In this document: positions 1 through 62,520 of the stretch, piece by piece
Layout of the letters: every line of letters begins with the position of its first letter
Numbering within the stretch: position 1 is the first letter of the stretch
Virus record (IMG/VR): IMGVR_UViG_3300042861_000978
Location: 1-62,520 of that record
DNA: 62,520 nucleotides
Strand: one strand, 5' to 3'
Source: a virus
Lineage: Duplodnaviria > Caudoviricetes
Position numbers and translations under genes: made by a program
The notes under the pieces: generated by a model
What the model was told of the DNA's origin: nothing
Databases searched by the model: none
The model's input: the letters and a program-made list of their open reading frames with translations, nothing else

Positions 1-72
1 CATAGAGGTAGTTATACAGTTAATTCTTGTACTACCATCTAAAGCAATCTTTCCTTGAAATACTGTATTCAT
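1..72 (-). CDS. Hypothetical protein, 5' part only (MNTVFQGKIALDGSTRINCITTSM..., runs off window)
   Basis: Translated by hand; ATG at 72 lies 2 nt after the upstream TAA at 75-77 and the frame stays open to the window edge. Confidence 0.55.
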   Translation of the reverse strand, partial: MNTVFQGKIALDGSTRINCITTSM

Positions 73-74
73 TA

Positions 75-221
75 TTAGTATGTATTCAATGTTATTGTTA
101 ATATTCCTAAATAAACATTATAAGTAGTGTAATCATACTTTTCATCGGGATCTATAATATCCCAGCCAATAGTAAACCTATCATGTGGCCAATGAAACAT
201 TATTTCTAATTCCCATTCCAT
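75..221 (-). CDS. Small hypothetical protein, 48 aa (MEWELEIMFHWPHDRFTIGW...LTITLNTY)
   Basis: Not in the ORF track (under 60 aa); ATG overlaps the upstream stop (TAATG coupling). Confidence 0.65.
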   Translation of the reverse strand: MEWELEIMFHWPHDRFTIGWDIIDPDEKYDYTTYNVYLGILTITLNTY

Positions 222-361
222 TATACTCTTCCTTGTGCTCTATAAGCTTTTTTATAATTCTTACTAGTTTTTAAACTAGAGGTTTGAGATTTTGCATGTA
301 TACCTGGTCTACTAATATTTGGTGATACTTTTTTCTCTACTGTGTTGGTTAATTTTGCCAT
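221..361 (-). CDS. Small basic protein, 46 aa (MAKLTNTVEKK...SKNYKKAYRAQGRV), possibly nucleic-acid binding
   Basis: Translated by hand; fills the gap between flanking genes exactly; Lys/Arg-rich. Confidence 0.7.
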   Translation of the reverse strand: MAKLTNTVEKKVSPNISRPGIHAKSQTSSLKTSKNYKKAYRAQGRV

Positions 362-367
362 TTGTAT

Positions 368-820
368 TTAAAATAAACGTATTAATGTATAATGAAAACT
401 AATTCCTGCAGAAGGTTGTCTGTTTATAGCATCATATCCTCCATATAAACCAAGTCCAAATCTTTTTTTGTTTTTAGATTCTAACTTAGCTAGTTTAACT
501 TCTTGCTCTTCTTGCTTCTTTAAAGAGCCTAATAATCCAGCTTGTAAATCTAAATTATGATTAACAAAAGCACTAGATTCTTCTCCTAAAGCAACAGCTA
601 AATCTTGTATTTGTTTATACTTGTTTTCAAACTCTCTCATCTCTGCATTATATCTATCTTGGCAGTCTTTAACTTGCTTTGTAAGTTCTTTATGCTGGAT
701 AGCTATTCCATACAAAGCTTTAACCCTTTCTGGAGAATTTAAATCTTTAGTTTGGCTGTACAGTGTCAAGCATTCTACGCATAACATCATAACTAGTATC
801 CCTAACTTTAATAGTTTCAT
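368..820 (-). CDS. Putative outer-membrane spanin component (signal peptide, coiled coil, C-terminal amphipathic beta-hairpin)
   Basis: N-terminal signal peptide ending LYS-Q, long heptad region, C-terminus RFGLGLYGGY...GISFHYTLIRLF; overlaps the upstream TM/coiled-coil gene by 74 nt, downstream of the lysozyme. Confidence 0.55.
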   Translation of the reverse strand: MKLLKLGILVMMLCVECLTLYSQTKDLNSPERVKALYGIAIQHKELTKQVKDCQDRYNAEMREFENKYKQIQDLAVALGEESSAFVNHNLDLQAGLLGSLKKQEEQEVKLAKLESKNKKRFGLGLYGGYDAINRQPSAGISFHYTLIRLF

Positions 821-1115
821 ATTTAATTCTTTTAGGTTTGAATTTTGTTAATCTTTTTATTTCTTTAACTTTCTCTTGTGTAGAGCTATCGTGAGCTTTA
901 ACATGATCAACTAATGCTTCTTTGTTTTGTTCAACTTCTATTTTGGTATCAATTAATTCATTCTTTGTTCTCTCTATTTTAACAGCTCTTCTAGCTTTAG
1001 AAAAACTATTAATAGACATAACAATAACAATTATAATAATCAAAACAATTAGTCCTATTAAAATATAGTCTTTTATTTTATTTGGAATTACATTAAGTTT
1101 CTGTAATATATTCAT
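747..1115 (-). CDS. Putative inner-membrane spanin (Rz-like)
   Basis: One N-terminal TM helix (YILIGLIVLIIIIVIVMSI) then a coiled coil; immediately after the endolysin. Confidence 0.6.
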   Translation of the reverse strand: MNILQKLNVIPNKIKDYILIGLIVLIIIIVIVMSINSFSKARRAVKIERTKNELIDTKIEVEQNKEALVDHVKAHDSSTQEKVKEIKRLTKFKPKRIKYETIKVRDTSYDVMRRMLDTVQPN

Positions 1116-1117
1116 AA

Positions 1118-1588
1118 TTATTTGAAGTATAAGTTAGCTTCTCTTTGTCTTCTCTTAGTTAATCCATTATTAACCCTACCATTAACTTTGTTCCATTTAG
1201 CAAACTCTCTAGCGATAGTTGGATCATTTGGGTTAGCATTTACTTTACGCAACAATGTGCTATCTCCTAAACCTTCAGGAATATTATCCACATCAATATC
1301 TGAACCAACATTGTATGCAAAAGATACAAGGGCATTAAATTGATTTTGATTAATAGTAGATGTAACAAGTCTATCTACATCTTTAGCAAACATGTTAACT
1401 GTTTGTTTTAACATCCAATAAGCTGTTGCTTGTGTAATTGGTTTGTCCTTCATAGTAACTTTTGCTCCACTAGGATAGAATGTATTACCATATCCTATAG
1501 TTGGTACACCTGCAGGACAGAGGTAAGGAGATAATCTTAATCCCTCATCCTTTGCTATCATTTGGTATAATTCTTCATTCGGACTCAT
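1118..1588 (-). CDS. Endolysin, GH24 (T4/P21-type) lysozyme
   Basis: E-x8-C-x5-T triad in DEGLRLSPYLCPAGVPTIGYG; QNQFNALVSFAYNVG and GLTKRRQREA motifs; no SAR segment. Confidence 0.93.
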   Translation of the reverse strand: MSPNEELYQMIAKDEGLRLSPYLCPAGVPTIGYGNTFYPSGAKVTMKDKPITQATAYWMLKQTVNMFAKDVDRLVTSTINQNQFNALVSFAYNVGSDIDVDNIPEGLGDSTLLRKVNANPNDPTIAREFAKWNKVNGRVNNGLTKRRQREANLYFK

Positions 1589-2091
1589 TTTACTGCTTTT
1601 TTATGTTTATCAAAATCATCTTTTAATTTAGAATATAAGCCTTTTAATTCTTCGTGATCTTTTGCTAGAGCGTTATATTTATCTGTGAGTTCTCTATGTA
1701 GTTTTTCCCAGTTTTGAGATTGTTCAACTTCCTTAGCATATGCTAATTGAATAACATTAAATTGGTTTTGCATTTCTCCTAGTTGAGATCTAAGAGTGTC
1801 TATTTGACTTCTGAAGTATTCTTTTTCAGCTTTAAATTCAGCAACTATTGCCTCTTTATCACTCTTAAGACCCTCATTTTCTTGCGCTAATTTCGTATTT
1901 AAATTATCATATAATTCTCTAACTTTAGCAGCGTAGTCAACTTCTGCTGATTCTATTTCAACATCACCTTTTTTTAATTCTTGTGCTTTAGCTTGCTTGC
2001 CCCCTAAAAACCAACCAACTATTCCACTTATAGATGCACCAACTGTTGACAAAAGCATCCAGTTTGTATTAAGCCAATCTGACAAAGACAT
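1585..2091 (-). CDS. Putative holin/antiholin-like membrane protein with coiled-coil tail
   Basis: N-terminal TM (WMLLSTVGASISGIVGWFLGG) plus long coiled coil; 4-nt overlap with the lysozyme start. Confidence 0.55.
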   Translation of the reverse strand: MSLSDWLNTNWMLLSTVGASISGIVGWFLGGKQAKAQELKKGDVEIESAEVDYAAKVRELYDNLNTKLAQENEGLKSDKEAIVAEFKAEKEYFRSQIDTLRSQLGEMQNQFNVIQLAYAKEVEQSQNWEKLHRELTDKYNALAKDHEELKGLYSKLKDDFDKHKKAVK

Positions 2092-2123
2092 ATTTTTAAA
2101 ATTTTTATATTAATACTAAGCTA

Positions 2124-2154
2124 CAAATCTAAATAATTAATGTGGATTTATAAA
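2124..2154 (-). promoter_or_regulatory. Bacteroidota sigma-A-type promoter for the lysis cassette
   Basis: Minus strand TAGATTTG (2124-2131) matches the -7 consensus TAnnTTTG; TTTA 19 nt upstream is a -33 variant. Confidence 0.55.
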
Positions 2155-2209
2155 ACTATGATGAAAACATGGAAAGGATAATATAGCATAATATTATTTT
2201 ATTTTTCTA

Positions 2210-5200
2210 TTATTGTCTTCTAGACTCTGCTGTAACTCTAACACCCATTTCTTTTGCATATTCTGCATCAATATAAGGAAGAGCTTCGTTTAATGCTTGA
2301 GATGCTACAGGAAATAAATTAATAAAATATTTCATTGGATAAGCTTTATCTGCTTCTTTTTCATCCCCTATTGCTGTATAATATACTTCTTTTCTTAAAG
2401 CATTAAGTAAACTTCCAATTTTTGAAAAAAGACCTAAAGAAGGAATAATGGAACCTCTTGTCATTTCATCTGCAGATGCTGGGTTTACATAAAACAAAAG
2501 CTCATCAGAAATTTTATTTATCATTTTAGCAACATACTTATATCTATTCTTAGTAAGAATATCTTCATCATCATCAGGTGCAGCTAACTTTGCAGCAACC
2601 AGTAATGAAAGAATACCTACTATAAGCTTAAGTTCTTTAAACATGTTTTTAACTTGAGTTCTAATTAAGTCTTGAAACTCTTCTTCAGTTATGTTTAATT
2701 CTTTTCCTGTTTGTAAATAGTATTGTTGTTTTTTTGCTTCTAGCATTTCATTTATTATAGCAAGACCTTTATCTGTACCAAGAGTAATATCTCTAAGATC
2801 TGTTATATTTCTTAACCCTATTTCGCTTAATGTTGAAAAGAAAGCTCTATATCTACCATACTCCCACTCATCTGTTGCAGTATTTTTTGTAATATTTTTG
2901 TATCTAACAGAAAGAAGTTTGGGAATCCATCCTTTAAACATCATGAATGAATTAAAAATAGTATCTCTTCTATATCCCATCTTATCATCATTACTCATTT
3001 GTCCTGTTAGGTTTCTAGAAAAATCAATAATACCCATTCTAAATTTAGCAAGTTCTTCATCACTAACTCCTTCTATAACTAGTTCATCATTTTCAATTTT
3101 TGATAATTTTTTTAATGAAGTGTTTCCTTCTTTAAGAGATTTAACTCTTTCTTCAAAAGAGTTTTCTAGGGCCTTTCTTTGCTCAAATGTCATTCCTTTT
3201 CTAGCCTGTCTATCCAAAGCTCTTAAATGTTGTCTAATGTTTATAATTTTTCCATTAATAACAATTGCATTATCAATCATTGTTAAAGCATTAGCTAACT
3301 CTAATTTTCTTTCACCAAAAGAGTTTGTAGACATCATTACATCAGAAAAAGTCCATGTTGCTAAATAGCTTGCATATGATTTTTTCTCTGCTATCATTCT
3401 TTGTTTTATCTCTACAACACTTTCTCCTGTAAGAGGTGAAATAGTATCTAATAAAGCTTTTTCAATAAGAGAAAGTTTTCCTATTGGAAGAGTAACTTTT
3501 ACATTATTTTTTTCAAATTCTCCTGGAAGATAAAATCCTGCTGAATTAATATACATTTGCATTTGGGCTCCAAACCAGTTAGCTACCCCAATTAATGGTT
3601 TAAGACCAAGAGCAAGATTTCTAATATAAGTATCACCTGTTCTTAGTAGTTTTTTTGTAGATATAGTTCTATCTTCTACCTTATCTTTATTTTTTGACAA
3701 TTTAGAGACAGTGGAAGTCATTAATATATTTCCCATTGAATTTAAATTCTCTGTAATTCCGTATAAGTAATCATCTAGTATTGCTTCTAAAAGATTTGCA
3801 TTCTCATTTTCTGCACGTTCTTTAGGGGTTTGTCCTTCAAATACTACCTCTCCCTTAGTATCTGTAATTAATGATCCTTTAGATTGCTCGACCGAATGCA
3901 TTACTAATAATGGAAACTCTAAATCTTTTGTAGATTCATATTCCATTAAAGACTTAATCCACATAAGCCCAACTTTGTTTAAGTCTGTAGAAAGTTGCGC
4001 TACATCTTTATTAGTTCTTGTAAAATACTTAGGAATAACTCTTTTTAACTCTCCTGTTTCTTCATCAACCTTTGCATATAATTGTTCTTCATTAGGATTT
4101 ATACTATACATATCTTTAAAGAAATCTTTTGTTTCTTTTAGTATATCTCCTGATTGAGACATTTTTTGAAGAGTAGTGGCTTCTATTAATGGAAAAAAAG
4201 AAAGTCCTTGTTTATCTAAATATCCCATCTTTCTAGCTTTCTCGTTTAGTTCTGTAAAAAAGTTCCAAACTTTTAAAGCATTTTCACTTTTAGACATTTC
4301 TAAAAACTCTTTAGACAAATGACCTTCTTCAATCATAGCTTGTCTGTAGTAATATTGAAATGTATAATTTTCAAAACCATCAAAAGTGTTTGATGTAATA
4401 TCTATAGAGTTAATAAATCTATTCTTTCTTCTTTCTTTTATTTCCTCATTTTCTGTTTCATCTGAAGAAAATTGTGTTCTTTCTAATTCATCTAGTGTTC
4501 TTTCTATTACTGGATCTGTTAATCTTTTATATTCTTCAACATCTAAATTATCTAATAAAAATTGTTTGTTTCCTTTTTCTTTAGCTGTTTTTATATCTTC
4601 TAAAAATTTAGAGTCTAATTTTTTGATTAGTCTAGGACCTCTTTCAGTTAGAGTACCAATCATTTCAAAAGCTGTTTTACCTTTAGCTCTTGCTTCTTCT
4701 TCTAGAGGAATTAATATTTTTGAATAGTTATTTGCAACTTTACTAAAATTAACATTAATTAAATTCTTAGCTTTTAAATAAACTTTAGCAGCCAACTGTA
4801 TAATTAGTGGGGAAAGTTTTGAACTCTCTAAGAAGTTTTTGTCTAAGCTAGATACTAATTTTTCAGCTTTTAAAATGTCTCCTACATTTTCTTCTTCAAC
4901 AATTCCTTCTTTTAGTCCTTTTTGGAGAACATATTCTTGTTTAATAGATAGTATTTCTTTTAGTTTTCTTTTTATTCCTGCAGAAAGTCTATCAAAATTA
5001 TTTAATAACTTTAACTCTTCAACTGACATGTTTTCTCTAGGAATGTGTGATGTATATACATCACTTAATTGTGTAAACTTTTCAGCACTTCTTTGGTATT
5101 CTATTAGTTTTTCAAGCTTTGTGTTTAATTCATCTTTAGATAGGGTGTTAAAGTCTATACCATCAAATTCTTGAATGGTTAATTCCATATCATTTAAGAA

Positions 5201-8200
5201 TGTTTTAGCAACATCATATACAGGAAAGAAGTTTAGTTTTAAATGTAAGTTTCTAATAGCTAAACTTAATTGTTCTAGTTTTAAATTTTTAGAAAATTTA
5301 TCTTCTGGCTTAGCAGTAGATTTATATATTTTTTCATACAATTTTCTAAGACTAGAGATAAATGTATCAACAGATTCATTACCTGTAGATTCAAAATCGA
5401 CAGGAACAGGAAGTAAATAAACGTTTGTTTCTTTTAATGAATCTATTTTTCCTACTTCTACAGATCTTGCAACAAGTCCTGAAGTTTTATTATTTTTAAT
5501 TGCGTAGCTATAGTTTGTTACAAAAGGAATCATTCTTGCTTTTCTTAATTGATTTCTTTCAATTCCTAAGTTGTAAGCAATTTTTGTATACTCTCCCATT
5601 TGTTCTTTCCACTCATCTTGTTTATACCAAGGAATGTCTGTATTAGATTCTGTATTAAAACTTGTAAATTTCCAGTCTAATATATCCACTTTAACATCTG
5701 GTTCTCCTTTACTATTTTTAACAGGTTCAAAAGCTATAAAGTCAACTGTAGATCCAATACCTCCTTTAACTTTTAAATTAGCTACTTGTGTTTCAATTAA
5801 AAATCTTGTACCATCTTCATATGATTCTATAAGTTCTTTTGCAAAAATAATAATAGATTTTTTTACATCATCATTTAATGGTGTAGCTATTTCATCTTCT
5901 TTAGGAGTCAATAAAGCATACCCATTTTTATCAATAAGATTTGTAGATATATAATTTTCTAGAAATTTATGCCCTTCAGATCCCCATGCTCTTTTTTGAT
6001 CATCTAATAACTTTTCTTCATCTGTTCTTTTAAGATCTTTCTTTTTCTTTAATGTTGTAACTGTAAATTCTAAAGGTTTATCATCATATGTGTAATGTCT
6101 TTTCTCATTCTCTGTAGCATCAAGAAGATTCATTCTAGAATCCATATCTTTAAACTTTTCAAATGCTTCATTTACTTTTTGATTTTCTTCTAATTGAAAG
6201 AATACACCCTCTCCTTTAAACTCTGCAGGTGCAGTTTCCATAAAAGTTTTAAATGCTTCTACATCTTCTATAGAGCCTTTTTCTGTTTGTGGATTAGTAT
6301 CAAGGTATGCAGAGTATTGTTCTGCTGTTCCTATATCAGCTAATTCAGGATTATTATTAAAGAGTTCTTTTACACCTGGTTTAACTTTATTGTAATATCT
6401 AGCTCCTAGGTTTCCTTCAGAAATTTGTTGAGCTGTTTGTTCAAACAAATCAATATCAGATCTTCCATATAAAGATCTAATAGAAGAAAGAATAACATCC
6501 CACATTTGTTGAACTAAGTTTCTACTTTCTTTCTCTAATAGCTCAGGAAACTCTGTAGTGCCCTCAGACATATTAATAATCATTTCTGCTATTAATTTAT
6601 CTACAGCTTCTTTTTTTATCTTACGAATGTTTGGTTTACCATTTGGTAATTGATATGCTTTATTATTTTTGTATTTATTTAATACAATGTTGTATATTTT
6701 ATATTGAGAGATTTTACTAATAAGGTTTGTAACTAGTTGTGGATTTACTTGCTCTATAATAGCTGTAGCAATATGCACCATCTCTTCTGTAAGAGCTACA
6801 TCTTCTTTTCCTTCAGCAATAGCAATTATTCCTTGTACAAGATCTGCAAGTGCTGTAGCATCTTTTGCATTTACATCAGGGTTTCCTTTTAAATAATCTT
6901 GTAGAGCAACAATGTTAACACCCATTTGCTCAATCACCTTCTTAACTTTCTCTATTGTTTCTTTAGAAGCTTTAGATGCAGGAACACCTTCTAATTGATT
7001 GTATATATTATTTGTTTTTTCTGAAAATTGTCCTTCATTATATAATGATTTTATTTGATTAGGTTCAAACACACCATAATTGTTAGCAAGTTCAGGATCT
7101 TTTATATTTTCAAATATTACTCCATCTTTACCATCTTCTTTAGCTTTTAAAGTAAGTTTAGATGCTTCATTTGCTGCCCCTTTTCCATCCACCTGCATAA
7201 CAAATGGTTGTTCTTCAAAATCTTTTTTAACAACATTTTTAGCATTTAAAAAAACAGGCATTATTTCAGCAGTAAAACCCCCCTTTTTTAAATCGTCTGC
7301 TATTTTTTCTTCACCTTGTTTGACTGTTTTTAAAAAAGCAGCCATCAAATTATCAAACTCATTAGAAGATAAGTCAGTAATTTTTTTTCTTTGTAGATTT
7401 GATATTTCTGGAAATGCTTCTTCATTAAAAACAATAAGTCCATCATCATAAACAGCTAAATTTTTATTATTTTTATCTGTTGTTCTTAATGTTTTATCAT
7501 CATATATACTTTTTACATCATATTTTCCTTGTAGTATATTTTCTTTGTTTTTAATTAATCTAGAAACATGTTCTTTTACATTTCTATAATAACGTCTAGG
7601 ATTACTTATAGCTCCTCCTTTACTATACTCTCTACTTAAATTAGAATACTTTATAGAAAGTTCTGTTACTTTTTCCATAATTTGTTGTTGGTTTAAACCT
7701 TTAGATTTTAAACCATCTATATAATTAGCAAATTTTGGAGATTCTTTTCTTAAATCATTATATAGTTTTTGTTTTCGTTCTGTACTAATAAAACTAGATC
7801 TTAAATCAACAAGAGAACTAGATATAAATTCTAGTTCTTGTTGTCTAGCCATTATAGCATAATTAAAAGAAACATTTTCGTTATTAGAAAAGAAAAAAGC
7901 ATTCTCAGAATCATACTCTCCTGTAGTAGATCTACCAGTAGTTTCTCCTCTTAGAGCTTTATCAAACTCATTAAATTTATTACCAGTACCATGATATACT
8001 AATAAAGGTTCCCCATTAGAATCTACCACTTTAGACCCTTCTCCTTTTTCCCAATCACCAAACCATGCTTTAAAAGAAGGTGTGTAAACCTGTGCCCAAG
8101 CTTTTAACGCTTCTTCTTTATCTGTTATAATATTTAAGATATTATTAAAAAGTATAGACTCCTTACTATTAGGAGCCAATACTTTTTCTATCTCATTAGT

Positions 8201-8230
8201 TTCTTTGTTTCTAAATATACTACAGGCCAT
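2210..8230 (-). CDS. Giant polyvalent virion/ejection protein, 2006 aa: ART-PolyVal-like domain, zincin-like segment, PD-(D/E)XK nuclease-like domain, helical C-terminus
   Basis: FKAWFGDW..KVVDSNGEPLLVYHGT..FFFS..PVFLN..DGVIF..VFEPNQIKS; LTEEMVH; WGSEGHKFLE..ETQV..TVDFI..ILDWK..QMGEY; directly after the virion RNAP as in crAss-like phages. Confidence 0.75.
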   Translation of the reverse strand: MACSIFRNKETNEIEKVLAPNSKESILFNNILNIITDKEEALKAWAQVYTPSFKAWFGDWEKGEGSKVVDSNGEPLLVYHGTGNKFNEFDKALRGETTGRSTTGEYDSENAFFFSNNENVSFNYAIMARQQELEFISSSLVDLRSSFISTERKQKLYNDLRKESPKFANYIDGLKSKGLNQQQIMEKVTELSIKYSNLSREYSKGGAISNPRRYYRNVKEHVSRLIKNKENILQGKYDVKSIYDDKTLRTTDKNNKNLAVYDDGLIVFNEEAFPEISNLQRKKITDLSSNEFDNLMAAFLKTVKQGEEKIADDLKKGGFTAEIMPVFLNAKNVVKKDFEEQPFVMQVDGKGAANEASKLTLKAKEDGKDGVIFENIKDPELANNYGVFEPNQIKSLYNEGQFSEKTNNIYNQLEGVPASKASKETIEKVKKVIEQMGVNIVALQDYLKGNPDVNAKDATALADLVQGIIAIAEGKEDVALTEEMVHIATAIIEQVNPQLVTNLISKISQYKIYNIVLNKYKNNKAYQLPNGKPNIRKIKKEAVDKLIAEMIINMSEGTTEFPELLEKESRNLVQQMWDVILSSIRSLYGRSDIDLFEQTAQQISEGNLGARYYNKVKPGVKELFNNNPELADIGTAEQYSAYLDTNPQTEKGSIEDVEAFKTFMETAPAEFKGEGVFFQLEENQKVNEAFEKFKDMDSRMNLLDATENEKRHYTYDDKPLEFTVTTLKKKKDLKRTDEEKLLDDQKRAWGSEGHKFLENYISTNLIDKNGYALLTPKEDEIATPLNDDVKKSIIIFAKELIESYEDGTRFLIETQVANLKVKGGIGSTVDFIAFEPVKNSKGEPDVKVDILDWKFTSFNTESNTDIPWYKQDEWKEQMGEYTKIAYNLGIERNQLRKARMIPFVTNYSYAIKNNKTSGLVARSVEVGKIDSLKETNVYLLPVPVDFESTGNESVDTFISSLRKLYEKIYKSTAKPEDKFSKNLKLEQLSLAIRNLHLKLNFFPVYDVAKTFLNDMELTIQEFDGIDFNTLSKDELNTKLEKLIEYQRSAEKFTQLSDVYTSHIPRENMSVEELKLLNNFDRLSAGIKRKLKEILSIKQEYVLQKGLKEGIVEEENVGDILKAEKLVSSLDKNFLESSKLSPLIIQLAAKVYLKAKNLINVNFSKVANNYSKILIPLEEEARAKGKTAFEMIGTLTERGPRLIKKLDSKFLEDIKTAKEKGNKQFLLDNLDVEEYKRLTDPVIERTLDELERTQFSSDETENEEIKERRKNRFINSIDITSNTFDGFENYTFQYYYRQAMIEEGHLSKEFLEMSKSENALKVWNFFTELNEKARKMGYLDKQGLSFFPLIEATTLQKMSQSGDILKETKDFFKDMYSINPNEEQLYAKVDEETGELKRVIPKYFTRTNKDVAQLSTDLNKVGLMWIKSLMEYESTKDLEFPLLVMHSVEQSKGSLITDTKGEVVFEGQTPKERAENENANLLEAILDDYLYGITENLNSMGNILMTSTVSKLSKNKDKVEDRTISTKKLLRTGDTYIRNLALGLKPLIGVANWFGAQMQMYINSAGFYLPGEFEKNNVKVTLPIGKLSLIEKALLDTISPLTGESVVEIKQRMIAEKKSYASYLATWTFSDVMMSTNSFGERKLELANALTMIDNAIVINGKIINIRQHLRALDRQARKGMTFEQRKALENSFEERVKSLKEGNTSLKKLSKIENDELVIEGVSDEELAKFRMGIIDFSRNLTGQMSNDDKMGYRRDTIFNSFMMFKGWIPKLLSVRYKNITKNTATDEWEYGRYRAFFSTLSEIGLRNITDLRDITLGTDKGLAIINEMLEAKKQQYYLQTGKELNITEEEFQDLIRTQVKNMFKELKLIVGILSLLVAAKLAAPDDDEDILTKNRYKYVAKMINKISDELLFYVNPASADEMTRGSIIPSLGLFSKIGSLLNALRKEVYYTAIGDEKEADKAYPMKYFINLFPVASQALNEALPYIDAEYAKEMGVRVTAESRRQ

Positions 8231-8233
8231 AAT

Positions 8234-11200
8234 TTATTGATTACAACGTTTTGATTCATTTTCTTTTTGAGATAATATATCATTAATCTCATTTTCTTCT
8301 GTTTGTAAAGGTAGAGATTCTTCTTCAGACAAGAAAATAAATTCATCTCCTTCTACGTATGCAGAGTTTCCAAGAACTTCTACAATGTTTAAATCTTCTA
8401 CTTCTGTTTCAACTTTTTCATATCCATTATCAAATACAGATGCTTGTGAAACAGTTGATTTTGAAATACTAGGATATTTTTTATCATAAAATTCTTTTGC
8501 ATATAGAGAATCTCCCCAAGCATTAATCATTTTATAAACATAGTTTTTATAAACTGTTGTTTTTTTAGTTACCTTATCTGTAGAAATAGTTTCATATACA
8601 ATTGGAGAAGAAATTCCTTTTTTATTTTTAGAATAAACTTTCTTGAATAATCCTTTTTTCATAAAAGAATAATCCCCTTTCTTAACCATTTCTCTTTTTG
8701 TATCTTTATTTACAGTCATGTCTGACCATATGTATGTAATTACATCACTATTGGCTTCCATTGAATTTGCAGAGATGTTTATGGTTTTTGGAATCTGTCC
8801 TTTATCCATTGCATCTTTTAATTTTTTAGACACTAGTGTAGTTTCAGGTTTGAATCTTCCTTTTTTAGTTAGAATAACTCTTTCTTTATGTTGATCTACA
8901 ATATTAGGATCATTCCAATTTCCTCTTTCAAATACATTCATATCTACAAAATCAGAAAGATTTGGAAGTTTATCTATTTGTGAAAGAGTTTGATTATATA
9001 CTTCAACAAAATCTTCAAAAGGAAGCAAGCTTGTAAAAGAAATTCTAGAATTAGAAAGCCCTGATTGTAATACAGCAAGTCTTACTAAATTTCCATATAA
9101 TGGTTTTTGTGACTCTGGTAATAATTTTTTAATCTCTCTTAAAGCATATATGATTTGATTTTGATCATACACTTTAACATCTTTTGAATTAATGTATAAA
9201 TTGTCTGGTTCAGTTTCACTATTTCCTTTTTCAATCTGTAATGCTTTTAGAACATAATTATTATACAAAGGATGATTAGGATTTTCAGCATCTCTTTTTA
9301 ATTTCATTAATTCAGAGGCAGTTGATTCTCCTTTTTCATTAGAAAGCAAAACTTTTGTAAGCTGTGTGTTTAAATTTCTATTAGTTTGTACAGCCCAATC
9401 AAATAATGTTAGCACTGCTTTTTTACTTGTAGATACAAAGTCTTTATCATTCATATCCATGTATGGTTCTAACACTTGCTCTAACACCTCTCTTATAGAT
9501 TGACCATTAGGGTTATTTCTTTTATCTGATAGCAGTATTTCAGCAATTCCATCTCTAAATGAATTTAAAGAATTTTTTAATTCTCCAATAAAAGAAGAGT
9601 CTAAGAAATCATCAACATCTGAAAAAATTGTATTTCTAGCTTTTTCTATTTGTCTTAGTTTCTTAGCTATTAAGAAAGGATCATTAAATGTTGCTGTATC
9701 AAAGTTTGTAGCTTGTGTAAATGTCAATAATTGCTCAGCCATTTTTGAGTATTTTAAAAACTCATCTAATATAAATAGTTGCTGTAATGATTGATATGGA
9801 GATAAAGTTTCTTCATCTTTTCCAATCATTTTGGATAGCTCATCAACACCAGGAATAACATTAATTTCAAGGTTTTCAGAATCAATAGCTTCGTATTCAT
9901 ATCCTTCTTTAACAGCATTTATATACTTGTTATTAAATACATATGAATATCCATTGTTTTCTAATGTTTGCAATAAGTCTTTAATAATTGGTTGATTCAT
10001 AAAGTATGCAACATTTTCTAATGGTACACCAGTTCTAATTAAAAACAACCAAGTTCCAGCAACATTAGGCGTGATTCCTAAACGCATAACCCAAGGGTCT
10101 TTAGCAGCATCTACATACCCATCAATAACTTGTCCAATTACATCAGAAATGTAGTTTCTATCTTCTGGAATAGCATTGGCATCTTCAATCATTGATAATG
10201 TAGGCATGCCTTTAACTGAGTTAAAGTTTTCAAATTTAATTAATGCATCCCCAAGAAAAGCTCTGTCTCTTTCAGAAACACGACTTAATTTTGTTCTATC
10301 TATTGAAAGAATACTTCTTTGAGCTTGTGCATTACCTGTTTGAGATGTAGCTGCAATACCAATAGCAGTTTTTGCTCTAACAAAGTCATTTCTTAATTCA
10401 GACATAAACTCTCTATCTAACATTTCTCCAACATCAGAGTAATCTATTTTTTTAGAACCAAGAAGAGTTTCAATATCAGTAGTTAATTTTTGTAATTGTT
10501 CTGCAGAGTTAGGTTTAACTAAGTTTTTAAAATTGAGTGGATGAGATATAAGTTTTTCTAAAGAGTCTACATAAGCATTGTCTAAAGATTGTCTATACAA
10601 ACCATTAATAATTTCTTCTTTAGAATTACTATATTCTTCTGGAAATATACTTTCAAACAATCTATCTTCTGCTTCTCCCTGCGGAAGAGCATCTTTTTTA
10701 GTTTTTATATATTCATCAAATTCTCCAGCTTTATATAATTCTTCAAATTTAGCTTTAGCTTCTTTACCAATTCCAAAATAAGGAACAACTTTTAAAGAGT
10801 TATTTTTTGAAGGGTATAAGTTTTTTAGATAAATGAAAAGTTTATCAATATCAAAGTCACTTCCTACTTTCTTAACTAAAGCAGAAGGAACAATAACAGA
10901 ATCACCATATCCTTCTGGAAGAAATTTAGCAATTTCAAATACTTCAATAGAATTTTGTTTTTGTGTAGGAATACGAAAAGCAATACCAGCTAAAGCAGAT
11001 AATTGTTTTTTACCTTCTTCTGTATTGTTAAAATAGTTTATAAGCTCTTCATCAGATAAAGGACTTTTAAACCATCTAGATATCATAAGCTGACATGCTC
11101 TTTTTCCATCCTTATTTGTATAGAACTTAAGTATATCTGATTCGTATATAGTTTTTGTATTTCCTTTACTATCAGTTATTTCTTTAGCTTTTGCTCTTTG

Positions 11201-14200
11201 AGACTCTAACAATGCAGAAGATACTTGTACTTTTTGTCCTCCTTTTAGTTTTGTAGATACAACAGCTCTGTGTGCAATAGAGTATAATATGTTTCTAATT
11301 TGTTGGTATGAAGGAATAGCTTCTAGTACAAACTTACCATCTTCATAACCATCTAATGCATCTACTATATTATCATTAATCTCTCTTTTTAATAATTCTT
11401 TTTTAAGAATATCAAATGTTAATTCTGGTTTAGATAGTGTGTACTTATCATCTCCTACTTTTGTTATTCCTAGTTCTTTAAATAAAGAGCTTAGTCCATC
11501 TTGTATTCTTGCTTCTAGAAGATTTTGATTATTCTTTATTTCATTATATAAATTATCACCATCATTATAAGAACCTTTATCTAATAATTTAATCCATTCA
11601 TTATAACGAGTTGTAAAATTTTTTTCATCAGACATAAAGTCAATAGGCACACCAGCTTCCATAAAGTCCATAGTAGCTAACTTTGTAGGTTGTGATCCTT
11701 GAGTAACTTTATTATTTTCTTTTGTAGGAACTTCTGTTTGAATAGCAAATATTGAAAGAGGAATAGTAAGAACAGTTTGTTTTCCTAATGGGTTTTTCTT
11801 TTCTTCAGCACTAATTAAAGGAGCTTCATTAAAGTTTCCATCTTTATCATACAACTCATAAATATTTTCTTTACCAACTTTTCTTCCTGATGCATAAACA
11901 ACATAGTCTACATCATCATTAATCATTTTTTCATAAAGTTTTAACATGTTAGCTGTTGGATTAAGCTCATGTATCATTCTAAATGAAATAGGAAACAAAG
12001 AGAATTTATCAAGAAGTACATCATTATAACTTCTTCCCATGTTTTTATTACCTGCAACAATAGGTTTTATAGGAGTGTAATTACTTTGCTCAAAAGGATT
12101 ACCTTTTTTAAGTCTTTCTTTCTCAACAGTATTTAATGGTTTATTAAGAACTTTTTTCATATATGCCATATCATATATGTATTGTTCTTCATTTTCATCT
12201 GTCCATTCACCATTTTTAATTTTGGTATATCTTAATCCCTTATCTGTAATATAACCACCACCATCTGTTTCTTCAAATGCATCATATCCTAACTCTTCAT
12301 TATCTGAAAGAACATCAGATATTGTTCCACCATTAATAGTGTCTCTATTAAAGTTGGTGTTAAACAATTTATCTTCAGGGTTGGCATTGTTATATAATTC
12401 TCCATATCTAGAATTTATTTCATTGTTTCCATAAGAAAGAATTTGTCTTGGAGAAGTAAAGTTTTTAATACGTTTAAGCTGATCAGAATATTGATAAGGA
12501 TCAGAGTATAGAAGTTTGTGTAATTCAACATTAGCAATCATAAAGTTAATTTGCTGTTGTTTAATTGCACTTCTAATAGCATCTATTGTGTAAGATTCAT
12601 CTGTATTAAAAATAGAAACATTTTCAACATTATAATTTCCTTCAGCAGAAGGTTTTATAATGTTGTATTCTTTCATTTTATTTAATGATTTATCTGTTTT
12701 ATTATTTATAAATTGTTCAACGCTATCATTAATTTCTTTTTTAAAGTCTTCGTATATTTCTTCTGCGGAAACATTTGTATTTTGAGCTTTGTTTACAATT
12801 TTTTTATGAAGAGATTCTCCTAATATAGATTTAAAAAATCTTAGGTTTTCATTATTTCTTCCTTTAGCAACTTGTCTATTTATTTCTCTAGACATTGTAA
12901 CCTCAGAAATAAATTGATCTTTAAATATATTCATATACCCTTTGCTCAAAAGCATATCCTTTGTTACAAAAGGATTGTCAGAATCATGTAGCTTTATAGC
13001 AGTTTGCATATTAGCATCACCAGGAACAAGATTCATGTATATTCCTTTCAAGTTCATATTTAATTCTTGAAGATATCTCTGTCTTTTAGTGAGTCTTGAA
13101 GACTCAGTATTTTTTCCTAGCTCTTCATTTATAGTACCATCTATAATAAATGGTTTTAAAGTTTCTAAACTAAGACCTTCTCTCTTATCTCCATTCTCAT
13201 CAAATATTCTATTTAACATTACACTTCCTATGTTAGAATATGTATCTGTTATTAAATATCCAAAGTTTGTATTAGCTAAGTCAGATATTTTATCAACTTT
13301 AGAAATAACATCATAGAATGAGCTTAATAAATTAGGACCCAAGAAAGTTTGAGATCTTTCCCCATTAATATTAAAATACGTTGTATCAAAGTCAGAAGTT
13401 TCTAATTTTGATTTAACAAGTCCTAGTTCTAATAATCTTCCAGATACATCTAATGTATTTACATTTATCTTTTCTATACCAGTATCTGTAACTCTTTCTT
13501 TTAAACTTCTAATAATACCATTAGCAGCATTTCTAAACATTTTTTGAACATCATAATTAGCTTTCTTCAATTCTTTTTCAGAAAATTCTATTCCTAAATT
13601 AGAAAGAAAGTTAACTAATTGTGCTATATCTGATTGCTCATTGAGTGCAGTTAATGCTTTTGTTCTTACAAATCCTTTTGTTTTATCTTTTGTAATATAT
13701 GGATTAGTACCTGTTCTTGCACCTTCTAGAATAGAGTTTATAAATTGTCTTCTATACTCTCTAACAGCACCAGATGTATTAGAATCTCCAACAACAATAT
13801 CTCCATTTCCTAATATAAATAGTGCAGAAACTGTAGGAGATTGTTTTTTAAATGTTTTCCAAAACCCATCTATAAGTCTTAGATCTTCCTTACTCAATAA
13901 AGTGTAGTCTATTGGATTTTCAGAAAGAGGACTAACTTTAAACATTCTTTCAAATAAAGAAACATAGTTAGGGTTATTTCTTGAAGCTTTTCTAAACTTA
14001 TTAATCATATCAGACTGGTCCACAGAGTTATGTAGTTGATTTAAAAGATCAACATATACACTTCCAAGAGGAACTAATGTAACTCCCCCAACATTGTTTA
14101 TTTTAGACTCTGTAGCTGTACCACCATTTACAAAAGTAGATTCAGACAAACTTGATAATAAAAGTTTAATTGTATTATTTAGTTTTTTAAATCCATCAAT

Positions 14201-17200
14201 TTGTCTTGGATCACCATAGCCTTCATCTTTAGATTTCTCATAATCATCATAGTTTATTTCATCATTTTCATCAAATACAATTCCATATGATTGCAAATAC
14301 TCTTCATGTTTCTGTTGAAGCAGTGGCCATTGGTTATATACATTATTATATAGTGTTCCTATGTTGTTATAATATACATCACCTTGTTCTTGAGTTATTC
14401 TATTTTTTTCAATATCTAAAAGAACTTGGTCAGCCATTGCCCCTATTCTATTATTTAATAAATCATCTTTAATAATATTATACATCTTGGTTCTATCTAT
14501 AGATGTAATATTAAATAAACTTTGATTATTACCAATCATTTGAGTGATTGTAGTATAGGTCATTTGTTGCATAATCTGATGAATATCAGTTGCACTTAAG
14601 TTTTCTATTCTAGCTCTAAATAAAGAAGAGTTATCAGGAATAACTTCTGTAATATCTGTATACCCTACATTAGCAAAAGAAAGTTTTTGCTCAAATGGTA
14701 TATAAGATTTATAATAACCATTTCCTATTCTATTAAATAGTTCTTGTGTGTTCTTAGCAGCATCTTTGCCTACAAAGAATGTTTTAATTCCGTTAATTAT
14801 CCAATCGAATATATTTTTTAAGAATGAAGGAATTTTTGGTTTAGGAGCTTGCTGAGGGTTTTTATCATATAAAACATAATCTCTAAATTCTTCTGCAAGT
14901 TCTTCTCTCATTTGATCATCTGTTGCATCTTTGTAAACAACAGTTTCTCCTGTAAATCTATCTATATAACTTCCTTCTCTATTTCTAAAGTCTTTAGCTA
15001 TGTTAATTCTTTCTTGAGCAGAAGTCATCATAGCCCATACAGCTTCAAATACTTCATGGTAAGCTGTTCCTGTCTCTGCATTCTCATATAAATAGATTGC
15101 TCCCTTATGTAACATTCCCCAAGCTTGTCTTCCATTAGAAGCTTTAATTATATTCTTAACTCTGTATACAGGAAGATTAGGAAAATTAGCTGTTAACCAT
15201 TCTTCTAGTTTATTAAAGTTCTCTGGAGCAAATTGTCTAAATTGTTTATATGTTTCAAATCTATACGCTGTTTTATCAATACCTTCTATACCATTTGTTT
15301 TTGGTCTATTAGCAAATGGGTTAGCTGTTGTAGTAGCAGCTTCTTCAGTAGGTTTGGTTTCTTTAGTAATTACTTCTGATGTCTCTTCTGTAGGAATTTC
15401 AGCTTTAGCAACTGGTTGTTCAACTGGAGTTTCTACAACAGGGGCTGCTGTAACAGCATTATCCTGGGGCATAGAATTAGCTAGAATTAATCTTTGAACA
15501 CTTTCTCTCACTTTATTAAGAAGAGCATTATATGCATAAGCTTTTGTTGAAACTTCATCTTGTTGTGGAAAAGCTTTTTCAACAGCAGCAATTGTATTTA
15601 ATGTATCGTAATCATATATTCCAGCAACTGTTTGATAAATAGGTTCTCCTTTTTCATCTATTAAAACTAAAACATTACCTAATTTAGTTTTAAATGTATG
15701 AGGAGTTTTTCCATCTAGTTTATAAGAACTTAATGGACTATTCTCATCAACTTGAATTATTCCAGAAGGTGTTTTAGAAATAGTAGATGGTTGTTGAGAA
15801 GTAACAACAGGTTGTGCTGCTACAGGAGCAGGTGCTACAGGTGCATTTTCTTTTTGTACAACTGGTGCTGGTTTAGCTAATTCAAAGTTAAATGTATCTG
15901 CTGTTTGATTTAATGTAAAATACATTCCTTTTCTAACAACATCATTTTCTCCTTGTTGTGGTCTTACAATTGTTGTTAATGGAATTTCTCCTTCTTTTCT
16001 TCCTTCCGAAGATAGAAGATAGGTTTGGTAGTTTGGCCACTCTCTAGTAATGGCTTCACCATTTTTATCAAATCCAAGTATTTGTGTATAAGGTACACTC
16101 CAAGAATTATCATTTACCTGTGTACCACTTACATTATGATAGAGAGATGATATTAGTGTTATTAACTCATTTCTTCTATTAGATAATTCTGTAGGAGCAA
16201 AACTCATATTACCACCTAGTCCTGATATAAATAGTCTAGTTGATTTAACTCCTTTATCATCAGTGATGTCTTCAAACCATATATTATTATATCCAGCTTT
16301 CTTTCTTTCTCCTGTTTGAGTATTTTTTGCAATACCCCAATAAACAACACTCTTTAACCAACGAACAATCTGTTGTGCCTCATCATTATCTTTTATTGTT
16401 CCTTTATCAAAAGCTATTTTAGAGAGTTGATAAATTGCTTCATAGATTGTTGTAGCTTCAGCCTGTGTTAGTTTTCTATTATTAAGTTTAATAAGTCCTC
16501 CAGGTAAAGATAGAAACACTCTACCAGGTCCTGTTTTAAATGTAACAGATCCTTCACTTACTGAATCACTTGTAGAGAATGCAATAACTTTTTTAGAGGA
16601 TAAATCTTTTTTAGATACCAGTCCTGTTTTTTCTACAGGAGTTGTAGCATTATAATTTATTTCTTCAACTTGAATTGTTTTACCATCAACTGTTTTCTCA
16701 ACAAGCATTGTTACATACTCAGGAATACCAAATGAAGTTTTAAAATCTTTTGGGTATTCTAATTCTTCTTTAGCAAGTTGATCTTTTCTCCACTCTCTAT
16801 ATTGTTTAGTCAGCTCATTAATAATTTCTTTTCTATCTTCAGCAGTAGCATTTCTAAACATAGATTCTGTTTTACCAGAATATTTTCCTTGTAAACTATC
16901 ACCTGGAAATACTTGGAATACAGCGTGATCCAAAGGATTTTTAAATTGTTCTTCTGTTTTAAAAGCATCTCCAAATTCATCAACTAATGAATAAGTTCCA
17001 TCCTCATTCATTATCACCATTACTAAAGCAATTACATCTTTAGGGTCTGCTTCCCCATCTACTATTAAATTAGAAAGTCCAGGAACTCCTTGTAAACCTT
17101 CTGTTTTTAATGTAACAATTCTACCTTTTATATTTTCTTTTTTAGACTTTGGTAATGAATTAAATCTAGAACCAAATCTATTAGCTCTTAAATTATGTGG

Positions 17201-20200
17201 TCTATCATTAGAAACAGGTCTAGTTCCTCCCACTACATCATAATCACTTTTCTTTGCATCTTGCTCATAAACTTTTTCACTATTAGAAGTAGAAGCTATA
17301 GGTTGTATACCACTATCTAATGTACCAATAAACTCTTGTAATAATGCTTGATTATTAGCTAGTTCTTTTTCTTGTTGTTTTTGTTCTAAAGCTTTTTTGT
17401 ATATATCTTCTAGTTTAGCTAGAACATCTTCTCTAACCTTAATTTGTTTTTCATAATCTTTAATAGCACCATTTAGTATATCTAAATGCTCTTCAAGATC
17501 TTGGAGTCTAGCCTCAGAAGGAGTAATTGTAAAATCTTCTGTTGTAGCTATAATTTCTTCAAGAGCTGACAATTCAGCTTTGTAGTTTGGTTTTGTTTTT
17601 AAGAAATTAGGATTTGCTTTTAAGAAATCAACCCATTGTTGTCCCTCTGGGGAAGGAACATTAAAATATCTAGACTCAAAGTTTTTGATTAAACCACTAA
17701 GATACTTAATAGCTGCCTTAATAGCATCTCTAGTAGCATCCATTAAAGAACTAACTGTATTAATTTGTTTACCAGTCTCTTCAACTAGTATATTTAAATC
17801 AATAAGTTCATCATTTAATTCATTAATAAATTCTTTTGTTGATGTAGGAAGTTCTTCTATGTTATCAATAAGCTGTTCAATATATTCTACATTAAGTTTT
17901 AATTCATCATCTACAGTGTATAGTTCTTCAAGCTCTTGTTGAAGATCTTGTTCCATTTTTGATAATGCTTTTAATTGTGAAATAGCATCAAAAATAGTTT
18001 CTTTTAATGTAAATTTTTTAAATCTTTTATCTTCAGGATTTTTATTAGTTTCAATCTGATCAGTTATATCAGTTATTTGTTTTTTTAATTTTTCTAATTG
18101 AGCAGTTTTTTCAGAAATAAGTTTTTCTGTGTTTTCTTTTTTCTCTAAAACTTCTTCGTATAACTGATTAAGAGTTTCTTCTCTTCTTTGAAGTTTTGCT
18201 TGTAAACTAGAAGAGGTTGTTTTACCAAAACTTTCTTCTGCTTTTTGTTGTGCAGGTGTTAGTTCTCCTACATGTTTTAATATAGCATGTTTGTACCCTT
18301 TTTTAGGTACAACCATTGAACCATCTATTTCTTTTTTAACTATCTCTCCTTTCTCATTTTTGTAAACAAAAAACAACTTATCTTTTTGTCCATCTTCTGT
18401 TTGAAAGTACTCAAGTCTTCCTTTTACAGGAACTCTTTCTCCTTTTTCATTTGTAACTTTTTTACCATAAAAAGAAAACACAGAGTTCATGTGCTCTAAG
18501 TAATACTTAGCTGTTTTATTATTTAATGTAGATGAAACTTTTGCTAAACTATAGTCAAGTAATTCATCTTTAGAAATATCTCTTATATCTCCTTTAGCAT
18601 CTTTAATTTTAATTGTACCATCTTCATTTTCTCCTAATATAGTTATCTTAGGAGTTCTGTATACTTCTTTTCCTTTACTATCTTCAAATACTCTTTTTCC
18701 TAAAAAGTACTCTGTACCAATTTCAATATTTCTTTCTCCTTTTTTAGTTTTAATTTTTATAGTTTCTTTAGGAATAACATTTCCTTTTTCATCTAATGTA
18801 TTACCTTCTTGATCAACTCTTTGTCCTTCAGTTAGTCTTAACAACTCCATAGGAGTATCGTCTGGAGTGTCTGCAATAAGAGAGTCTTTATAATTAGAAG
18901 GGTTTTCTAATATATCATTATATTCTTTTATAAATGCTTTTCTTCTTACAGCCACTTCAGATAAGTCTTCAAGATCTCTAATTAAATCTTGTTTAGTATC
19001 ATTATCTACATCCATAGCCATAATTTTAGAAAGAGTAGCTCTAAAGCTATCAGTGTCTGTAGAATCATTTTCTAATACATCATTAATTACATCTTGAGTA
19101 ATAATATTGTTTTTAATTAATGATTCGTTTATCCCAGGGATACGTTCATCATAGTCTTTAATTTTTGATGCTGCATATACAAGTCTGTCTACAACATCAT
19201 CAGAATATAATTTTTCTCCATCTTTATATTGATCTCCGTATTTATCATTAAGTTTGGAGTATAATTCATCTACATTTTTAGCAACTGATTTTAAACTTTC
19301 AATTCTTTCAATAAATTGTTCTTTAGTTTCTTTTTCATTAGCTATACCACTTGTAACTAGTTGCCCAAAACCAACAGAATCCATTGCTTGACTTTTATAA
19401 TAATCAAGTTCTTGATTAACAGAATCTATTTTACCATATTTTGCTCTGGGCATAACATAAGAAAGAGCAAAATCTCTTTCATAATCTTTTTCAGATAACA
19501 AATCATTATTAGCAATAGCAGCTTGTCTAAGTTTTTGAGAACCTATACCAATTCCCATAAACTTAATTTGATCTTTTAGTGCTTTATTAATATTTGTTTT
19601 ATTTAAAGCTGTTAAAGCATCTTCTGTGTTTCTTTGTCTTTCTCCTCCAGTACCAAATAATCCTTGCTCACCAATTAATCCAGATTTACCAAAACCAATT
19701 CTAGTTTTACCTTGATTATCTTTATATGTACCAACTATACCTGATTGTTGGATACCTCCAGACAATCCTCCAATAAGTATACTTTCCATTCCTTCATCTG
19801 AAGAAATTGTTTCTGCTATACCTTCTGAAAATATATTACCCCAAGATTCATTTAAATTAGTTAATATTTCTTTAGAGCTATTTCTATTTTTATAAGCTCT
19901 CATAAAATAATTATTTACACCTGTTTCAATAGCAAATTGCATACCCTCTTCAAAAGCTTCTGAAGGAGCAAACAATACAGTAGCTTTACCTGTTGCTAAA
20001 GATCTAGCTGTACTACCTAACCCTTTTGTTATTCTTCCAAAAGTAGTTTTTGGCAAAACTTGAGTAAATTCTTTTCCAATAGCTTCTTGATCTATTTTAT
20101 TAATTAATGCTTTATCAGCTTTTCTTGAAGATCCAAGAATTTTAGGAAGTTGAATATAGTTAGTAGCTGTTAACAATAATGAGTTTGCACCCCAGATATG

Positions 20201-21175
20201 CATGCCTAGATCATCTGCCATTTTATTAATTTGATCTAAATCAGCTCCTTCAGGATTATATCCATGTGTATTTTTATATTCTTCAATAGCTTCATTTCTA
20301 AATTTATTCATTCCTTGTAAACCTTCAATAGAAGCTTCTCCAAATGTACCCATTGCAGATGTTAATATTCTGTCTGAGTCTTTTAAAACACTTGATACAG
20401 GTGATTTAATATATTTTTGAGCTAATGCATTCAATGTATTTTCAAAAGCAGCATATTTTCCTAATTTAGGAGCTGTAGACATTGCTGTTTCAATAGCTGT
20501 AGCTGCCTCTAATCCTTTACCAGCTTGTACAAGCTTATTAGTTAATCCAATACCTTTTAATAAGCTTCCCCAAGCAACTCCTCCTCCAATTGCACCTACT
20601 GAATATCCTAAGTTTTTAAATACTTTATCAGACCAAAAATTTACAGTTAAAATATTATCAGGAGAATACCATTTGGCATCTTGCTCAGAATGTTTATAAT
20701 AATTAGGAGCTATATCTTCCAAATTATTCATAATAGTATCCATACCTCTAGTAACATCATTATCAATCAACCCTGCCCATCTTTGATTTTTTATTGCAGA
20801 GCCAACTCCATAAATTAAACCAGCAGTACCTGAAACAAAAGATGTTCCAGCTATTCCAGCAAATTTAATAATATCATTACCTATTTTAGAAGAAGCTGAT
20901 TGTTGGTTAGCAGCCATTTCTTCATAATCTGTTCCAGGTAAAGTTTCTTTATATCTATTACCTTTATAAATAGATGATAAAGGAATTTGGGCTGTACGAG
21001 TATTTTTTGGAGCTTTAGCAAGTGCATTTTCCCAAATATCATCTGGCGATAAATTAAGATTTGGTTCTCCACCAAAAGCTGGAAAAAATCCTGATGAATT
21101 TGGAATATCTGGGGTTGTTGGTAAACCTTGCGCAACTCCTCTTAAATTAACTATTTTTTCTCTATTATCTGGCAT
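8234..21175 (-). CDS. Virion-packaged DNA-dependent RNA polymerase polyprotein (crAss-like), 4313 aa
   Basis: Catalytic GSDFDIDK (DFDID at 10844-10858) preceded by AFRIPTQ; ETDGGGYI; zincin-like AYHEVFE..EELAEEF; Gly-rich hydrophobic N-terminus and coiled coil. Confidence 0.92.
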   Translation of the reverse strand: MPDNREKIVNLRGVAQGLPTTPDIPNSSGFFPAFGGEPNLNLSPDDIWENALAKAPKNTRTAQIPLSSIYKGNRYKETLPGTDYEEMAANQQSASSKIGNDIIKFAGIAGTSFVSGTAGLIYGVGSAIKNQRWAGLIDNDVTRGMDTIMNNLEDIAPNYYKHSEQDAKWYSPDNILTVNFWSDKVFKNLGYSVGAIGGGVAWGSLLKGIGLTNKLVQAGKGLEAATAIETAMSTAPKLGKYAAFENTLNALAQKYIKSPVSSVLKDSDRILTSAMGTFGEASIEGLQGMNKFRNEAIEEYKNTHGYNPEGADLDQINKMADDLGMHIWGANSLLLTATNYIQLPKILGSSRKADKALINKIDQEAIGKEFTQVLPKTTFGRITKGLGSTARSLATGKATVLFAPSEAFEEGMQFAIETGVNNYFMRAYKNRNSSKEILTNLNESWGNIFSEGIAETISSDEGMESILIGGLSGGIQQSGIVGTYKDNQGKTRIGFGKSGLIGEQGLFGTGGERQRNTEDALTALNKTNINKALKDQIKFMGIGIGSQKLRQAAIANNDLLSEKDYERDFALSYVMPRAKYGKIDSVNQELDYYKSQAMDSVGFGQLVTSGIANEKETKEQFIERIESLKSVAKNVDELYSKLNDKYGDQYKDGEKLYSDDVVDRLVYAASKIKDYDERIPGINESLIKNNIITQDVINDVLENDSTDTDSFRATLSKIMAMDVDNDTKQDLIRDLEDLSEVAVRRKAFIKEYNDILENPSNYKDSLIADTPDDTPMELLRLTEGQRVDQEGNTLDEKGNVIPKETIKIKTKKGERNIEIGTEYFLGKRVFEDSKGKEVYRTPKITILGENEDGTIKIKDAKGDIRDISKDELLDYSLAKVSSTLNNKTAKYYLEHMNSVFSFYGKKVTNEKGERVPVKGRLEYFQTEDGQKDKLFFVYKNEKGEIVKKEIDGSMVVPKKGYKHAILKHVGELTPAQQKAEESFGKTTSSSLQAKLQRREETLNQLYEEVLEKKENTEKLISEKTAQLEKLKKQITDITDQIETNKNPEDKRFKKFTLKETIFDAISQLKALSKMEQDLQQELEELYTVDDELKLNVEYIEQLIDNIEELPTSTKEFINELNDELIDLNILVEETGKQINTVSSLMDATRDAIKAAIKYLSGLIKNFESRYFNVPSPEGQQWVDFLKANPNFLKTKPNYKAELSALEEIIATTEDFTITPSEARLQDLEEHLDILNGAIKDYEKQIKVREDVLAKLEDIYKKALEQKQQEKELANNQALLQEFIGTLDSGIQPIASTSNSEKVYEQDAKKSDYDVVGGTRPVSNDRPHNLRANRFGSRFNSLPKSKKENIKGRIVTLKTEGLQGVPGLSNLIVDGEADPKDVIALVMVIMNEDGTYSLVDEFGDAFKTEEQFKNPLDHAVFQVFPGDSLQGKYSGKTESMFRNATAEDRKEIINELTKQYREWRKDQLAKEELEYPKDFKTSFGIPEYVTMLVEKTVDGKTIQVEEINYNATTPVEKTGLVSKKDLSSKKVIAFSTSDSVSEGSVTFKTGPGRVFLSLPGGLIKLNNRKLTQAEATTIYEAIYQLSKIAFDKGTIKDNDEAQQIVRWLKSVVYWGIAKNTQTGERKKAGYNNIWFEDITDDKGVKSTRLFISGLGGNMSFAPTELSNRRNELITLISSLYHNVSGTQVNDNSWSVPYTQILGFDKNGEAITREWPNYQTYLLSSEGRKEGEIPLTTIVRPQQGENDVVRKGMYFTLNQTADTFNFELAKPAPVVQKENAPVAPAPVAAQPVVTSQQPSTISKTPSGIIQVDENSPLSSYKLDGKTPHTFKTKLGNVLVLIDEKGEPIYQTVAGIYDYDTLNTIAAVEKAFPQQDEVSTKAYAYNALLNKVRESVQRLILANSMPQDNAVTAAPVVETPVEQPVAKAEIPTEETSEVITKETKPTEEAATTTANPFANRPKTNGIEGIDKTAYRFETYKQFRQFAPENFNKLEEWLTANFPNLPVYRVKNIIKASNGRQAWGMLHKGAIYLYENAETGTAYHEVFEAVWAMMTSAQERINIAKDFRNREGSYIDRFTGETVVYKDATDDQMREELAEEFRDYVLYDKNPQQAPKPKIPSFLKNIFDWIINGIKTFFVGKDAAKNTQELFNRIGNGYYKSYIPFEQKLSFANVGYTDITEVIPDNSSLFRARIENLSATDIHQIMQQMTYTTITQMIGNNQSLFNITSIDRTKMYNIIKDDLLNNRIGAMADQVLLDIEKNRITQEQGDVYYNNIGTLYNNVYNQWPLLQQKHEEYLQSYGIVFDENDEINYDDYEKSKDEGYGDPRQIDGFKKLNNTIKLLLSSLSESTFVNGGTATESKINNVGGVTLVPLGSVYVDLLNQLHNSVDQSDMINKFRKASRNNPNYVSLFERMFKVSPLSENPIDYTLLSKEDLRLIDGFWKTFKKQSPTVSALFILGNGDIVVGDSNTSGAVREYRRQFINSILEGARTGTNPYITKDKTKGFVRTKALTALNEQSDIAQLVNFLSNLGIEFSEKELKKANYDVQKMFRNAANGIIRSLKERVTDTGIEKINVNTLDVSGRLLELGLVKSKLETSDFDTTYFNINGERSQTFLGPNLLSSFYDVISKVDKISDLANTNFGYLITDTYSNIGSVMLNRIFDENGDKREGLSLETLKPFIIDGTINEELGKNTESSRLTKRQRYLQELNMNLKGIYMNLVPGDANMQTAIKLHDSDNPFVTKDMLLSKGYMNIFKDQFISEVTMSREINRQVAKGRNNENLRFFKSILGESLHKKIVNKAQNTNVSAEEIYEDFKKEINDSVEQFINNKTDKSLNKMKEYNIIKPSAEGNYNVENVSIFNTDESYTIDAIRSAIKQQQINFMIANVELHKLLYSDPYQYSDQLKRIKNFTSPRQILSYGNNEINSRYGELYNNANPEDKLFNTNFNRDTINGGTISDVLSDNEELGYDAFEETDGGGYITDKGLRYTKIKNGEWTDENEEQYIYDMAYMKKVLNKPLNTVEKERLKKGNPFEQSNYTPIKPIVAGNKNMGRSYNDVLLDKFSLFPISFRMIHELNPTANMLKLYEKMINDDVDYVVYASGRKVGKENIYELYDKDGNFNEAPLISAEEKKNPLGKQTVLTIPLSIFAIQTEVPTKENNKVTQGSQPTKLATMDFMEAGVPIDFMSDEKNFTTRYNEWIKLLDKGSYNDGDNLYNEIKNNQNLLEARIQDGLSSLFKELGITKVGDDKYTLSKPELTFDILKKELLKREINDNIVDALDGYEDGKFVLEAIPSYQQIRNILYSIAHRAVVSTKLKGGQKVQVSSALLESQRAKAKEITDSKGNTKTIYESDILKFYTNKDGKRACQLMISRWFKSPLSDEELINYFNNTEEGKKQLSALAGIAFRIPTQKQNSIEVFEIAKFLPEGYGDSVIVPSALVKKVGSDFDIDKLFIYLKNLYPSKNNSLKVVPYFGIGKEAKAKFEELYKAGEFDEYIKTKKDALPQGEAEDRLFESIFPEEYSNSKEEIINGLYRQSLDNAYVDSLEKLISHPLNFKNLVKPNSAEQLQKLTTDIETLLGSKKIDYSDVGEMLDREFMSELRNDFVRAKTAIGIAATSQTGNAQAQRSILSIDRTKLSRVSERDRAFLGDALIKFENFNSVKGMPTLSMIEDANAIPEDRNYISDVIGQVIDGYVDAAKDPWVMRLGITPNVAGTWLFLIRTGVPLENVAYFMNQPIIKDLLQTLENNGYSYVFNNKYINAVKEGYEYEAIDSENLEINVIPGVDELSKMIGKDEETLSPYQSLQQLFILDEFLKYSKMAEQLLTFTQATNFDTATFNDPFLIAKKLRQIEKARNTIFSDVDDFLDSSFIGELKNSLNSFRDGIAEILLSDKRNNPNGQSIREVLEQVLEPYMDMNDKDFVSTSKKAVLTLFDWAVQTNRNLNTQLTKVLLSNEKGESTASELMKLKRDAENPNHPLYNNYVLKALQIEKGNSETEPDNLYINSKDVKVYDQNQIIYALREIKKLLPESQKPLYGNLVRLAVLQSGLSNSRISFTSLLPFEDFVEVYNQTLSQIDKLPNLSDFVDMNVFERGNWNDPNIVDQHKERVILTKKGRFKPETTLVSKKLKDAMDKGQIPKTINISANSMEANSDVITYIWSDMTVNKDTKREMVKKGDYSFMKKGLFKKVYSKNKKGISSPIVYETISTDKVTKKTTVYKNYVYKMINAWGDSLYAKEFYDKKYPSISKSTVSQASVFDNGYEKVETEVEDLNIVEVLGNSAYVEGDEFIFLSEEESLPLQTEENEINDILSQKENESKRCNQ

Positions 21176-23900
21176 TATTTTGAAGTAAATAAGTTTGTAC
21201 TAATGTTGGACTAACTGTCTCTTTTAATGTATTAATAAGAGTATTAAGGTCTTCACTACCTGCTAATTGTTTAACCATTCCAGGTTTTTTTGTTGAAGCA
21301 TCTCTCATGTAAAGGTAAGGATAATATTTTCCAAGAGAAGGATCAAAAATAATATTTGATTGAACTTCAAAATTTGTTCTTTTCATATTTGGAAAATCAT
21401 TATTATCAAATCTTGAATCACCGCTTATATAAGTGTTAACTTCCTCAGGATCTCCTTTAGATGTGGAAAATCTTGGGGAATTATTTATTAAATTTCTGGT
21501 TGTACTTACTTCTCTTGGCTCATAAATTTCATTTATATTAATACCTAATGTAAGTGCTTGATCTGGAGTTATAGTCATTCCCCCTTCTCTACCATCTTCT
21601 CCATAAGAAATAATTTCTACTGCAGGATTATTATATTCATCAACTGTAACTCTATATTCTAAATTACTATCTTCCATATTTTTTCCTAAACTTTTTCCAA
21701 AGTTTTTAAAGTCTCCAGATACATTTCCTAAATCGTTAGTTGAATACATTCCTTGCATTCTTTTAATATTAGCAAATGTAACTTTATCAGTTTCTGCATC
21801 TCCAGAGGCTACAGAAAAAGATTTATTTGGACTTTTTCCATAAGCACTTCTAATTATATCTGCTTTTTTAACTAAACCTTCCTTAAATTGTTTATCACCA
21901 ATAAGATTGCCAATAGTTTTTACACCACTCCATAAATTTGAATTTACATTTACTTCACCACTTGTAGAAATATTCCAAAAACCAGGGTTATCATTAGCAT
22001 AAGCATCTAGTAAAGCTCCTTTTCCTTTTTTTAATAATCTTGCTTTAGCAGCAGTTGCTTCACTATCAAGTACTTTTCCCTCTGCTGAACTAGTTATTGT
22101 TTGCCAAATAGATGCACCACCTTGAGCAGCTAAAGCAATGTCAAACATATCTTCTTTTGTTAATTCATATGTTTTTTCTCCTATTTTTATTCTTTTTGCT
22201 GGTATATTCATTGTTGCTAACTTATTAGTAACTTCTCCTAACTCAATTTTTGATTGAGTTTGTATTTTTTTATCAATAGTTAATGTTGATTCATATTCTT
22301 TAAAAGCATTTCTATATTTTTGATAAGATTCTTTTATATTTGGAGTTATTTTACTATTTGGACTATTGTAAGCTTGTCTAGCTTTAATTAACCAACCTGT
22401 TTTAAAATCTTCTTCACTTACTTTTTGTTTTGCTGCCCCATTTTTAATTAACATATCAATAGCTTCTGCTTGTGCTACGTCATTTGGTTTAGTACTATTA
22501 TTTATATATTTTTCAACAGCTTCTATCATTCCTGGTTGCTTAGATAAAATTGTTTGCCAAATAAAGGAATTAGAAGCATTTTTGTAATTATTTTTAGCTG
22601 TTTGTAATTCATTATCATGAAAAATAATTTCATTATAAGCAGCTGATTCTGGGGCAGACTCTCCAGGATTTATTCCATTACCAGGAACTGGTTTCTTTTT
22701 TGTACCTGCTAATCTTTCTCTTTGTTCAAACTCAGCTTGCCATTTAGAATCTCCAATTCTATCTCTTTCTCTTTTATATGCTTGTTCGGTGGCCCATCTA
22801 CGTTCTTCATTAGCTTCTTTTTGCATATCAAATTCTGCTCTCCATGCTGGGTTATCTAGTGTTTGACTTTTAGTTTTAGACCAACCAAACATAGTTGTAT
22901 ACTTAGAACTAACATCATCTTTGTAAAGCATACCTTTTACTCCATCAGGATTATCATATGCTAACTGAGAAAGTTCATCATAAGAGCTACTTGTTTTATT
23001 AATTTGAGATTGTAAGTTATCTATTTGATCATCTACGTTTTCTCCCATGGATTTTTTTAAATTTAAATCCATTAGTTGTTCTGCAAACCCAGCCATAACA
23101 TCTTCTCTTTGTGCAGAAATTTTTTCTTCTAAAGCTTTAGAGTCAAGTCCTCTATAATTATATTGACCTGATATATTTAATTGTTGAGATACTCTAGGAT
23201 CTGAAAATACTTGAGCAAGAGTTGCTTTTACTTTTTCTGGAAAAACCCCTTCTTTTTCTAAACGTACCATTGTAGTACTAAGTATGGGCCTACCTTTACT
23301 ATCTACTTTAGGATTACCAGCAGCATCTGTTTCAAAAATTTGATCATAAGAATACCCATCAGGTTTTACAGCATCGAAAGTTTCTTTAGTAAATTTAAAT
23401 ACATCAAAATAAGGAGTGTAAGTAGCATTAAACGATTCACCTATTTCAGAACTGTTTAACCATTCCCCAGCTTTTTTATCAAAAACATATTTATTATCAG
23501 GAGTTAACTCTCCTTTCTTTTTTGCTTCCTCCATTACAGAAAGTTCTTTTCTGTATTTAGCTGTAGAAGAAACAGCATTTTGAACATTAGAATCTTTTAC
23601 AAGTTGATTAGTCATTCCATTTACAGAATTAACTAGTTGAAAATCAGAGAAGTCTCCAGCAGCTACAAACTTAAGATTGTTTCCAAGCTCATTAACTTTT
23701 GATTGTAAATAAGCTTTATCTACATCTTTAGCAATATCAAGTCCAGCAATGTTATCTATTGCTGTTTGTATTTTTTGTATTCCTTGGTTGTATTGCTCTT
23801 GTTTTTGCATACCAACCTTTACCATAGCTTCAACAGGAAGTTGTTGAACATAAGGGTTAAAGGTTCCTAAAGCTTGTGGATTATCTGTAAACGATGCCAT
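21165..23900 (-). CDS. Virion ejection/cargo protein, 911 aa
   Basis: N-terminal FNPYVQQLP motif typical of the crAss-like gene preceding the RNAP; position in the ejection-protein cluster. Confidence 0.65.
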   Translation of the reverse strand: MASFTDNPQALGTFNPYVQQLPVEAMVKVGMQKQEQYNQGIQKIQTAIDNIAGLDIAKDVDKAYLQSKVNELGNNLKFVAAGDFSDFQLVNSVNGMTNQLVKDSNVQNAVSSTAKYRKELSVMEEAKKKGELTPDNKYVFDKKAGEWLNSSEIGESFNATYTPYFDVFKFTKETFDAVKPDGYSYDQIFETDAAGNPKVDSKGRPILSTTMVRLEKEGVFPEKVKATLAQVFSDPRVSQQLNISGQYNYRGLDSKALEEKISAQREDVMAGFAEQLMDLNLKKSMGENVDDQIDNLQSQINKTSSSYDELSQLAYDNPDGVKGMLYKDDVSSKYTTMFGWSKTKSQTLDNPAWRAEFDMQKEANEERRWATEQAYKRERDRIGDSKWQAEFEQRERLAGTKKKPVPGNGINPGESAPESAAYNEIIFHDNELQTAKNNYKNASNSFIWQTILSKQPGMIEAVEKYINNSTKPNDVAQAEAIDMLIKNGAAKQKVSEEDFKTGWLIKARQAYNSPNSKITPNIKESYQKYRNAFKEYESTLTIDKKIQTQSKIELGEVTNKLATMNIPAKRIKIGEKTYELTKEDMFDIALAAQGGASIWQTITSSAEGKVLDSEATAAKARLLKKGKGALLDAYANDNPGFWNISTSGEVNVNSNLWSGVKTIGNLIGDKQFKEGLVKKADIIRSAYGKSPNKSFSVASGDAETDKVTFANIKRMQGMYSTNDLGNVSGDFKNFGKSLGKNMEDSNLEYRVTVDEYNNPAVEIISYGEDGREGGMTITPDQALTLGININEIYEPREVSTTRNLINNSPRFSTSKGDPEEVNTYISGDSRFDNNDFPNMKRTNFEVQSNIIFDPSLGKYYPYLYMRDASTKKPGMVKQLAGSEDLNTLINTLKETVSPTLVQTYLLQNNAR

Positions 23901-23917
23901 AAGTGTATATTATTTAA

Positions 23918-23948
23918 CAAATGTAATAGAAAATATTATATGTTCCAA
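23918..23948 (-). promoter_or_regulatory. Bacteroidota sigma-A-type promoter for the ejection protein/RNAP operon
   Basis: Minus strand TACATTTG (23918-23925) matches TAnnTTTG; TTGG 19 nt upstream. Confidence 0.5.
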
Positions 23949-23990
23949 TATTACATAATGTGATTAATTAATTTGCTATAATGAAATGAG

Positions 23991-26900
23991 TTATACAGTC
24001 TTGTACATTTTAACTATTGACCCATTCATTGCAATTTTTTTCTTTGTTTTACTTCCATTTTTACCTCTTAACAATTCAGGTATTAGATTTTCTTTTTCTA
24101 AAGTTTGTTCAGTTGTATTTATTGGAGTATACGCAGGAGCCTGTGTAGTTGTTGTATATGTAGTAGGATTATTTTGTGTAGGTGTAATTGATCTATATTC
24201 TATAATATTACCATCAGCATCTTTAACAGGAATCATATTTGGATTAGTTTGTTTTCCGTATACTGTAGGCATATTAGCTTGGAACAGAGGATTCATATTA
24301 ATTGCTCTACCTGATGGATCATATCTATAGTTGTATAAGTTTTCATATATACCAAGTTCTCTATTTTCTAATCTATTTTTAGCATATTTGTCAGAAATAG
24401 AATTAAGGGCTGCTTGAGCAATAGCTTTTGTATTACTCTTAGCTTGTTCTTGTCTAGTATACTGTTGGTCAAATATTCCTAAGTTTTTAAGTCTAGCATC
24501 ATTTAATGCTTGTCTATTTTGATCAAATATATTAGCTCTCATTGCTTGGTTAGCTCTAAACTCTTCTCCTTTCACTTTATTAATAGCATCATATGCTTGA
24601 GCTGCAATAGCTGCTTGAGCTGCAGGATTACCTTGTGTCATTCTTTGTGCTGCTCTTGTTTGTGCTGTTATTTCATTCATTTGATCTTGTAATGAAATAT
24701 CATAAGGAGTAGCTAAATCAGGTTGATATCCTTGTGCTTGTACTGGTTCTAATTGATTAGTTGAAAGTGCATATAATTCTCCAGATAGTTGTCTAGGGTC
24801 AAGAGGTTCTTGATCTGTAGGTCTAATAAATGGAAGAATCATATTAGCTATATCCATCACATTACTTCTTTTGTATGGAGTAGTTTCATATGTTTTTTCA
24901 GTAGGAACTGCTGTGGTACTTTGTGTTGTTGTCACAGGCTCTTTCTTTTTAGGCATAGTAATATCTCTTGCAGCTTTAACAACATAATGCATTGGTCCAA
25001 CTTGAGAATTAGTTGCTTGTTCTCTAATAAATTTTATTTTCTCATCACGAGTCTTTTTTGCTGCTAAAGCATCTCTAACTTTTTGTCCTTCAGGTCCAGG
25101 AGCTCTTTCTAAATATTTAATCATTTGATCAGCTCTATCTTTATCTGCAAGAGCTTCATCAATTGATTTTGACCATTGAGTAACATATAATCCTGGATCA
25201 TCAAACTCAGCAACTCCTGTTTCTCCTGCAGGAGTATAAGCCCATTTTTTACCTTTACCTTTAATTTTATATGTACCAGCTTGTGCTTTTTCTATTGATT
25301 TACCATAATCAGCATATTCTTGTAAAGCTTCTTTATCTATTTCTACTTTACCTTTTGATAATTTATCTGCTACATATCCATACTCTTCTGCTGTATCATT
25401 AATTGCATTTTGTAAATAAGCTGCATTCTTTTTCTTATCAGCAATAGATTTAAGTTTCATATTAGCTCCATTAATATTTGCTGTTAAGGATTCAAGTTTT
25501 AATTTATCAAAAGAGTTTCTTACATCTAAATCATTTAACAAACTTGTTGATTTATCTATAAGTTTATTTTGATTAGCTTCATCTTTAGAGATTTCAGCTA
25601 TATAGTTTTTAAACTTCTTTCCTTTTGCTTTAGGATCTCCTAACATATCTATATATTGATTTGGAATTTTTAAATTACCATACACTGTTAAATTCTTTTC
25701 TCCATTAGCATCTTGTAACTCAGCAGCAGGTTCTCCTCTTTCTACTTCTACGTGAGCATCTGCATTTTGTGTTCCATATTCAGCATAGTCTGTATAGGAG
25801 TCATGTTTTCCTGCTCCATATTTAACACCAATACCTGTATGACCATTACCATCAGATTCATCATGTGACTTTCCTCTAAACATAATAGTTTCTCCTGTAC
25901 CAGGCATATATGGATTTTGGGAAATAGTTTCTGCATGTCCTCCCCAGGTAGTTTTAACTTCTCCTCCCATAGCATATTGTTCCATTCCTCTTTCTGAGAT
26001 TGGTGTGTATTCTCTTAAATGACCACCTGCTCTTAAAGAATCCATTCCTTCATGTGCATAGTCATAAAAGTCTTGCTGATCAAGTTCTCCAAATCTTGTT
26101 ATTAATTGAGGGTTTGTTATTTGACCACCCTCTTCCATATAACTTCCATATTGTCCCTGAAGACCTCTTGCAAACTGAGCACCCATAACTCTATTTACAT
26201 TTCTTTCTATACCTTTTTGCTCTTTTTTTATTTTTCTTCCTGTATTATCAAAAGCCCCACCAACTATACTTCCTAAAGCTCCTCCTATAGCACCACCAAC
26301 AGGCCCACCAAAAGCTGTTCCAATACCTGTACCAAGTCCACTACCAATTTGAGAACCTCCACTATTATCAGAAAAAGCATTAGATAACATTCCTAAAGCT
26401 TGAGCTCCTCCTTGTTCTCCCATAAAATTCATAAAGCCTCCACCTTGCATTTGATGTATATTTCCACCATGGAAGTATTGTTTAACTTGATCTGAATCAT
26501 TTAATGGCTCATACCCTAAATCATCATATAATGTACCAGGAGCATATGTGTTTTGAATTTCTCCACCATCTTCATACATTACAAAGTTAGGATGAGTTCC
26601 TCTTCCTATCTGCTTCATTTTTCCAGGGCCCAATTGTTTAGTTGTACCCTTTCCTATTCTTTTTGCACCTTCACCTATTTGTTTTGCTGCTGGACCATAC
26701 TTTCTTACTGCTGGTAATCCTTGAAGATAAGGTATATTTTTAACGTATTTAACTTTACCTAATGCTCCTGCTGCATCTAAAGACTCTAAAGCTGCTTTTT
26801 TATATTCTCCTTCTCCAGCATAGTCTGCTGCATTTCCTAAAGCATTTGCCCAATATAAAGGATTAACCATACCTATAACTTGGTCATAAGCATTTTTACT

Positions 26901-27998
26901 ATATTTAGAAAACCCTTCAACAGGTAATTCACCATATTTAGTATAGTGTGCAAAACTTTGTAAAGGATTAGCAAGTACTTCACCTGTTCTAGTTATAAAA
27001 TTACCTTCTTCAGGTTTTTGTATATTTCCAATATTTCTATTACTCATCTTTGGCTTATTAGCCATTGCCTGTGCATATGTTTGTGGTTTGCTAATAGCAG
27101 GTTTTGTAGAAGGTTTGCTTTTATTAAGTGTTGTTAGCTTATTACCTTTTAATAATTTATCAGCCAATGCTAAATTACTTTTAGCAGTACCATCTGTGTA
27201 TCCTTTTTTCCTTGCTTCACTCCAAGGTGTACCTGTTTTTTCTTCCCAAATTTGCCAAACTTCTTTACTTTTAGATCCAGAGTTTGTTGTAGGTTTACTT
27301 TCTTCTATAGGTTGATAATCAACAGGTGCTTCTTGTGGGCCATAAACTTGTAATGTTGATTTTCTTTCTAAAATATCTTGTTTTTGTCTAGCACTATTTG
27401 GATACTTATTTATTAAATCAGAATTAGTATCTAACTCAGTACCATCTTGTGCTCTAATAGGCCCACCATTACGTTTTAAAACATTTGTTCCCACACCATA
27501 TGTAGGAAATAATTCATTAGGATTTACAATTTGATCTTCTGGACGTACATAATTCTTTGGACGATTAGCATCTACATCTACACTCTCTGCAGCTCTTGCT
27601 TGGAGTCCTGTTACTTTATTCCACATTCTAGCTTCTTTTAAAGCTTTTTTCTGTGCTCCTAAAGTCTGTAACCCTCCTAAAACACTTGTTGCTGCTTGAG
27701 CATAAGGCATTATATCAAAAGACCCTGATGCTGTAGGTGCAGCTATAGAAGGATTATTTAAACCTGTTGCTCCTGGGTTAGTAGCAAAATATGGATTATT
27801 ATTTTGATAATAATTATTACTAGGTGCTTGTTCGGGACCTTGTAATATTCCTCCTTGTGCTTTATTAATTGCAGTTCCCATTTGAGCTTTCTTAAAAGCT
27901 TTACCATGTACTTTCATAAATGCTTCCTCTGAAGGATATTTTTTGTAGAATTCCTTTTCAGATTTAACCCCAGCTATTTTTAAAATTTGATCTTTCAT
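23991..27998 (-). CDS. Virion cargo/ejection protein (~1335 aa) with glycine-zipper membrane segment and repeated x-x-G-G motifs
   Basis: Start moved to ATG 27998 (MKDQILK), 2 nt after the upstream stop; GSGLGTGIGTAFGGPVGGAIGGALGSIVGGAF; FRGKSH..VEVERGE; Gln/Ala-rich helical C-terminus. Confidence 0.7.
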   Translation of the reverse strand: MKDQILKIAGVKSEKEFYKKYPSEEAFMKVHGKAFKKAQMGTAINKAQGGILQGPEQAPSNNYYQNNNPYFATNPGATGLNNPSIAAPTASGSFDIMPYAQAATSVLGGLQTLGAQKKALKEARMWNKVTGLQARAAESVDVDANRPKNYVRPEDQIVNPNELFPTYGVGTNVLKRNGGPIRAQDGTELDTNSDLINKYPNSARQKQDILERKSTLQVYGPQEAPVDYQPIEESKPTTNSGSKSKEVWQIWEEKTGTPWSEARKKGYTDGTAKSNLALADKLLKGNKLTTLNKSKPSTKPAISKPQTYAQAMANKPKMSNRNIGNIQKPEEGNFITRTGEVLANPLQSFAHYTKYGELPVEGFSKYSKNAYDQVIGMVNPLYWANALGNAADYAGEGEYKKAALESLDAAGALGKVKYVKNIPYLQGLPAVRKYGPAAKQIGEGAKRIGKGTTKQLGPGKMKQIGRGTHPNFVMYEDGGEIQNTYAPGTLYDDLGYEPLNDSDQVKQYFHGGNIHQMQGGGFMNFMGEQGGAQALGMLSNAFSDNSGGSQIGSGLGTGIGTAFGGPVGGAIGGALGSIVGGAFDNTGRKIKKEQKGIERNVNRVMGAQFARGLQGQYGSYMEEGGQITNPQLITRFGELDQQDFYDYAHEGMDSLRAGGHLREYTPISERGMEQYAMGGEVKTTWGGHAETISQNPYMPGTGETIMFRGKSHDESDGNGHTGIGVKYGAGKHDSYTDYAEYGTQNADAHVEVERGEPAAELQDANGEKNLTVYGNLKIPNQYIDMLGDPKAKGKKFKNYIAEISKDEANQNKLIDKSTSLLNDLDVRNSFDKLKLESLTANINGANMKLKSIADKKKNAAYLQNAINDTAEEYGYVADKLSKGKVEIDKEALQEYADYGKSIEKAQAGTYKIKGKGKKWAYTPAGETGVAEFDDPGLYVTQWSKSIDEALADKDRADQMIKYLERAPGPEGQKVRDALAAKKTRDEKIKFIREQATNSQVGPMHYVVKAARDITMPKKKEPVTTTQSTTAVPTEKTYETTPYKRSNVMDIANMILPFIRPTDQEPLDPRQLSGELYALSTNQLEPVQAQGYQPDLATPYDISLQDQMNEITAQTRAAQRMTQGNPAAQAAIAAQAYDAINKVKGEEFRANQAMRANIFDQNRQALNDARLKNLGIFDQQYTRQEQAKSNTKAIAQAALNSISDKYAKNRLENRELGIYENLYNYRYDPSGRAINMNPLFQANMPTVYGKQTNPNMIPVKDADGNIIEYRSITPTQNNPTTYTTTTQAPAYTPINTTEQTLEKENLIPELLRGKNGSKTKKKIAMNGSIVKMYKTV

Positions 27999-28000
27999 GA

Positions 28001-31000
28001 TTAATTGTATTTGCTCAACCATCCGCTACCTGGTTGTGGTTTGTTATAGTTTGTAAAATTAGTTAATTGATCTAGTTTAACCAAAGGTCTGGCATCTAAA
28101 TTATTAATACCATTTTTAGCCATTGGGTATTCTGTAACTTTCTTTCCTTTGAATTTATAGTTTTTATTTGGAAGCATAAGTTTTGTATCTCCTGTGTCTG
28201 ATATACCAAGAACAGGATAAGGAACTCCTTGCATTGTTATTTGGTTAGAACCTATTTCTGTTATCTCTCCTGGATGTGCCCATTGTCCTCTATCATCTTT
28301 GATAATTCCTCCTTGTTTCTTTTTATCATTTGAAACTTTATTAATAATAGGTTTAATAGGTATTATTGGATTACCAAAAGGAGTAGAATCACCTTTAGTT
28401 TCAAAAATACTGTTCGCTATTTCTTGAGCTACACTTAATTTAATTCCATATCTTAAAGCCTGTTCAGCAATGTTCTGAGCATCTGCTAAATGAGGATTTA
28501 ATGCTATCTTTTGTGCAAAAGTTCTTTCAGCAGGATTTAATACTGCATTTAATGGTATTTCTTTATATGCTCCTGTAAATGGTAATCTTCTAAATACAGA
28601 TGTTGCCCCTTCTTCTAAAGGTATTTCATCCCAACTTGATTGATATCCTCTTTGTAAATCTCCTGTACTTTTATTATGCATAGATAAAGATTCTAACCCT
28701 CCTTTTGTTTTATTACCAAATTTATCAAATGATTTTACATTTTTATTAAACCTTGGTGATACTTTTTTAGGATCTACACCTACAGCAAATGTACCATTAT
28801 ATCCTTCCCACGTAGTTTTAGGACTAAAATAAGGTGCAGAATATCCTGGACTAGTAATTGCTTCATTTTCTATTAAAGATTTTATTCCTTTGGAGTTTCC
28901 TATTTTTCTAAGAAAAGGTTTATTAAAATCATCTCCAAATAAAGTTAATGGATTTAAAGTATATATAGAACCAAAATTATTTTCCTTTATAGGTTGATCA
29001 GTATAATTTCCTTCAAAGTATTTTATTGGAGAATAATTTGATGTAGGAACATCTATAATATTGCCTTTAGGATCAAAAAATTTAGTATTTTCTAATTCTT
29101 TCTGTGCTCTATATTCTGGACCCATTATATTTCTAAATACTTCTTCTTCTCTACTTATAATAGGTTCACCTATACGTGATATATATGGTTCAAGTTCCTT
29201 TACTAAAGGTGCATCAGGCAAAACTCTTTTTGCCATATACCTTTCAGTGTTCTGAATAGCTAAATTATTAAGCTCATTATTTAATCCAGTGAATATTTTA
29301 CCTTCTGCATTTATATTTCTTAAATTAGATAATTTTGCAAGAGCATTTTCTTTAGTTAATACTCCTGCACCTATTAAGTTTGCAGGATCAGTAACAGCAT
29401 CAATTGCAAAAGCTGCATAAGGATTTTCAACATCCATTGCTTCAGATGGTCTTTGCATATTATAATACTCATTGTTCCAATTACCTGAAAACAATTTTGT
29501 AGCAGCAAGTTGTGGAAGACTTGTAATAGCAGAAATAGGTGTACCAATAATTGCACCTAATGGTCCAGCATCTTTATTCTCATCAACAATTTTATCTCTG
29601 TATTGTTCCCAAAATCCTCTTGGTTTTCTATAATTATTTTGTATTACCACTTCATCAAGAGCTATTGGAGAACGTACACCTTCATCTGTAACTACCTCTC
29701 CTTTGTTATATGCTTCTGTATATTCAGGTGTACCATATTCAACTTGATCTCCTGTAGTGTAACCATTTTGTGCTACATCATATTTATTCAACCATGCTCC
29801 ATCTCTACTAATACTTTTTGGTTTAAAGTCTAATCCATTTTGGTAGTATTGCATCTCCTGTCCATTCTGTGCACTAGGAAGAGTTTTTTTAGCATAAGGA
29901 CCTTCTGAAGGAATTCCTTTAGTTCTAGCATATGTAAATCCTACAGCTCCTGGAATAGATCCTCCTGTTTGAAACTGTCCTCCCCATGCAGGAGAATAAT
30001 TTCTTCCTACATTAGAGAATCCTTCTCCTATCATATCTGGAGAAGCTGTAGCTTTTGAATCATTATAATTAGCTTGTGTTCCATAATTATCTAACCATCC
30101 ACCATTTTTTAAAATTCCTCCATTAGCAAAATCTTCTGGAACATAATTAGGATTAGGTTTAGGAAGTCCTTCTTTCATTTGTTTTTTAGAAAGTTTAAAT
30201 GCTTCTTCAGCTTTTTTTAACTCTTCTCTAGCATTTTGTCTTGCTTCTTTACCTGGAGTTCCTCTCCATGTTTTTTGAAACATTTTATATGCTCTTTTAG
30301 CTTCACTAGGATTAATTTCGTTATCATCACCATAAAATCCAACAGCTCTTTTAAATACTTCTTCAGGATTTTGAAAATTTTTGTAGGTTTCATTTTGTCT
30401 TTGCATCATCTCTTCAGTTCTTCTCATTTTTCTGATAAGATCCATTGTATCATCTACCTTTTTTTCAACTTCATTATCAGTTAGTTTTAGATCTTCTTTA
30501 TAATAATTGGTAATATCATTTTTTGCAGCATTATATCTTTCTGCTCTATTTGACCCAATAGGTAAAAGATAACCTTCTTCAATAACATCTTTCCCAGGAA
30601 TATCGATTATATTTACTTTTTCATCGTATTTTTTATTATGTATTCCTTGAGAAGCATTTAGTATAAATGGATCAAATAAAAATCTAGAAACATTCCATGG
30701 ACTATCAGGAACTTCTTTTTGTTGAACTGTAGATAATTCTGATGGAAAATAACCATATCCTGTATTAGGATCTATTCTCATGTTTTTATTTTCACCTACA
30801 CCATATTCATTTGCATGTCCATATAATCTTTTATACTGTGATTTTGGTGGTTCACTTATTTGTTCTCCTTCTTGTGCTTTAGAAATATTATTATAATCAT
30901 TTAACCATCCCCCATTCTTCATGTTGTTAGAATTATCTCTTCCACACTGATGACATATGTACATATCTTTTTTGCTAGAATCAGATTTGTTCCAGCTCCA

Positions 31001-31030
31001 TCCACATGTGCAATTTACTTTTCCTTTCAT
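28001..31030 (-). CDS. Probable virion cargo protein, 1009 aa, mosaic, with N-terminal Zn-ribbon-like motif and repeated G-x-W-L-x-x-Y motifs
   Basis: CTC..CHQC at the N-terminus; four GxWLxxY copies; compact C-terminal domain GQWAHPG..ITMQGVPYPVLG..VTEYPM. Confidence 0.6.
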   Translation of the reverse strand: MKGKVNCTCGWSWNKSDSSKKDMYICHQCGRDNSNNMKNGGWLNDYNNISKAQEGEQISEPPKSQYKRLYGHANEYGVGENKNMRIDPNTGYGYFPSELSTVQQKEVPDSPWNVSRFLFDPFILNASQGIHNKKYDEKVNIIDIPGKDVIEEGYLLPIGSNRAERYNAAKNDITNYYKEDLKLTDNEVEKKVDDTMDLIRKMRRTEEMMQRQNETYKNFQNPEEVFKRAVGFYGDDNEINPSEAKRAYKMFQKTWRGTPGKEARQNAREELKKAEEAFKLSKKQMKEGLPKPNPNYVPEDFANGGILKNGGWLDNYGTQANYNDSKATASPDMIGEGFSNVGRNYSPAWGGQFQTGGSIPGAVGFTYARTKGIPSEGPYAKKTLPSAQNGQEMQYYQNGLDFKPKSISRDGAWLNKYDVAQNGYTTGDQVEYGTPEYTEAYNKGEVVTDEGVRSPIALDEVVIQNNYRKPRGFWEQYRDKIVDENKDAGPLGAIIGTPISAITSLPQLAATKLFSGNWNNEYYNMQRPSEAMDVENPYAAFAIDAVTDPANLIGAGVLTKENALAKLSNLRNINAEGKIFTGLNNELNNLAIQNTERYMAKRVLPDAPLVKELEPYISRIGEPIISREEEVFRNIMGPEYRAQKELENTKFFDPKGNIIDVPTSNYSPIKYFEGNYTDQPIKENNFGSIYTLNPLTLFGDDFNKPFLRKIGNSKGIKSLIENEAITSPGYSAPYFSPKTTWEGYNGTFAVGVDPKKVSPRFNKNVKSFDKFGNKTKGGLESLSMHNKSTGDLQRGYQSSWDEIPLEEGATSVFRRLPFTGAYKEIPLNAVLNPAERTFAQKIALNPHLADAQNIAEQALRYGIKLSVAQEIANSIFETKGDSTPFGNPIIPIKPIINKVSNDKKKQGGIIKDDRGQWAHPGEITEIGSNQITMQGVPYPVLGISDTGDTKLMLPNKNYKFKGKKVTEYPMAKNGINNLDARPLVKLDQLTNFTNYNKPQPGSGWLSKYN

Positions 31031-31031
31031 A

Positions 31032-32006
31032 TTATTTGTAAGAGATTTGTGAATACTCTAATTTATAAATTCCTTTATATACTCTATTATTAGTTAAATA
31101 ACATGTTATAGAGTTATAAGGAATATCCATTTCTTTAGAACATAAAATTAATTTATTAAAAAATTTTATTTCTTTTGTAATAATGTTTGTAACTTTTAAA
31201 ATTTTTGTTATCTTTTTTTCTTTTATAATAGGTCTAGGCTTTAGAGAGTATAAAGAATTTAATTTTTTTACCTTGTCAGAAATTTTTATTTTTAATTCTA
31301 TAGTTTTATTTAATTTATCTTTCCATATAAATCCACAAGAAGAGTTTACTTTTTCTTTTACACAATTTCTTATAGATGTAGGATGCACATTAAAAAATTT
31401 TGCAGCAATTACTGCGGATTCCCACTCTTTAATAAAATTACCTTTCATGTCATACTGCAATATTATTTTAGAATTATTTAATATTTGTCCTTTTTGTAAT
31501 TTAATTAAATGTTCTAGTGATGGTTTCTTACCTTTATGTGAATTAGAGATTTTAGTTTTAGTTTCTTCACTATGTATATATCCTTTTCTTGATTCATTTC
31601 TTTTTTGTATTTGAGACTTAGATTGTTTTTTACCAGTCATAGCTTTTCTATGTTTCTCAATTTGTTCTTTAGATTTTATTATACCTGCTGTTCCTTCTCC
31701 ACCATCAGTTAAATTTGATAAAATACCTGTTTTAGTATTTATTCTTCCATAAAGTTTTATAAATTCTATTTCTTTTTCTTTAATAAAATTATAATTATCT
31801 GATTCAAAAAGAATTTCTACCTCATATACAGTTTTATTAACTATTTTATTCCAAATATAAGATTCCTTTCTATTTATTTCATAAGCTCTTCTATATTCTG
31901 ATTTAACACTATTATGTGTTCTAGGTTGTTTAGTACCTATACCAATATAAAAGGGCTCATTCTTATCAAGTCTAATATGTCTATAAAGATAATATTTATT
32001 TTCCAT
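31032..32006 (-). CDS. Free-standing homing endonuclease, GIY-YIG-like with NUMOD3 and NUMOD1 DNA-binding repeats
   Basis: YYLYRH..PFYIGIG..RAY..EIEFI..NLTDGGEG; HSEETKTKISNSHKGK; ILQYDMKGNFIKEWESAVIAAK; very AT- and Lys-rich. Confidence 0.85.
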   Translation of the reverse strand: MENKYYLYRHIRLDKNEPFYIGIGTKQPRTHNSVKSEYRRAYEINRKESYIWNKIVNKTVYEVEILFESDNYNFIKEKEIEFIKLYGRINTKTGILSNLTDGGEGTAGIIKSKEQIEKHRKAMTGKKQSKSQIQKRNESRKGYIHSEETKTKISNSHKGKKPSLEHLIKLQKGQILNNSKIILQYDMKGNFIKEWESAVIAAKFFNVHPTSIRNCVKEKVNSSCGFIWKDKLNKTIELKIKISDKVKKLNSLYSLKPRPIIKEKKITKILKVTNIITKEIKFFNKLILCSKEMDIPYNSITCYLTNNRVYKGIYKLEYSQISYK

Positions 32007-32011
32007 GTTTG

Positions 32012-32878
32012 TTATTTATAAGAAAGCATTGCACTGGCGGTGAGGAATTGGCTCACTAGGTGTGTTGTACAATTGTCTTTTAATATATGTCTTATTTTTA
32101 ATTCTTTAGCTCTTATTGTAGCTTTTTTAAATGAGCGAGAAGAATAATCCATATTCTCTTGGTTAATCACTTTATCTATAGAAAGAGATTCACATGATGT
32201 ATTAAACATAGGAATGTAAGGATTTTTCTGTAATGCCCAGAAAGTATTATACTGATAGAAATTATCTGATTTAGTATATGTGATTGTTTTACTATCTGTA
32301 TTGTATATAGGATATTTATTATATGCTTGTAAGTTATTTTTTGGTTTAGGAACAAGTTCTAATAATCCAGAGCTTTGTTGTCCATTATAAAGAATAGCAT
32401 GTGTAAACCATTTATCATCCACTTCTATTCTTGTGTTATCATTAAATACACCATCAGGAATAGGGAGATATTCATATGCTTTTGTATAGTCTTTTACATT
32501 CTGTAAGATTTCATCTTGGTATTGATATGCAAAAGGGTATTCAATTATGTATGGTTCTATATTTCCATAATAAGAATTATACAATTGAATGTTGGTGAGG
32601 TGTCTCCATAAACAAGCTGTAGAAGATTGTGTGTATGTAGCTTCTTGATATTGATATATACTAATTACTTCTAAAGGAAACATTTTTTTAATCTTACATT
32701 TTCCTGTAGACTCTAAAACTATAAAATTTACATTATCATCTACAGTATAATTTACTCCTTGTATTAAAGATTTTTTAGAAACATTAGTTGCTAATACATC
32801 TCCATATTCTGTAGATATAGTAAATGAGCCAGCAATAGATCCAGCTTTTGTTAATTTTATGGTTGCAACTTTTGGCAT
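32012..32878 (-). CDS. Tail muzzle/stabilisation protein, C-terminal fragment, with N-terminal Ig-like module
   Basis: LWRH..YNSYYG..PYIIEY..FTHAILYNGQQSSG resembles the C-terminal part of crAss-like muzzle proteins; first ~70 aa resemble the N-terminus of 43185-43760. Confidence 0.6.
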   Translation of the reverse strand: MPKVATIKLTKAGSIAGSFTISTEYGDVLATNVSKKSLIQGVNYTVDDNVNFIVLESTGKCKIKKMFPLEVISIYQYQEATYTQSSTACLWRHLTNIQLYNSYYGNIEPYIIEYPFAYQYQDEILQNVKDYTKAYEYLPIPDGVFNDNTRIEVDDKWFTHAILYNGQQSSGLLELVPKPKNNLQAYNKYPIYNTDSKTITYTKSDNFYQYNTFWALQKNPYIPMFNTSCESLSIDKVINQENMDYSSRSFKKATIRAKELKIRHILKDNCTTHLVSQFLTASAMLSYK

Positions 32879-32882
32879 AGTA

Positions 32883-34439
32883 TTAAAGAGTTGTTGTAGT
32901 AGTAGTTGTTGGAGCTATAGTGGTGGTGGTGGTAGTTGTTGAGGAGCTAGTAGTTGTTGTTGTAGTGGGCTCTAGATTATTAGGAACACAACTATTAGGT
33001 TGTGTAGCTGCAACAACTGGTATTCCTATAGTTGCTACTTCTGTAATATCATATGGACTCTCTCTTCTAATGTTATATGTTATATTGTTATCATCTACAA
33101 AGAATATTGCACAATCGCACTCAAACATAGATGTTACAATAGTAGAACCTATATTAATATTTAATTCAAGTGTGGTGGTAGCATAATCATATTGAGATAT
33201 GTATGTATCACCAGATATTAAGTCTTGATTAGCAAATATTAATTTGCCTTCAAAGGTATATAATAAATTTGAAATTATTGTTATATCTGGTATTGAAAGT
33301 ATTAATGTACTAACTCCTATTGGATCTGTTATATCCATCTCTACAATATCAACACTAGTAGGAGCATTTGCATTATCTACACAAATCAATACATCATTAT
33401 TTAAAGCAGTAATTGGTCCTGGTACATACCCCATTGGGAAAGCTATTTCTCTGTTGTATGTAGCAGTAAAAGGATTTAATGTTATATCCCATTGTCTAAA
33501 TTCAGTATTATCTATACTCCATAAAAATTCAGGTGTCATTGCTAAACCATTTGCAGCCATAAAGTTTGGAGTATTTAATATTGATGTTGTATATCCTGAT
33601 AGTGTATCTAATAAGTACATACCATCAGTTGATAGTATTACAACACCACAACACTCAGGAATAAATATTGTAGTAGTAGTTGTAGTAGTAGTTCCACAAT
33701 CACAAGTTAGAATCTCAGTAATTACACCATTTACTACATGGTAGGCAGTACTATTAACTAAACTATTTTCATCATAATACCAACCATCTGCAACTAAAGA
33801 GCAATCTGTTAGATAATCAGTATTATATAATATCTGTCCTACAAATAAAGAAAGTGAAGTGACAGACATAGCAGAAAAACTTGTAAGAGTTTTTTCTACT
33901 CGAGATTGTATAACAGAAAATGATTCACATAATAACTCAAATGATGTAGAAGTGTTTACAGGAAGTTCTCCTGTTATTTCATATCCACTATATAATGTAT
34001 AAGAAACTAACCAAGAAGGTCTTTGACAAATTGTAGTTGTTGTAGTTGGTGGAACAGTAATTACTCCTGTACCAACTAAATTACAATCTACATCATATGC
34101 TGTTCCAACTAATGTACAATCTGTTGTAAATATAGTGGTAGATGTTGTTGTAGTGCTTGGAGGAATAGGAGCTGCTGTTGTAGTAGTAGTAATAGTTCTA
34201 TCAAGTCTACCAACTAATGCTAAGAAATCAGCCTCTACATCATTACAACAGTTATTTAAACCAGAGTAGAAGAAGTTGTTTTCTCCTATATACCAATTAG
34301 GAATGTAACTATGAAAAGAAGTCCATCTCTTTGTATTCATATTAAAAGATACAGTCCAAGACTTATTACAGAAAAATTCTGGATCTGTTAAACTAATAGG
34401 AGTTCTTGTTACAATTTTTATTTTTCCTTCTTGTTCCAT
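32883..34439 (-). CDS. Tail muzzle middle fragment fused to Thr-linked Cys-rich and beta-propeller-like modules
   Basis: N-terminal FCNKSWTVSF..WTSFHSYIPNWY continues the muzzle sequence; four poly-Thr tracts. Confidence 0.6.
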   Translation of the reverse strand: MEQEGKIKIVTRTPISLTDPEFFCNKSWTVSFNMNTKRWTSFHSYIPNWYIGENNFFYSGLNNCCNDVEADFLALVGRLDRTITTTTTAAPIPPSTTTTSTTIFTTDCTLVGTAYDVDCNLVGTGVITVPPTTTTTICQRPSWLVSYTLYSGYEITGELPVNTSTSFELLCESFSVIQSRVEKTLTSFSAMSVTSLSLFVGQILYNTDYLTDCSLVADGWYYDENSLVNSTAYHVVNGVITEILTCDCGTTTTTTTTIFIPECCGVVILSTDGMYLLDTLSGYTTSILNTPNFMAANGLAMTPEFLWSIDNTEFRQWDITLNPFTATYNREIAFPMGYVPGPITALNNDVLICVDNANAPTSVDIVEMDITDPIGVSTLILSIPDITIISNLLYTFEGKLIFANQDLISGDTYISQYDYATTTLELNINIGSTIVTSMFECDCAIFFVDDNNITYNIRRESPYDITEVATIGIPVVAATQPNSCVPNNLEPTTTTTTSSSTTTTTTTIAPTTTTTTTL

Positions 34440-34441
34440 GA

Positions 34442-37400
34442 TTAATCTTTTATAAGTCTAATTGCAAAACCTCTAGTTTTTTTAGTGGTTGATCCAGGAA
34501 GACCACCTCCAAGTGTGTATGTATAATAAGACCATGCATTTGTACTAGATGATGGTGTAGTTGACCACCAATTACCATAATCTCCTTCCCAATCAAAGCT
34601 ACCTGTTTCATCTCTAGTACCACTAGGAAGAGCTGTAAATCCATATAAATTTGTAGCATATGTATTTGGACTATTCCAATTTGTTAGCCCAACTTCTTTT
34701 AATTTACCTCCAGGATTTGAAGATAAAAATGTTGCTAATGTATCCCACTCTGCTTTACTTGGAATATGATATCCTACTGGAGCAAGTCCTCTAGGATCAG
34801 TAACTGCATACCAGTTATACAGCTTTCCATAGCAATTATCATCTGCATTATTGTAGTAACACCAAGCACCAGTAGTAAGATTGGCCCATTGAGTTGGATC
34901 TGTTACCTGAGGTATTGGTGTTCCATCTCTATAAGTGGATACATCAAGGTTACAAGCTGTCCAAATTTGTGTTCCTATCTCTACTTCTTCTAACGTACAA
35001 CAGTTTGTAGTAGTGGTAGTTGTTGTTGGTGGGCATATAACATCCTCACATAAATCTTCATAAGAAGAGCCTAATATATTATTATCAGCAACAGTATTAG
35101 TACATCCCAAAAATTCATTTATTTGTATTTTAAATCCATTTAAATAATAGTATTTATTTACTAATAAAGGTTCAGAGTTAGTTATAGTTGCTGGTCCAGA
35201 TATTGTACAAGTCTCACAATAAATCCAATCTATTGAATATCCCCAAGATGTACAAACTGTAGTAGAGGTTGTAGTAGTAGAAGAAGTAGATGTTGTTGTT
35301 GTAGCTGCATCAATATAAGTTACTGTTTCTATATAGTATTCATTTTTATCAGCATCATATTTTACATCTGGATCAATAGGAATGTAATCAAGTTTAGTGA
35401 TAATAACTCTATCAAACTTGCTATCATATACACCATGTAGTCCTACACCTGTAAAATTATTATCAGTTGGGACTTCTGGAAAATATCTAAGTATTTCAAA
35501 AGCTAAATGGTCTGTAAAGAATCTATTCATTCCTGAACCAAATGCTGAAAGATCAGCAGCTTGTGTTCCTTCAATAAGAAATACTTGCCCTCTTTTAGCA
35601 TCAACTGTTATTTGTCCTTGAGGAATCTTTAATAAAAATTTATTTTGACTTCCTACATATCCAAGATCAGTTTCTGCAAAATCAATTGGAGGAGCTCCTT
35701 TAAATAAAGAAGGATTACCAAAATATGCTGCTTGTGGATTACTTGTATCTACTGTTAATAGATTATTATATAATAATGATTTGTTTTCAAATCTAGCTAA
35801 TACAGCTTTGTTTTGAATACCATCTAGAGATATTAATCTACCATAGTTTTGAGGAAAATCAAAAAATGACAATGGTTTATACACTAACCAATTATTAATT
35901 CTATTATCTGCATTTTGATTTTGTAGTTCTGAGTATATAGCTCTAAAAGGATAGTTAGTTAAGCAAACATCATCTTTAAAATCATCTGGTAAATGTGTAA
36001 ATGTATTTTCTGTATTTTGTTTTGAAAATGTTGTGTTGTATGTATATGTATTATCATTAGCTATAGAAACATAACTTTCTTGTACCCAATCATCAGGAAT
36101 TCCTGTAGATACATGTGGCCAAAAATCTCCTTCTTTATTATTAAATGCTTGTCTTAAATCTACATTATATGATGTCTCACAGTAAAAATTAGGAATTCCA
36201 TATGCAAACAAATAAAAATATCCATCATAATACGTTCTAAATGTTCCTGGTATACCTGTTACACCTTGTTTTATTTGAGATGGATCATTAGGACAATCAA
36301 AGTTGTGAGCTTTATATGAAATAATATTTAACATAGGAGGCGCACTATTATAATTCTCTAAAATAGATCTTGCAGAATGCCAATACTTTGGGTAAGATAC
36401 ATTACCTAATTCATCATAAAATATATCTGAATCATCAGGGGCATTAACTCTATTATCAATAAAAAAAGGTAATTTAGTTTTAAAAGCAAAGCGTGATATA
36501 AATGTATCCCCTCCAAAAACTGTAGCAATTTCAGGATTGTTTTTAAAATTAATTCTTTGAAAACCTGTGTCAATTGTTTTGTAAGTATATATTTGTCCCC
36601 ATTGATTTGGTATAACATTTTTTAAAGAAGCATAATATGAAACAACTTGAATAGGTTGTTCTTCTGCAGGACTAGCACATCTATCACTTAAAGAAATTGT
36701 AGTTCTAGATTTATCTACAACAATAGGATTTCCTGTAGAGGAACTAATCATATCTGGAACCTGACTAGGAAATTCTAAAGCAGTTACTGGTATTAAGTTA
36801 TCTTTAACTTCTCTATTTTCTATTGTTTTAATAAATACAGAAGACTCTCTTTGGAAATTATTAATGTTTTTATCATCTCCTACATTCTGAACTCCTGGAA
36901 TTAAATATGTTGCTATATCAACTTCTCTTTGTTTTATTCCTAAATTATTATCAATATCAGCTTTATAATTATAATCTGCTATTGAGTTATATGAATAAGC
37001 ATAATTCTTTCTTGTAATACCATTTACATAAATAGTTAAGTATGCTTGATAAGCTGTAAACCTTGCAGTAATATCATTAGGAGCTATATCAAAAGAACTT
37101 TTTAACGCATCCACTTGAGCTTCTTTGGAAAGAAGTCTATATTTAGCATTATTTCTAACTTGTACAAAATGATCACGTCCTTGTCCATATATAACATTTT
37201 CAAGTTTTAAAACATTACCAAGAAAAGGCTGACCAAAAGAAGTTTCAGGAGAGTTAAAAACTTGTCTATATTTTGTTTCTTCATTAGCATTTGCTTTTAA
37301 TGGAGAATATTTTCCACAAGATAATGTTGATCTTCTACCTTTATTTTCACTTGAAGGAAGTTGGTTAAGTGCACAAAGTTCAAATTGATTTACAGAAAAT

Positions 37401-39631
37401 CTAACAGCAGATCCATTATCTCTAAATACTTGAGCATTTAGTGGTACTTTTTTCAACTGCGCTGCGGGATTAAACCCAATGTAAACACGATAGGTAAAAG
37501 TACCAGTATTATCAGATGACCAATCAATAGTACAATTTGCTACATTATATTGATCAAAATTATCATCTGGTATTAGCCTTATTACGTCATATTCAGCTGG
37601 ACCTATACTAGCTCTTCCAGATTTCCATATAGGTCTTGTTAAAGAACAAAATTCATAATTTGTTCCTACTTTCATTTCTTCTTCTATTGGTAAACCAGTA
37701 ATTACATCTGTATATTCAAATATTCCATCTTCTTTAGGAATTACCAACCAAGCTTTTATATCTCCAAACTTATTATTTGTTTCTGTAAGAAAAGGATCTT
37801 CATTTAAATCATTGTAAGGGTAGTTTGGGAAATAGAAAGATTGTTCTTCTCTTTTATATTCTCCTACATTTCTAAGAATACCTTTTGCTACAATAGATTT
37901 ATTTGTTCCTCTATCTCCTCTTAGTATTTTAAATCCTACAATTTCATTTTTTTGTTCTGTTGTAAGAGAAGAAGAATTAATAATATCTGCAACTTGTTTA
38001 ACATCTATTCTTATTCCAAGAGGGAATACAGCTGTAGTCCCCATTTCCATACTATTTATTCCTGAAAATATTTTTTCTTCAAATATTGGACTTACAAGAA
38101 CATCAGGAAACTTATGGTGTCTAATTGGTTTACCAGCTAAGTCTCCCCATATTTCTTCTACACATGGATATAAATCTTCTGACTCCCAATAAGCAAATTT
38201 TCCATACTCATAAGGACCTTTATAAGAATTTTTAGCAACATACCCTGGAGACTTAGAAATAACAGAAGCTGTATTATATATTTTCCAATAAGGACTATAT
38301 CCTACTGTCTTATCAAAATTATAAGATGTAGGGGTTCCAATAAAATCATTATTAGTTGTTGGTACATCTATATAAGATTCATTTGAGTCTTTTTCTCTTC
38401 CAGGTATATGAAACCCATCTGTTTGTCTTCCATTTGTAAGAAGAAAACAAATTTCTAAAGCATAAACTTCATCTCTTAAATATCCTCTTAGATTTGTTGC
38501 GTTTAATTCATCAGAATAGTTTTCTGTAGCAGGTATTCTCCAAGTTTCCCATTGGAGATTTATTTTATTTGCTATTGACTGATAATTAACTTTACTTATA
38601 GTTGTAAGATCACTCCATACTAATATATCTTGTACAGAAGTTACATCATTTGCTATATCATAATAGGGTTGTTTTTCAAATATATCACTTATTGCTAAAC
38701 GTATATTAGTTACATTTTGCCCTGTGTATGTAAGTTTTTCTGTAGGATTATTAATAAAGTATGTTCCTACTAATTCTACGGATGAAATAGCATTAACTGT
38801 TTTAATTACAGCTAGGTTATAATATTGAAACTGTCCTGTAGCATCTAGGTTTGATATTGATAGTATAACAGACTTTCCAACATTATAATCAAAGTTGGGA
38901 GTAGTAAGTTGTGTATCAGCAATAGGTGTTGGGTTAGTAACTGAGTAATATGATGTATATGGATTACCAGCAGCATCTGCATATTGAATAGCAAACTGAA
39001 CAGTTCCTGCTGTTAAGTTTCCTCCACTAACAACATCAACAACATCAATATTAGGAATATTAAAGTTAGGTTGTAACTTAAGTTGATTACAATCTATCTC
39101 ATTTGTAAATTTTAAATTACATTCATCAGAATCTGCAGCTAAAATATAAGGAATAGTTTCAGGATTTAAATCTAAGTATCTTCTAGGGTTTAAACCATCT
39201 GTCCAGTAAATTTCTGTTGTACAATTTGTAATTTTATGTACAACTTTAAGAATAGGGTAATTAATGTCAAAATTTAAACAAGGAGCAGATATAAAAGTGT
39301 GATAGATACAATCATTATTATCCATATAACCAATTTGAGAATCTTTGGTTAAAGGATTTGTAATAAAGAAAATATGTTTATTTTTTTCTTGAATAAAGTG
39401 ACGACCTATAAGAATATAATCTAAAGGAAACTGTAAACAAAATTCATTACCAGGTTCATTTTGGTAATTTACAGAACTCGCATCAAAGTTTTCCATATTA
39501 GCATTAAGAGCATAAGTCAAGGAACCTTTAGGAATCTGATTAACAGATTGATCCATATTAAGGCCTCCTGTACCTGTATTATACTCATTTCTAATATTTC
39601 CTTGAGATTGCTCTTGGGTATTATCTGCCAT
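34442..39631 (-). CDS. Tail muzzle/stabilisation protein (P22 gp10-like), N-terminal major part, ending in a Cys module and a FISUMP (Fib_succ_major) domain
   Basis: GGLNMD..YALNA..EIYWTDGLNPRR..RGYLRDEVY..PIRHHKFPD..GYVGSQ..VDAKRGQVF..GVYDSKFDRVIITK; C-terminal IGTQIWTACNL..YGKLYNWYAV..GNWWS..GFAIRLIKD. Confidence 0.8.
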   Translation of the reverse strand: MADNTQEQSQGNIRNEYNTGTGGLNMDQSVNQIPKGSLTYALNANMENFDASSVNYQNEPGNEFCLQFPLDYILIGRHFIQEKNKHIFFITNPLTKDSQIGYMDNNDCIYHTFISAPCLNFDINYPILKVVHKITNCTTEIYWTDGLNPRRYLDLNPETIPYILAADSDECNLKFTNEIDCNQLKLQPNFNIPNIDVVDVVSGGNLTAGTVQFAIQYADAAGNPYTSYYSVTNPTPIADTQLTTPNFDYNVGKSVILSISNLDATGQFQYYNLAVIKTVNAISSVELVGTYFINNPTEKLTYTGQNVTNIRLAISDIFEKQPYYDIANDVTSVQDILVWSDLTTISKVNYQSIANKINLQWETWRIPATENYSDELNATNLRGYLRDEVYALEICFLLTNGRQTDGFHIPGREKDSNESYIDVPTTNNDFIGTPTSYNFDKTVGYSPYWKIYNTASVISKSPGYVAKNSYKGPYEYGKFAYWESEDLYPCVEEIWGDLAGKPIRHHKFPDVLVSPIFEEKIFSGINSMEMGTTAVFPLGIRIDVKQVADIINSSSLTTEQKNEIVGFKILRGDRGTNKSIVAKGILRNVGEYKREEQSFYFPNYPYNDLNEDPFLTETNNKFGDIKAWLVIPKEDGIFEYTDVITGLPIEEEMKVGTNYEFCSLTRPIWKSGRASIGPAEYDVIRLIPDDNFDQYNVANCTIDWSSDNTGTFTYRVYIGFNPAAQLKKVPLNAQVFRDNGSAVRFSVNQFELCALNQLPSSENKGRRSTLSCGKYSPLKANANEETKYRQVFNSPETSFGQPFLGNVLKLENVIYGQGRDHFVQVRNNAKYRLLSKEAQVDALKSSFDIAPNDITARFTAYQAYLTIYVNGITRKNYAYSYNSIADYNYKADIDNNLGIKQREVDIATYLIPGVQNVGDDKNINNFQRESSVFIKTIENREVKDNLIPVTALEFPSQVPDMISSSTGNPIVVDKSRTTISLSDRCASPAEEQPIQVVSYYASLKNVIPNQWGQIYTYKTIDTGFQRINFKNNPEIATVFGGDTFISRFAFKTKLPFFIDNRVNAPDDSDIFYDELGNVSYPKYWHSARSILENYNSAPPMLNIISYKAHNFDCPNDPSQIKQGVTGIPGTFRTYYDGYFYLFAYGIPNFYCETSYNVDLRQAFNNKEGDFWPHVSTGIPDDWVQESYVSIANDNTYTYNTTFSKQNTENTFTHLPDDFKDDVCLTNYPFRAIYSELQNQNADNRINNWLVYKPLSFFDFPQNYGRLISLDGIQNKAVLARFENKSLLYNNLLTVDTSNPQAAYFGNPSLFKGAPPIDFAETDLGYVGSQNKFLLKIPQGQITVDAKRGQVFLIEGTQAADLSAFGSGMNRFFTDHLAFEILRYFPEVPTDNNFTGVGLHGVYDSKFDRVIITKLDYIPIDPDVKYDADKNEYYIETVTYIDAATTTTSTSSTTTTSTTVCTSWGYSIDWIYCETCTISGPATITNSEPLLVNKYYYLNGFKIQINEFLGCTNTVADNNILGSSYEDLCEDVICPPTTTTTTTNCCTLEEVEIGTQIWTACNLDVSTYRDGTPIPQVTDPTQWANLTTGAWCYYNNADDNCYGKLYNWYAVTDPRGLAPVGYHIPSKAEWDTLATFLSSNPGGKLKEVGLTNWNSPNTYATNLYGFTALPSGTRDETGSFDWEGDYGNWWSTTPSSSTNAWSYYTYTLGGGLPGSTTKKTRGFAIRLIKD

Positions 39632-39636
39632 AATGA

Positions 39637-40602
39637 TTAATTATTACGTCTTCTTCCATAACGAGAGATTCTATTAGGAAGCTCATACATATTAAATTTA
39701 TTTAACTGTTGTTTCATTCTATTCATCTTTGTATATACATCTTGCTTCTTAATTTCCATTTCTGCCATTATATAGGCTTCATCTGACAAAGATTTATAGT
39801 ATTGAAGTTTTTGTTGTAACTGATTAAATGTTTCATCATTAGTTTGATTAGCAAGCATTTCAAAAACTTTATACTTAATAAAGTGTTCTACATACTCTCT
39901 AATACGATAATTATCAGGAACTAATTGGTTACCTATTTCATCATAATCTGTTGCATAAAAAATTAAATGTACCACACCATTTCTAAAGTTTGTAACAAAT
40001 TTATTTCCTCTAATATCAAAAGAATCATAAGCAGAACCATAAGGAACATTACCTGTATTATTATGATATTGTCCATACAAATCTAAATTACTAGTGTAAT
40101 TAACATCACAGTTATGTTTAGTAGATATATTACCTGGTTTAAGTAAATAAGCTTGTCTATATGATCTAGCTTGTTGTGTATTAGTTTTGTATACAGCTTG
40201 TACAATATCTGGCATACATTCTGGACATCCTGTTGTACATCCTGTATTTGTACAAGGAGTCCCATTAAATGTAATAGGAGCTATTTGTATAGTTGTAGAT
40301 CCTGTTTGAGAATAAAATGAATTTGCTGTTTGATATGGTAGCAAAGGAATTTCTGCGCACATCCATGCTTCTCTAACAGCATAAAAGTTATCAGGTAGGC
40401 GAGCTTCAAAATCTTGAATTTCTAATGCTATTTCTGCTATAATATAACTAGACTTTCCTAACTTTTTAAGACACTTATCTAAATATGTTGGAAAAAGTAA
40501 ATCATCTACTGCACCTGTATCAAAATAGCTTTTAAGCTCTTCTTTCACTGTAGAGTAAATTGGTTCAGGACTAATAAAATTGTATTTATAATAAAAGCTC
40601 AT
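39637..40602 (-). CDS. Tail ring/tubular protein (P22 gp4-like)
   Basis: Between the IHF-like and muzzle genes as in crAss-like phages; ARLPDNF..TNFRNG.V.L..Y..DE.GNQLVPDN pattern. Confidence 0.7.
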   Translation of the reverse strand: MSFYYKYNFISPEPIYSTVKEELKSYFDTGAVDDLLFPTYLDKCLKKLGKSSYIIAEIALEIQDFEARLPDNFYAVREAWMCAEIPLLPYQTANSFYSQTGSTTIQIAPITFNGTPCTNTGCTTGCPECMPDIVQAVYKTNTQQARSYRQAYLLKPGNISTKHNCDVNYTSNLDLYGQYHNNTGNVPYGSAYDSFDIRGNKFVTNFRNGVVHLIFYATDYDEIGNQLVPDNYRIREYVEHFIKYKVFEMLANQTNDETFNQLQQKLQYYKSLSDEAYIMAEMEIKKQDVYTKMNRMKQQLNKFNMYELPNRISRYGRRRNN

Positions 40603-40607
40603 TGTTT

Positions 40608-41090
40608 TTATTTTTTAATGTTCCACTCACAATAAATATGTTGATATTTATCATCAGTATTAATATAGTGTGCTAGTAGTCTAGATGTCACTCTTGAAGG
40701 CTTAAAATACCAAAGATTAGAAAACCTAAATCTTGCAGGGTCCTTAAACCAATGCCAACCAAAAAAGTATCCTTCTGTATGATAATTAAAGTTGTATATA
40801 ACTTTTCCTTTTTCTTTTGTTTTTTTCCAATCTATAGGAAGATTGATAAATTCTTTTGTACCATTACTTTTTATTTTTCTTCTTTTCTTTTTGTTTATAG
40901 AAAAGTATCCAAATCCACATGGTAGTTGAATTTTTTCTCCTGTTTCTAAAATATAGTCTCTAAAAGCTTCGTTAAAAGAATATACTATTATTCTCCAATC
41001 ATCATAAGAAAGATTTATTTCAGGATGAGCTTTACAAAAAGCTATGTAATTTTCTTTACTTGAAGATCTAAACTCAACTTTTACTCTCAT
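40608..41090 (-). CDS. HU/IHF-like DNA-binding protein
   Basis: ILETGEKIQLPCGFGYFSINKKK resembles the HU/IHF signature; basic; crAss-like gene order. Confidence 0.7.
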   Translation of the reverse strand: MRVKVEFRSSSKENYIAFCKAHPEINLSYDDWRIIVYSFNEAFRDYILETGEKIQLPCGFGYFSINKKKRRKIKSNGTKEFINLPIDWKKTKEKGKVIYNFNYHTEGYFFGWHWFKDPARFRFSNLWYFKPSRVTSRLLAHYINTDDKYQHIYCEWNIKK

Positions 41091-41095
41091 ATATA

Positions 41096-41824
41096 TTAAC
41101 TAGTAGGCTTAGTGTTAGGAGCTTGACCATCTATTCCATCTGCTGTTATATCAGTTTTTAATGAGAAATATGTAGATAGAAGTTTTTGAGATGTTAATTG
41201 TAACACTTGCTGTTCTAAATATCCAGGAAGAGGAAACTTTTTATCTAAAGGATTAATACATATATCTTCTTCTGTATAACTTCTTCCACAATTACAATCC
41301 TCTGAATACATAATGCTGTTAGGGACATCTTCCTCAAAAAATGCAACAAATCTTACTGCTTCTAAATCTGGATTACTTATATATAAATATCCATTAGAAA
41401 TCCAGAAATAAGCTTCTTTTTTAATTATGGGAAGTTTTAAAAGATTTACATATCTATTTACAGATATTTCTTTAAACTTTGTAGCCTTACCCCCTAGCGC
41501 ATTAATAGAGTACACTCCTTGAATAACATATTGATAGTTACCTTCTGATATCCTTGGAAGTTTTTCTTTGCTCCTAGCCACTGTACATTCTTCTACATAA
41601 TCACAACATTCAGATAAAGGAACTTCTTTCATTTCTAAACAAGGAATTGTTGTAAATAATGTATCAGTTGCCCAGAGCTTTCTAAGATTTGTTTCTCTCT
41701 TAATTAATAAAAGAGAATTGTTTCTTATTTCACTTAGTATGGCTCTATCTGTTATGAGTGAATCAGTTGAAAGCAACTTATGAGTTGATCTAACATCTGA
41801 TACTAATTTTCTTCCTGTGCTCAT
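41096..41824 (-). CDS. Tail ring protein
   Basis: Gene order; YFWISNGYLYI..FEE..FPLPGYL pattern and size typical of crAss-like ring proteins. Confidence 0.6.
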   Translation of the reverse strand: MSTGRKLVSDVRSTHKLLSTDSLITDRAILSEIRNNSLLLIKRETNLRKLWATDTLFTTIPCLEMKEVPLSECCDYVEECTVARSKEKLPRISEGNYQYVIQGVYSINALGGKATKFKEISVNRYVNLLKLPIIKKEAYFWISNGYLYISNPDLEAVRFVAFFEEDVPNSIMYSEDCNCGRSYTEEDICINPLDKKFPLPGYLEQQVLQLTSQKLLSTYFSLKTDITADGIDGQAPNTKPTS

Positions 41825-41830
41825 ATTGTT

Positions 41831-43039
41831 TTATATTCTACTCTCGAATTCTGCAATTCTTCCTTTAATAGGATGATACACTGTAGCAATTCCAGCTCTA
41901 ATGTTATTAATATAATTATTATCTAAATGCCATCTGTCTGTTCCTGATAAACTTGGCATCTGTTGGATTCTAACACCTTTAACTTCTTTAGCCATATAAT
42001 GGTGTTTATCTCCTGTATGTACCTCTCTGTATATAGCACAACCAAATGCTTCACTATTTTTACCAGTTGCAAACACTAGTGGCAAATCTTCTATTTTACA
42101 ATTACCATGATGATAACCAATAAATGTGTTGCCCAATAGTACAACTTTTGTTGTAGAATGTTCTCTTTGAAATGTAATATTAGGTTTGTTTGTAAAATAT
42201 ATATCCAAAGCATGTGCCAAATAAAAAGATTTAGTTCTGTCATGATTACCTTGTACAAGAACAACCTTCACATTATCTGAATACGCATTTAATATTGATA
42301 TAGCCGTAACTAATAAATCAAATCCTTCTTCATACTCATTATCATATCCTGTGAGAACATCTTGAGGAGTACCATTTGTAGTTTGATTTTGATAATTGTC
42401 TGTATGGAAAAAATCATTTGAAATAGGAAACACAATAGTTCTTATATCAAAAGAAGCTTTAGCTTTAACTAATAAATCAGTTAATACATATAAAAACTGT
42501 TCTTTTTTAGTTTGAATACTTTCTCCTTCTAATGTTTTTTTAGCTAAATGAAAATCAGCTATAGATATTTCTAAATCTACAATCTCTGTATTAATAGTAG
42601 ATTTTACTAAACTTAATTTAATTTCTTTTGGAGTGTAATTTTTTAAAAATTTAGAAAAATCTTCTGGAGAATAATCTTTAGGAGTTTTTAATTTACTAAA
42701 CACTGAAGAAGTGAATTTTCCTGAAGGAAGCATTTTAGACCAGTAATTTGTAATTACATATTTGTCTAAATTTATTTTATGTAGTTTAGCTAATTCAATA
42801 TCATCTTTAGGATCAAAGTCAGATACTACTGTACTTTCTAGAGTTCCTTTTTCAACATTTACTTTTTTTTCTTCGCTGTAATTTTTAATTATTTCTTCTG
42901 GCTCTTTACTTTTAAGCTCTATTAAAAGCTCATCTACTTCTTGCTCAGTTATATTAAGTTTTTCAGCATAAAACTTTTTACTTCTTTTTTGAGATAACAA
43001 TTTTTCTAATTGGTATAACAATATAGTATTTTCAGCCAT
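41831..43039 (-). CDS. Calcineurin-like metallophosphoesterase with N-terminal HTH-like region
   Basis: Metal-binding motifs ADFH, NDFFH, GNHD, HHG, HTGDKHH. Confidence 0.85.
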   Translation of the reverse strand: MAENTILLYQLEKLLSQKRSKKFYAEKLNITEQEVDELLIELKSKEPEEIIKNYSEEKKVNVEKGTLESTVVSDFDPKDDIELAKLHKINLDKYVITNYWSKMLPSGKFTSSVFSKLKTPKDYSPEDFSKFLKNYTPKEIKLSLVKSTINTEIVDLEISIADFHLAKKTLEGESIQTKKEQFLYVLTDLLVKAKASFDIRTIVFPISNDFFHTDNYQNQTTNGTPQDVLTGYDNEYEEGFDLLVTAISILNAYSDNVKVVLVQGNHDRTKSFYLAHALDIYFTNKPNITFQREHSTTKVVLLGNTFIGYHHGNCKIEDLPLVFATGKNSEAFGCAIYREVHTGDKHHYMAKEVKGVRIQQMPSLSGTDRWHLDNNYINNIRAGIATVYHPIKGRIAEFESRI

Positions 43040-43065
43040 AAAAATTTATATTAATTAAAATAACG

Positions 43066-43098
43066 TAAAGGTATAAAAAAATAATTTGAATAAACAAA
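43066..43098 (-). promoter_or_regulatory. Bacteroidota sigma-A-type promoter for the phosphoesterase-tail operon
   Basis: Minus strand TTTG (43095-43098), 21-nt spacer, TACCTTTA (43066-43073); directly after a terminator. Confidence 0.5.
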
Positions 43099-43117
43099 TA
43101 ATATGCTATTAAATAAT

Positions 43118-43149
43118 AAAAAACTCCCAAGCAAAAATTTACTTGGGAG
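43118..43149 (-). terminator. Intrinsic terminator
   Basis: 8-bp stem CTCCCAAG/CTTGGGAG followed on the minus strand by a T-run; a second hairpin lies at 43152-43184. Confidence 0.75.
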
Positions 43150-43184
43150 ATAAACTCAAAGAAAACCAACAAACTTTAGAGTTT

Positions 43185-43760
43185 TTATACTGTTGTTGTG
43201 GTTGTTGTTGTAGTAGGGCAATTACTTATACTCATAATTACACCACCGACAATTTCTGTTATTTCATTAGTATCTAAATCTGTTATGTAAAAACCATCTT
43301 CTAATAATGTACAATCTGTTGAAAATATTCCTAAATAAACAGTTTCTCCTAATGTAAATGATGCCAATTGACCAGCTTTTCCTTGCATAGTTCCTGAAGG
43401 AATATTTGTATCAAATTCATTAGAAGCTGTACATGCATCAAGAAAAGAACTTGTAAATATAAACTCTGGACCTCCTGATGGTGTATATTTCCAATTAAAA
43501 GATTTATTAATTAACCCTCCAGGTCTTTCACAAGGTGGTTCTGTTAATATTATATCAACATAATTAATACAATACTGAGAAGTAGATTTTACTCTTACAA
43601 CTGATGTAAAGTCAGGAACCAATGTAGATGTATAACCAGAAGTTAAATCAATCTTAGCAACACCCACTTCAAAAGGTGTAACAAACCCATCTAAATCTGA
43701 ATATAGATTAAAAGGACCACTGTCTGATCCTGCTGTTGTTAATGTTATAAATACTGTCAT
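43185..43760 (-). CDS. Virion surface protein: Ig-like module, Cys module, poly-Thr tail
   Basis: Both modules recur in 32012-32878 and 32883-34439; ends TTTTTTTTV. Confidence 0.6.
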   Translation of the reverse strand: MTVFITLTTAGSDSGPFNLYSDLDGFVTPFEVGVAKIDLTSGYTSTLVPDFTSVVRVKSTSQYCINYVDIILTEPPCERPGGLINKSFNWKYTPSGGPEFIFTSSFLDACTASNEFDTNIPSGTMQGKAGQLASFTLGETVYLGIFSTDCTLLEDGFYITDLDTNEITEIVGGVIMSISNCPTTTTTTTTV

Positions 43761-43772
43761 TTTATTTTTGGT

Positions 43773-44375
43773 TTAGCAATTAATTTCTTCTTTTTCCTCC
43801 CCATTTACTATTACAAGTGTATCAATGTCTATACATGGTGTATAGGTTGTATTCCCTAATGTTAAAAGCCCTCCTACTGGATCTCCTAAACAAGTTATTG
43901 CACTCCAACTTCCTCCATCGATTGTTAATGCTTGTAATCCATATATTTTACAAATTAATGGTTTTACTGTAGTAGTAGTTGTAGTTGTACATAAAATTTC
44001 TTCACAAGTTGCAAATCCTTCATCAGGTATTGAAGCATCACTTTCTCCTACATCACATCCTAAATATTCATAAGGAGATATTACAAACTCTCCTAGTTGA
44101 TAAAAATTAAACAGAGTTAAAGGATTTGAGTTATAAAGAAAACTGCTCTCTACAAATTCACAAAGTTCACAAGTTAGAACATCATAAGCATATTGCCATC
44201 TATTACATAATGCAGTGGTTGTAGTGGTTGTAGTGCTGCTTGTAGAAGTTGTTGATGTGCTGGTGCTAGTCGTTGTAGTACTACTACTAGTTGTACTGGT
44301 ACTAGTAGTACATATAAAAGGATTAACTTCTACACACACTCCATTACAATCACACTTTACAAATCCTGTAAACAT
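43773..44375 (-). CDS. Thr-rich, Cys-rich virion surface protein
   Basis: Long Thr/Ser tract, CELC..CEEILC module shared with two other proteins, second Thr tract, small Cys domain. Confidence 0.6.
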   Translation of the reverse strand: MFTGFVKCDCNGVCVEVNPFICTTSTSTTSSSTTTTSTSTSTTSTSSTTTTTTTALCNRWQYAYDVLTCELCEFVESSFLYNSNPLTLFNFYQLGEFVISPYEYLGCDVGESDASIPDEGFATCEEILCTTTTTTTVKPLICKIYGLQALTIDGGSWSAITCLGDPVGGLLTLGNTTYTPCIDIDTLVIVNGEEKEEINC

Positions 44376-44376
44376 A

Positions 44377-45534
44377 TTATGCTGGTATATACATTATGTA
44401 ATAGCAACCAATTGTTGGTTGGTTGTTTTGGTGAGCTTGACTTTGTCCTGTATCTTCTAAAGATACAGTTATATTTGATTCTGATAAAGAAGATAGTCCA
44501 ACAGTTGCTAAAGCTCCAGAAGTAGTAGATTGTAATCTATATGTCTCACTATTACCTCTGTCTTGATACCAAACAATAGGATTAGTAGTAGAAGGTGTTA
44601 TAAAAGGTCCTCCGCCTAAAGCTGTTGTAAAATGAGAATGTTTATTATCATCAACATTTACAATATGTGTATGAATAGGAATTTCAGGAATTCCTAATGT
44701 TACAAAGTTTGTTCCAAAACTAGCACCTAGGGTATAATTAGGATTAAGAGTATTAGATGAAGGATTAACATCTGGAGGAAGTGTATTTCCTCCCATACCA
44801 TTAGTAACACCAGCTAAAACTCTTCCTCTTAAATCAGGTGTACCATTTAAACCATTACAAAAATATATATTTTCATATTCAGATCCTACAATACCAGCTC
44901 CTGTATTAGTAAAGTTATTTAAAAGCGCAGTTGTAGGAAACCAAGGATAAGCTACATAAGGAACCATTTTTGTGTATTGCTTTGTAGTTGGACCAACAAG
45001 ACCTTCATCTTCTAATATATTAACAACTAAATTACTTAATTCATCTTCTAATACATAATTATTTAAACTTAAAATAGTTGTTGTTAATAATTGATCTGTT
45101 TGACACAGCTGATCTATTACTGCTTGAAGAACATTATGTGTATTAGAAAATGTTGTTTCCTCTACTGTTAAACATCCTTCATTATAAGGGCCTTCTAATA
45201 TTTCTAAATTATTAGTAACATTATTAACTAAATCTTGTAAATCACAAGCTGAATCAATAAGAGCTTGTAATAAATCATTTAATGTTGGACCAGCACATCC
45301 TACACAAGGAGGAATATTATTTGCTACTATTGAGCAAACTCCTTCTAAGTCTACAATAGGTTTAATACCTGTTCCATTTAATGTACTAATAAGAAATTGA
45401 GCTAGAGTTTGTTCTACAAATTCTAGTGTATCACCATTTTGAATTCCTAGTGCAGGAATATCTGCTCCTGTATATTTTACACATTTATCTGATGTAATTT
45501 CAGAGCATCCATTAAAACAATTTGTACAAGACAT
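44377..45534 (-). CDS. Tail fibre protein with tail-collar-like C-terminal domain
   Basis: FCNGLNGTPDLRGRV..GTNFVTLGIPEIPIHTH..AHQNNQP..YIMYI; Cys-rich N-terminus and coiled coil. Confidence 0.75.
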   Translation of the reverse strand: MSCTNCFNGCSEITSDKCVKYTGADIPALGIQNGDTLEFVEQTLAQFLISTLNGTGIKPIVDLEGVCSIVANNIPPCVGCAGPTLNDLLQALIDSACDLQDLVNNVTNNLEILEGPYNEGCLTVEETTFSNTHNVLQAVIDQLCQTDQLLTTTILSLNNYVLEDELSNLVVNILEDEGLVGPTTKQYTKMVPYVAYPWFPTTALLNNFTNTGAGIVGSEYENIYFCNGLNGTPDLRGRVLAGVTNGMGGNTLPPDVNPSSNTLNPNYTLGASFGTNFVTLGIPEIPIHTHIVNVDDNKHSHFTTALGGGPFITPSTTNPIVWYQDRGNSETYRLQSTTSGALATVGLSSLSESNITVSLEDTGQSQAHQNNQPTIGCYYIMYIPA

Positions 45535-45549
45535 AATATATATTTTATT

Positions 45550-46971
45550 TTATAAGTTTTTTACTAATCTTACTGAGCGACCATATTTTTTACCAAAAGA
45601 AAAAACTGATGCATTATTATTATTTTGAAATAAAATAAGGTAAAAAGCATCAGAAGCACCACTAGTTGTAACACTCCACCAATTACCACCTTCTCCTAAA
45701 TACCAAAAAGTACCAAAAGTATCTGGAGTACGGTTACCACCAGGTAAAGCTGTAAAGCCACTACTATTGGTTGCACCTGAACTCATATTCCAATGAGTAG
45801 TTCCTGCTTCTTTTAAAGCTTGTCCTGCTAATCCTCCTCCACCTAAAGAACTAATTAAAGTATTAAACTCTGTTTGTGTAGGAACATGATATCCTGCAGG
45901 TGCTAATTGTTTTCTCAATGCAGGGTTGGCAGCTGATGCTGCGTCATAAATTCCTGCCACAGCATACCAATTGTATAATTTGCCATAAACACATTCATTT
46001 GCTGGGTCATTGTCATAATAACACCATGCTCCTGTGGTAAGATTTTGCCAAGCTGCAGGGTTACTAACTTGAGGAATTGGAGTACCATCAGAGTATGTAG
46101 TTACATTAAGATTGCAAGCTGTCCAGGTTTGTGCACCAATAGTAACATCTGTTAGCTGACAACAAGTTGTGGTTGTTGTGGTTGTTGAGCTTGTAGTAGT
46201 AGTTGTTGTTGGAGCTATTGTTGTTGTAGTAGTGGTTGGTGTAACAGTTGTAGTTGTTGTAGTTGTTGGTGGTGTTGTAGTTGTAGTAGTTGTTGTAGGA
46301 ACACATAATACTGCTTCACAAGTAGATTGTTCTGTTTCTGTATTTATATTAAAAGAAGTAGGACTACTTGATGTACCCATAAATTCTAATATTTGAAAAA
46401 CAAATCCAGAAAAATCATCATAATAAAACTGCCCAACATTTAAAGGTCCAACATTTGCTCTTATATATGATCCACTAGTTTCACAAGTCTCACAAACAAG
46501 TTGTTCTATTCTATAAAGGTAACTAATTACAGTTGTAGTAGTAGTGGTGGTACTAGAACTTGTAGTTGTAGTAGGAGTTATAGTGGTGGTTGTAGTTGTT
46601 GTACTGCTGGTAGAAGTACTAGTTGTAGTACTAGTAGAAGAAGTAGTTGTACTAGTAGATGTTGTAGTTGTTCTTATTGGTGGAGCCTCAAAACAATTCT
46701 TCACACAATTTGCTGTTAGTTTTACAACTTGTGAAGCAATTTGATTAACAGAATATTTTGATACATAATCAGGGTTGATTTGTTTATAAAATAAAATTCT
46801 TCTGTATTGTATTAAATCAAAAATTGCTGATCCAGAAATAGGTTTATTCAGCATAAACACTATATTATTATACATAGTGCTTGAAAGCTGTGCTAATTTA
46901 CAATCTATAGAAGCTATTAATGAATTAATATCTCCACACTTTGTACAGTTAGTTTGTTTAGGATAGAGCAT
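45550..46971 (-). CDS. Tail hub-like protein carrying Thr tracts, a Cys module and a C-terminal FISUMP domain
   Basis: Helical N-terminal ~95 aa, two long poly-Thr tracts, IGAQTWTACNL..YGKLYNWYAV..GNWWS..GRSVRLVK. Confidence 0.7.
   Translation of the reverse strand: MLYPKQTNCTKCGDINSLIASIDCKLAQLSSTMYNNIVFMLNKPISGSAIFDLIQYRRILFYKQINPDYVSKYSVNQIASQVVKLTANCVKNCFEAPPIRTTTTSTSTTTSSTSTTTSTSTSSTTTTTTTITPTTTTSSSTTTTTTTVISYLYRIEQLVCETCETSGSYIRANVGPLNVGQFYYDDFSGFVFQILEFMGTSSSPTSFNINTETEQSTCEAVLCVPTTTTTTTTPPTTTTTTTVTPTTTTTTIAPTTTTTTSSTTTTTTTCCQLTDVTIGAQTWTACNLNVTTYSDGTPIPQVSNPAAWQNLTTGAWCYYDNDPANECVYGKLYNWYAVAGIYDAASAANPALRKQLAPAGYHVPTQTEFNTLISSLGGGGLAGQALKEAGTTHWNMSSGATNSSGFTALPGGNRTPDTFGTFWYLGEGGNWWSVTTSGASDAFYLILFQNNNNASVFSFGKKYGRSVRLVKNL
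46165..46672 (-). repeat. Two long (ACN)n Thr-codon tracts flanking a Cys module; similar tracts near 32890-32970, 33670-33693, 34030-34195, 35004-35030, 35255-35305, 43188-43215, 43965-43990, 44213-44310, 47745-47800
   Basis: GTT/GTA/GTG trinucleotide runs on the plus strand encoding poly-Thr on the minus strand. Confidence 0.9.
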
Positions 46972-47083
46972 TTATACAAAAGTTTTTAATTTTATTTGCT
47001 ATAGAATAACAAGCATTACATAGTCCTTGTTTTAATTGACACCCACATCCCACTTGTATCCCACACTTACTACAAATTGCCAT
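46958..47083 (-). CDS. Small Cys-rich protein, 41 aa (MAICSKCGIQVGCGCQLKQGLCNAC...)
   Basis: Translated by hand; 7 Cys including CxxC, CGC and CxxC; fills the intergenic gap and overlaps the next start. Confidence 0.75.
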   Translation of the reverse strand: MAICSKCGIQVGCGCQLKQGLCNACYSIANKIKNFCINALS

Positions 47084-47091
47084 TTTATTTA

Positions 47092-47655
47092 TTATTGAAA
47101 GTTAATTAAATAATTATTACCAGAACACCCACAGTTGTTATTGATAAAAGTATCTAACATCTTAGATGCTTTATTATATAATTTATTAGCTGTAATAGGA
47201 TCACAGTTATTAGCTGCTGCTATAGAACCCTGAATAAAGAAATATATTGTAGATAGATCCACTTTACTTTGTGTTTTAATAGCTTGATCGCATTCCATCA
47301 TATCTAATTTCATAAATGCTTCATCAAACTTTGCTTGTAATCTATCTACACGCATTATAGTTTTTTCTACAAAATATACCTCTGGTGGTTCTATAGTGTA
47401 TTTAAAAGAATATATTCCATCAGGAAGAGGTTGTTGTACTCCTGGTTCTGTTATTTCTAGTGTATCAGAAGTAAAAAAATTAAGTTCTAACACATTAAAT
47501 GGTATAGAAACTTTTTCAAATCCAGGTACACATATTTCTATAGTTGGATCTGTTACTACAGGAGGTTTAGTGGGATAGATAGAAATATCTAACACAGATA
47601 AACTAAGTACATCGAATGTAGGAACAATTGTTATATTTAATTGTATTTCGTCCAT
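47092..47655 (-). CDS. Virion structural protein (probable tail hub)
   Basis: Beta-rich N-terminus (LPDGIYSFKYT) plus helical C-terminus; follows the auxiliary capsid gene. Confidence 0.55.
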   Translation of the reverse strand: MDEIQLNITIVPTFDVLSLSVLDISIYPTKPPVVTDPTIEICVPGFEKVSIPFNVLELNFFTSDTLEITEPGVQQPLPDGIYSFKYTIEPPEVYFVEKTIMRVDRLQAKFDEAFMKLDMMECDQAIKTQSKVDLSTIYFFIQGSIAAANNCDPITANKLYNKASKMLDTFINNNCGCSGNNYLINFQ

Positions 47656-47662
47656 ATGGTTG

Positions 47663-47707
47663 AAAAAAAAATACCAGAGGAATGTGGAATATCCTCTCCT
47701 CTGGTAT
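47663..47707 (-). terminator. Intrinsic terminator after the auxiliary capsid gene
   Basis: 11-bp stem ATACCAGAGGA/TCCTCTGGTAT followed by T9 on the minus strand. Confidence 0.85.
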
Positions 47708-47730
47708 AGATTATTTATTAAAAAAGTTTC

Positions 47731-48903
47731 TTAAGGAATCAACGTACTTGTTGTTGAAGTAGTTGGCCATACAGTTGTAGTAGTAGAAGTTGTTGTAATA
47801 CAAGTTCCAGTTTCATCTACAAGTGTTCCTAGCAATCCTTCAATCAAATCATCAATATCTGTTTCAGCTCCACTATTTGAAGGAACAGCGATAATTACTT
47901 GAGAGTCTTGTTCGATGTAATCACCCCATTGGTAAGCTGATCTATCATACTCATTAAACTTAATGTAGTAAGTAGTGTAGTTAGTACCATCAGAAACCCA
48001 GCTTTCAAAGTTACCATTATACCCTACCATTCTGTAAAGGTGTTTTAGGTAACCAGCTTGGTAGCTGTAGAAGTTTTTCTCTAGTTGAATAATTTCATCA
48101 GAAGTACCTCTAGCATAGTTAGAACGTTGTGTAATTACAGCATTAGCAACAATGTTACAATTATCAGCAACAATAAAGTCAGCTGTAGTTGCAGGACCAC
48201 TGTATACAAATGTACGGAACCACATTCTATCAAACTCATAAGGGAATGCTGCAACATCACATGGTTGACCATATTTAGTTAATGGTTTTCCAGAGATACG
48301 AAGTTTAGCAGCAGAGTTATTACCGATTCTTTGGAATTGATAGAAATCATTAAAATTAATGTTATCAGGATTGATACCAGGAGCTTGTTGAGTAAGTTTC
48401 AAAATGAAAGCATCAATTAATGCTGGTACATCTACTGTATCACAAGGATCTGCACCACAATCACAACAAGGAGCTTGTACAGTTACTGAGCGTGTAAACC
48501 CATTAAAATACAATGTATCCAAGTAAGAAGAATGTGCACGTAGTGTTAATGTTACAACATCACCACAATGTACATTCCAACCATCAACATCTGTAACTTG
48601 AGTTACAGGAGTAGGACATCCAGATACTTTGTAAAATTCAGTTACATTTGATTTACAAGAAGAACCTGTAGGACATCCAGCAATTTTGTCAGAACGTTTT
48701 GTTCCTTGCAAATAAGTGTTAACTCTACCTTGAGCTACATAAAAGTAATTTCCTGTAGCAGTAGGAGATGCAGGATCAATTACAGTGTAGTCAGCGTTGA
48801 AGAAACCTACTTCACCTGCAGACAAATTTTGTGTACGACCTGTGCTAGCAATATTACTGCCAACAGGAACTACAAAAAGCGTGTTTAATGAAAAATCAGC
48901 CAT
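47731..48903 (-). CDS. Auxiliary capsid/decoration protein with Thr-rich C-terminal tail
   Basis: Codon usage resembles the MCP gene (CGT, TTC, AAC); followed by a strong terminator; crAss-like gene order. Confidence 0.65.
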   Translation of the reverse strand: MADFSLNTLFVVPVGSNIASTGRTQNLSAGEVGFFNADYTVIDPASPTATGNYFYVAQGRVNTYLQGTKRSDKIAGCPTGSSCKSNVTEFYKVSGCPTPVTQVTDVDGWNVHCGDVVTLTLRAHSSYLDTLYFNGFTRSVTVQAPCCDCGADPCDTVDVPALIDAFILKLTQQAPGINPDNINFNDFYQFQRIGNNSAAKLRISGKPLTKYGQPCDVAAFPYEFDRMWFRTFVYSGPATTADFIVADNCNIVANAVITQRSNYARGTSDEIIQLEKNFYSYQAGYLKHLYRMVGYNGNFESWVSDGTNYTTYYIKFNEYDRSAYQWGDYIEQDSQVIIAVPSNSGAETDIDDLIEGLLGTLVDETGTCITTTSTTTTVWPTTSTTSTLIP

Positions 48904-48930
48904 TTTATTTATTTATTAAGTGTTAAAAAA

Positions 48931-49662
48931 TTATTCGTTTGTTTGTATTCTATATTGTGCATTTTGCACTGCACTTTGATTCTCTGTAAACATCGCTAAG
49001 TTCTGAACTGTTAAATCTAATAATTCATCTTCTAAGTATGTTTCTAATTCACAATTTTGATCTATTGATGGTGTGCCATCAAATTTAATATATCCCTCTT
49101 TATCAATGTAAACTGGATATCTCATATAACTTATACATATTTCTTTTGGTGTGAATGTACCATCTGTAAATATGCTTATTTCATCAGAGGATAGGAAGTT
49201 AAATGTTTCTTGATATTCAAAACTTGGTTTGTAGTGTGTGTTGTTTAAAATAAACTGTAAATCACCATGCTTTGCTAAATCTCGATTAATCCAAATCTTT
49301 CTATTTTTACAAATTCCTTTATCAGCTAAAACATATGAATCTATATAAAACATATATTTTGGGTCTAAGGAATGTAAATTAGCTTTCCACTGATTTAGTT
49401 CTTTGTTTTTTAATGTTAATGGTAATGTTCCTTCGTTATATGCTATTATAAGACTTTGCAAATCTTCATAACGTTTTTTAAAGGAATCTAGCCCCATCTG
49501 GCTAACAGTACTAATGTTATCAACTTTTTGCTTTATCAACTTAATCTGAGCTTCATTAAGAGCTAAGATTTTATCTTCAAGCTGGATTTGTTGATGCTCA
49601 TTAGTTGATAGCTTATTTAATCGTTGATCAATTTTATATAATAAACTATCTACTGGTATCAT
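48931..49662 (-). CDS. Tail ring/head-tail connector protein
   Basis: LNEAQ..F..KRYEDLQSL..Y.RYP..CEL..EL pattern; gene order after MCP. Confidence 0.65.
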   Translation of the reverse strand: MIPVDSLLYKIDQRLNKLSTNEHQQIQLEDKILALNEAQIKLIKQKVDNISTVSQMGLDSFKKRYEDLQSLIIAYNEGTLPLTLKNKELNQWKANLHSLDPKYMFYIDSYVLADKGICKNRKIWINRDLAKHGDLQFILNNTHYKPSFEYQETFNFLSSDEISIFTDGTFTPKEICISYMRYPVYIDKEGYIKFDGTPSIDQNCELETYLEDELLDLTVQNLAMFTENQSAVQNAQYRIQTNE

Positions 49663-49688
49663 ATTTTATATTTTTAAAAACTAGCCAC

Positions 49689-50657
49689 TTAAACAGCAGC
49701 TAGTTTTTTAGTTTTTAATTTTTGTTCAAGAGTGATTAATTCATCTTGATTATCATCATCGATTAAGAATTTAACCAAATCTTCTTCATCTTTAGCAATT
49801 TCAAATTCTCCTTCATAAACTTTACCATTAGGTTTTATTCTATAAATAGAATGTGTTACTGCTTGTTTAACTAAGTCTTTAATATGTAATAAATTCTCTT
49901 TCATATCGGCAAATCTATTAAATACTTCTACAGGATTTAATCCTTGGAAAGCTCCAGATTTAAATTCAGATTGTTTTAACATATTATCTACTTGGTTGTA
50001 AACAATTTCTTCTTTTGTATCATCTGTTACTGGAAGACCAAGTTGTCTAGCAACTTTACGTTTTTTCTCAGGTGTCATACTGTCAAACTTAACAATTGCT
50101 TTATTAATTAATTGTTTTTTCTTAAATATGATTCCACTTTCAATATCCTCATCAACAACATAAAATTGTGTTTCTGCTGGATATTCACCTCTTTCCCATG
50201 CTTGATAAGAACTTGCAATAGTTGGATGTACTCTAAGCCATGAAAAAGCTAATTCTTGAAAAGGAGTAGATAAATCAAAGTAGTTGTCTCCATCTAAAAG
50301 TTTTACTGATTGTACGTGTGTATAATCTTCATTAGATAGAGATAGTCCATAGTTCCAAAATTTAGAACGAGGGCCTAAATCAATATCACCTAAAGCAGCT
50401 TCTAGTTTTGCACGAAGCTTGGTAACTCTTTCAATTTCTAATTCTCTTTCTGTAGGATCTGCAATTCTTTTAATATAAGCTGCATTTGGGTCTAACCCTG
50501 TTCTGTATTGACCATCCAATTCTTTGTAAGGATATTTGAATACTCCTGTTCCTGGTATTCTTGTAAGTCCTTTTGATGCTAAACCTCCTTGCATTGTTTG
50601 CAATTGAGAAGTTGTATAATCTTTCTTTAATGTAGAAATCTTTCCTAATTTTGCCAT
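49689..50657 (-). CDS. Conserved crAss-like protein encoded immediately after MCP
   Basis: 322-aa ORF in the conserved position; function not evident. Confidence 0.6.
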   Translation of the reverse strand: MAKLGKISTLKKDYTTSQLQTMQGGLASKGLTRIPGTGVFKYPYKELDGQYRTGLDPNAAYIKRIADPTERELEIERVTKLRAKLEAALGDIDLGPRSKFWNYGLSLSNEDYTHVQSVKLLDGDNYFDLSTPFQELAFSWLRVHPTIASSYQAWERGEYPAETQFYVVDEDIESGIIFKKKQLINKAIVKFDSMTPEKKRKVARQLGLPVTDDTKEEIVYNQVDNMLKQSEFKSGAFQGLNPVEVFNRFADMKENLLHIKDLVKQAVTHSIYRIKPNGKVYEGEFEIAKDEEDLVKFLIDDDNQDELITLEQKLKTKKLAAV

Positions 50658-50691
50658 GATGTAGTTAATTAATTATTATTGGTTTAAATTT

Positions 50692-50853
50692 GCAGAATGT
50701 TCCCATCGAAGGGAATGCAATATAGACATGTAGTCTAGTATTCATCATTCTGTTTGAGATCAATCCCCTCTAGGAGGGAGTGGGTATGAGGGGATCTTTC
50801 TCAGAAAAATGAGTTACTCTGGGACGCTGTTCTTGTGGGTAGCGTAGTAACTA
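50692..50853 (-). ncRNA. Candidate structured RNA element in the MCP 3' intergenic region
   Basis: Three consecutive GC-rich domains with readable pairings (a three-way junction and two long stem-loops with C-rich loops). Confidence 0.5.
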
Positions 50854-50862
50854 CTGTTATTA

Positions 50863-52434
50863 TTAGAATTGTGGGATTTCCTCAATCAACACAGTTCTTG
50901 ACAAATCTTCAATGAATACATCACATCTGTCTTTCATCCAGATTTCGTATCCTGGGAATTTGTTAGCACTTGACATACCTTGAGATTTTGCAAATCCTAA
51001 GTGGTGACGAGTACCATCAATATATCCCCAAGTCATAGAAGGAGCACCCTTCATACGCACTTCACGAATGTTATTTACCATTGAACCATCAGACATTGGA
51101 GAAACATCAAACACCATAAATACTGGAGTAGATTTTTTGTTTTGTCCAAACTCTAGGTTAGATTGTGGTAAATCTAATTCTTTCAAGTGAATAAGTTCAA
51201 CACGCCCAGTCTCACGTGTAACCATTGCATCAAATGCAAAGTTGTAAGTGATGTGTTGTCCTTCTCCTTGCATATATCTGTTTCCAGAATCTGCCATAAA
51301 TGTAAGACCAGAATTCAATGCATCATTTTTCAAAGCTTGTTGGAATACATCAAATCCAGCTTCATTAGTATACATTTTAACTCTACGATCTTTTACATCC
51401 ACACGTCTGTAGAATAAATCTCCAAATACTGAACGGATTAGATTTGCAGAGAATTCACCTCTGTTATATTGTACCAAGTTACCATTGTTACGCATTCTGT
51501 GGTAAACACCTGCAGATGTACGCTTCAATTCTTGCTTAGAACCATTAGTTTTAACTGTTCCAGGCTTAGCCCAAATCATTCTCTTAACTTTTAGCTCAAG
51601 CATAGACTTACGCATCCAGAACTCAATAAACGGTTCCCATTTAACATCATTACGAGTTAAAGGTAATTGGTTTCTACGTTGTGGAGCATATACTAAAATG
51701 TCAAGAGGTTTACCTGAAGCATCTCTCATCATTTTATCATCAGCCCATTCTGTAATTTTGTGCTCATAACCATATGCTGACCCTAAAGATTCAAACATAG
51801 TGATTTTTTCACCAAGTCTTGGTAGACCAAGTAGATCTTGATCAAATTCACCAATTGCAGCATCTACTAATTCTAGTTCAATACCAACTTGTAAAAATGT
51901 AGAAGAAACAAAATCTACAATAGGATTGTCAGTTACTAAAGTAAAAGAGTACAAGAAACCAGCATTCCAAGCAATTGGATCTTTAGTTACATAGAATCTT
52001 GGACCATACTGACGAGAACCTACAGATACAATAGCATTTTTAGAAAACTCATTAGTATCTAATACTAATTGAAATTCTTGACCATCAATACCTGGTTTAC
52101 CTGTACCTTCTTGTAAAATAGCAGTTAAACTAGCAGGAATATCAATAATTTTTGGGAATTTGTAAGGAACTTGAACTTCCCATTTCCAAGAATCACTATT
52201 ATTATCAATGTAATAAGGAGTGCTCTTGTTAATCATGTCTAAGAAGTCATTGCTGTACAATGAGCTCTGAGTGTACAAACTGATGATTTTTTTATCATAG
52301 TCAGCAGGTTCTGTAGAGTGAAAAGACTCTAAGTGATTGGCATCAGTTAGTTTTCCTACAGCACGTTTGTCCATAGAGGCAACCCTTGCGTAGGTAAAAC
52401 CAGTTAAGCCAGGAATAGTTTGAATTTGTGACAT
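50863..52434 (-). CDS. Major capsid protein (crAss-like, HK97 fold)
   Basis: 523 aa, after portal and acidic scaffold; strong expression codon bias. Confidence 0.88.
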   Translation of the reverse strand: MSQIQTIPGLTGFTYARVASMDKRAVGKLTDANHLESFHSTEPADYDKKIISLYTQSSLYSNDFLDMINKSTPYYIDNNSDSWKWEVQVPYKFPKIIDIPASLTAILQEGTGKPGIDGQEFQLVLDTNEFSKNAIVSVGSRQYGPRFYVTKDPIAWNAGFLYSFTLVTDNPIVDFVSSTFLQVGIELELVDAAIGEFDQDLLGLPRLGEKITMFESLGSAYGYEHKITEWADDKMMRDASGKPLDILVYAPQRRNQLPLTRNDVKWEPFIEFWMRKSMLELKVKRMIWAKPGTVKTNGSKQELKRTSAGVYHRMRNNGNLVQYNRGEFSANLIRSVFGDLFYRRVDVKDRRVKMYTNEAGFDVFQQALKNDALNSGLTFMADSGNRYMQGEGQHITYNFAFDAMVTRETGRVELIHLKELDLPQSNLEFGQNKKSTPVFMVFDVSPMSDGSMVNNIREVRMKGAPSMTWGYIDGTRHHLGFAKSQGMSSANKFPGYEIWMKDRCDVFIEDLSRTVLIEEIPQF

Positions 52435-52474
52435 TTTTATTAATCGTTTTGAGTTATTATTAATTTAAATTATT

Positions 52475-53713
52475 TTATTGGAACCAAGAACTACTTGTTG
52501 ACTTTGTACCAGTTGTTCCAGTTTTAGCAGTTGTTTTTTGTCTAGCAACTTCTGAAAACAATTGATTAGCTTGTTTAGACACTCCTGTTTTTTGTATAGT
52601 TGATAATGTTGGATCTTTTTCTAAAATTTTAAGAAGTAGAGCAACCTTAACTTTTGTAGCATGATTTTCTGGTCTCTTTAAATCCAAAATAGTTCTATCA
52701 AAGTCTGATAAAGTTTCTCCTGATGCAGTTTTCCATTTATCAACTAATAGGAAGTCTTGTAGTTCATTGACAAGCTTTGGATTTAATGGAATACCATCAA
52801 ACTCTTTTGCTTTTAGTTTATCTTGTAAAACTTCATGTACATTATTAATATACTGTTGTTTTATTTGTTGTTTTTGTAATTGTTCTTGCTCTGCCTTTTG
52901 TTGCATAGCTTGCAACTTTTGAGCTTCTTTTTTAACTAACACTTTATGATGTTTAGTAGATACACTTTCTAAATCACCATAATTTTGAAGTCTTTCAATT
53001 TCTGTTGTTATATCTTCTGGATCAAAACCTTGATCAGCTAAAGCTTGTCTCATTACTGAAATTTGATTTGATTCTTGTGATAAATCCATTTCAGCAAAGT
53101 TTACAACTTGGTTATATGTCCCAAAATATTCTTTAGGGTTTACACCTTTTACAAATATGGCATCAAAAGCATTTTGGTAATCCTCTCCAAATTGTCCTAT
53201 AAAGTTTTCTACAATTTCTGAAGCTCCTTTTCTTTTTTCAGCATTAAATCTTTCTAAAAATTCTTCTGCAGTTGTAATAGGAGATTCATCATCATCCTCC
53301 CCTTTAGTAAACACTCCTAGTTTAAACAAATCATTTGAAAGAGCTGAAAATTGTGTAGAAGGTTCTTCATCATCATCTTCTGTTTCTGTATTTGTAACAG
53401 ATTCAGTAGGTTTTACAGTTTCTTCATCTTCATCTGTATTATCTCCTAGAAAATTAGAGATTGCTGATTGAGCTTTTTTCTCATCACTGTCTTCATCTTC
53501 TACAGGAGTTATCTCTTTACCTTTTGGTGTAGAAGGAGCTTTAGGTTCAGCATCTTTTACTTCATTAATAATAGGGGTAACATCATCAGGATTTGATGAA
53601 GCTGTTTCTGGTGAAAATAGTCCTTCTAGTAATTCTTGGTTTCCAGCACCCATTTCTAAAGTGTCCTGAATAGAGAAACTATTGGTGGATAGTTCTAAAT
53701 TATCTTGTGCCAT
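52475..53713 (-). CDS. Capsid scaffolding/assembly protein
   Basis: Highly acidic disordered N-half and coiled-coil C-half, between portal and MCP. Confidence 0.7.
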   Translation of the reverse strand: MAQDNLELSTNSFSIQDTLEMGAGNQELLEGLFSPETASSNPDDVTPIINEVKDAEPKAPSTPKGKEITPVEDEDSDEKKAQSAISNFLGDNTDEDEETVKPTESVTNTETEDDDEEPSTQFSALSNDLFKLGVFTKGEDDDESPITTAEEFLERFNAEKRKGASEIVENFIGQFGEDYQNAFDAIFVKGVNPKEYFGTYNQVVNFAEMDLSQESNQISVMRQALADQGFDPEDITTEIERLQNYGDLESVSTKHHKVLVKKEAQKLQAMQQKAEQEQLQKQQIKQQYINNVHEVLQDKLKAKEFDGIPLNPKLVNELQDFLLVDKWKTASGETLSDFDRTILDLKRPENHATKVKVALLLKILEKDPTLSTIQKTGVSKQANQLFSEVARQKTTAKTGTTGTKSTSSSWFQ

Positions 53714-53750
53714 AATGTAGTTGTATTTAATATTTGGTTTATATTCTATG

Positions 53751-53780
53751 TAAAACTATAACAGTTATTTAAATTACAAA
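53751..53780 (-). promoter_or_regulatory. Degenerate Bacteroidota-type promoter for scaffold-MCP
   Basis: Minus strand TTTG (53777-53780), 18-nt spacer, TAGTTTTA (53751-53758). Confidence 0.4.
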
Positions 53781-53851
53781 AGAAAATAGTGCTGTATTAA
53801 AACATATTGTTGGGTAATATAGCATTATCTTTTTTTTCTCCTTAAATTGAA

Positions 53852-56452
53852 CTAACTTTTTTTGTTATTTTTATTAGCAGCACGTCCTTTTGCATTCTCT
53901 TTAGCAACAGCTAAATCATTTGCCATATTCTCCCTAGCTACTTGTAACTTTTCTCTTTCTATAGACATCTTATCTGCTGCTTGTTTGTTTTTAGACTGTA
54001 TATCTGCCATTTTCATACCATAATCTTTTGCAGCCTTATCTTGATCTTGTGCAAGTCTACTCATTTCTAGTACATCTGGAATAGCATTAGCATTTACATC
54101 TTCTGCTTCTACATTACCAAATCCTGTAGCTTGAATAATAGCAATTTTTTCTTTAGAAAGTCTATCAAGTTCTTTTTGATAGTTTTCATTAGCTTGTTGC
54201 TCTTGTTGTAATTGAGCTTGCTGTTGCATTTGAGCTTGAGCAATTTGTTGTTGTTGTTCAACTTTTTGTTGTTCAAGTTGTTGTGCTTGTTGTTGAATAG
54301 CGTCTTGTTTATCTCTAAGATCTCTAAACACTTTCTTCATTTCTCTCATAGACTTAGTGCTGTAAAGCTCAATAACTTCATATAAGCTTCCACCATTTTG
54401 CATAAGAGGTTGAGCAAGTTGTCTAAGTTCATTAAACATTTGCGTATCTTCTGGTCTATTAGTTGTAAACACTTTTAAATCTCTAAATCTAATATCAGAT
54501 CCATTTACTTGTACAAATGCAGATTCTCCTTCATTAGTAACATAAGAAATTGTTGATTGTGGTTTAGCACTTTCTATGTATAATGCAGCATCGATTATAG
54601 CTTGATATAATTGTCCTAATACATATTCGTGTGCTACAAATAAAGGCTCTGTTTGTGTATAACTGTGTTGTATAGCAGCATTTGTACCTGTAGCACTTTC
54701 AGAGGCAGAGATGCTTCCTAAACGCTGTTTAGACATACCTATAAGTTCCCAGCATTCATTTTTTAATTGTACAGCTAAGTTATAACGAGATTGAATCTCA
54801 TTGGTTCTTGTAAGGTCTACGTTTCTAGCTACAGATTGATTTGTTACAGGAGCTTTGGTATTTTCAGGACTATCATCATCAAACATGATACCACGTTCTC
54901 TTGCTTCTAATTCCCAGATATCAATATCATCTTGAGCATCTCCATCCTTCACTCTAGGAACTCTTCTAATATTAACAGAAGCTACATTACCAATTTCTTT
55001 TTCAAGAAGCTTATACATTTGATTCATACAAATGTTATATAACACTTGGAAAGGTTTCATCATATCAATTAATGACTTAGCCTCTGTATTCTTCACTTCA
55101 AAAGTTGTTCCAATTATAGGACAATAATTCAATAGTTTATAAGGTTTGATATGATAGATGTCTGGACCAATTTTAATTCCTTGATACCATTCATTAATCC
55201 ATCCCCATTCTAGTGACTTCTGTGTAGGAATAGTTCCTGATTTATAATTCTCATCAACAAGCATTGATTGCTCATTGCCCATTTCATCTTCATATATAAG
55301 TTTTCCAATTTTTTTCTTAGAAATCCAATATGCTCTAACTACAACATATTTGTATCCAAATGAAGAAACATTAGATGTTAAACCAAGAAAATCTTGTAAT
55401 CCATCATTATTTTCTTTCATTTCTGATTCTATAATCATTCTTGTTTGTAGTACTAATGGATCAAATGTATCATACTGTACAGAGTCTTGCCCAGGTGTAG
55501 CATTAGGGTTACCTAAATTAGATTCACGTACATTAATTAATCCATAGTCTTGTAATGATGAGCGTAAGTGGTCAATTTCCTCTTTCGTAAGATCTGGGAT
55601 GCTTTCAATGATCTCCGAAAGCTCCATAACTTGTACTGTACCAGCAGCATAGGCTCCTTGAGTTCTACCAGTGGGATCTGATATCCACTTTCTATCAGGA
55701 GTAGTAAGAAACCAAGTGTTTTTTGGGTTGGCCACTTCAATGTTAAACCCAGTTTTGGAATTGTCTTCATATATATGATAAAACTCTCTTGCTGATATAA
55801 GCAAGTCTCTAAATGTATCTTCTGATTTTTCTTTTATATTAAATTCTGCTTTTGTACATGTAAGAATATGGTTGGCCCATTTTTCAGCTACAGATGTATA
55901 TGAATCAAGTTGATCTTTAACTTGTTCCATTGTAAGCTGTTCTAGTTGTTCTTCTTCTAGTTCTTCTCCAGCAATAGCAGCTTTTTCTAATATTTGTTGT
56001 TTAGCTCTTGATATAATATACTTTTGCAGTGTATCAGTTTTAAACTGTAACTCTTCTGCTTTACTATCGTCATCAAATGCCTTCACTCTATATGTATCAG
56101 GTCTTTTTGAAATTTCTCCTACCAAACCATTAAGAGGAGTGGTAATTATAGAATAATGTTTTACATAAGATGGTAGAGCCAAATCATTTTGTAAAATTTC
56201 AGTAAAACTTTTTACTTGAGGATCTTGATAAAAATCTTCCATACGAAGAATACCTTTTACCAAATCATAGTTTTTTACAAATGTATCTCTATTTTTAATA
56301 TATTCTGCATAAGCCCTGTTAGCAAAATAATCCATTGTATTTTTAATCCAACTCTCATCTTGTTTTTCCTTCTCTGTTTTAAACTGATCAGGAAAAATAT
56401 TTAAATACGCATAACGTATTGTAGCATCTTTTGTATATCTAATTATTGCCAT
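53852..56452 (-). CDS. Portal protein
   Basis: 866 aa directly after TerL; SLIDMMKPFQVLYN, LIGMSKQRLG motifs; Gln-rich C-terminal coiled-coil barrel. Confidence 0.88.
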   Translation of the reverse strand: MAIIRYTKDATIRYAYLNIFPDQFKTEKEKQDESWIKNTMDYFANRAYAEYIKNRDTFVKNYDLVKGILRMEDFYQDPQVKSFTEILQNDLALPSYVKHYSIITTPLNGLVGEISKRPDTYRVKAFDDDSKAEELQFKTDTLQKYIISRAKQQILEKAAIAGEELEEEQLEQLTMEQVKDQLDSYTSVAEKWANHILTCTKAEFNIKEKSEDTFRDLLISAREFYHIYEDNSKTGFNIEVANPKNTWFLTTPDRKWISDPTGRTQGAYAAGTVQVMELSEIIESIPDLTKEEIDHLRSSLQDYGLINVRESNLGNPNATPGQDSVQYDTFDPLVLQTRMIIESEMKENNDGLQDFLGLTSNVSSFGYKYVVVRAYWISKKKIGKLIYEDEMGNEQSMLVDENYKSGTIPTQKSLEWGWINEWYQGIKIGPDIYHIKPYKLLNYCPIIGTTFEVKNTEAKSLIDMMKPFQVLYNICMNQMYKLLEKEIGNVASVNIRRVPRVKDGDAQDDIDIWELEARERGIMFDDDSPENTKAPVTNQSVARNVDLTRTNEIQSRYNLAVQLKNECWELIGMSKQRLGSISASESATGTNAAIQHSYTQTEPLFVAHEYVLGQLYQAIIDAALYIESAKPQSTISYVTNEGESAFVQVNGSDIRFRDLKVFTTNRPEDTQMFNELRQLAQPLMQNGGSLYEVIELYSTKSMREMKKVFRDLRDKQDAIQQQAQQLEQQKVEQQQQIAQAQMQQQAQLQQEQQANENYQKELDRLSKEKIAIIQATGFGNVEAEDVNANAIPDVLEMSRLAQDQDKAAKDYGMKMADIQSKNKQAADKMSIEREKLQVARENMANDLAVAKENAKGRAANKNNKKS

Positions 56453-58473
56453 TATCTAAATAATTTACGTTTATTGTTATTAAACACTCCTCTTGATTCT
56501 GGAAAGAGTGAACTTTTTTGTCTTTTAACTCCCATTGATTTTGTTCTTGAGTCTGAATTATCTCCAATCTTTCCAAATATAGGATCAAGTTTCATGGCAA
56601 GAGAAACAGCAAGTTCTGCTGCTATAATTCTATCAAAGTTACCATCTTCATTATATTGTATCATTTCTTCAAGAAGTACTGGGTCAAGTATTTTTGACAT
56701 TCCTTTTGTTTCAGAAATAATATTATCATCATCATCTTTTTCTACATGTATAACTTCTTCTGTATATTTCTTTAGACATCCATGTAGAAAGTCTCTTATT
56801 TTTTCTGCAGATCTATGTATTCCATAATCACGTCTAACGGTAGTATTTGGAACAATTTCTTTTAACCAATCTGGTTGTTTTTCTAAATAATGTGCATCTC
56901 CTTTAGAAATCATATAATCTATAAAGGAGATTTCATCATTTTCACATAATGTTCTAGCATTGTAATACTTTATCAACAATCGTGCTTGTTCTTCCCATGT
57001 TTCTTTTTTATCTGGACGAGCACAATAAGATGCTACAAACATATCTTGATATTTTTCTCCTGATATTGTATGCATACGTTTGTATATATACACAGAACCA
57101 AGAGAACTTGAATATGCAGATTTACCTTGTCTATAAGGGTCAACTCCTGCTACATATAATCCATAAGGAGGGTTTTCTATTGGAAACTCATATATAACTA
57201 CAGGAGCATCTTTTTGATCTGTATTTTTTAATGGAAAATTTGATATAGGTAGTTTATCAGAGAATGTATGTTTAACTCCTTGTCCATCATCATACAGCAC
57301 TACAGATGTTCCTGTTCTTTCTTGTTGTAACAGTCTAAACTTCTGTCTTTTAGCTGCTTCAATATCAAATATATTTGTATCTTCATTAAGAAATATATCA
57401 TCTACTTCTTGGGGATAATACATTTTCTCTTTAAGATAGGCCATTCTATCTCCAGCTTTTTTAAGCTTTTCAAGATTATCATTTGTAATCTTTGTGGCTA
57501 GTTCTTCATTACTCACCATCATCTTCACTTCATGTAAAGAAGAAGTTTTTGGTTTATCTAAAAATGCTCCCAAAGAACTTTCTTCTTTGGCTTCCATTCT
57601 ATATTTATGAGAAATAAAAAGTCCATGAACTCTTTTTTCATCTTTTGCATTATTATATTCTAAGAAGTTAAAATTTTCAACATCAAACATTAAGCTTTTT
57701 GCATCCATAAACTTCTTCATATCTCCACCTGTTCCTGTAAGAATCGGAGAACATCCCCAACCAAATGGTGTTGTAAATCCAGGAATAGCAGCTTGAAGTC
57801 CTCTAAGAAAAGATCCTTTTCCAATCTCATCAATAATAAGTCTTCTAGGCTTTGTACCAGCAATAGCTTCCTCATTATTACCCTCATCAAGGTTACGTAT
57901 AAGAATCTGGGAAAATGGAATTCTTTCTCCTGATTTGGTTTTAATTCCTAGTGTAACTTGATTTTTCCAATTATCTTCTACTCTTTGCCATCTCCAGGCT
58001 TCTGGTAAAAAGTTTAATCCTTTGTCAATCTTATCTGTAATAAGCTTTATATCAGGAGCATTTAATCCTGCAATAATATTCTGACTGTTCTCATCAAATG
58101 TAGCACCATGTCCAATGTAACTAGCTTCAATAACAGACTTAGCAAAACGACGAATACCTAGTATAACTAGACCTTTCTTTTCTTTATGTGCTCTATCTAT
58201 TTCATTTGTAACAAGCCATTCATTATCTCTTAGTAATGGATTAGAATATTTCTGATTAATACGTCCATATTCATCTATAATATCTACTTCTGTATGCCAA
58301 ATATTTAAATGCCAATATAGAAATGGATTGATGTATTGTCCATCCATCATTGCTCCATTCATACATAGTTCTTTATGAAATGCAAAGAACTGCTTATATT
58401 CATCAGAGCTTCTATCTGGAATACGTTTTTGATTAATAAACCAATCTTTATATTCTATATTGTGTAAATTCAT
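56452..58473 (-). CDS. terL: Terminase large subunit
   Basis: Walker A-like GIRRFAKS, Walker B LIIDEIGK, coupling motif TGTGG, nuclease VAGVDPY..CEN..NFDRIIA. Confidence 0.93.
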   Translation of the reverse strand: MNLHNIEYKDWFINQKRIPDRSSDEYKQFFAFHKELCMNGAMMDGQYINPFLYWHLNIWHTEVDIIDEYGRINQKYSNPLLRDNEWLVTNEIDRAHKEKKGLVILGIRRFAKSVIEASYIGHGATFDENSQNIIAGLNAPDIKLITDKIDKGLNFLPEAWRWQRVEDNWKNQVTLGIKTKSGERIPFSQILIRNLDEGNNEEAIAGTKPRRLIIDEIGKGSFLRGLQAAIPGFTTPFGWGCSPILTGTGGDMKKFMDAKSLMFDVENFNFLEYNNAKDEKRVHGLFISHKYRMEAKEESSLGAFLDKPKTSSLHEVKMMVSNEELATKITNDNLEKLKKAGDRMAYLKEKMYYPQEVDDIFLNEDTNIFDIEAAKRQKFRLLQQERTGTSVVLYDDGQGVKHTFSDKLPISNFPLKNTDQKDAPVVIYEFPIENPPYGLYVAGVDPYRQGKSAYSSSLGSVYIYKRMHTISGEKYQDMFVASYCARPDKKETWEEQARLLIKYYNARTLCENDEISFIDYMISKGDAHYLEKQPDWLKEIVPNTTVRRDYGIHRSAEKIRDFLHGCLKKYTEEVIHVEKDDDDNIISETKGMSKILDPVLLEEMIQYNEDGNFDRIIAAELAVSLAMKLDPIFGKIGDNSDSRTKSMGVKRQKSSLFPESRGVFNNNKRKLFR

Positions 58474-58808
58474 TACTTATTTCTACTCTTTAAAAATTCT
58501 TCTGCTTGAGAACTAAGTTCAGCTCCTCCTCTTGTTTCCACTTTTTTAGCTTCTTGTTTTTCTCTCATTACATCTACTTCTTTTAAAAGAGCAAGATAGT
58601 TTTTCATTGTTTCTTGTACAAACTTTCCTTGAGCTTCTATAGATGCAATTACCATAGGAAGCATTCCTCCTTTAGCTGTAGGTTTCCACTCTATTCTATC
58701 TTTTAAAGTATGAAGAGGATTTGCATCAACATATTCTTTCCATGAAGATAATTGTTGTTCAGCCCAATCAAGTTCTACATCTATATATGTATTCTTTTTT
58801 ACTGCCAT
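58473..58808 (-). CDS. Helical protein coupled to TerL, candidate terminase small subunit
   Basis: Stop overlaps the TerL start; 111 aa, helical. Confidence 0.5.
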   Translation of the reverse strand: MAVKKNTYIDVELDWAEQQLSSWKEYVDANPLHTLKDRIEWKPTAKGGMLPMVIASIEAQGKFVQETMKNYLALLKEVDVMREKQEAKKVETRGGAELSSQAEEFLKSRNK

Positions 58809-58824
58809 TATGTAGTTAGTTTTA

Positions 58825-59088
58825 TTATTCTTCTTCTAATAAATCCTCAGAATTTAAATTCATTCCTTGTTTAAGAATCTCTTCCAAATCTTCACAATGA
58901 GGAACATCTAATTCTAATTCTATTAAATAATCATTTAATATATTAAACATTTCTTTGTCATTGAGATTTTCAATCTGATGATCATCTAATGCTGTAGCCA
59001 AGTGTTTGCCAAGAGTTTGTTTTGGAAATACAGAGCCAAGTTTATTTAATATATTTACACTTCGTTTATAATAATTGCTCATAGTCAT
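58825..59088 (-). CDS. Hypothetical protein
   Basis: ORF in a tightly packed operon; acidic C-terminus. Confidence 0.65.
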   Translation of the reverse strand: MTMSNYYKRSVNILNKLGSVFPKQTLGKHLATALDDHQIENLNDKEMFNILNDYLIELELDVPHCEDLEEILKQGMNLNSEDLLEEE

Positions 59089-59281
59089 CTATGTTTGGCT
59101 GGTCTTCAGTTAAATAATCATCTGACACTGTAATTCTTATTATATCCTTTTCCCTATCTGGATCTATAATTCCTTCTAAATCAAAATAATCATATCCATC
59201 ATTATATAATTTTTCTAGTATCTCTAATAAATACTCAATAGGAATCTTTGTTAGTTTTAAATTACTCTTTTCCATTATCAA
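59066..59281 (-). CDS. Small acidic hypothetical protein (likely start ATG 59275)
   Basis: ORF in a tightly packed operon. Confidence 0.6.
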   Translation of the reverse strand: MIMEKSNLKLTKIPIEYLLEILEKLYNDGYDYFDLEGIIDPDREKDIIRITVSDDYLTEDQPNIDDYEQLL

Positions 59282-59555
59282 TTATATTTTGTTGTTCTTG
59301 AGAAATTACAGCTTTCCATTTATTTAAAGGACAATTACAAGAAAGACATTTTGTTTTAGCAGAAAGAGTGCATCCACAATTTGTACAATGTACATCTGGT
59401 CTTAATGTTTTATGCTTTGTAGAAATATGTTCACAATTATTACATATTTCCATTCTTTCTTGACTTGTTTGCTCTATAACTAATTCTAGTTCTTTTCGAG
59501 GAAGAAGGTGGTTGCTCCATCCTTCAATTATTTGTTGTATCACTCCCATGATCAA
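59262..59555 (-). CDS. Cys-rich Zn-finger-like protein (likely start ATG 59549)
   Basis: RMEICNNC..CTNCGC.L.AKT.C..CNCPLNKW. Confidence 0.75.
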   Translation of the reverse strand: MIMGVIQQIIEGWSNHLLPRKELELVIEQTSQERMEICNNCEHISTKHKTLRPDVHCTNCGCTLSAKTKCLSCNCPLNKWKAVISQEQQNIIDNGKE

Positions 59556-59904
59556 TTTTTGGTTTTAGTTTCACTCTATTATCAATAGCTGTAGCTAATT
59601 TCATTTCTAAGTTTCTTCTAACTGTAGGAGAAAGAGTTTCATCATTTAATAAGTTTGTAAAATAACTTATTTGTGATTCAAATAATTCCATTTTCTTCTT
59701 GGCTTTATTCATGTTAAACATAAACTTACCAAATCCAGAAAACTCTACACTATTATACTTATGTATTGCATCATTAGCAGAATCAAATTGATGAGCAATC
59801 ACTTTATGAATAACTTTTTCAGAAATCATCTTATGCTCAATCACTTTATTAATTGCAATTTTCTTAATAAGAAAATCCTTAATATGTATATTAGGTGGTT
59901 TCAT
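59524..59904 (-). CDS. HU/IHF-like DNA-binding protein
   Basis: NSVEFSGFGKF signature; upstream of the terminase as in crAss-like phages. Confidence 0.7.
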   Translation of the reverse strand: MKPPNIHIKDFLIKKIAINKVIEHKMISEKVIHKVIAHQFDSANDAIHKYNSVEFSGFGKFMFNMNKAKKKMELFESQISYFTNLLNDETLSPTVRRNLEMKLATAIDNRVKLKPKIDHGSDTTNN

Positions 59905-60235
59905 TCTCTAATGTAATTTGTAAAACAATATTCTTAGAGAAATCTAATTGTATATCTGGAAGTATTTTAATCTTCCCATCATCCTTAATTAATATTCCTA
60001 GTTTTTTAAGACCAGAAACTAAATTATTAATTGTGGCATTAGAAGTGCTGAATTCTTTACAGAATTCTTCTTTAACATGTTTATAAGAAATACTCCCATT
60101 AAGAGCAATAAAAGAAACTAATTGTATTTCTCTTTCTGTTACATTAATATCATTTATACTAAACAATATAGAATAGTATTTCTTAACTGAAGAAAACTTA
60201 TCTCTCTCTTTTCTTTTAAATCTTTGTACAATCAT
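59891..60235 (-). CDS. Winged-HTH protein (RepL/MarR-like), first gene of the late arm
   Basis: VTEREIQLV..FCKEFSTSNATINNLVSGLKKLGILIK wHTH pattern. Confidence 0.7.
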   Translation of the reverse strand: MIVQRFKRKERDKFSSVKKYYSILFSINDINVTEREIQLVSFIALNGSISYKHVKEEFCKEFSTSNATINNLVSGLKKLGILIKDDGKIKILPDIQLDFSKNIVLQITLENETT

Positions 60236-60252
60236 AATCTATTTAGTTTATA

Positions 60253-60286
60253 CAAAGGTATATAAAAAACATATATATAAAACAAA
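60253..60286 (-). promoter_or_regulatory. Bacteroidota sigma-A-type promoter at the head of the late arm
   Basis: Minus strand TTTG (60283-60286), 22-nt spacer, perfect TACCTTTG (60253-60260). Confidence 0.6.
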
Positions 60287-60560
60287 TATTTTTATTTCTA
60301 TCTATACAAAGAATAAATAAAAGCATTTTTATTATCAACCCACCCACCCACCAAAATTATAACATATTTTTTACATGAGCAAGAAAAAATTTTTTTTCCA
60401 AATTTTATGCCTCTCCCCTGTGAAATTTTTTTTCTAAAATTTTTTAGTAGCCCCCATGTTGATTATGTAGATGAGATGGTTGACCCCTTCCAACAACAAC
60501 CCCACTGGTGTTTTGGCGAGTGGGGCGCATCCCCCACATAACAATTAAAAAATAGAAAAA

Positions 60561-60953
60561 ATGACATTAGCAGAAGCAAAAAGTAAAATTGTATGGAAAG
60601 ACCAAGAAGCAGACCGTGGTCAAAGTGTTGGTAAAACAGGTGATGTATTTACCAATTGTAATGTTTTAATCTTAAGAACAAGCAAGAATGGAGCTGCACG
60701 TGCTACAGTCTTATTTGAAGATAAGACTACAAAGAAAGTTACTAATATAACTTGTTCGATAGCACTCACAAGATATGTTCGTAGTGGTGATATAATGGAA
60801 GGACATATTAAAGCCTTACCACTATTTCATAGTGATGAAAAAGGTTTCTTTGTAGGACTTGGAAATCAATTTATTGACTTTGATGCTGTTAAAGAAGAAG
60901 CATTTAAAGTTGATAGAACTATTTCTACACTTGAAGCATCAGCAGCCCTTTAG
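60561..60953 (+). CDS. Hypothetical protein, first gene of the divergent arm
   Basis: 130-aa ORF with an A-rich leader and its own terminator. Confidence 0.8.
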   Translation: MTLAEAKSKIVWKDQEADRGQSVGKTGDVFTNCNVLILRTSKNGAARATVLFEDKTTKKVTNITCSIALTRYVRSGDIMEGHIKALPLFHSDEKGFFVGLGNQFIDFDAVKEEAFKVDRTISTLEASAAL

Positions 60954-60968
60954 GCTGCTTTTGCTTTT
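60941..60968 (+). terminator. Intrinsic terminator overlapping the stop codon
   Basis: AGCAGCC-CTTTA-GGCTGCT followed by TTTGCTTTT. Confidence 0.7.
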
Positions 60969-61319
60969 CGTATATAAGGGTGGGATATATACGAAGCTAT
61001 TGGGTGGGAAATATAATATCAAAAAAATAATTCCTAAAGAACATATATATAAAGGACAATGTTTTAATTAATGTTGTCCTATATATATATAGGAGTAAAA
61101 AAGTTTATATCTTTACTAGGGGTCAAAAGTTCATTTTTTATTCATTTTAGGTGTTTTTGTAGGAAGTTTTCTTACAAATACTCTTAAAGGAATGTTAATG
61201 AAATGAATAATTGTATATTATAGGAGAGAATGAAATGGGGGATGTATATCCCACAACACAATAACAATAACTAAAAATCAATCAAAAAATAACAAAATCA
61301 CTACAAAACATATAGCATT

Positions 61320-61508
61320 ATGAATGAATCAAAGCTAACATACGCACAAATAGAACTATTACAATATATATTAAATGAACATATGTTTAATACTTGTAAT
61401 ATGGATTCTAAAGAATATATATCTCTTAAATATAAGCTTATTACAATGAGAGCTGAATTAGAGTATACAAAGTGTTCTATTTCTAAAGAAGTAATTTTTG
61501 CTTTATAA
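61320..61508 (+). CDS. Small hypothetical protein
   Basis: 62-aa ORF with an A-rich leader, followed by a hairpin. Confidence 0.55.
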   Translation: MNESKLTYAQIELLQYILNEHMFNTCNMDSKEYISLKYKLITMRAELEYTKCSISKEVIFAL

Positions 61509-61518
61509 CTAATAACAT

Positions 61519-61550
61519 AGAGCTCTATTTATATATAGGGCTCTTATTTA
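61519..61550 (+). terminator. Hairpin, possible terminator
   Basis: AGAGCTCTAT/ATAGGGCTCT stem followed by TATTTA. Confidence 0.45.
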
Positions 61551-61563
61551 ATACTATTTAATT

Positions 61564-61734
61564 ATGTCTATAAGAGAACAAATCTTATCAGCAATTAAAG
61601 GAGAAGCTATTAATAATCTTATTGATAAAAAAACTCAATTAGATGAAGATTTTAATAATGGCTTAATTAATTATGCTGAATATGAAGAGCGTAAATGGAT
61701 TATTAGTAATGATATTGATAGTCTGTATAATTAA
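61564..61734 (+). CDS. Small hypothetical protein, 56 aa (MSIREQILSAIKGE...IDSLYN)
   Basis: Translated by hand; below the ORF-track cutoff. Confidence 0.6.
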   Translation: MSIREQILSAIKGEAINNLIDKKTQLDEDFNNGLINYAEYEERKWIISNDIDSLYN

Positions 61735-62065
61735 CTTTTTAAATACAATTGCTTGATGCACTAGAAAGCAATGGTTGAATGTATGTACAAATAAGCGAAT
61801 GAACAGCTTATAAAATAAATGTTCAAATAAAAAACTCAATAACATTCCAAGATGTTGAGGACACCAGTTTCTTTGATAAGAATTAACAGTTGATGAAGAG
61901 CAAGTACTCATCAAATTACATAATATTAAGAATATAGAGATTAAGGGCTAGAATACAAGCTTTCTTTAAATGAAATCCTCTACTATGTATCTTAATATGT
62001 GATGTAATATATATCAGAGTTTTAGGTGTAAAACACAAATTATTAACTGACTAAATAACAAAATT

Positions 62066-62293
62066 ATGAATGTAGAAATTATTAAAGATGACCAAGGCTT
62101 TGCTGTTGGTTGGAGTATGCAAGGTGAAAATGATGAAGAAATTAATAAACTTGCAACAATTAGAGATCTTCAATTCTTTGGATTTGATGACACTGCTATT
62201 AAATATAATGGCAGAAAAGGCGGAGATGATGCTAAAGGTAATCCAGGAGTATTATCTTGGATACAAAGAAGATTTTCCTCAGATAAAAAATAA
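62066..62293 (+). CDS. Hypothetical protein
   Basis: 75-aa ORF with an A-rich leader, followed by a hairpin. Confidence 0.7.
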   Translation: MNVEIIKDDQGFAVGWSMQGENDEEINKLATIRDLQFFGFDDTAIKYNGRKGGDDAKGNPGVLSWIQRRFSSDKK

Positions 62294-62298
62294 TACAT

Positions 62299-62337
62299 TA
62301 GTCAGTCAACTACAGGTAATGCTGGGTTGACTGATTA
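62299..62337 (+). terminator. Stem-loop after the gene, possible terminator or processing site
   Basis: TAGTCAGTCAAC/GTTGACTGATTA 12-bp stem; no clear T-run. Confidence 0.4.
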
Positions 62338-62356
62338 TATTAAATCTATATATATT

Positions 62357-62520
62357 ATGAATAATAATTTATTAAATGGAGCACCTCTGTATTATCCAAG
62401 TGCTAAAGAATGGATGTGGAACTATTGTATTTATTTAGGACCATTTACTGATAGTGAAGGAAATAACTATGATTTAGGAATATATTTAGATCCTGATAGT
62501 GTTTTTGAATGTAGTAATGC
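62357..62520 (+). CDS. Hypothetical protein, 5' part (MNNNLLNGAPLYYPSAKEWMWNYCIYLGPF...)
   Basis: Translated by hand; open to the window edge. Confidence 0.65.
   Translation, partial: MNNNLLNGAPLYYPSAKEWMWNYCIYLGPFTDSEGNNYDLGIYLDPDSVFECSN

What the first reader, a model, noticed from the sequence alone, without database searches (positions are those of the whole stretch)
32012..48903. Poly-Thr-delimited module kit shared across virion proteins: a candidate combinatorial surface-diversification system
Seen: about a dozen poly-Thr tracts in six ORFs separate discrete modules, and the same modules recur in different proteins. Module A (~75 aa, Y..CExC..PL..YY..E(F/Y)(L/M)G..CExxxC) occurs three times (~35031-35255, ~43990-44210, ~46298-46528). 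Module B (C(Q/E)RP..TDC(S/T)L..DG(W/F)Y..(V/I)V.GVI..C) occurs twice (~33694-34030, ~43216-43535). Ig-like module C (I.LT.AGS..G.F..V.K..L..G..ST..C) occurs twice, each time at an N-terminus (~32670-32878, ~43540-43760). FISUMP occurs twice. Inference: the (ACN)n tracts act as in-frame recombination joints that let adhesin-like modules be swapped onto muzzle, hub and decoration proteins without a reverse transcriptase.
Basis: partly seen in the sequence, partly recalled or inferred. Interest (0 to 1): 0.85.

Follow-up and report, generated by a model that had tools for sequence, protein, structure and literature searches.

The report
Poly-threonine-jointed module kit on phage tail
A freshwater crAss-like phage builds its outer tail proteins from a shared set of small domains strung on runs of threonine, and in its relatives these domains are swapped between proteins at those runs, although the runs look selected mainly as protein spacers or tags that may carry sugars.

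Summary
The window has 19 Thr/Ser runs in six ORFs. Modules A (3 copies), B (2), C (2) and FISUMP (2) are real homologous domains by profile tests.

In 80 related phage contigs I found 354 tract-bearing ORFs, 143 module clusters and 159 architectures. FISUMP sits behind at least four different N-terminal handles. Homology breakpoints concentrate in the tracts: 28 of 85 inside tract-bearing ORFs against 7.5 expected. In 10 of 14 informative different-handle pairs the shared DNA starts within 1 nt of a tract in both partners.

The tracts look selected as protein, not as DNA. 471 of 1067 are exactly seven residues, their codons are random, and 160 are C-terminal tags. All five complete relatives carry a conserved DxD enzyme-like gene, beside poly-Thr genes in the two examined. 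Glycosylated spacers or tags are therefore the likelier primary role. Whether the tracts raise recombination rates is unproven.

No reverse transcriptase was found.

This scan has noted poly-Thr virion tracts before on other DNA. I class it as a new variant of known modular receptor-binding-protein shuffling.

The parts
34442..39631 (-). ORF1, 1729 aa. It contains the conserved muzzle-position core (aa 1-1443, 35303-39631), a Thr/Ser tract (35258-35302), module A (35027-35257), a T7 tract (35006-35026) and a FISUMP domain (about 34445-35005).
32883..34439 (-). ORF2, 518 aa. Its N-terminus (aa 15-63) continues the homology to phi17:2 gp43 residues 2052-2100. It carries three short tracts, module B (33693-34031), a T8 tract (33669-33692), a 234-aa domain (32967-33668) and terminal tracts (32889-32966).
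32012..32878 (-). ORF3, 288 aa. Module C forms an N-terminal handle (32669-32878), followed by a conserved C-terminal part.
43185..43760 (-). 191-aa protein. Module C (43542-43760) is joined directly to module B (43209-43541), and the protein ends in a T8 tag (43191-43214).
43773..44375 (-). 200-aa protein. It has a 22-aa Cys-rich N-terminus, a 32-residue Thr/Ser tract (44214-44309), module A (43983-44213), a T7 tract (43968-43988) and a 64-aa C-terminal module.
45550..46971 (-). 473-aa protein. It has a 100-aa N-terminal handle, compound tracts (46531-46671), module A (46297-46530), four tracts (46165-46296) and FISUMP (45553-46164).
47731..48903 (-). 390-aa conserved protein of unknown role that ends in two Thr/Ser tags (47743-47796).
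44377..45534 (-). 385-aa tail-fibre-like protein between the modular genes. It has no tract in this window. Relatives of its N-terminus head tract-bearing proteins elsewhere.
39637..40602 (-). Context: crAss tail ring protein 1 (PF24228, 39.7 bits, cut-off 27).
41096..41824 (-). Context: crAss tail ring protein 2 (PF25702, 73.8 bits, cut-off 27).

Best explanation
The window is about half the genome of a freshwater crAss-like podovirus, probably of a Bacteroidota host.

Its outer tail proteins are built from a lineage-wide kit. N-terminal handles fix a protein to the virion. These handles are the muzzle-position core, the Fn3/Ig-like module C, a 99-aa Cys-rich handle and a 100-aa handle. Distal display modules hang from them on threonine runs. 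The display modules are small Cys-rich beta domains such as A and B, and lectin-type FISUMP.

Shown: the modules are homologous. Across relatives they are inserted, deleted, replaced and moved between different handles. The junctions of these events lie in or at the Thr tracts far more often than chance.

Inferred: the tracts are selected at the protein level. The typical form is Pro, then T7, then a hydrophobic residue, with random codons, and many are terminal tags. They most likely act as extended spacers or tags that the phage's own glycosyltransferase-like enzymes decorate.

Because every tract is written in the 3-periodic ACN code and tolerates length change, any crossover inside one stays in frame and gives a viable chimera. 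The tracts therefore work as de facto joints for module exchange between co-infecting relatives. Whether they raise the crossover rate, or only mark where recombinants survive, is open.
For: Homology of the modules.

Clade census: 354 tract-bearing ORFs, 821 inter-tract segments, 143 clusters and 159 architectures. FISUMP (n=22) sits behind 4 handles and A (n=21) behind at least 4. The FISUMP tree needs 10 handle changes where 4 is the minimum.

Junctions at tracts:
- L003 has extra 73-aa and 100-aa modules inserted inside tracts, and B replaced by T7+108 aa.
- Between W and L002, identity falls from 100% to about 45% starting 6 residues after a T5 tract and recovers inside the terminal tract. 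It also falls from 97-100% to 82% directly after the T7 at 35006-35026.
- 28 of 224 distinct homology ends lie in tracts against 5.6 expected.
- Inside tract-bearing ORFs the figure is 28 of 85 against 7.5, and in ORFs under 1200 aa it is 26 of 46 against 6.8.
- In 10 of 14 informative different-handle pairs, homology starts no more than 1 nt from a tract in both partners, with a chance rate of 11.5% per side. In the L031/L062 example, 695 nt at 80% identity start inside the long tract.
- 3 of 7 internal indels between W and L002 fall in tracts, which make up 3.6% of the DNA.

Protein-level selection: 471 of 1067 tracts are exactly 7 residues and 181 are 8. Pure Thr runs never exceed 9, and Pro commonly precedes the tract. 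There are 224 distinct 21-mers among 308 T7 tracts, and same-codon runs equal the null.

Enzyme: a 338-aa protein with invariant FYCDSD and other motifs is present in 5 of 5 complete relatives and in L005's contig. In the two genomes examined, G001 and G005, it lies next to poly-Thr ORFs, and GT2, GT11 and methyltransferase genes lie nearby in G001.

crAss context: ring proteins 1 and 2 lie upstream of the core. Habitat: 20 runs from 16 freshwater or lake studies hold the stretch.
Against: - No sugar has been measured, and the GT-A fold of the 338-aa protein was not tested here.
- The enzyme gene is not in the window itself, which is a 54% fragment.
- GT2 passes its cut-off in only 2 of 4 complete relatives.
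- 196 of 224 homology ends are not in tracts.
- Breakpoint counts are not phylogenetically independent, and low-complexity tracts let alignments run into them by chance.
- Module functions are unknown. A has no fold match (best Z 3.6). B is modelled poorly. Of 20 module representatives, only 3 have Pfam hits, all below threshold.
- The window's own copies are old paralogues, and its nearest relatives keep the same order.
Confidence: 0.6

Rival explanations
1. Strong form of the first reader's idea. The (ACN)n tracts are a DNA-level device: recombination hot spots that evolved to shuffle adhesin modules, a reverse-transcriptase-free counterpart of diversity-generating retroelements.
For: Breakpoint enrichment at tracts. 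Cassette insertions inside tracts. Tract-length indels between near-identical genomes, also seen in contigs of three studies. No RT in the window or in 5 of 5 complete relatives. The 3-nt periodicity guarantees in-frame products, which follows from the sequence.
Against: - Codons in tracts are random and no conserved DNA motif exists.
- The longest exact match between window tracts is 18 nt, no more than random synonymous coding gives (19.0 +/- 1.7).
- Length is fixed at seven residues while codons vary, the signature of selection on the protein.
- 160 of 1067 tracts are terminal and join nothing.
- The muzzle-splitting cassette entered a site without a tract.
- Module A also occurs in tandem without tracts (P0001) and with a PT linker (P0013).
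Confidence: 0.2
2. Ordinary linkers only. The tracts are passive spacers or glycan tags, module exchange is rare and ancient, and the excess of breakpoints at tracts comes from domain-boundary selection plus alignment behaviour in low-complexity DNA.
For: Paralogous copies in the window are 26-42% identical. L002 and L005 keep the same architecture as the window. 196 of 224 homology ends lie outside tracts. Low-complexity tracts attract unrelated metagenome reads and false joints.
Against: - There are 159 architectures in 354 ORFs of one phage lineage whose core protein is 58-86% identical.
- Different-handle proteins share distal cassettes at 75-92% nucleotide identity, so some swaps are recent.
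- Identity steps sit at tracts between genomes that are 97% identical elsewhere.
- The enrichment persists when the null is restricted to the same ORFs and when ends that merely resume after a tract indel are removed.
Confidence: 0.2

Closest known systems
T-even phage gp38/gp37 adhesins: hypervariable segments separated by conserved glycine-rich motifs (PMC3157838, passages read; it cites Tetart et al. 1996 and 1998, which I did not read)
   Same: Short conserved low-complexity motifs separate variable recognition segments. [quoted passage not shown]
   Different: There the motifs are Gly-rich and form the structural core of one domain in one gene. Here the motifs are Thr runs between whole autonomous domains, spread over at least six genes per genome and shared between unrelated handles. 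Exchange has been shown by crosses there, and only by comparison here.
Anchor-plus-receptor-binding-domain modularity of tailspikes and fibres, with conserved junction motifs proposed as recombination hotspots (PMC10408124 passages; bioRxiv 10.64898/2026.05.12.724579 passages)
   Same: A conserved N-terminal anchor carries an exchangeable distal domain. Short conserved sequences at the boundary are proposed as preferred crossover sites.
   Different: Those hotspots are specific sequences of about 30 aa with high identity. Here the junction is a homopolymeric Thr run with random codons, present many times per protein, and also used as a terminal tag.
Streptococcus thermophilus phage antireceptors with domains separated by collagen-like repeats (PMC5601072 passage, citing Duplessis and Moineau 2001, not read)
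   Same: A codon-periodic low-complexity repeat lies between the domains of a host-range protein.
   Different: The repeat chemistry differs (Gly-X-Y triple helix), and the system is a single gene in phages of Gram-positive hosts.
Diversity-generating retroelements that target C-type-lectin-like domains, including the Fib_succ_major/DUF1566 class (PMC5758913 passage)
   Same: The same ligand-binding domain class (FISUMP) sits at the C-terminus of phage surface proteins, and its C-terminal part is the most diverged region between W and L002.
   Different: There is no reverse transcriptase in the window or in 5 of 5 complete relatives. Diversity arises by exchange of whole domains, not by templated mutagenesis.
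Virion O-glycosylation of mycobacteriophages (Freeman et al. 2023). I know this only from recall and from this scan's earlier notes. The paper was not read here.
   Same: Ser/Thr-rich tails on structural proteins occur together with phage-encoded glycosyltransferases.
   Different: The phage lineage and the candidate enzyme differ: here an unnamed 338-aa DxD protein. Here the tracts are also internal linkers between shuffled modules. No sugar has been demonstrated.
Thr/Pro-rich linkers between catalytic and binding modules of chitinases and cellulases (recalled; only search listings seen)
   Same: Thr-rich spacers, often glycosylated, lie between autonomous carbohydrate-active modules.
   Different: Those are secreted cellular enzymes. 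Here the proteins are virion proteins assembled in the cytoplasm, with a sharply fixed T7 unit.

Membership tests
Fib_succ_major / FISUMP (PF09603) | Match to the Pfam model above its gathering score over the full model length | tested here: met
   ORF 34442-39631 aa 1550-1728 scores 127.8 bits. ORF 45550-46971 aa 276-471 scores 125.5 bits. The cut-off is 33.9 and model positions 1-187 of 187 are covered.
crAss-like (Crassvirales-type) tail module | Tail ring proteins 1 and 2 next to the large tail-tip (muzzle) gene | tested here: met
   PF24228 CrAss_Ring_1 scores 39.7 bits at 39637-40602. PF25702 CrAss_Ring_2 scores 73.8 bits at 41096-41824. Both have a cut-off of 27 and lie directly upstream of ORF1.
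crAss muzzle protein family (PF25731 crAss_MUZ) | Sequence match of the 1729-aa core protein to the family model or to the solved PhicrAss001 protein | tested here: inconclusive
   Pfam gives no hit at E<=0.01. The genome search with PF25731 gives no hit at E<=1, but the control rang nowhere. PDB searches with the single sequence and with a 15-sequence profile give no hit. Gene position supports the label, sequence does not.
Diversity-generating retroelement | A reverse transcriptase (RVT_1) in the element | tested here: not met
   0 of 1 (window) and 0 of 5 complete relatives (97-100% complete) have a PF00078 match. The window is only about 54% of its genome.
Ig-like / Fn3-like beta sandwich (module C) | A seven-strand beta-sandwich fold matching solved Ig/Fn3 domains | tested here: inconclusive
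   The AF2 model has pLDDT above 90 for residues 1-72. Foldseek gives nothing below E 0.5. In VIA-align wide the top rows are nearly all Fn3/Ig-like, with Z 4.7-6.0, rmsd about 3 A and 60-79 residues aligned, below the Z 8 that the tool calls distinctive.
Conserved-motif recombination joints (gp38 GRM type) | Chimera junctions located in the conserved inter-segment motif | tested here: met
   28 of 85 homology ends inside tract-bearing ORFs lie in tracts against 7.5 expected. 10 of 14 informative different-handle pairs have the junction no more than 1 nt from a tract in both partners. This is comparative evidence only.
Conserved-motif recombination joints (gp38 GRM type) | The motif raises the frequency of recombination, shown by crosses | not testable with these tools
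   This needs phage crosses. DNA identity between tracts is no higher than random Thr coding gives.
Phage virion O-glycosylation system | A phage-encoded glycosyltransferase together with Ser/Thr-rich acceptor tracts on virion proteins | tested here: inconclusive
   The 338-aa protein has an invariant hydrophobic-CDSD motif. It is present in 5 of 5 complete relatives and in L005's contig, and lies next to poly-Thr ORFs in the two genomes examined. GT11 (2e-27) and GT2 lie nearby in G001. Its fold was not tested, it has no Pfam or PDB sequence hit, and it is not in the window.
Phage virion O-glycosylation system | Glycan attached to the tracts | not testable with these tools
   This needs mass spectrometry or glycostaining of virions.

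The most novel reading that the evidence does not exclude
In freshwater crAss-like phages the Pro-T7 threonine unit would serve two purposes. It would be a sugar-coated stalk element. At the DNA level it would be a universal in-frame splice site shared by all outer tail genes. The whole phage population would then hold a common library of more than a hundred plug-in binding modules that can be re-dealt onto any virion handle by short-homology recombination. That would be a reverse-transcriptase-free, population-level system for diversifying host range.
Probability: 0.25. Interest if true: 0.8.

Novelty: new variant of a known kind. Interest (0 to 1): 0.55.

Why it matters
Host range of uncultured crAss-like phages is hard to read from sequence. 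This lineage shows how surface proteins can be rebuilt. It has a small set of virion handles, a large interchangeable library of binding modules, and one standard joint. This gives a rule for parsing such proteins: cut at the Thr runs. It also gives a list of module families to test for glycan binding. It yields two hypotheses testable in the laboratory. One is that the T7 runs are glycosylated by the conserved 338-aa enzyme. The other is that crossovers between co-infecting relatives fall in the runs. If both hold, one short peptide unit would link virion glycosylation and modular host-range evolution.

Tried and rejected
- Megablast of the whole stretch against GenBank phages gave no match. 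Only distant protein relatives were found: Cellulophaga phi17:2/phi4:1, csAssE-Sib and a Leptolyngbya phage, all at 33% identity or less.
- Module A: VIA-align wide gave a best Z of 3.6. The protein atlas returned only viral hypothetical clusters at scores 0.78-0.81, which are leads only. Module B likewise. Module B is modelled with pLDDT of 55-92, and only residues 1-78 were effectively searched. I therefore make no statement about its fold.
- The FISUMP domain against PDB sequences gave only spurious PPR-repeat hits over 25 residues.
- The core protein and the 390-aa protein against PDB gave nothing.
- No tRNA gene is present in the window, so there is no phage tRNA-Thr link.
- I looked for a DNA-level signal in the tracts through shared exact matches, a conserved 21-mer and codon runs. 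None exceeded random Thr coding.
- Read laying: many 'joints' between different tracts in X2 and X5 contigs, and the loose ends in raw-read run X21, consist of homogeneous (ACT)n/(ACA)n-type sequence from other organisms. 613 of 634 X21 reads lay only partly on the stretch. I rejected these as evidence of recombination and as evidence about this phage.
- Breakpoint statistics: the first version counted both directions and also ends that only reflect tract indels. I replaced it.
- In one search, 73 of 87 different-handle pairs were dropped because the match began within 60 nt of an ORF start, which reflects ORF calling or short first segments. The 4 'neither' pairs are pieces of the split or truncated core gene. 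Among the 10 positive pairs, L075 and L076 are one event. The L003/L005 pair is the 100-aa insertion, not a handle swap.
- Literature: three full-text searches for poly-Thr or Thr-rich linkers in phages found no paper that describes such tracts in phage virion proteins. The library lacks most subscription journals.
- I could not learn which organisms carry module A outside this lineage. The ten representatives looked up come only from metagenome or sequence collections; none carries an informative name (two clusters hold a member labelled 'hypothetical protein') and no organism is given.

Full report
What the window is. The 62.5-kb window is an IMG/VR viral record judged about 54% complete. 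On the minus strand it encodes the large terminase, the portal and the major head protein. It also encodes crAss tail ring proteins 2 and 1 (PF25702 at 73.8 bits, PF24228 at 39.7 bits). Behind them lies a 1729-aa protein whose first roughly 1435 residues match the 2289-aa virion structural protein gp43 of Cellulophaga phage phi17:2. Four very large proteins follow. The same 3.9-kb stretch is held by 20 runs from 16 freshwater or lake studies. GC content is about 30%. I read it as a freshwater crAss-like podovirus, probably of a Bacteroidota host. The host assignment is an inference.

Checking the observation. One search finds 19 Thr/Ser runs (13 after merging close neighbours) in six ORFs. No other ORF of at least 110 aa in the window has one (6 of 32). 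Self-BLASTP supports modules A and B and the A+FISUMP pair, with E-values from 1.7e-45 to 1.1e-4. It does not support module C (E 3.9). I then built HMMs from a single copy plus its relatives in 80 related contigs. The profile seeded on one C copy finds the other at 3.4e-10, and the reverse at 2.1e-8, before that copy has joined the model. The B copies find each other at about 1e-25 to 4e-31 after one iteration. All A pairs are found in round 0. FISUMP passes Pfam's cut-off twice. The observation and its coordinates therefore stand.

The kit is a property of the lineage. A search with the core protein returned 80 loci of 58-86% identity. In nearly all of them the match ends at residues 1434-1438, just before the first tract. 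On the coding strands of these loci and the window I counted 354 tract-bearing ORFs, 768 merged tracts and 821 inter-tract segments of at least 35 aa. The segments fall into 143 clusters, 70 of them singletons, and give 159 different architectures. Three modules are always first in the protein: C, a 99-aa Cys-rich module and a 100-aa module. 209 of 214 C hits start within five residues of the ORF start. I read these as virion handles, which is an inference. Distal modules move. FISUMP (n=22) follows the core 8 times, the 100-aa handle 7 times, the 99-aa handle 5 times and C twice. A (n=21) follows at least four different first modules. A maximum-likelihood tree of 27 FISUMP copies needs 10 changes of handle where 4 is the minimum. 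Starred branches force at least 2 changes for the core, 2 for the 100-aa handle and 3 for the 99-aa handle. Of 20 module representatives scanned against Pfam, 17 have no hit. The other three have only sub-threshold hits, to Lcl_C, CBM_4_9 and fn3.

The muzzle-position gene is split by a cassette. Among the 14 loci printed, six (L006, L009, L010, L013, L014, L015) have the core running without interruption into the segment that in the window opens ORF2. This matches phi17:2 gp43. In the window and seven of those loci, a cassette beginning with a Thr tract and ending in a stop codon follows the core. The cassette is T-A-T-FISUMP, T-A-T-A or T-T-FISUMP. The rest of the gene then restarts with its own ATG two bases later. 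In the unsplit relatives that site carries no tract, so this junction was not a tract-to-tract event.

Do junctions fall in the tracts? Compared with the window, L003 has a 73-aa and a 100-aa module inserted inside existing tracts, and module B replaced by T7 plus a 108-aa module. L002 is 97.2% identical to the window over 11.9 kb. In ORF2, however, identity is 95-100% up to six residues after a T5 tract. It then drops to about 45% until the terminal tract, and the next gene is 95% identical again. In ORF1 identity is 97-100% through module A. It drops to 82%, and then to 69-74%, directly after the T7 at 35006-35026. A 75-kb contig of run X4 shows the same replaced segment at 32911-34018. It also shows three replaced segments that are not at tracts: 34465-34583, 37271-37804 and 44712-44938.

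Breakpoint statistics. I took all pairs of loci and removed ends where homology merely resumes after a tract indel. 28 of 224 distinct ends of high-identity matches lie in tracts, against 5.6 +/- 2.3 expected (maximum 13 in 300 draws). 44 lie within 30 nt against 12.6 expected. With the null restricted to the same tract-bearing ORFs the figures are 28 of 85 against 7.5 +/- 2.6. For ORFs under 1200 aa they are 26 of 46 against 6.8. 87 ORF pairs have different first modules and share at least 200 nt at 75% identity or more. Of these, 73 were uninformative because the match began at an ORF start. In 10 of the remaining 14, homology begins no more than 1 nt from a tract in both partners. The other 4 are fragments of the split core gene. 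In the clearest case, a C-handled and a 99-aa-handled protein share 695 nt at 80% identity starting inside their long tracts. Between the window and L002, 3 of 7 internal in-frame indels (54 of 66 nt) lie in tracts, which make up 3.6% of the DNA. One of them, at 44254-44299, is also seen in contigs of three studies. These counts are not phylogenetically independent. Low-complexity tracts also let alignments run into them, so 'in' and 'at the edge of' a tract cannot be separated.

What the tracts are selected for. The evidence points to the protein. Of 1067 tracts, 471 are exactly seven residues and 181 are eight. Pure-Thr runs never exceed nine, and longer tracts always mix in Ser. Pro very often precedes the tract and a hydrophobic residue follows. 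160 tracts end within five residues of the C-terminus, where they link nothing. The 308 pure T7 tracts use 224 different 21-mers, with ACA, ACT and ACC mixed at every position. Same-codon runs match random expectation. In the window the longest exact match between two tracts is 18 nt, against 19.0 +/- 1.7 for random synonymous codons. A conserved length with unconstrained codons argues against a DNA signal and against free slippage.

The candidate enzyme. Earlier notes of this scan pointed to an unnamed glycosyltransferase-like enzyme that travels with poly-Thr tags. I treated this as a lead and checked what I could. While inspecting the surroundings of GT2 hits in two complete relatives, I found a 338-aa ORF next to poly-Thr ORFs in both. 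It is present in 5 of 5 complete relatives (G005, the other four) and in the contig of L005, which belongs to the window's own sub-clade. By collinearity it would lie about 3 kb beyond the window's end. 32 aligned homologues share invariant motifs, including a hydrophobic strand followed by CDSD. GT11 (E 2e-27), GT2 and a methyltransferase-like gene lie within 8 kb in G001. Pfam and PDB sequence searches give nothing. Glycosylation is therefore a well-motivated inference and is not shown.

Structures. Module C folds with pLDDT above 90 into a beta sandwich. Its nearest solved chains are almost all Fn3/Ig-like, with Z of 4.7-6.0. Foldseek alone gives nothing significant. Module A folds confidently (pLDDT above 90 for residues 55-130) into a small all-beta domain with four invariant Cys in a CxxC...CxxxxC pattern. 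No fold match was found (best Z 3.6). In a library of 1.84 billion representatives, only 110 proteins match the A profile at E<=1e-3. Of 113 full-length A domains, 80 have a tract within 15 residues on the N side. 58 have one on the C side, and 44 of the 113 domains end the protein. A few proteins carry A in tandem without tracts, or with a PT linker. The outer proteins are Cys-rich at 1.4-7%. The four giant internal proteins, 8573 aa in total, have none.

Verdict. The module kit is real and lineage-wide, and modules are exchanged between handles with junctions at the Thr tracts. The claim that the tracts exist as, or act as, recombination devices is not supported by the DNA. They look like fixed-length protein spacers and tags, probably glycosylated. 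Recombinants survive in them, and their ACN periodicity keeps crossovers in frame. The nearest known principles are the conserved-motif exchanges of T-even adhesins (PMC3157838) and the anchor-RBD junction hotspots of tailspikes (PMC10408124; bioRxiv 10.64898/2026.05.12.724579). Three literature searches found no description of poly-Thr joints in phages. This scan has noted such tracts in at least 40 other genomes, and one note had already raised the microhomology idea. I class the finding as a new variant of a known kind, of moderate interest.

Noticed in passing
window 31032-32006 (-): A 324-aa ORF carries NUMOD3 and NUMOD1 motifs (E 1.8e-6 and 7e-5), and its N-terminus looks GIY-YIG-like by eye. 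It is probably a homing endonuclease. L002, which is 95-98% identical on both sides, lacks it.
   Followed up: partly
window 2210-28022 (-), against 32012-48903: The four giant proteins (2006, 4313, 911 and 1343 aa) contain no cysteine at all. The outer tail proteins have 1.4-7% Cys, and many modules begin and end with Cys next to the tracts (381 and 349 of 1067 tracts have a Cys within 6 residues before or after).
   Followed up: partly
window 34445-35005 (FISUMP of ORF1): Between the window and L002 this domain is only 69-82% identical, while the adjacent module A is 97-100% identical. Contigs of runs X4 and X5 replace 34465-34583 with 129 other letters. The C-terminal part of the lectin-like domain is a local hot spot of divergence, although no reverse transcriptase is present.
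   Followed up: partly
window 37032-37151, 36195-36431, 37271-37771 (core of ORF1): Three short patches of the otherwise 93-99% identical core drop to 72-82% identity, or are replaced outright, between the window and L002 or the X4 contig. None is near a Thr tract.
   Followed up: no
L082 (G001:C1:58000-77000) 637-4261 and 8790-10766; L083 779-2796 and 8080-9448: Complete relatives carry a 338-aa DxD protein between poly-Thr ORFs. A few kb away lie GT2, GT11 (E 2e-27) and a methyltransferase-like gene. This is a possible glycan-building cluster. It is outside the window.
   Followed up: partly
window 44712-44938 (tail-fibre-like ORF 44377-45534): An internal 225-nt segment is replaced by 231 other letters in the X4 contig. 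Four 3-nt indels against L002 cluster here. This variable patch is not bounded by tracts.
   Followed up: no
run X21 laid on window 33669-33692, 35259, 46247-46296: Raw freshwater reads that match only the tracts continue as homogeneous (ACT)n- or (ACA)n-type repeats. Poly-Thr coding runs from other organisms are therefore abundant in that sample.
   Followed up: no
protein P0001 (1549 aa, metagenomic, unnamed): It carries six copies of module A, partly in tandem, joined by short Cys/Pro linkers without Thr tracts. The module is therefore not tied to poly-Thr outside this lineage.
   Followed up: partly
window 40608-41090 (-): A 160-aa ORF between the two ring-protein genes has a weak, sub-threshold match to Bac_DNA_binding (E 0.0034, 18 bits against a cut-off of 22.4).
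   Followed up: no

What the first reader, a model, noticed from the sequence alone, without database searches (positions are those of the whole stretch)
32012..39631. Essential tail muzzle gene apparently split into three ORFs by inserted cassettes carrying their own stop and start
Seen: muzzle-like sequence in the 1729-aa ORF stops after GVYDSKFDRVIITKLDY..YYIE and turns into Thr-A-Thr-FISUMP-stop. It resumes at the start of the next ORF (ISLTDPEFFCNKSWTVSF..SFHSYIPNWY..FFYSG), then breaks again into Thr modules. It resumes a third time after Ig-like module C (CLWRH..YNSYYG..PYIIEY). The gaps are 2 and 4 nt, so the pieces are out of frame and simple readthrough cannot join them. From knowledge: these motifs are normally contiguous in one crAss-like muzzle polypeptide. 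Inference: a propeller protein assembled from three chains, with the new termini displaying adhesin modules at the tail tip.
Basis: partly seen in the sequence, partly recalled or inferred. Interest (0 to 1): 0.8.

Follow-up and report, generated by a model that had tools for sequence, protein, structure and literature searches.

The report
Phage tail muzzle gene split three ways
In this freshwater crAss-like phage the gene for the tail-end "muzzle" protein, one long chain in its relatives, is cut at two surface turns into three neighbouring genes that probably reassemble into one unit and carry extra, swappable binding modules on the new chain ends.

Summary
Three adjacent minus-strand ORFs (1729, 518 and 288 aa) are separated by TAA-tc-ATG and TAA-tact-ATG. 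They align collinearly and end to end with single-chain relatives. One 1701-aa relative covers all three pieces at 61-74% identity and matches Pfam crAss_MUZ.

The split is not an artefact. The 288-aa third piece exists as 2,734 protein clusters. Of 154 related viral loci, 151 carry the B|C break and 33 also carry the A|B break. Independent metagenome contigs bridge both junctions without indels there. All core pieces are under purifying selection (dN/dS 0.03-0.28).

Both breaks fall at predicted beta-hairpin turns in the C-terminal propeller, whose best structural match is the phicrAss001 muzzle. A three-chain model places the 66-aa middle piece between the other two (ipSAE 0.66, best control 0.00).

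Trees place one origin of the B|C break with at least two later re-fusions, and at least five changes at A|B. The new C-termini carry poly-Thr-linked variable modules (FISUMP among them). The third piece always starts with a small beta-sandwich domain that also heads free-standing small genes in the fibre region.

First readers of this scan noted the same split in at least seven other genomes; no follow-up was listed.

The parts
35327..39631 (-). Piece A core: P0001 residues 1-1435. Contains the ring-joining and N-terminal propeller region, the large middle domain and the first C-terminal blades.
   Evidence: 61% identity over residues 6-1435 to single-chain P0004. An hhalign of the A alignment (residues 22-411) against phicrAss001 gp44 (11-396) gave probability 94.7, E 6e-8. 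PHROG 37948 and 15100 'virion structural protein'.
34442..35326 (-). Piece A extension: P0001 residues 1436-1729 plus TAA. Order: poly-Thr linker, Cys-rich module, poly-Thr linker, Fib_succ_major domain (34448-34984).
   Evidence: Pfam PF09603 at residues 1550-1728, 127.8 bits. Absent from single-chain and AB-fused relatives. A 42%-identical paralogue lies in ORF 45550..46971.
34437..34444 (-). A|B junction: TAA (34442-34444), tc, ATG (34437-34439).
   Evidence: The same junction occurs in L004, L006 and L016. Contigs from runs X2 and X8 bridge it with no gaps.
34251..34439 (-). Piece B core: P0002 residues 1-63. An acidic leader of about 10 aa, then about 53 aa of propeller strands.
   Evidence: 65-74% identity to residues 1439-1498 of P0004 and to the matching stretch of other single-chain forms. 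Weak PF25731 match at model positions 1183-1220 of 1224, E 0.026, below threshold. In the model it contacts A and C.
32883..34250 (-). Piece B extension: P0002 residues 64-518 plus TAA. Cys-x-Leu-x-Gly-Thr-Ala motifs and three modules joined by poly-Thr linkers, ending in a poly-Thr tail.
   Evidence: No Pfam family. Hypervariable in relatives, 23-805 aa in 112 loci. One module resembles ORF 43185..43760.
32876..32885 (-). B|C junction: TAA (32883-32885), tact, ATG (32876-32878).
   Evidence: Across 112 split loci there are 110 TAA stops and 111 ATG starts, and 98 of the gaps are between -1 and 26 nt.
32627..32878 (-). Piece C head: P0003 residues 1-84, a small all-beta domain (Ig-like as a lead only).
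   Evidence: AlphaFold2 block pLDDT 87-96 over residues 1-80, with seven strands. Foldseek gave only weak Ig, CnaB and pilin-type matches, E 0.1 or worse. It aligned in every split locus used for the alignments, and 115 of 124 loci hold at least one copy. The same domain heads ORF 43185..43760.
32012..32626 (-). Piece C core: P0003 residues 85-288 plus stop, the last propeller blades and the C-terminus.
   Evidence: 73.5% identity to P0004 residues 1498-1701. hhalign of residues 83-169 against gp44 1231-1304, E 0.006. dN/dS 0.08-0.18.
31032..32006 (-). Free-standing homing-endonuclease-like gene directly downstream. Not part of the split.
   Evidence: PHROG 314. NUMOD3 at 28.2 bits and NUMOD1 at 23.4 bits. 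Found in only 13 of 124 related loci, 5 of them at this position.
39637..41824 (-). Upstream synteny: tail ring protein 1 (39637..40602), a weak HU-like ORF (40608..41090), tail ring protein 2 (41096..41824).
   Evidence: PF24228 at 39.7 bits and PF25702 at 73.8 bits, both above their cut-off of 27. PF00216 at 18 bits, below its cut-off. The order matches phicrAss001 gp40-gp44.
43185..46971 (-). Fibre and adhesin gene cluster that shares modules with the inserts: 43185..43760 (same head domain plus a B-type module), 43773..44375 (module A), 45550..46971 (module A plus FISUMP).
   Evidence: tblastn, hmmsearch, Pfam.

Best explanation
This is a true, inherited gene fission of the crAss-type tail muzzle protein (the gp44 family, a relative of podophage nozzles).

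Two beta-hairpin turns in the C-terminal blades of its propeller have taken up foreign coding DNA that brings a stop codon and a new ATG. The three genes are translated separately. The very short stop-to-start gaps suggest termination-reinitiation coupling.

The three chains then complement each other to rebuild one muzzle subunit. The 53-aa core of piece B pairs strand to strand with the last strands of A and the first core strands of C.

Because each break creates a free C-terminus, A and B can carry any number of poly-Thr-linked modules without having to return to the fold. These modules are shared with the phage's own fibre genes and turn over quickly, so they most likely act as accessory cell-surface binding modules arranged six-fold around the muzzle.

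What is shown: fission, collinearity, conservation, purifying selection, module sharing. What is predicted: the fold and the three-chain packing. What is inferred: coupling, binding function and host-range role.
For: - Collinear, abutting alignment to single-chain relatives.
- Family identity. PF25731 crAss_MUZ scores 109-138 bits in the single-chain relatives P0004, P0006, P0007 and P0012. hhalign to gp44 gave probability 94.7. The Foldseek top hit for a single-chain relative's last 813 aa is 7qok_A, the phicrAss001 muzzle, with E 1.1e-13 and probability 1.00, followed by podophage tail chains. Ring 2, HU-like, ring 1, muzzle synteny matches.
- The split is real and old. There are 2,734 clusters of the stand-alone third piece. 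B|C is split in 78 of 78, 34 of 36 and 39 of 40 complete loci in three scans; A|B is split in 32, 0 and 1 of them. Independent contigs bridge both junctions without indels there.
- Purifying selection: dN/dS is 0.14-0.28 for A, 0.03-0.15 for B and 0.08-0.18 for the C core.
- Separate translation. ATG starts C in 111 of 112 loci and B in 32 of 32. All three relative frames occur at both junctions.
- Break positions. In the AlphaFold2 model the breaks fall between strands 556-559 and 562-564, and between 606-610 and 614-618. Block pLDDT is 85-96 from about residue 450 to 640 and mostly above 85 beyond.
- Assembly. ESMFold2 ipSAE was 0.66, 0.66 and 0.64 against a best control of 0.00. That mark was reached by 58 of 80 solved complexes and 2 of 110 mismatched pairs. 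The runs share at least 77% of contacts and partner pLDDT is at least 69. B contacts A at 525-546 and 557-566 and C at 86-95, 101-111 and 229-234.
- Modules. FISUMP on A, paralogues in fibre-region ORFs, and extension lengths of 23-805 aa falling into 40 clusters.
Against: - No protein-level or RNA data. No RNA run was listed.
- The three-chain model may pass partly from memory, because the solved single-chain phicrAss001 muzzle is of the same fold. My own alignments also lie outside the tool's calibration.
- pLDDT of the non-partner chains was only 54-59.
- P0001 itself gets no PF25731 hit.
- The folds come from a relative about 60-65% identical, not from the window's own chains.
- Only FISUMP has a family name. 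7 of 10 sampled extensions, and the window's own B extension, match no Pfam family. The biochemical role of FISUMP is not established by any search here.
- About half of the B chains (57 of 112), and the short A tails, end in a bare poly-Thr tract with nothing attached. The display idea does not explain this.
Confidence: 0.8

Rival explanations
1. The three ORFs are joined during translation by stop readthrough, frameshifting or ribosome hopping, so the virion carries one long chain that includes all inserts.
For: The gaps are tiny (2 and 4 nt). In the minimal relative L088 the stop is in frame and the ATG of C follows two codons after it. Many B chains end in a poly-Thr linker just before the head domain of C, as if the two were once continuous.
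Against: Relative frames at B|C are +1 in 52, 0 in 32 and +2 in 28 of 112 loci. At A|B they are 17, 12 and 3 of 32. Gaps run from -14 to 34 nt, and whole extra genes lie in 14 B|C gaps and 1 A|B gap. C keeps ATG in 111 of 112 loci and B in 32 of 32. TAA, the stop in 110 of 112, is to my recollection not a codon reassigned in crAss-like phages. No structured RNA family was found.
Confidence: 0.03
2. The breaks are assembly or sequencing errors, or the gene is decaying into a pseudogene.
For: The window is a metagenome-derived record with an estimated completeness of 54%. Poly-Thr coding repeats do cause ambiguous read joins.
Against: The same architecture appears in 151 of 154 related loci from many data sets and in 2,734 protein clusters. 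Contigs from runs of three other studies bridge the junctions. dN/dS is well below 1 in every core piece.
Confidence: 0.02
3. Only piece A (or AB) builds the muzzle. B and/or C have become independent fibre or adaptor proteins that no longer complete the propeller.
For: C begins with the same head domain as free-standing small fibre-region genes. The head domain evolves faster, with dN/dS 0.22-0.82. Assembly rests on a model only.
Against: The B and C cores remain as conserved as in single-chain forms, with invariant residues spread along both alignments. Single-chain forms nested inside the split clade (P0004/P0005, P0006) show that the pieces still fit together in one fold. The model places B between A and C with low error.
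Confidence: 0.1

Closest known systems
phicrAss001 muzzle protein gp44 (PDB 7QOK/7QOL; Pfam PF25731 crAss_MUZ)
   Same: Same family by profile, by fold of a close relative and by gene order after the ring proteins. gp44 itself carries domains inserted between and within propeller blades, and the family varies in length through insertions (passages of PMC10172136).
   Different: gp44 is a single 1371-aa chain whose insertions are all in frame. Here the chain is cut twice in the C-terminal blades, at about gp44 residues 1180-1185 and 1228-1232 by my extrapolation from the hhalign ranges. The inserts end in stop codons.
Split nozzle of Pseudomonas podophage A1002 (gp39 nozzle-rope plus gp42 nozzle-base)
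   Same: Cryo-EM shows one canonical nozzle function divided between two proteins that complete each other's platform and beta-propeller domains by strand complementation (passages of PMC13730344). This is a structural precedent for a propeller built from more than one chain at a podophage tail.
   Different: Two pieces there, three here. As numbered in the paper's passages, the A1002 genes (gp39, gp42) are not next to each other. Here the pieces are adjacent and strictly collinear with single-chain relatives, the state is polymorphic within one clade and has reverted, and the breaks carry variable modules.
In-frame domain insertion at the same A|B hairpin in single-chain relatives (Flavobacterium phage FpV4 gp29, Cellulophaga phage phi4:1 gp042, metagenomic P0037, P0091, P0028)
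   Same: The same site holds about 260-330 extra residues. The hairpin is therefore an insertion hot spot across the family. phi4:1 gp042 is annotated as a virion protein found by MS/MS.
   Different: Those inserts return to the fold in one chain. None of the 122 single-chain forms has more than 9 extra residues at the B|C site.
Modular exchange of phage tail-fibre and receptor-binding domains (general knowledge, recalled)
   Same: Variable distal modules are shared between genes of one phage and turn over faster than the structural core.
   Different: Here the modules are grafted into the body of a conserved gatekeeper protein by cutting its chain, not onto the end of a fibre.

Membership tests
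Crassvirus muzzle protein (PF25731 / phicrAss001 gp44) | Sequence match to the curated family model | tested here: inconclusive
   P0001 gave no PF25731 hit, either whole at E up to 0.1 or as its first 500 aa at E up to 10. The B core hits model positions 1183-1220 at E 0.026, below threshold. Single-chain relatives score well: P0004 (61% identical to P0001) at 108.8 bits, and P0006, P0007 and P0012 at 110-138 bits, against a cut-off of 27. hhalign of the alignment headed by P0001 against gp44 gave probability 94.7, E 6e-8.
Crassvirus muzzle protein (PF25731 / phicrAss001 gp44) | Muzzle or nozzle fold with a C-terminal beta-propeller | tested here: met
   The AlphaFold2 model of the last 813 aa of single-chain relative L087 has mean pLDDT 75.5. 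Foldseek ranks 7qok_A and 7qol_P first (E about 1e-13, 555-558 columns), then podophage tail chains and WD40-type propellers. This was tested on a relative, not on the window's own three chains.
Crassvirus muzzle protein (PF25731 / phicrAss001 gp44) | Gene position directly after the tail ring protein genes | tested here: met
   CrAss_Ring_2, a weak HU-like ORF and CrAss_Ring_1 lie immediately upstream. This matches gp40, gp42, gp43 and gp44 of phicrAss001.
Crassvirus muzzle protein (PF25731 / phicrAss001 gp44) | One polypeptide per subunit of a hexameric tail-end assembly | tested here: not met
   Three ORFs with their own stops and starts. This is the variant feature. Hexamer formation and virion location cannot be tested with these tools.
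Fib_succ_major (PF09603) | Full-length match above the curated cut-off | tested here: met
   P0001 residues 1550-1728 match model positions 1-187 of 187 at 127.8 bits, cut-off 33.9.
Multi-chain (split) podophage nozzle, as in A1002 | Strand complementation of one propeller by separate chains, seen in a structure | not testable with these tools
   Only a prediction is available: ipSAE 0.66 against a best control of 0.00.
Free-standing NUMOD-type homing endonuclease (downstream ORF) | NUMOD1 and NUMOD3 DNA-binding motifs, and sporadic distribution | tested here: met
   Both motifs score above their cut-offs. The gene is present in 13 of 124 loci. A GIY-YIG-type N-terminus is my own reading of the sequence and is not a tool result.

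The most novel reading that the evidence does not exclude
The two hairpins may work as sockets of a cassette system. Under this reading the muzzle gene is in effect interrupted by a piece of a fibre-gene array.

- Each array unit starts with ATG plus a conserved beta-sandwich head domain of about 84 aa, continues through poly-Thr linkers into variable binding modules, and ends with TAA.
- Recombination within the repetitive Thr-coding linkers moves units in and out. A socket can then hold nothing (bare poly-Thr tails), modules only, or one whole extra gene.
- The insert can also be excised again, leaving short scars and restoring a single chain.
- The head domain would be a common docking adaptor. 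Free-standing head-bearing adhesins would plug onto the same muzzle position that piece C occupies covalently.

If true, this would be a natural, reversible split-protein display platform on a conserved phage gatekeeper.
Probability: 0.3. Interest if true: 0.75.

Novelty: new variant of a known kind. Interest (0 to 1): 0.62.

Why it matters
The muzzle is described as the conserved gatekeeper at the tail end of crassviruses (passages of PMC10172136). This lineage appears to build it from two or three chains, to switch between those states, and even to re-fuse them.

That points to two exact positions in the propeller where the chain can be cut and loaded with foreign domains. Cryo-EM or proteomics of a cultured relative could test this directly, and it would be useful for engineering display or host-range modules on such phages.

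The lineage is abundant in fresh water. There are 2,734 clusters of the third piece, and the listed runs that hold the stretch come from 15 studies, most labelled freshwater or lake water. The arrangement is therefore a widespread natural design and not a curiosity of one contig.

It also gives a second case, reached by a different route, beside the two-protein nozzle of phage A1002.

Tried and rejected
- Sequence search of the three proteins against PDB chains: nothing at E up to 0.01-1, apart from one chance-level row.
- Pfam on P0001's own N-terminus: no crAss_MUZ hit.
- Pfam on the B extension, on 7 of 10 sampled extensions from relatives, and on the in-frame A|B inserts of P0037, P0091 and P0028: no family.
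- Foldseek with the P0003 model: no match at E 0.001 or better. 'Ig-like' therefore stays a lead.
- ESM Atlas on P0002 residues 250-492: best score 0.87 (DUF4394/DUF6923-type clusters), below the 0.9 level. A lead only.
- Rfam on 31000-40000: two chance-level rows, no intron or recoding element.
- Homing endonuclease as the cause of the split: rejected. It is in 13 of 124 loci while the split is in nearly all.
- RNA evidence: no RNA holder was listed.
- Raw reads of run X21 landed only on the poly-Thr coding repeats and gave ambiguous joins, so they say nothing about the junctions.
- Read laying prints only the best-supported differences (40 of 225 substitution rows). The absence of a listed change at the stop codons is therefore not proof of identity.
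- AU tests of the tree were not run. The statement on re-fusions rests on SH-aLRT-starred branches, a FastTree topology and junction scars.
- Novelty in print rests on only two literature searches. Supplementary files were not opened and may hold relevant gene tables. Papers were read as passages only.

Full report
**What is there.** Three adjacent minus-strand ORFs occupy 32012-39631: P0001 (1729 aa), P0002 (518 aa) and P0003 (288 aa). The junctions read TAA-tc-ATG and TAA-tact-ATG. These gaps resemble those between the other genes of this operon, which are 1-6 nt by the ORF coordinates. The window is a 62.5-kb viral record, about 30% G+C, with nearly all genes on one strand. It carries terminase, portal and major capsid genes, then tail ring protein 2, a weak HU-like ORF, tail ring protein 1, the three ORFs, and then very large ORFs of up to 4313 aa. 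The ring 2, HU-like, ring 1, muzzle order matches phicrAss001 gp40-gp44.

**Collinearity.** Local BLAST against the single 1654-aa protein of Leptolyngbya phage Lbo-JY46 places P0001 (to residue 1435), P0002 (3-61) and P0003 (79-265) one after another with no gap or overlap beyond a few residues. The same order holds for FpV4 gp29, phi4:1 gp042 and the crAssE-Sib protein whose record note says 'Muzzle protein'. A search for longer relatives of P0003 found 119 proteins of 615-1924 aa. All three segments were found, in order, in 122 of the 123 single-chain proteins examined. The closest, P0004 (1701 aa), matches P0001 6-1435 at 61%, P0002 11-70 at 65% and P0003 85-288 at 73.5%, end to end.

**Family.** P0004, P0006, P0007 and P0012 match Pfam PF25731 'Crassvirus muzzle protein' at 109-138 bits against a cut-off of 27. 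P0001 itself does not, which I cannot explain beyond heuristic filtering. An hhalign of the alignment headed by P0001 against phicrAss001 gp44 gives probability 94.7 (residues 22-411 against 11-396). The B and C alignments give weak but collinear matches, to gp44 1194-1217 and 1231-1304. An AlphaFold2 model of the last 813 aa of a natural single-chain relative (L087; mean pLDDT 75.5, block pLDDT 85-96 from about residue 450 to 640 and mostly above 85 beyond) has the phicrAss001 muzzle as its best PDB match (7qok_A, E 1.1e-13, probability 1.00). Next come tail chains of other podophages and WD40-type propellers. According to passages of PMC10172136, gp44 is a hexameric gatekeeper with a ring-joining domain, a seven-bladed propeller like the T7 nozzle, two Ig-like domains inserted between and within blades, and a distal crass domain.

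**Where the breaks lie.** Lining the junction peptides up with the model puts the A|B break between strands 556-559 and 562-564. It puts the B|C break between strands 606-610 and 614-618. Both are tight hairpin turns in the C-terminal blades. Extrapolating from the hhalign ranges gives roughly gp44 residues 1180-1185 and 1228-1232; this is my estimate and not a residue-level alignment.

**Reality and spread of the split.**
- The stand-alone third piece occurs as 2,734 clusters at 90% identity, most of the 120 listed being exactly 288 aa.
- Scan with P0003: 80 loci, 2 incomplete, 78 of 78 split at B|C, 32 of them also split at A|B.
- Scan with P0012: 44 loci, 36 complete, giving 34 AB|C and 2 unsplit.
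- Scan with P0006: 79 newly numbered loci examined (one further returned row repeated L097), 63 complete. Of these, 40 were not already held, giving 38 AB|C, 1 A|B|C and 1 unsplit.
- Together that is 154 loci: 118 AB|C, 33 A|B|C and 3 unsplit. No locus is split at A|B only.
- These scans were seeded with split-type or neighbouring queries, so the proportions are biased towards split forms.
- Logan contigs from runs of three other studies, labelled freshwater (X2, X8) and 'fungus metagenome' (X4), bridge both junctions with no indel reported there. One example is a contig from run X8 that covers 33985-34857 with 3 mismatches and 0 gaps.
- Nei-Gojobori dN/dS against nine relatives is 0.14-0.28 for the A core, 0.03-0.15 for the B core, 0.08-0.18 for the C core and 0.22-0.82 for the head of C.

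**Separate translation.** At B|C, across 112 loci, the stop is TAA in 110 and the start is ATG in 111. The gap is -1 to 26 nt in 98 loci, and the relative frame is +1 in 52, 0 in 32 and +2 in 28. At A|B, across 32 loci, all starts are ATG, 30 stops are TAA, and the frames split 17, 12 and 3. Every B begins with an acidic leader of about 10 aa. A conserved recoding signal is therefore implausible, and Rfam finds nothing.

**Assembly.** A three-chain prediction used P0001 875-1440, P0002 1-66 as partner and P0003, each with an 80-row alignment. It gave ipSAE 0.66, 0.66 and 0.64 against 0.00 for the three controls. That mark was reached by 58 of 80 solved complexes and 2 of 110 mismatched pairs. 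The runs agree in at least 77% of contacts and partner pLDDT is at least 69. B residues 23-32 pair with chain-1 residues 534-544, which are P0001 1408-1418. B also touches C at 86-95, 101-111 and 229-234. The solved single-chain muzzle has the same fold, so part of this pass may reflect likeness rather than proof of binding. The other chains' pLDDT was 54-59.

**History.** Two trees were built from the joined core alignments: a FastTree of 197 rows and an IQ-TREE quick tree of 98 rows. Both place the single-chain forms basally and the split forms in one clade (support 94), sister to a single-chain group. Three single-chain proteins sit inside that clade: P0006, and P0004 with P0005. The B|C state needs 3 changes, all forced by starred branches. 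The A|B state needs 5 changes among 32 split rows. P0006, confirmed as a continuous ORF on locus L131, keeps short motifs of both insert flanks around a 16-aa linker where basal forms have 5 aa. That is what a secondary deletion of the insert would leave. The minimal split relative L088 has only 23 extra residues, a stop, two further codons and the ATG of C, in the same frame.

**Contents of the sockets.**
- B extensions run from 23 to 805 aa and A extensions from 2 to 685 aa. Those of at least 100 aa fall into 40 clusters.
- FISUMP recurs on A, and DUF5122 propeller repeats occur on one B extension. 7 of 10 sampled extensions match no Pfam family.
- The window's A cassette has a 42%-identical paralogue in ORF 45550..46971. 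Its Cys-rich module recurs in 43773..44375, and a B module recurs in 43185..43760.
- The first 84 aa of C fold as a confident seven-strand beta domain. An HMM built from it finds the same domain at the N-terminus of ORF 43185..43760 (E 1.4e-6).
- In the related loci, 154 of 168 hits to that HMM are N-terminal. They include small genes near the upstream end of the loci, where the window has its fibre-region genes.
- In 13 of the 14 loci with a long B|C gap, the hit is a complete extra gene lying between B and C.
- One locus (L017) has a 415-aa extra gene between A and B.
- 57 of 112 B chains, and the short A tails, end in a bare poly-Thr tract.
- In single-chain relatives the A|B hairpin sometimes holds 59-326 aa in frame, while the B|C site never holds more than 9 aa.

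**Reading.** The muzzle propeller has two permissive hairpins. At A|B, both in-frame loops and chain breaks occur. At B|C, only chain breaks occur, and always with the head domain on the downstream piece. Cutting the chain removes the need for an insert to return to the fold, which fits the long multi-module arms seen only in the split forms. Sharing of the head domain and modules with fibre-region genes, together with Thr-coding repeats at every module border, suggests recombination with the phage's own fibre genes as the source. This last step is inference.

**Comparison and novelty.** The closest structural precedent is the two-protein nozzle of phage A1002 (passages of PMC13730344). Two full-text searches turned up no description of a split crAss-type muzzle. 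Among their listings, only the A1002 paper and a review that uses 'split' in another sense combine the terms. First readers of this scan noted the same B|C split in at least seven other genomes, and no follow-up was listed for those notes. I class this as a new variant of a known kind.

Noticed in passing
window 31032-32006 (-): A free-standing homing-endonuclease-like gene (NUMOD1 and NUMOD3) lies directly after the third muzzle piece. It is present in only 13 of 124 related loci, 5 of them at this position.
   Followed up: partly
window 43185-43760 (-): A small fibre-region ORF starts with the same beta-sandwich head domain as muzzle piece C (hmmsearch E 1.4e-6) and continues into a module like one in the B extension.
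   Followed up: partly
L091-L095, L104, L105, L108, L114, L120, L121, L127, L129 (between pieces B and C): Thirteen loci carry one complete extra gene inside the B|C break (249-1498 nt between the stop of B and the start of C). Each begins with the same head domain. Where the gap sequence was printed, Thr linkers and modules follow.
   Followed up: partly
L017 6984-8231: A 415-aa extra gene sits inside the A|B break. It contains a Gly-Asp-Ser-Gly stretch that reminds me of serine proteases. This is my own reading; no family search was run.
   Followed up: no
window 38132-39631 (-): P0001's N-terminal 500 aa gets no PF25731 hit even at E 10, although relatives 53-61% identical over the whole length (P0004, P0007, P0012) score 109-132 bits.
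   Followed up: partly
L029 about 6740-6810; L034 about 7170: L029 has pieces A and B overlapping by 14 nt after a TGA, possibly a frameshift or a very recent break. L034 has an extra in-frame stop inside piece A.
   Followed up: no
window 32900-35300, Thr-coding repeats: Raw reads of run X21 map only to the ACT/ACA-type Thr-linker repeats and give many 'skip' and 'go back' joins between linkers. These are repeat ambiguity or population-level module shuffling, and cannot be told apart here.
   Followed up: no
L002 (Leptolyngbya phage Lbo-JY46, record positions 82844-87808): A cultured cyanophage carries an unsplit, insert-free homologue of this crAss-type muzzle, annotated only as a hypothetical protein. 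It is the best-scoring match to P0001 in the phage collection (33% identity).
   Followed up: no
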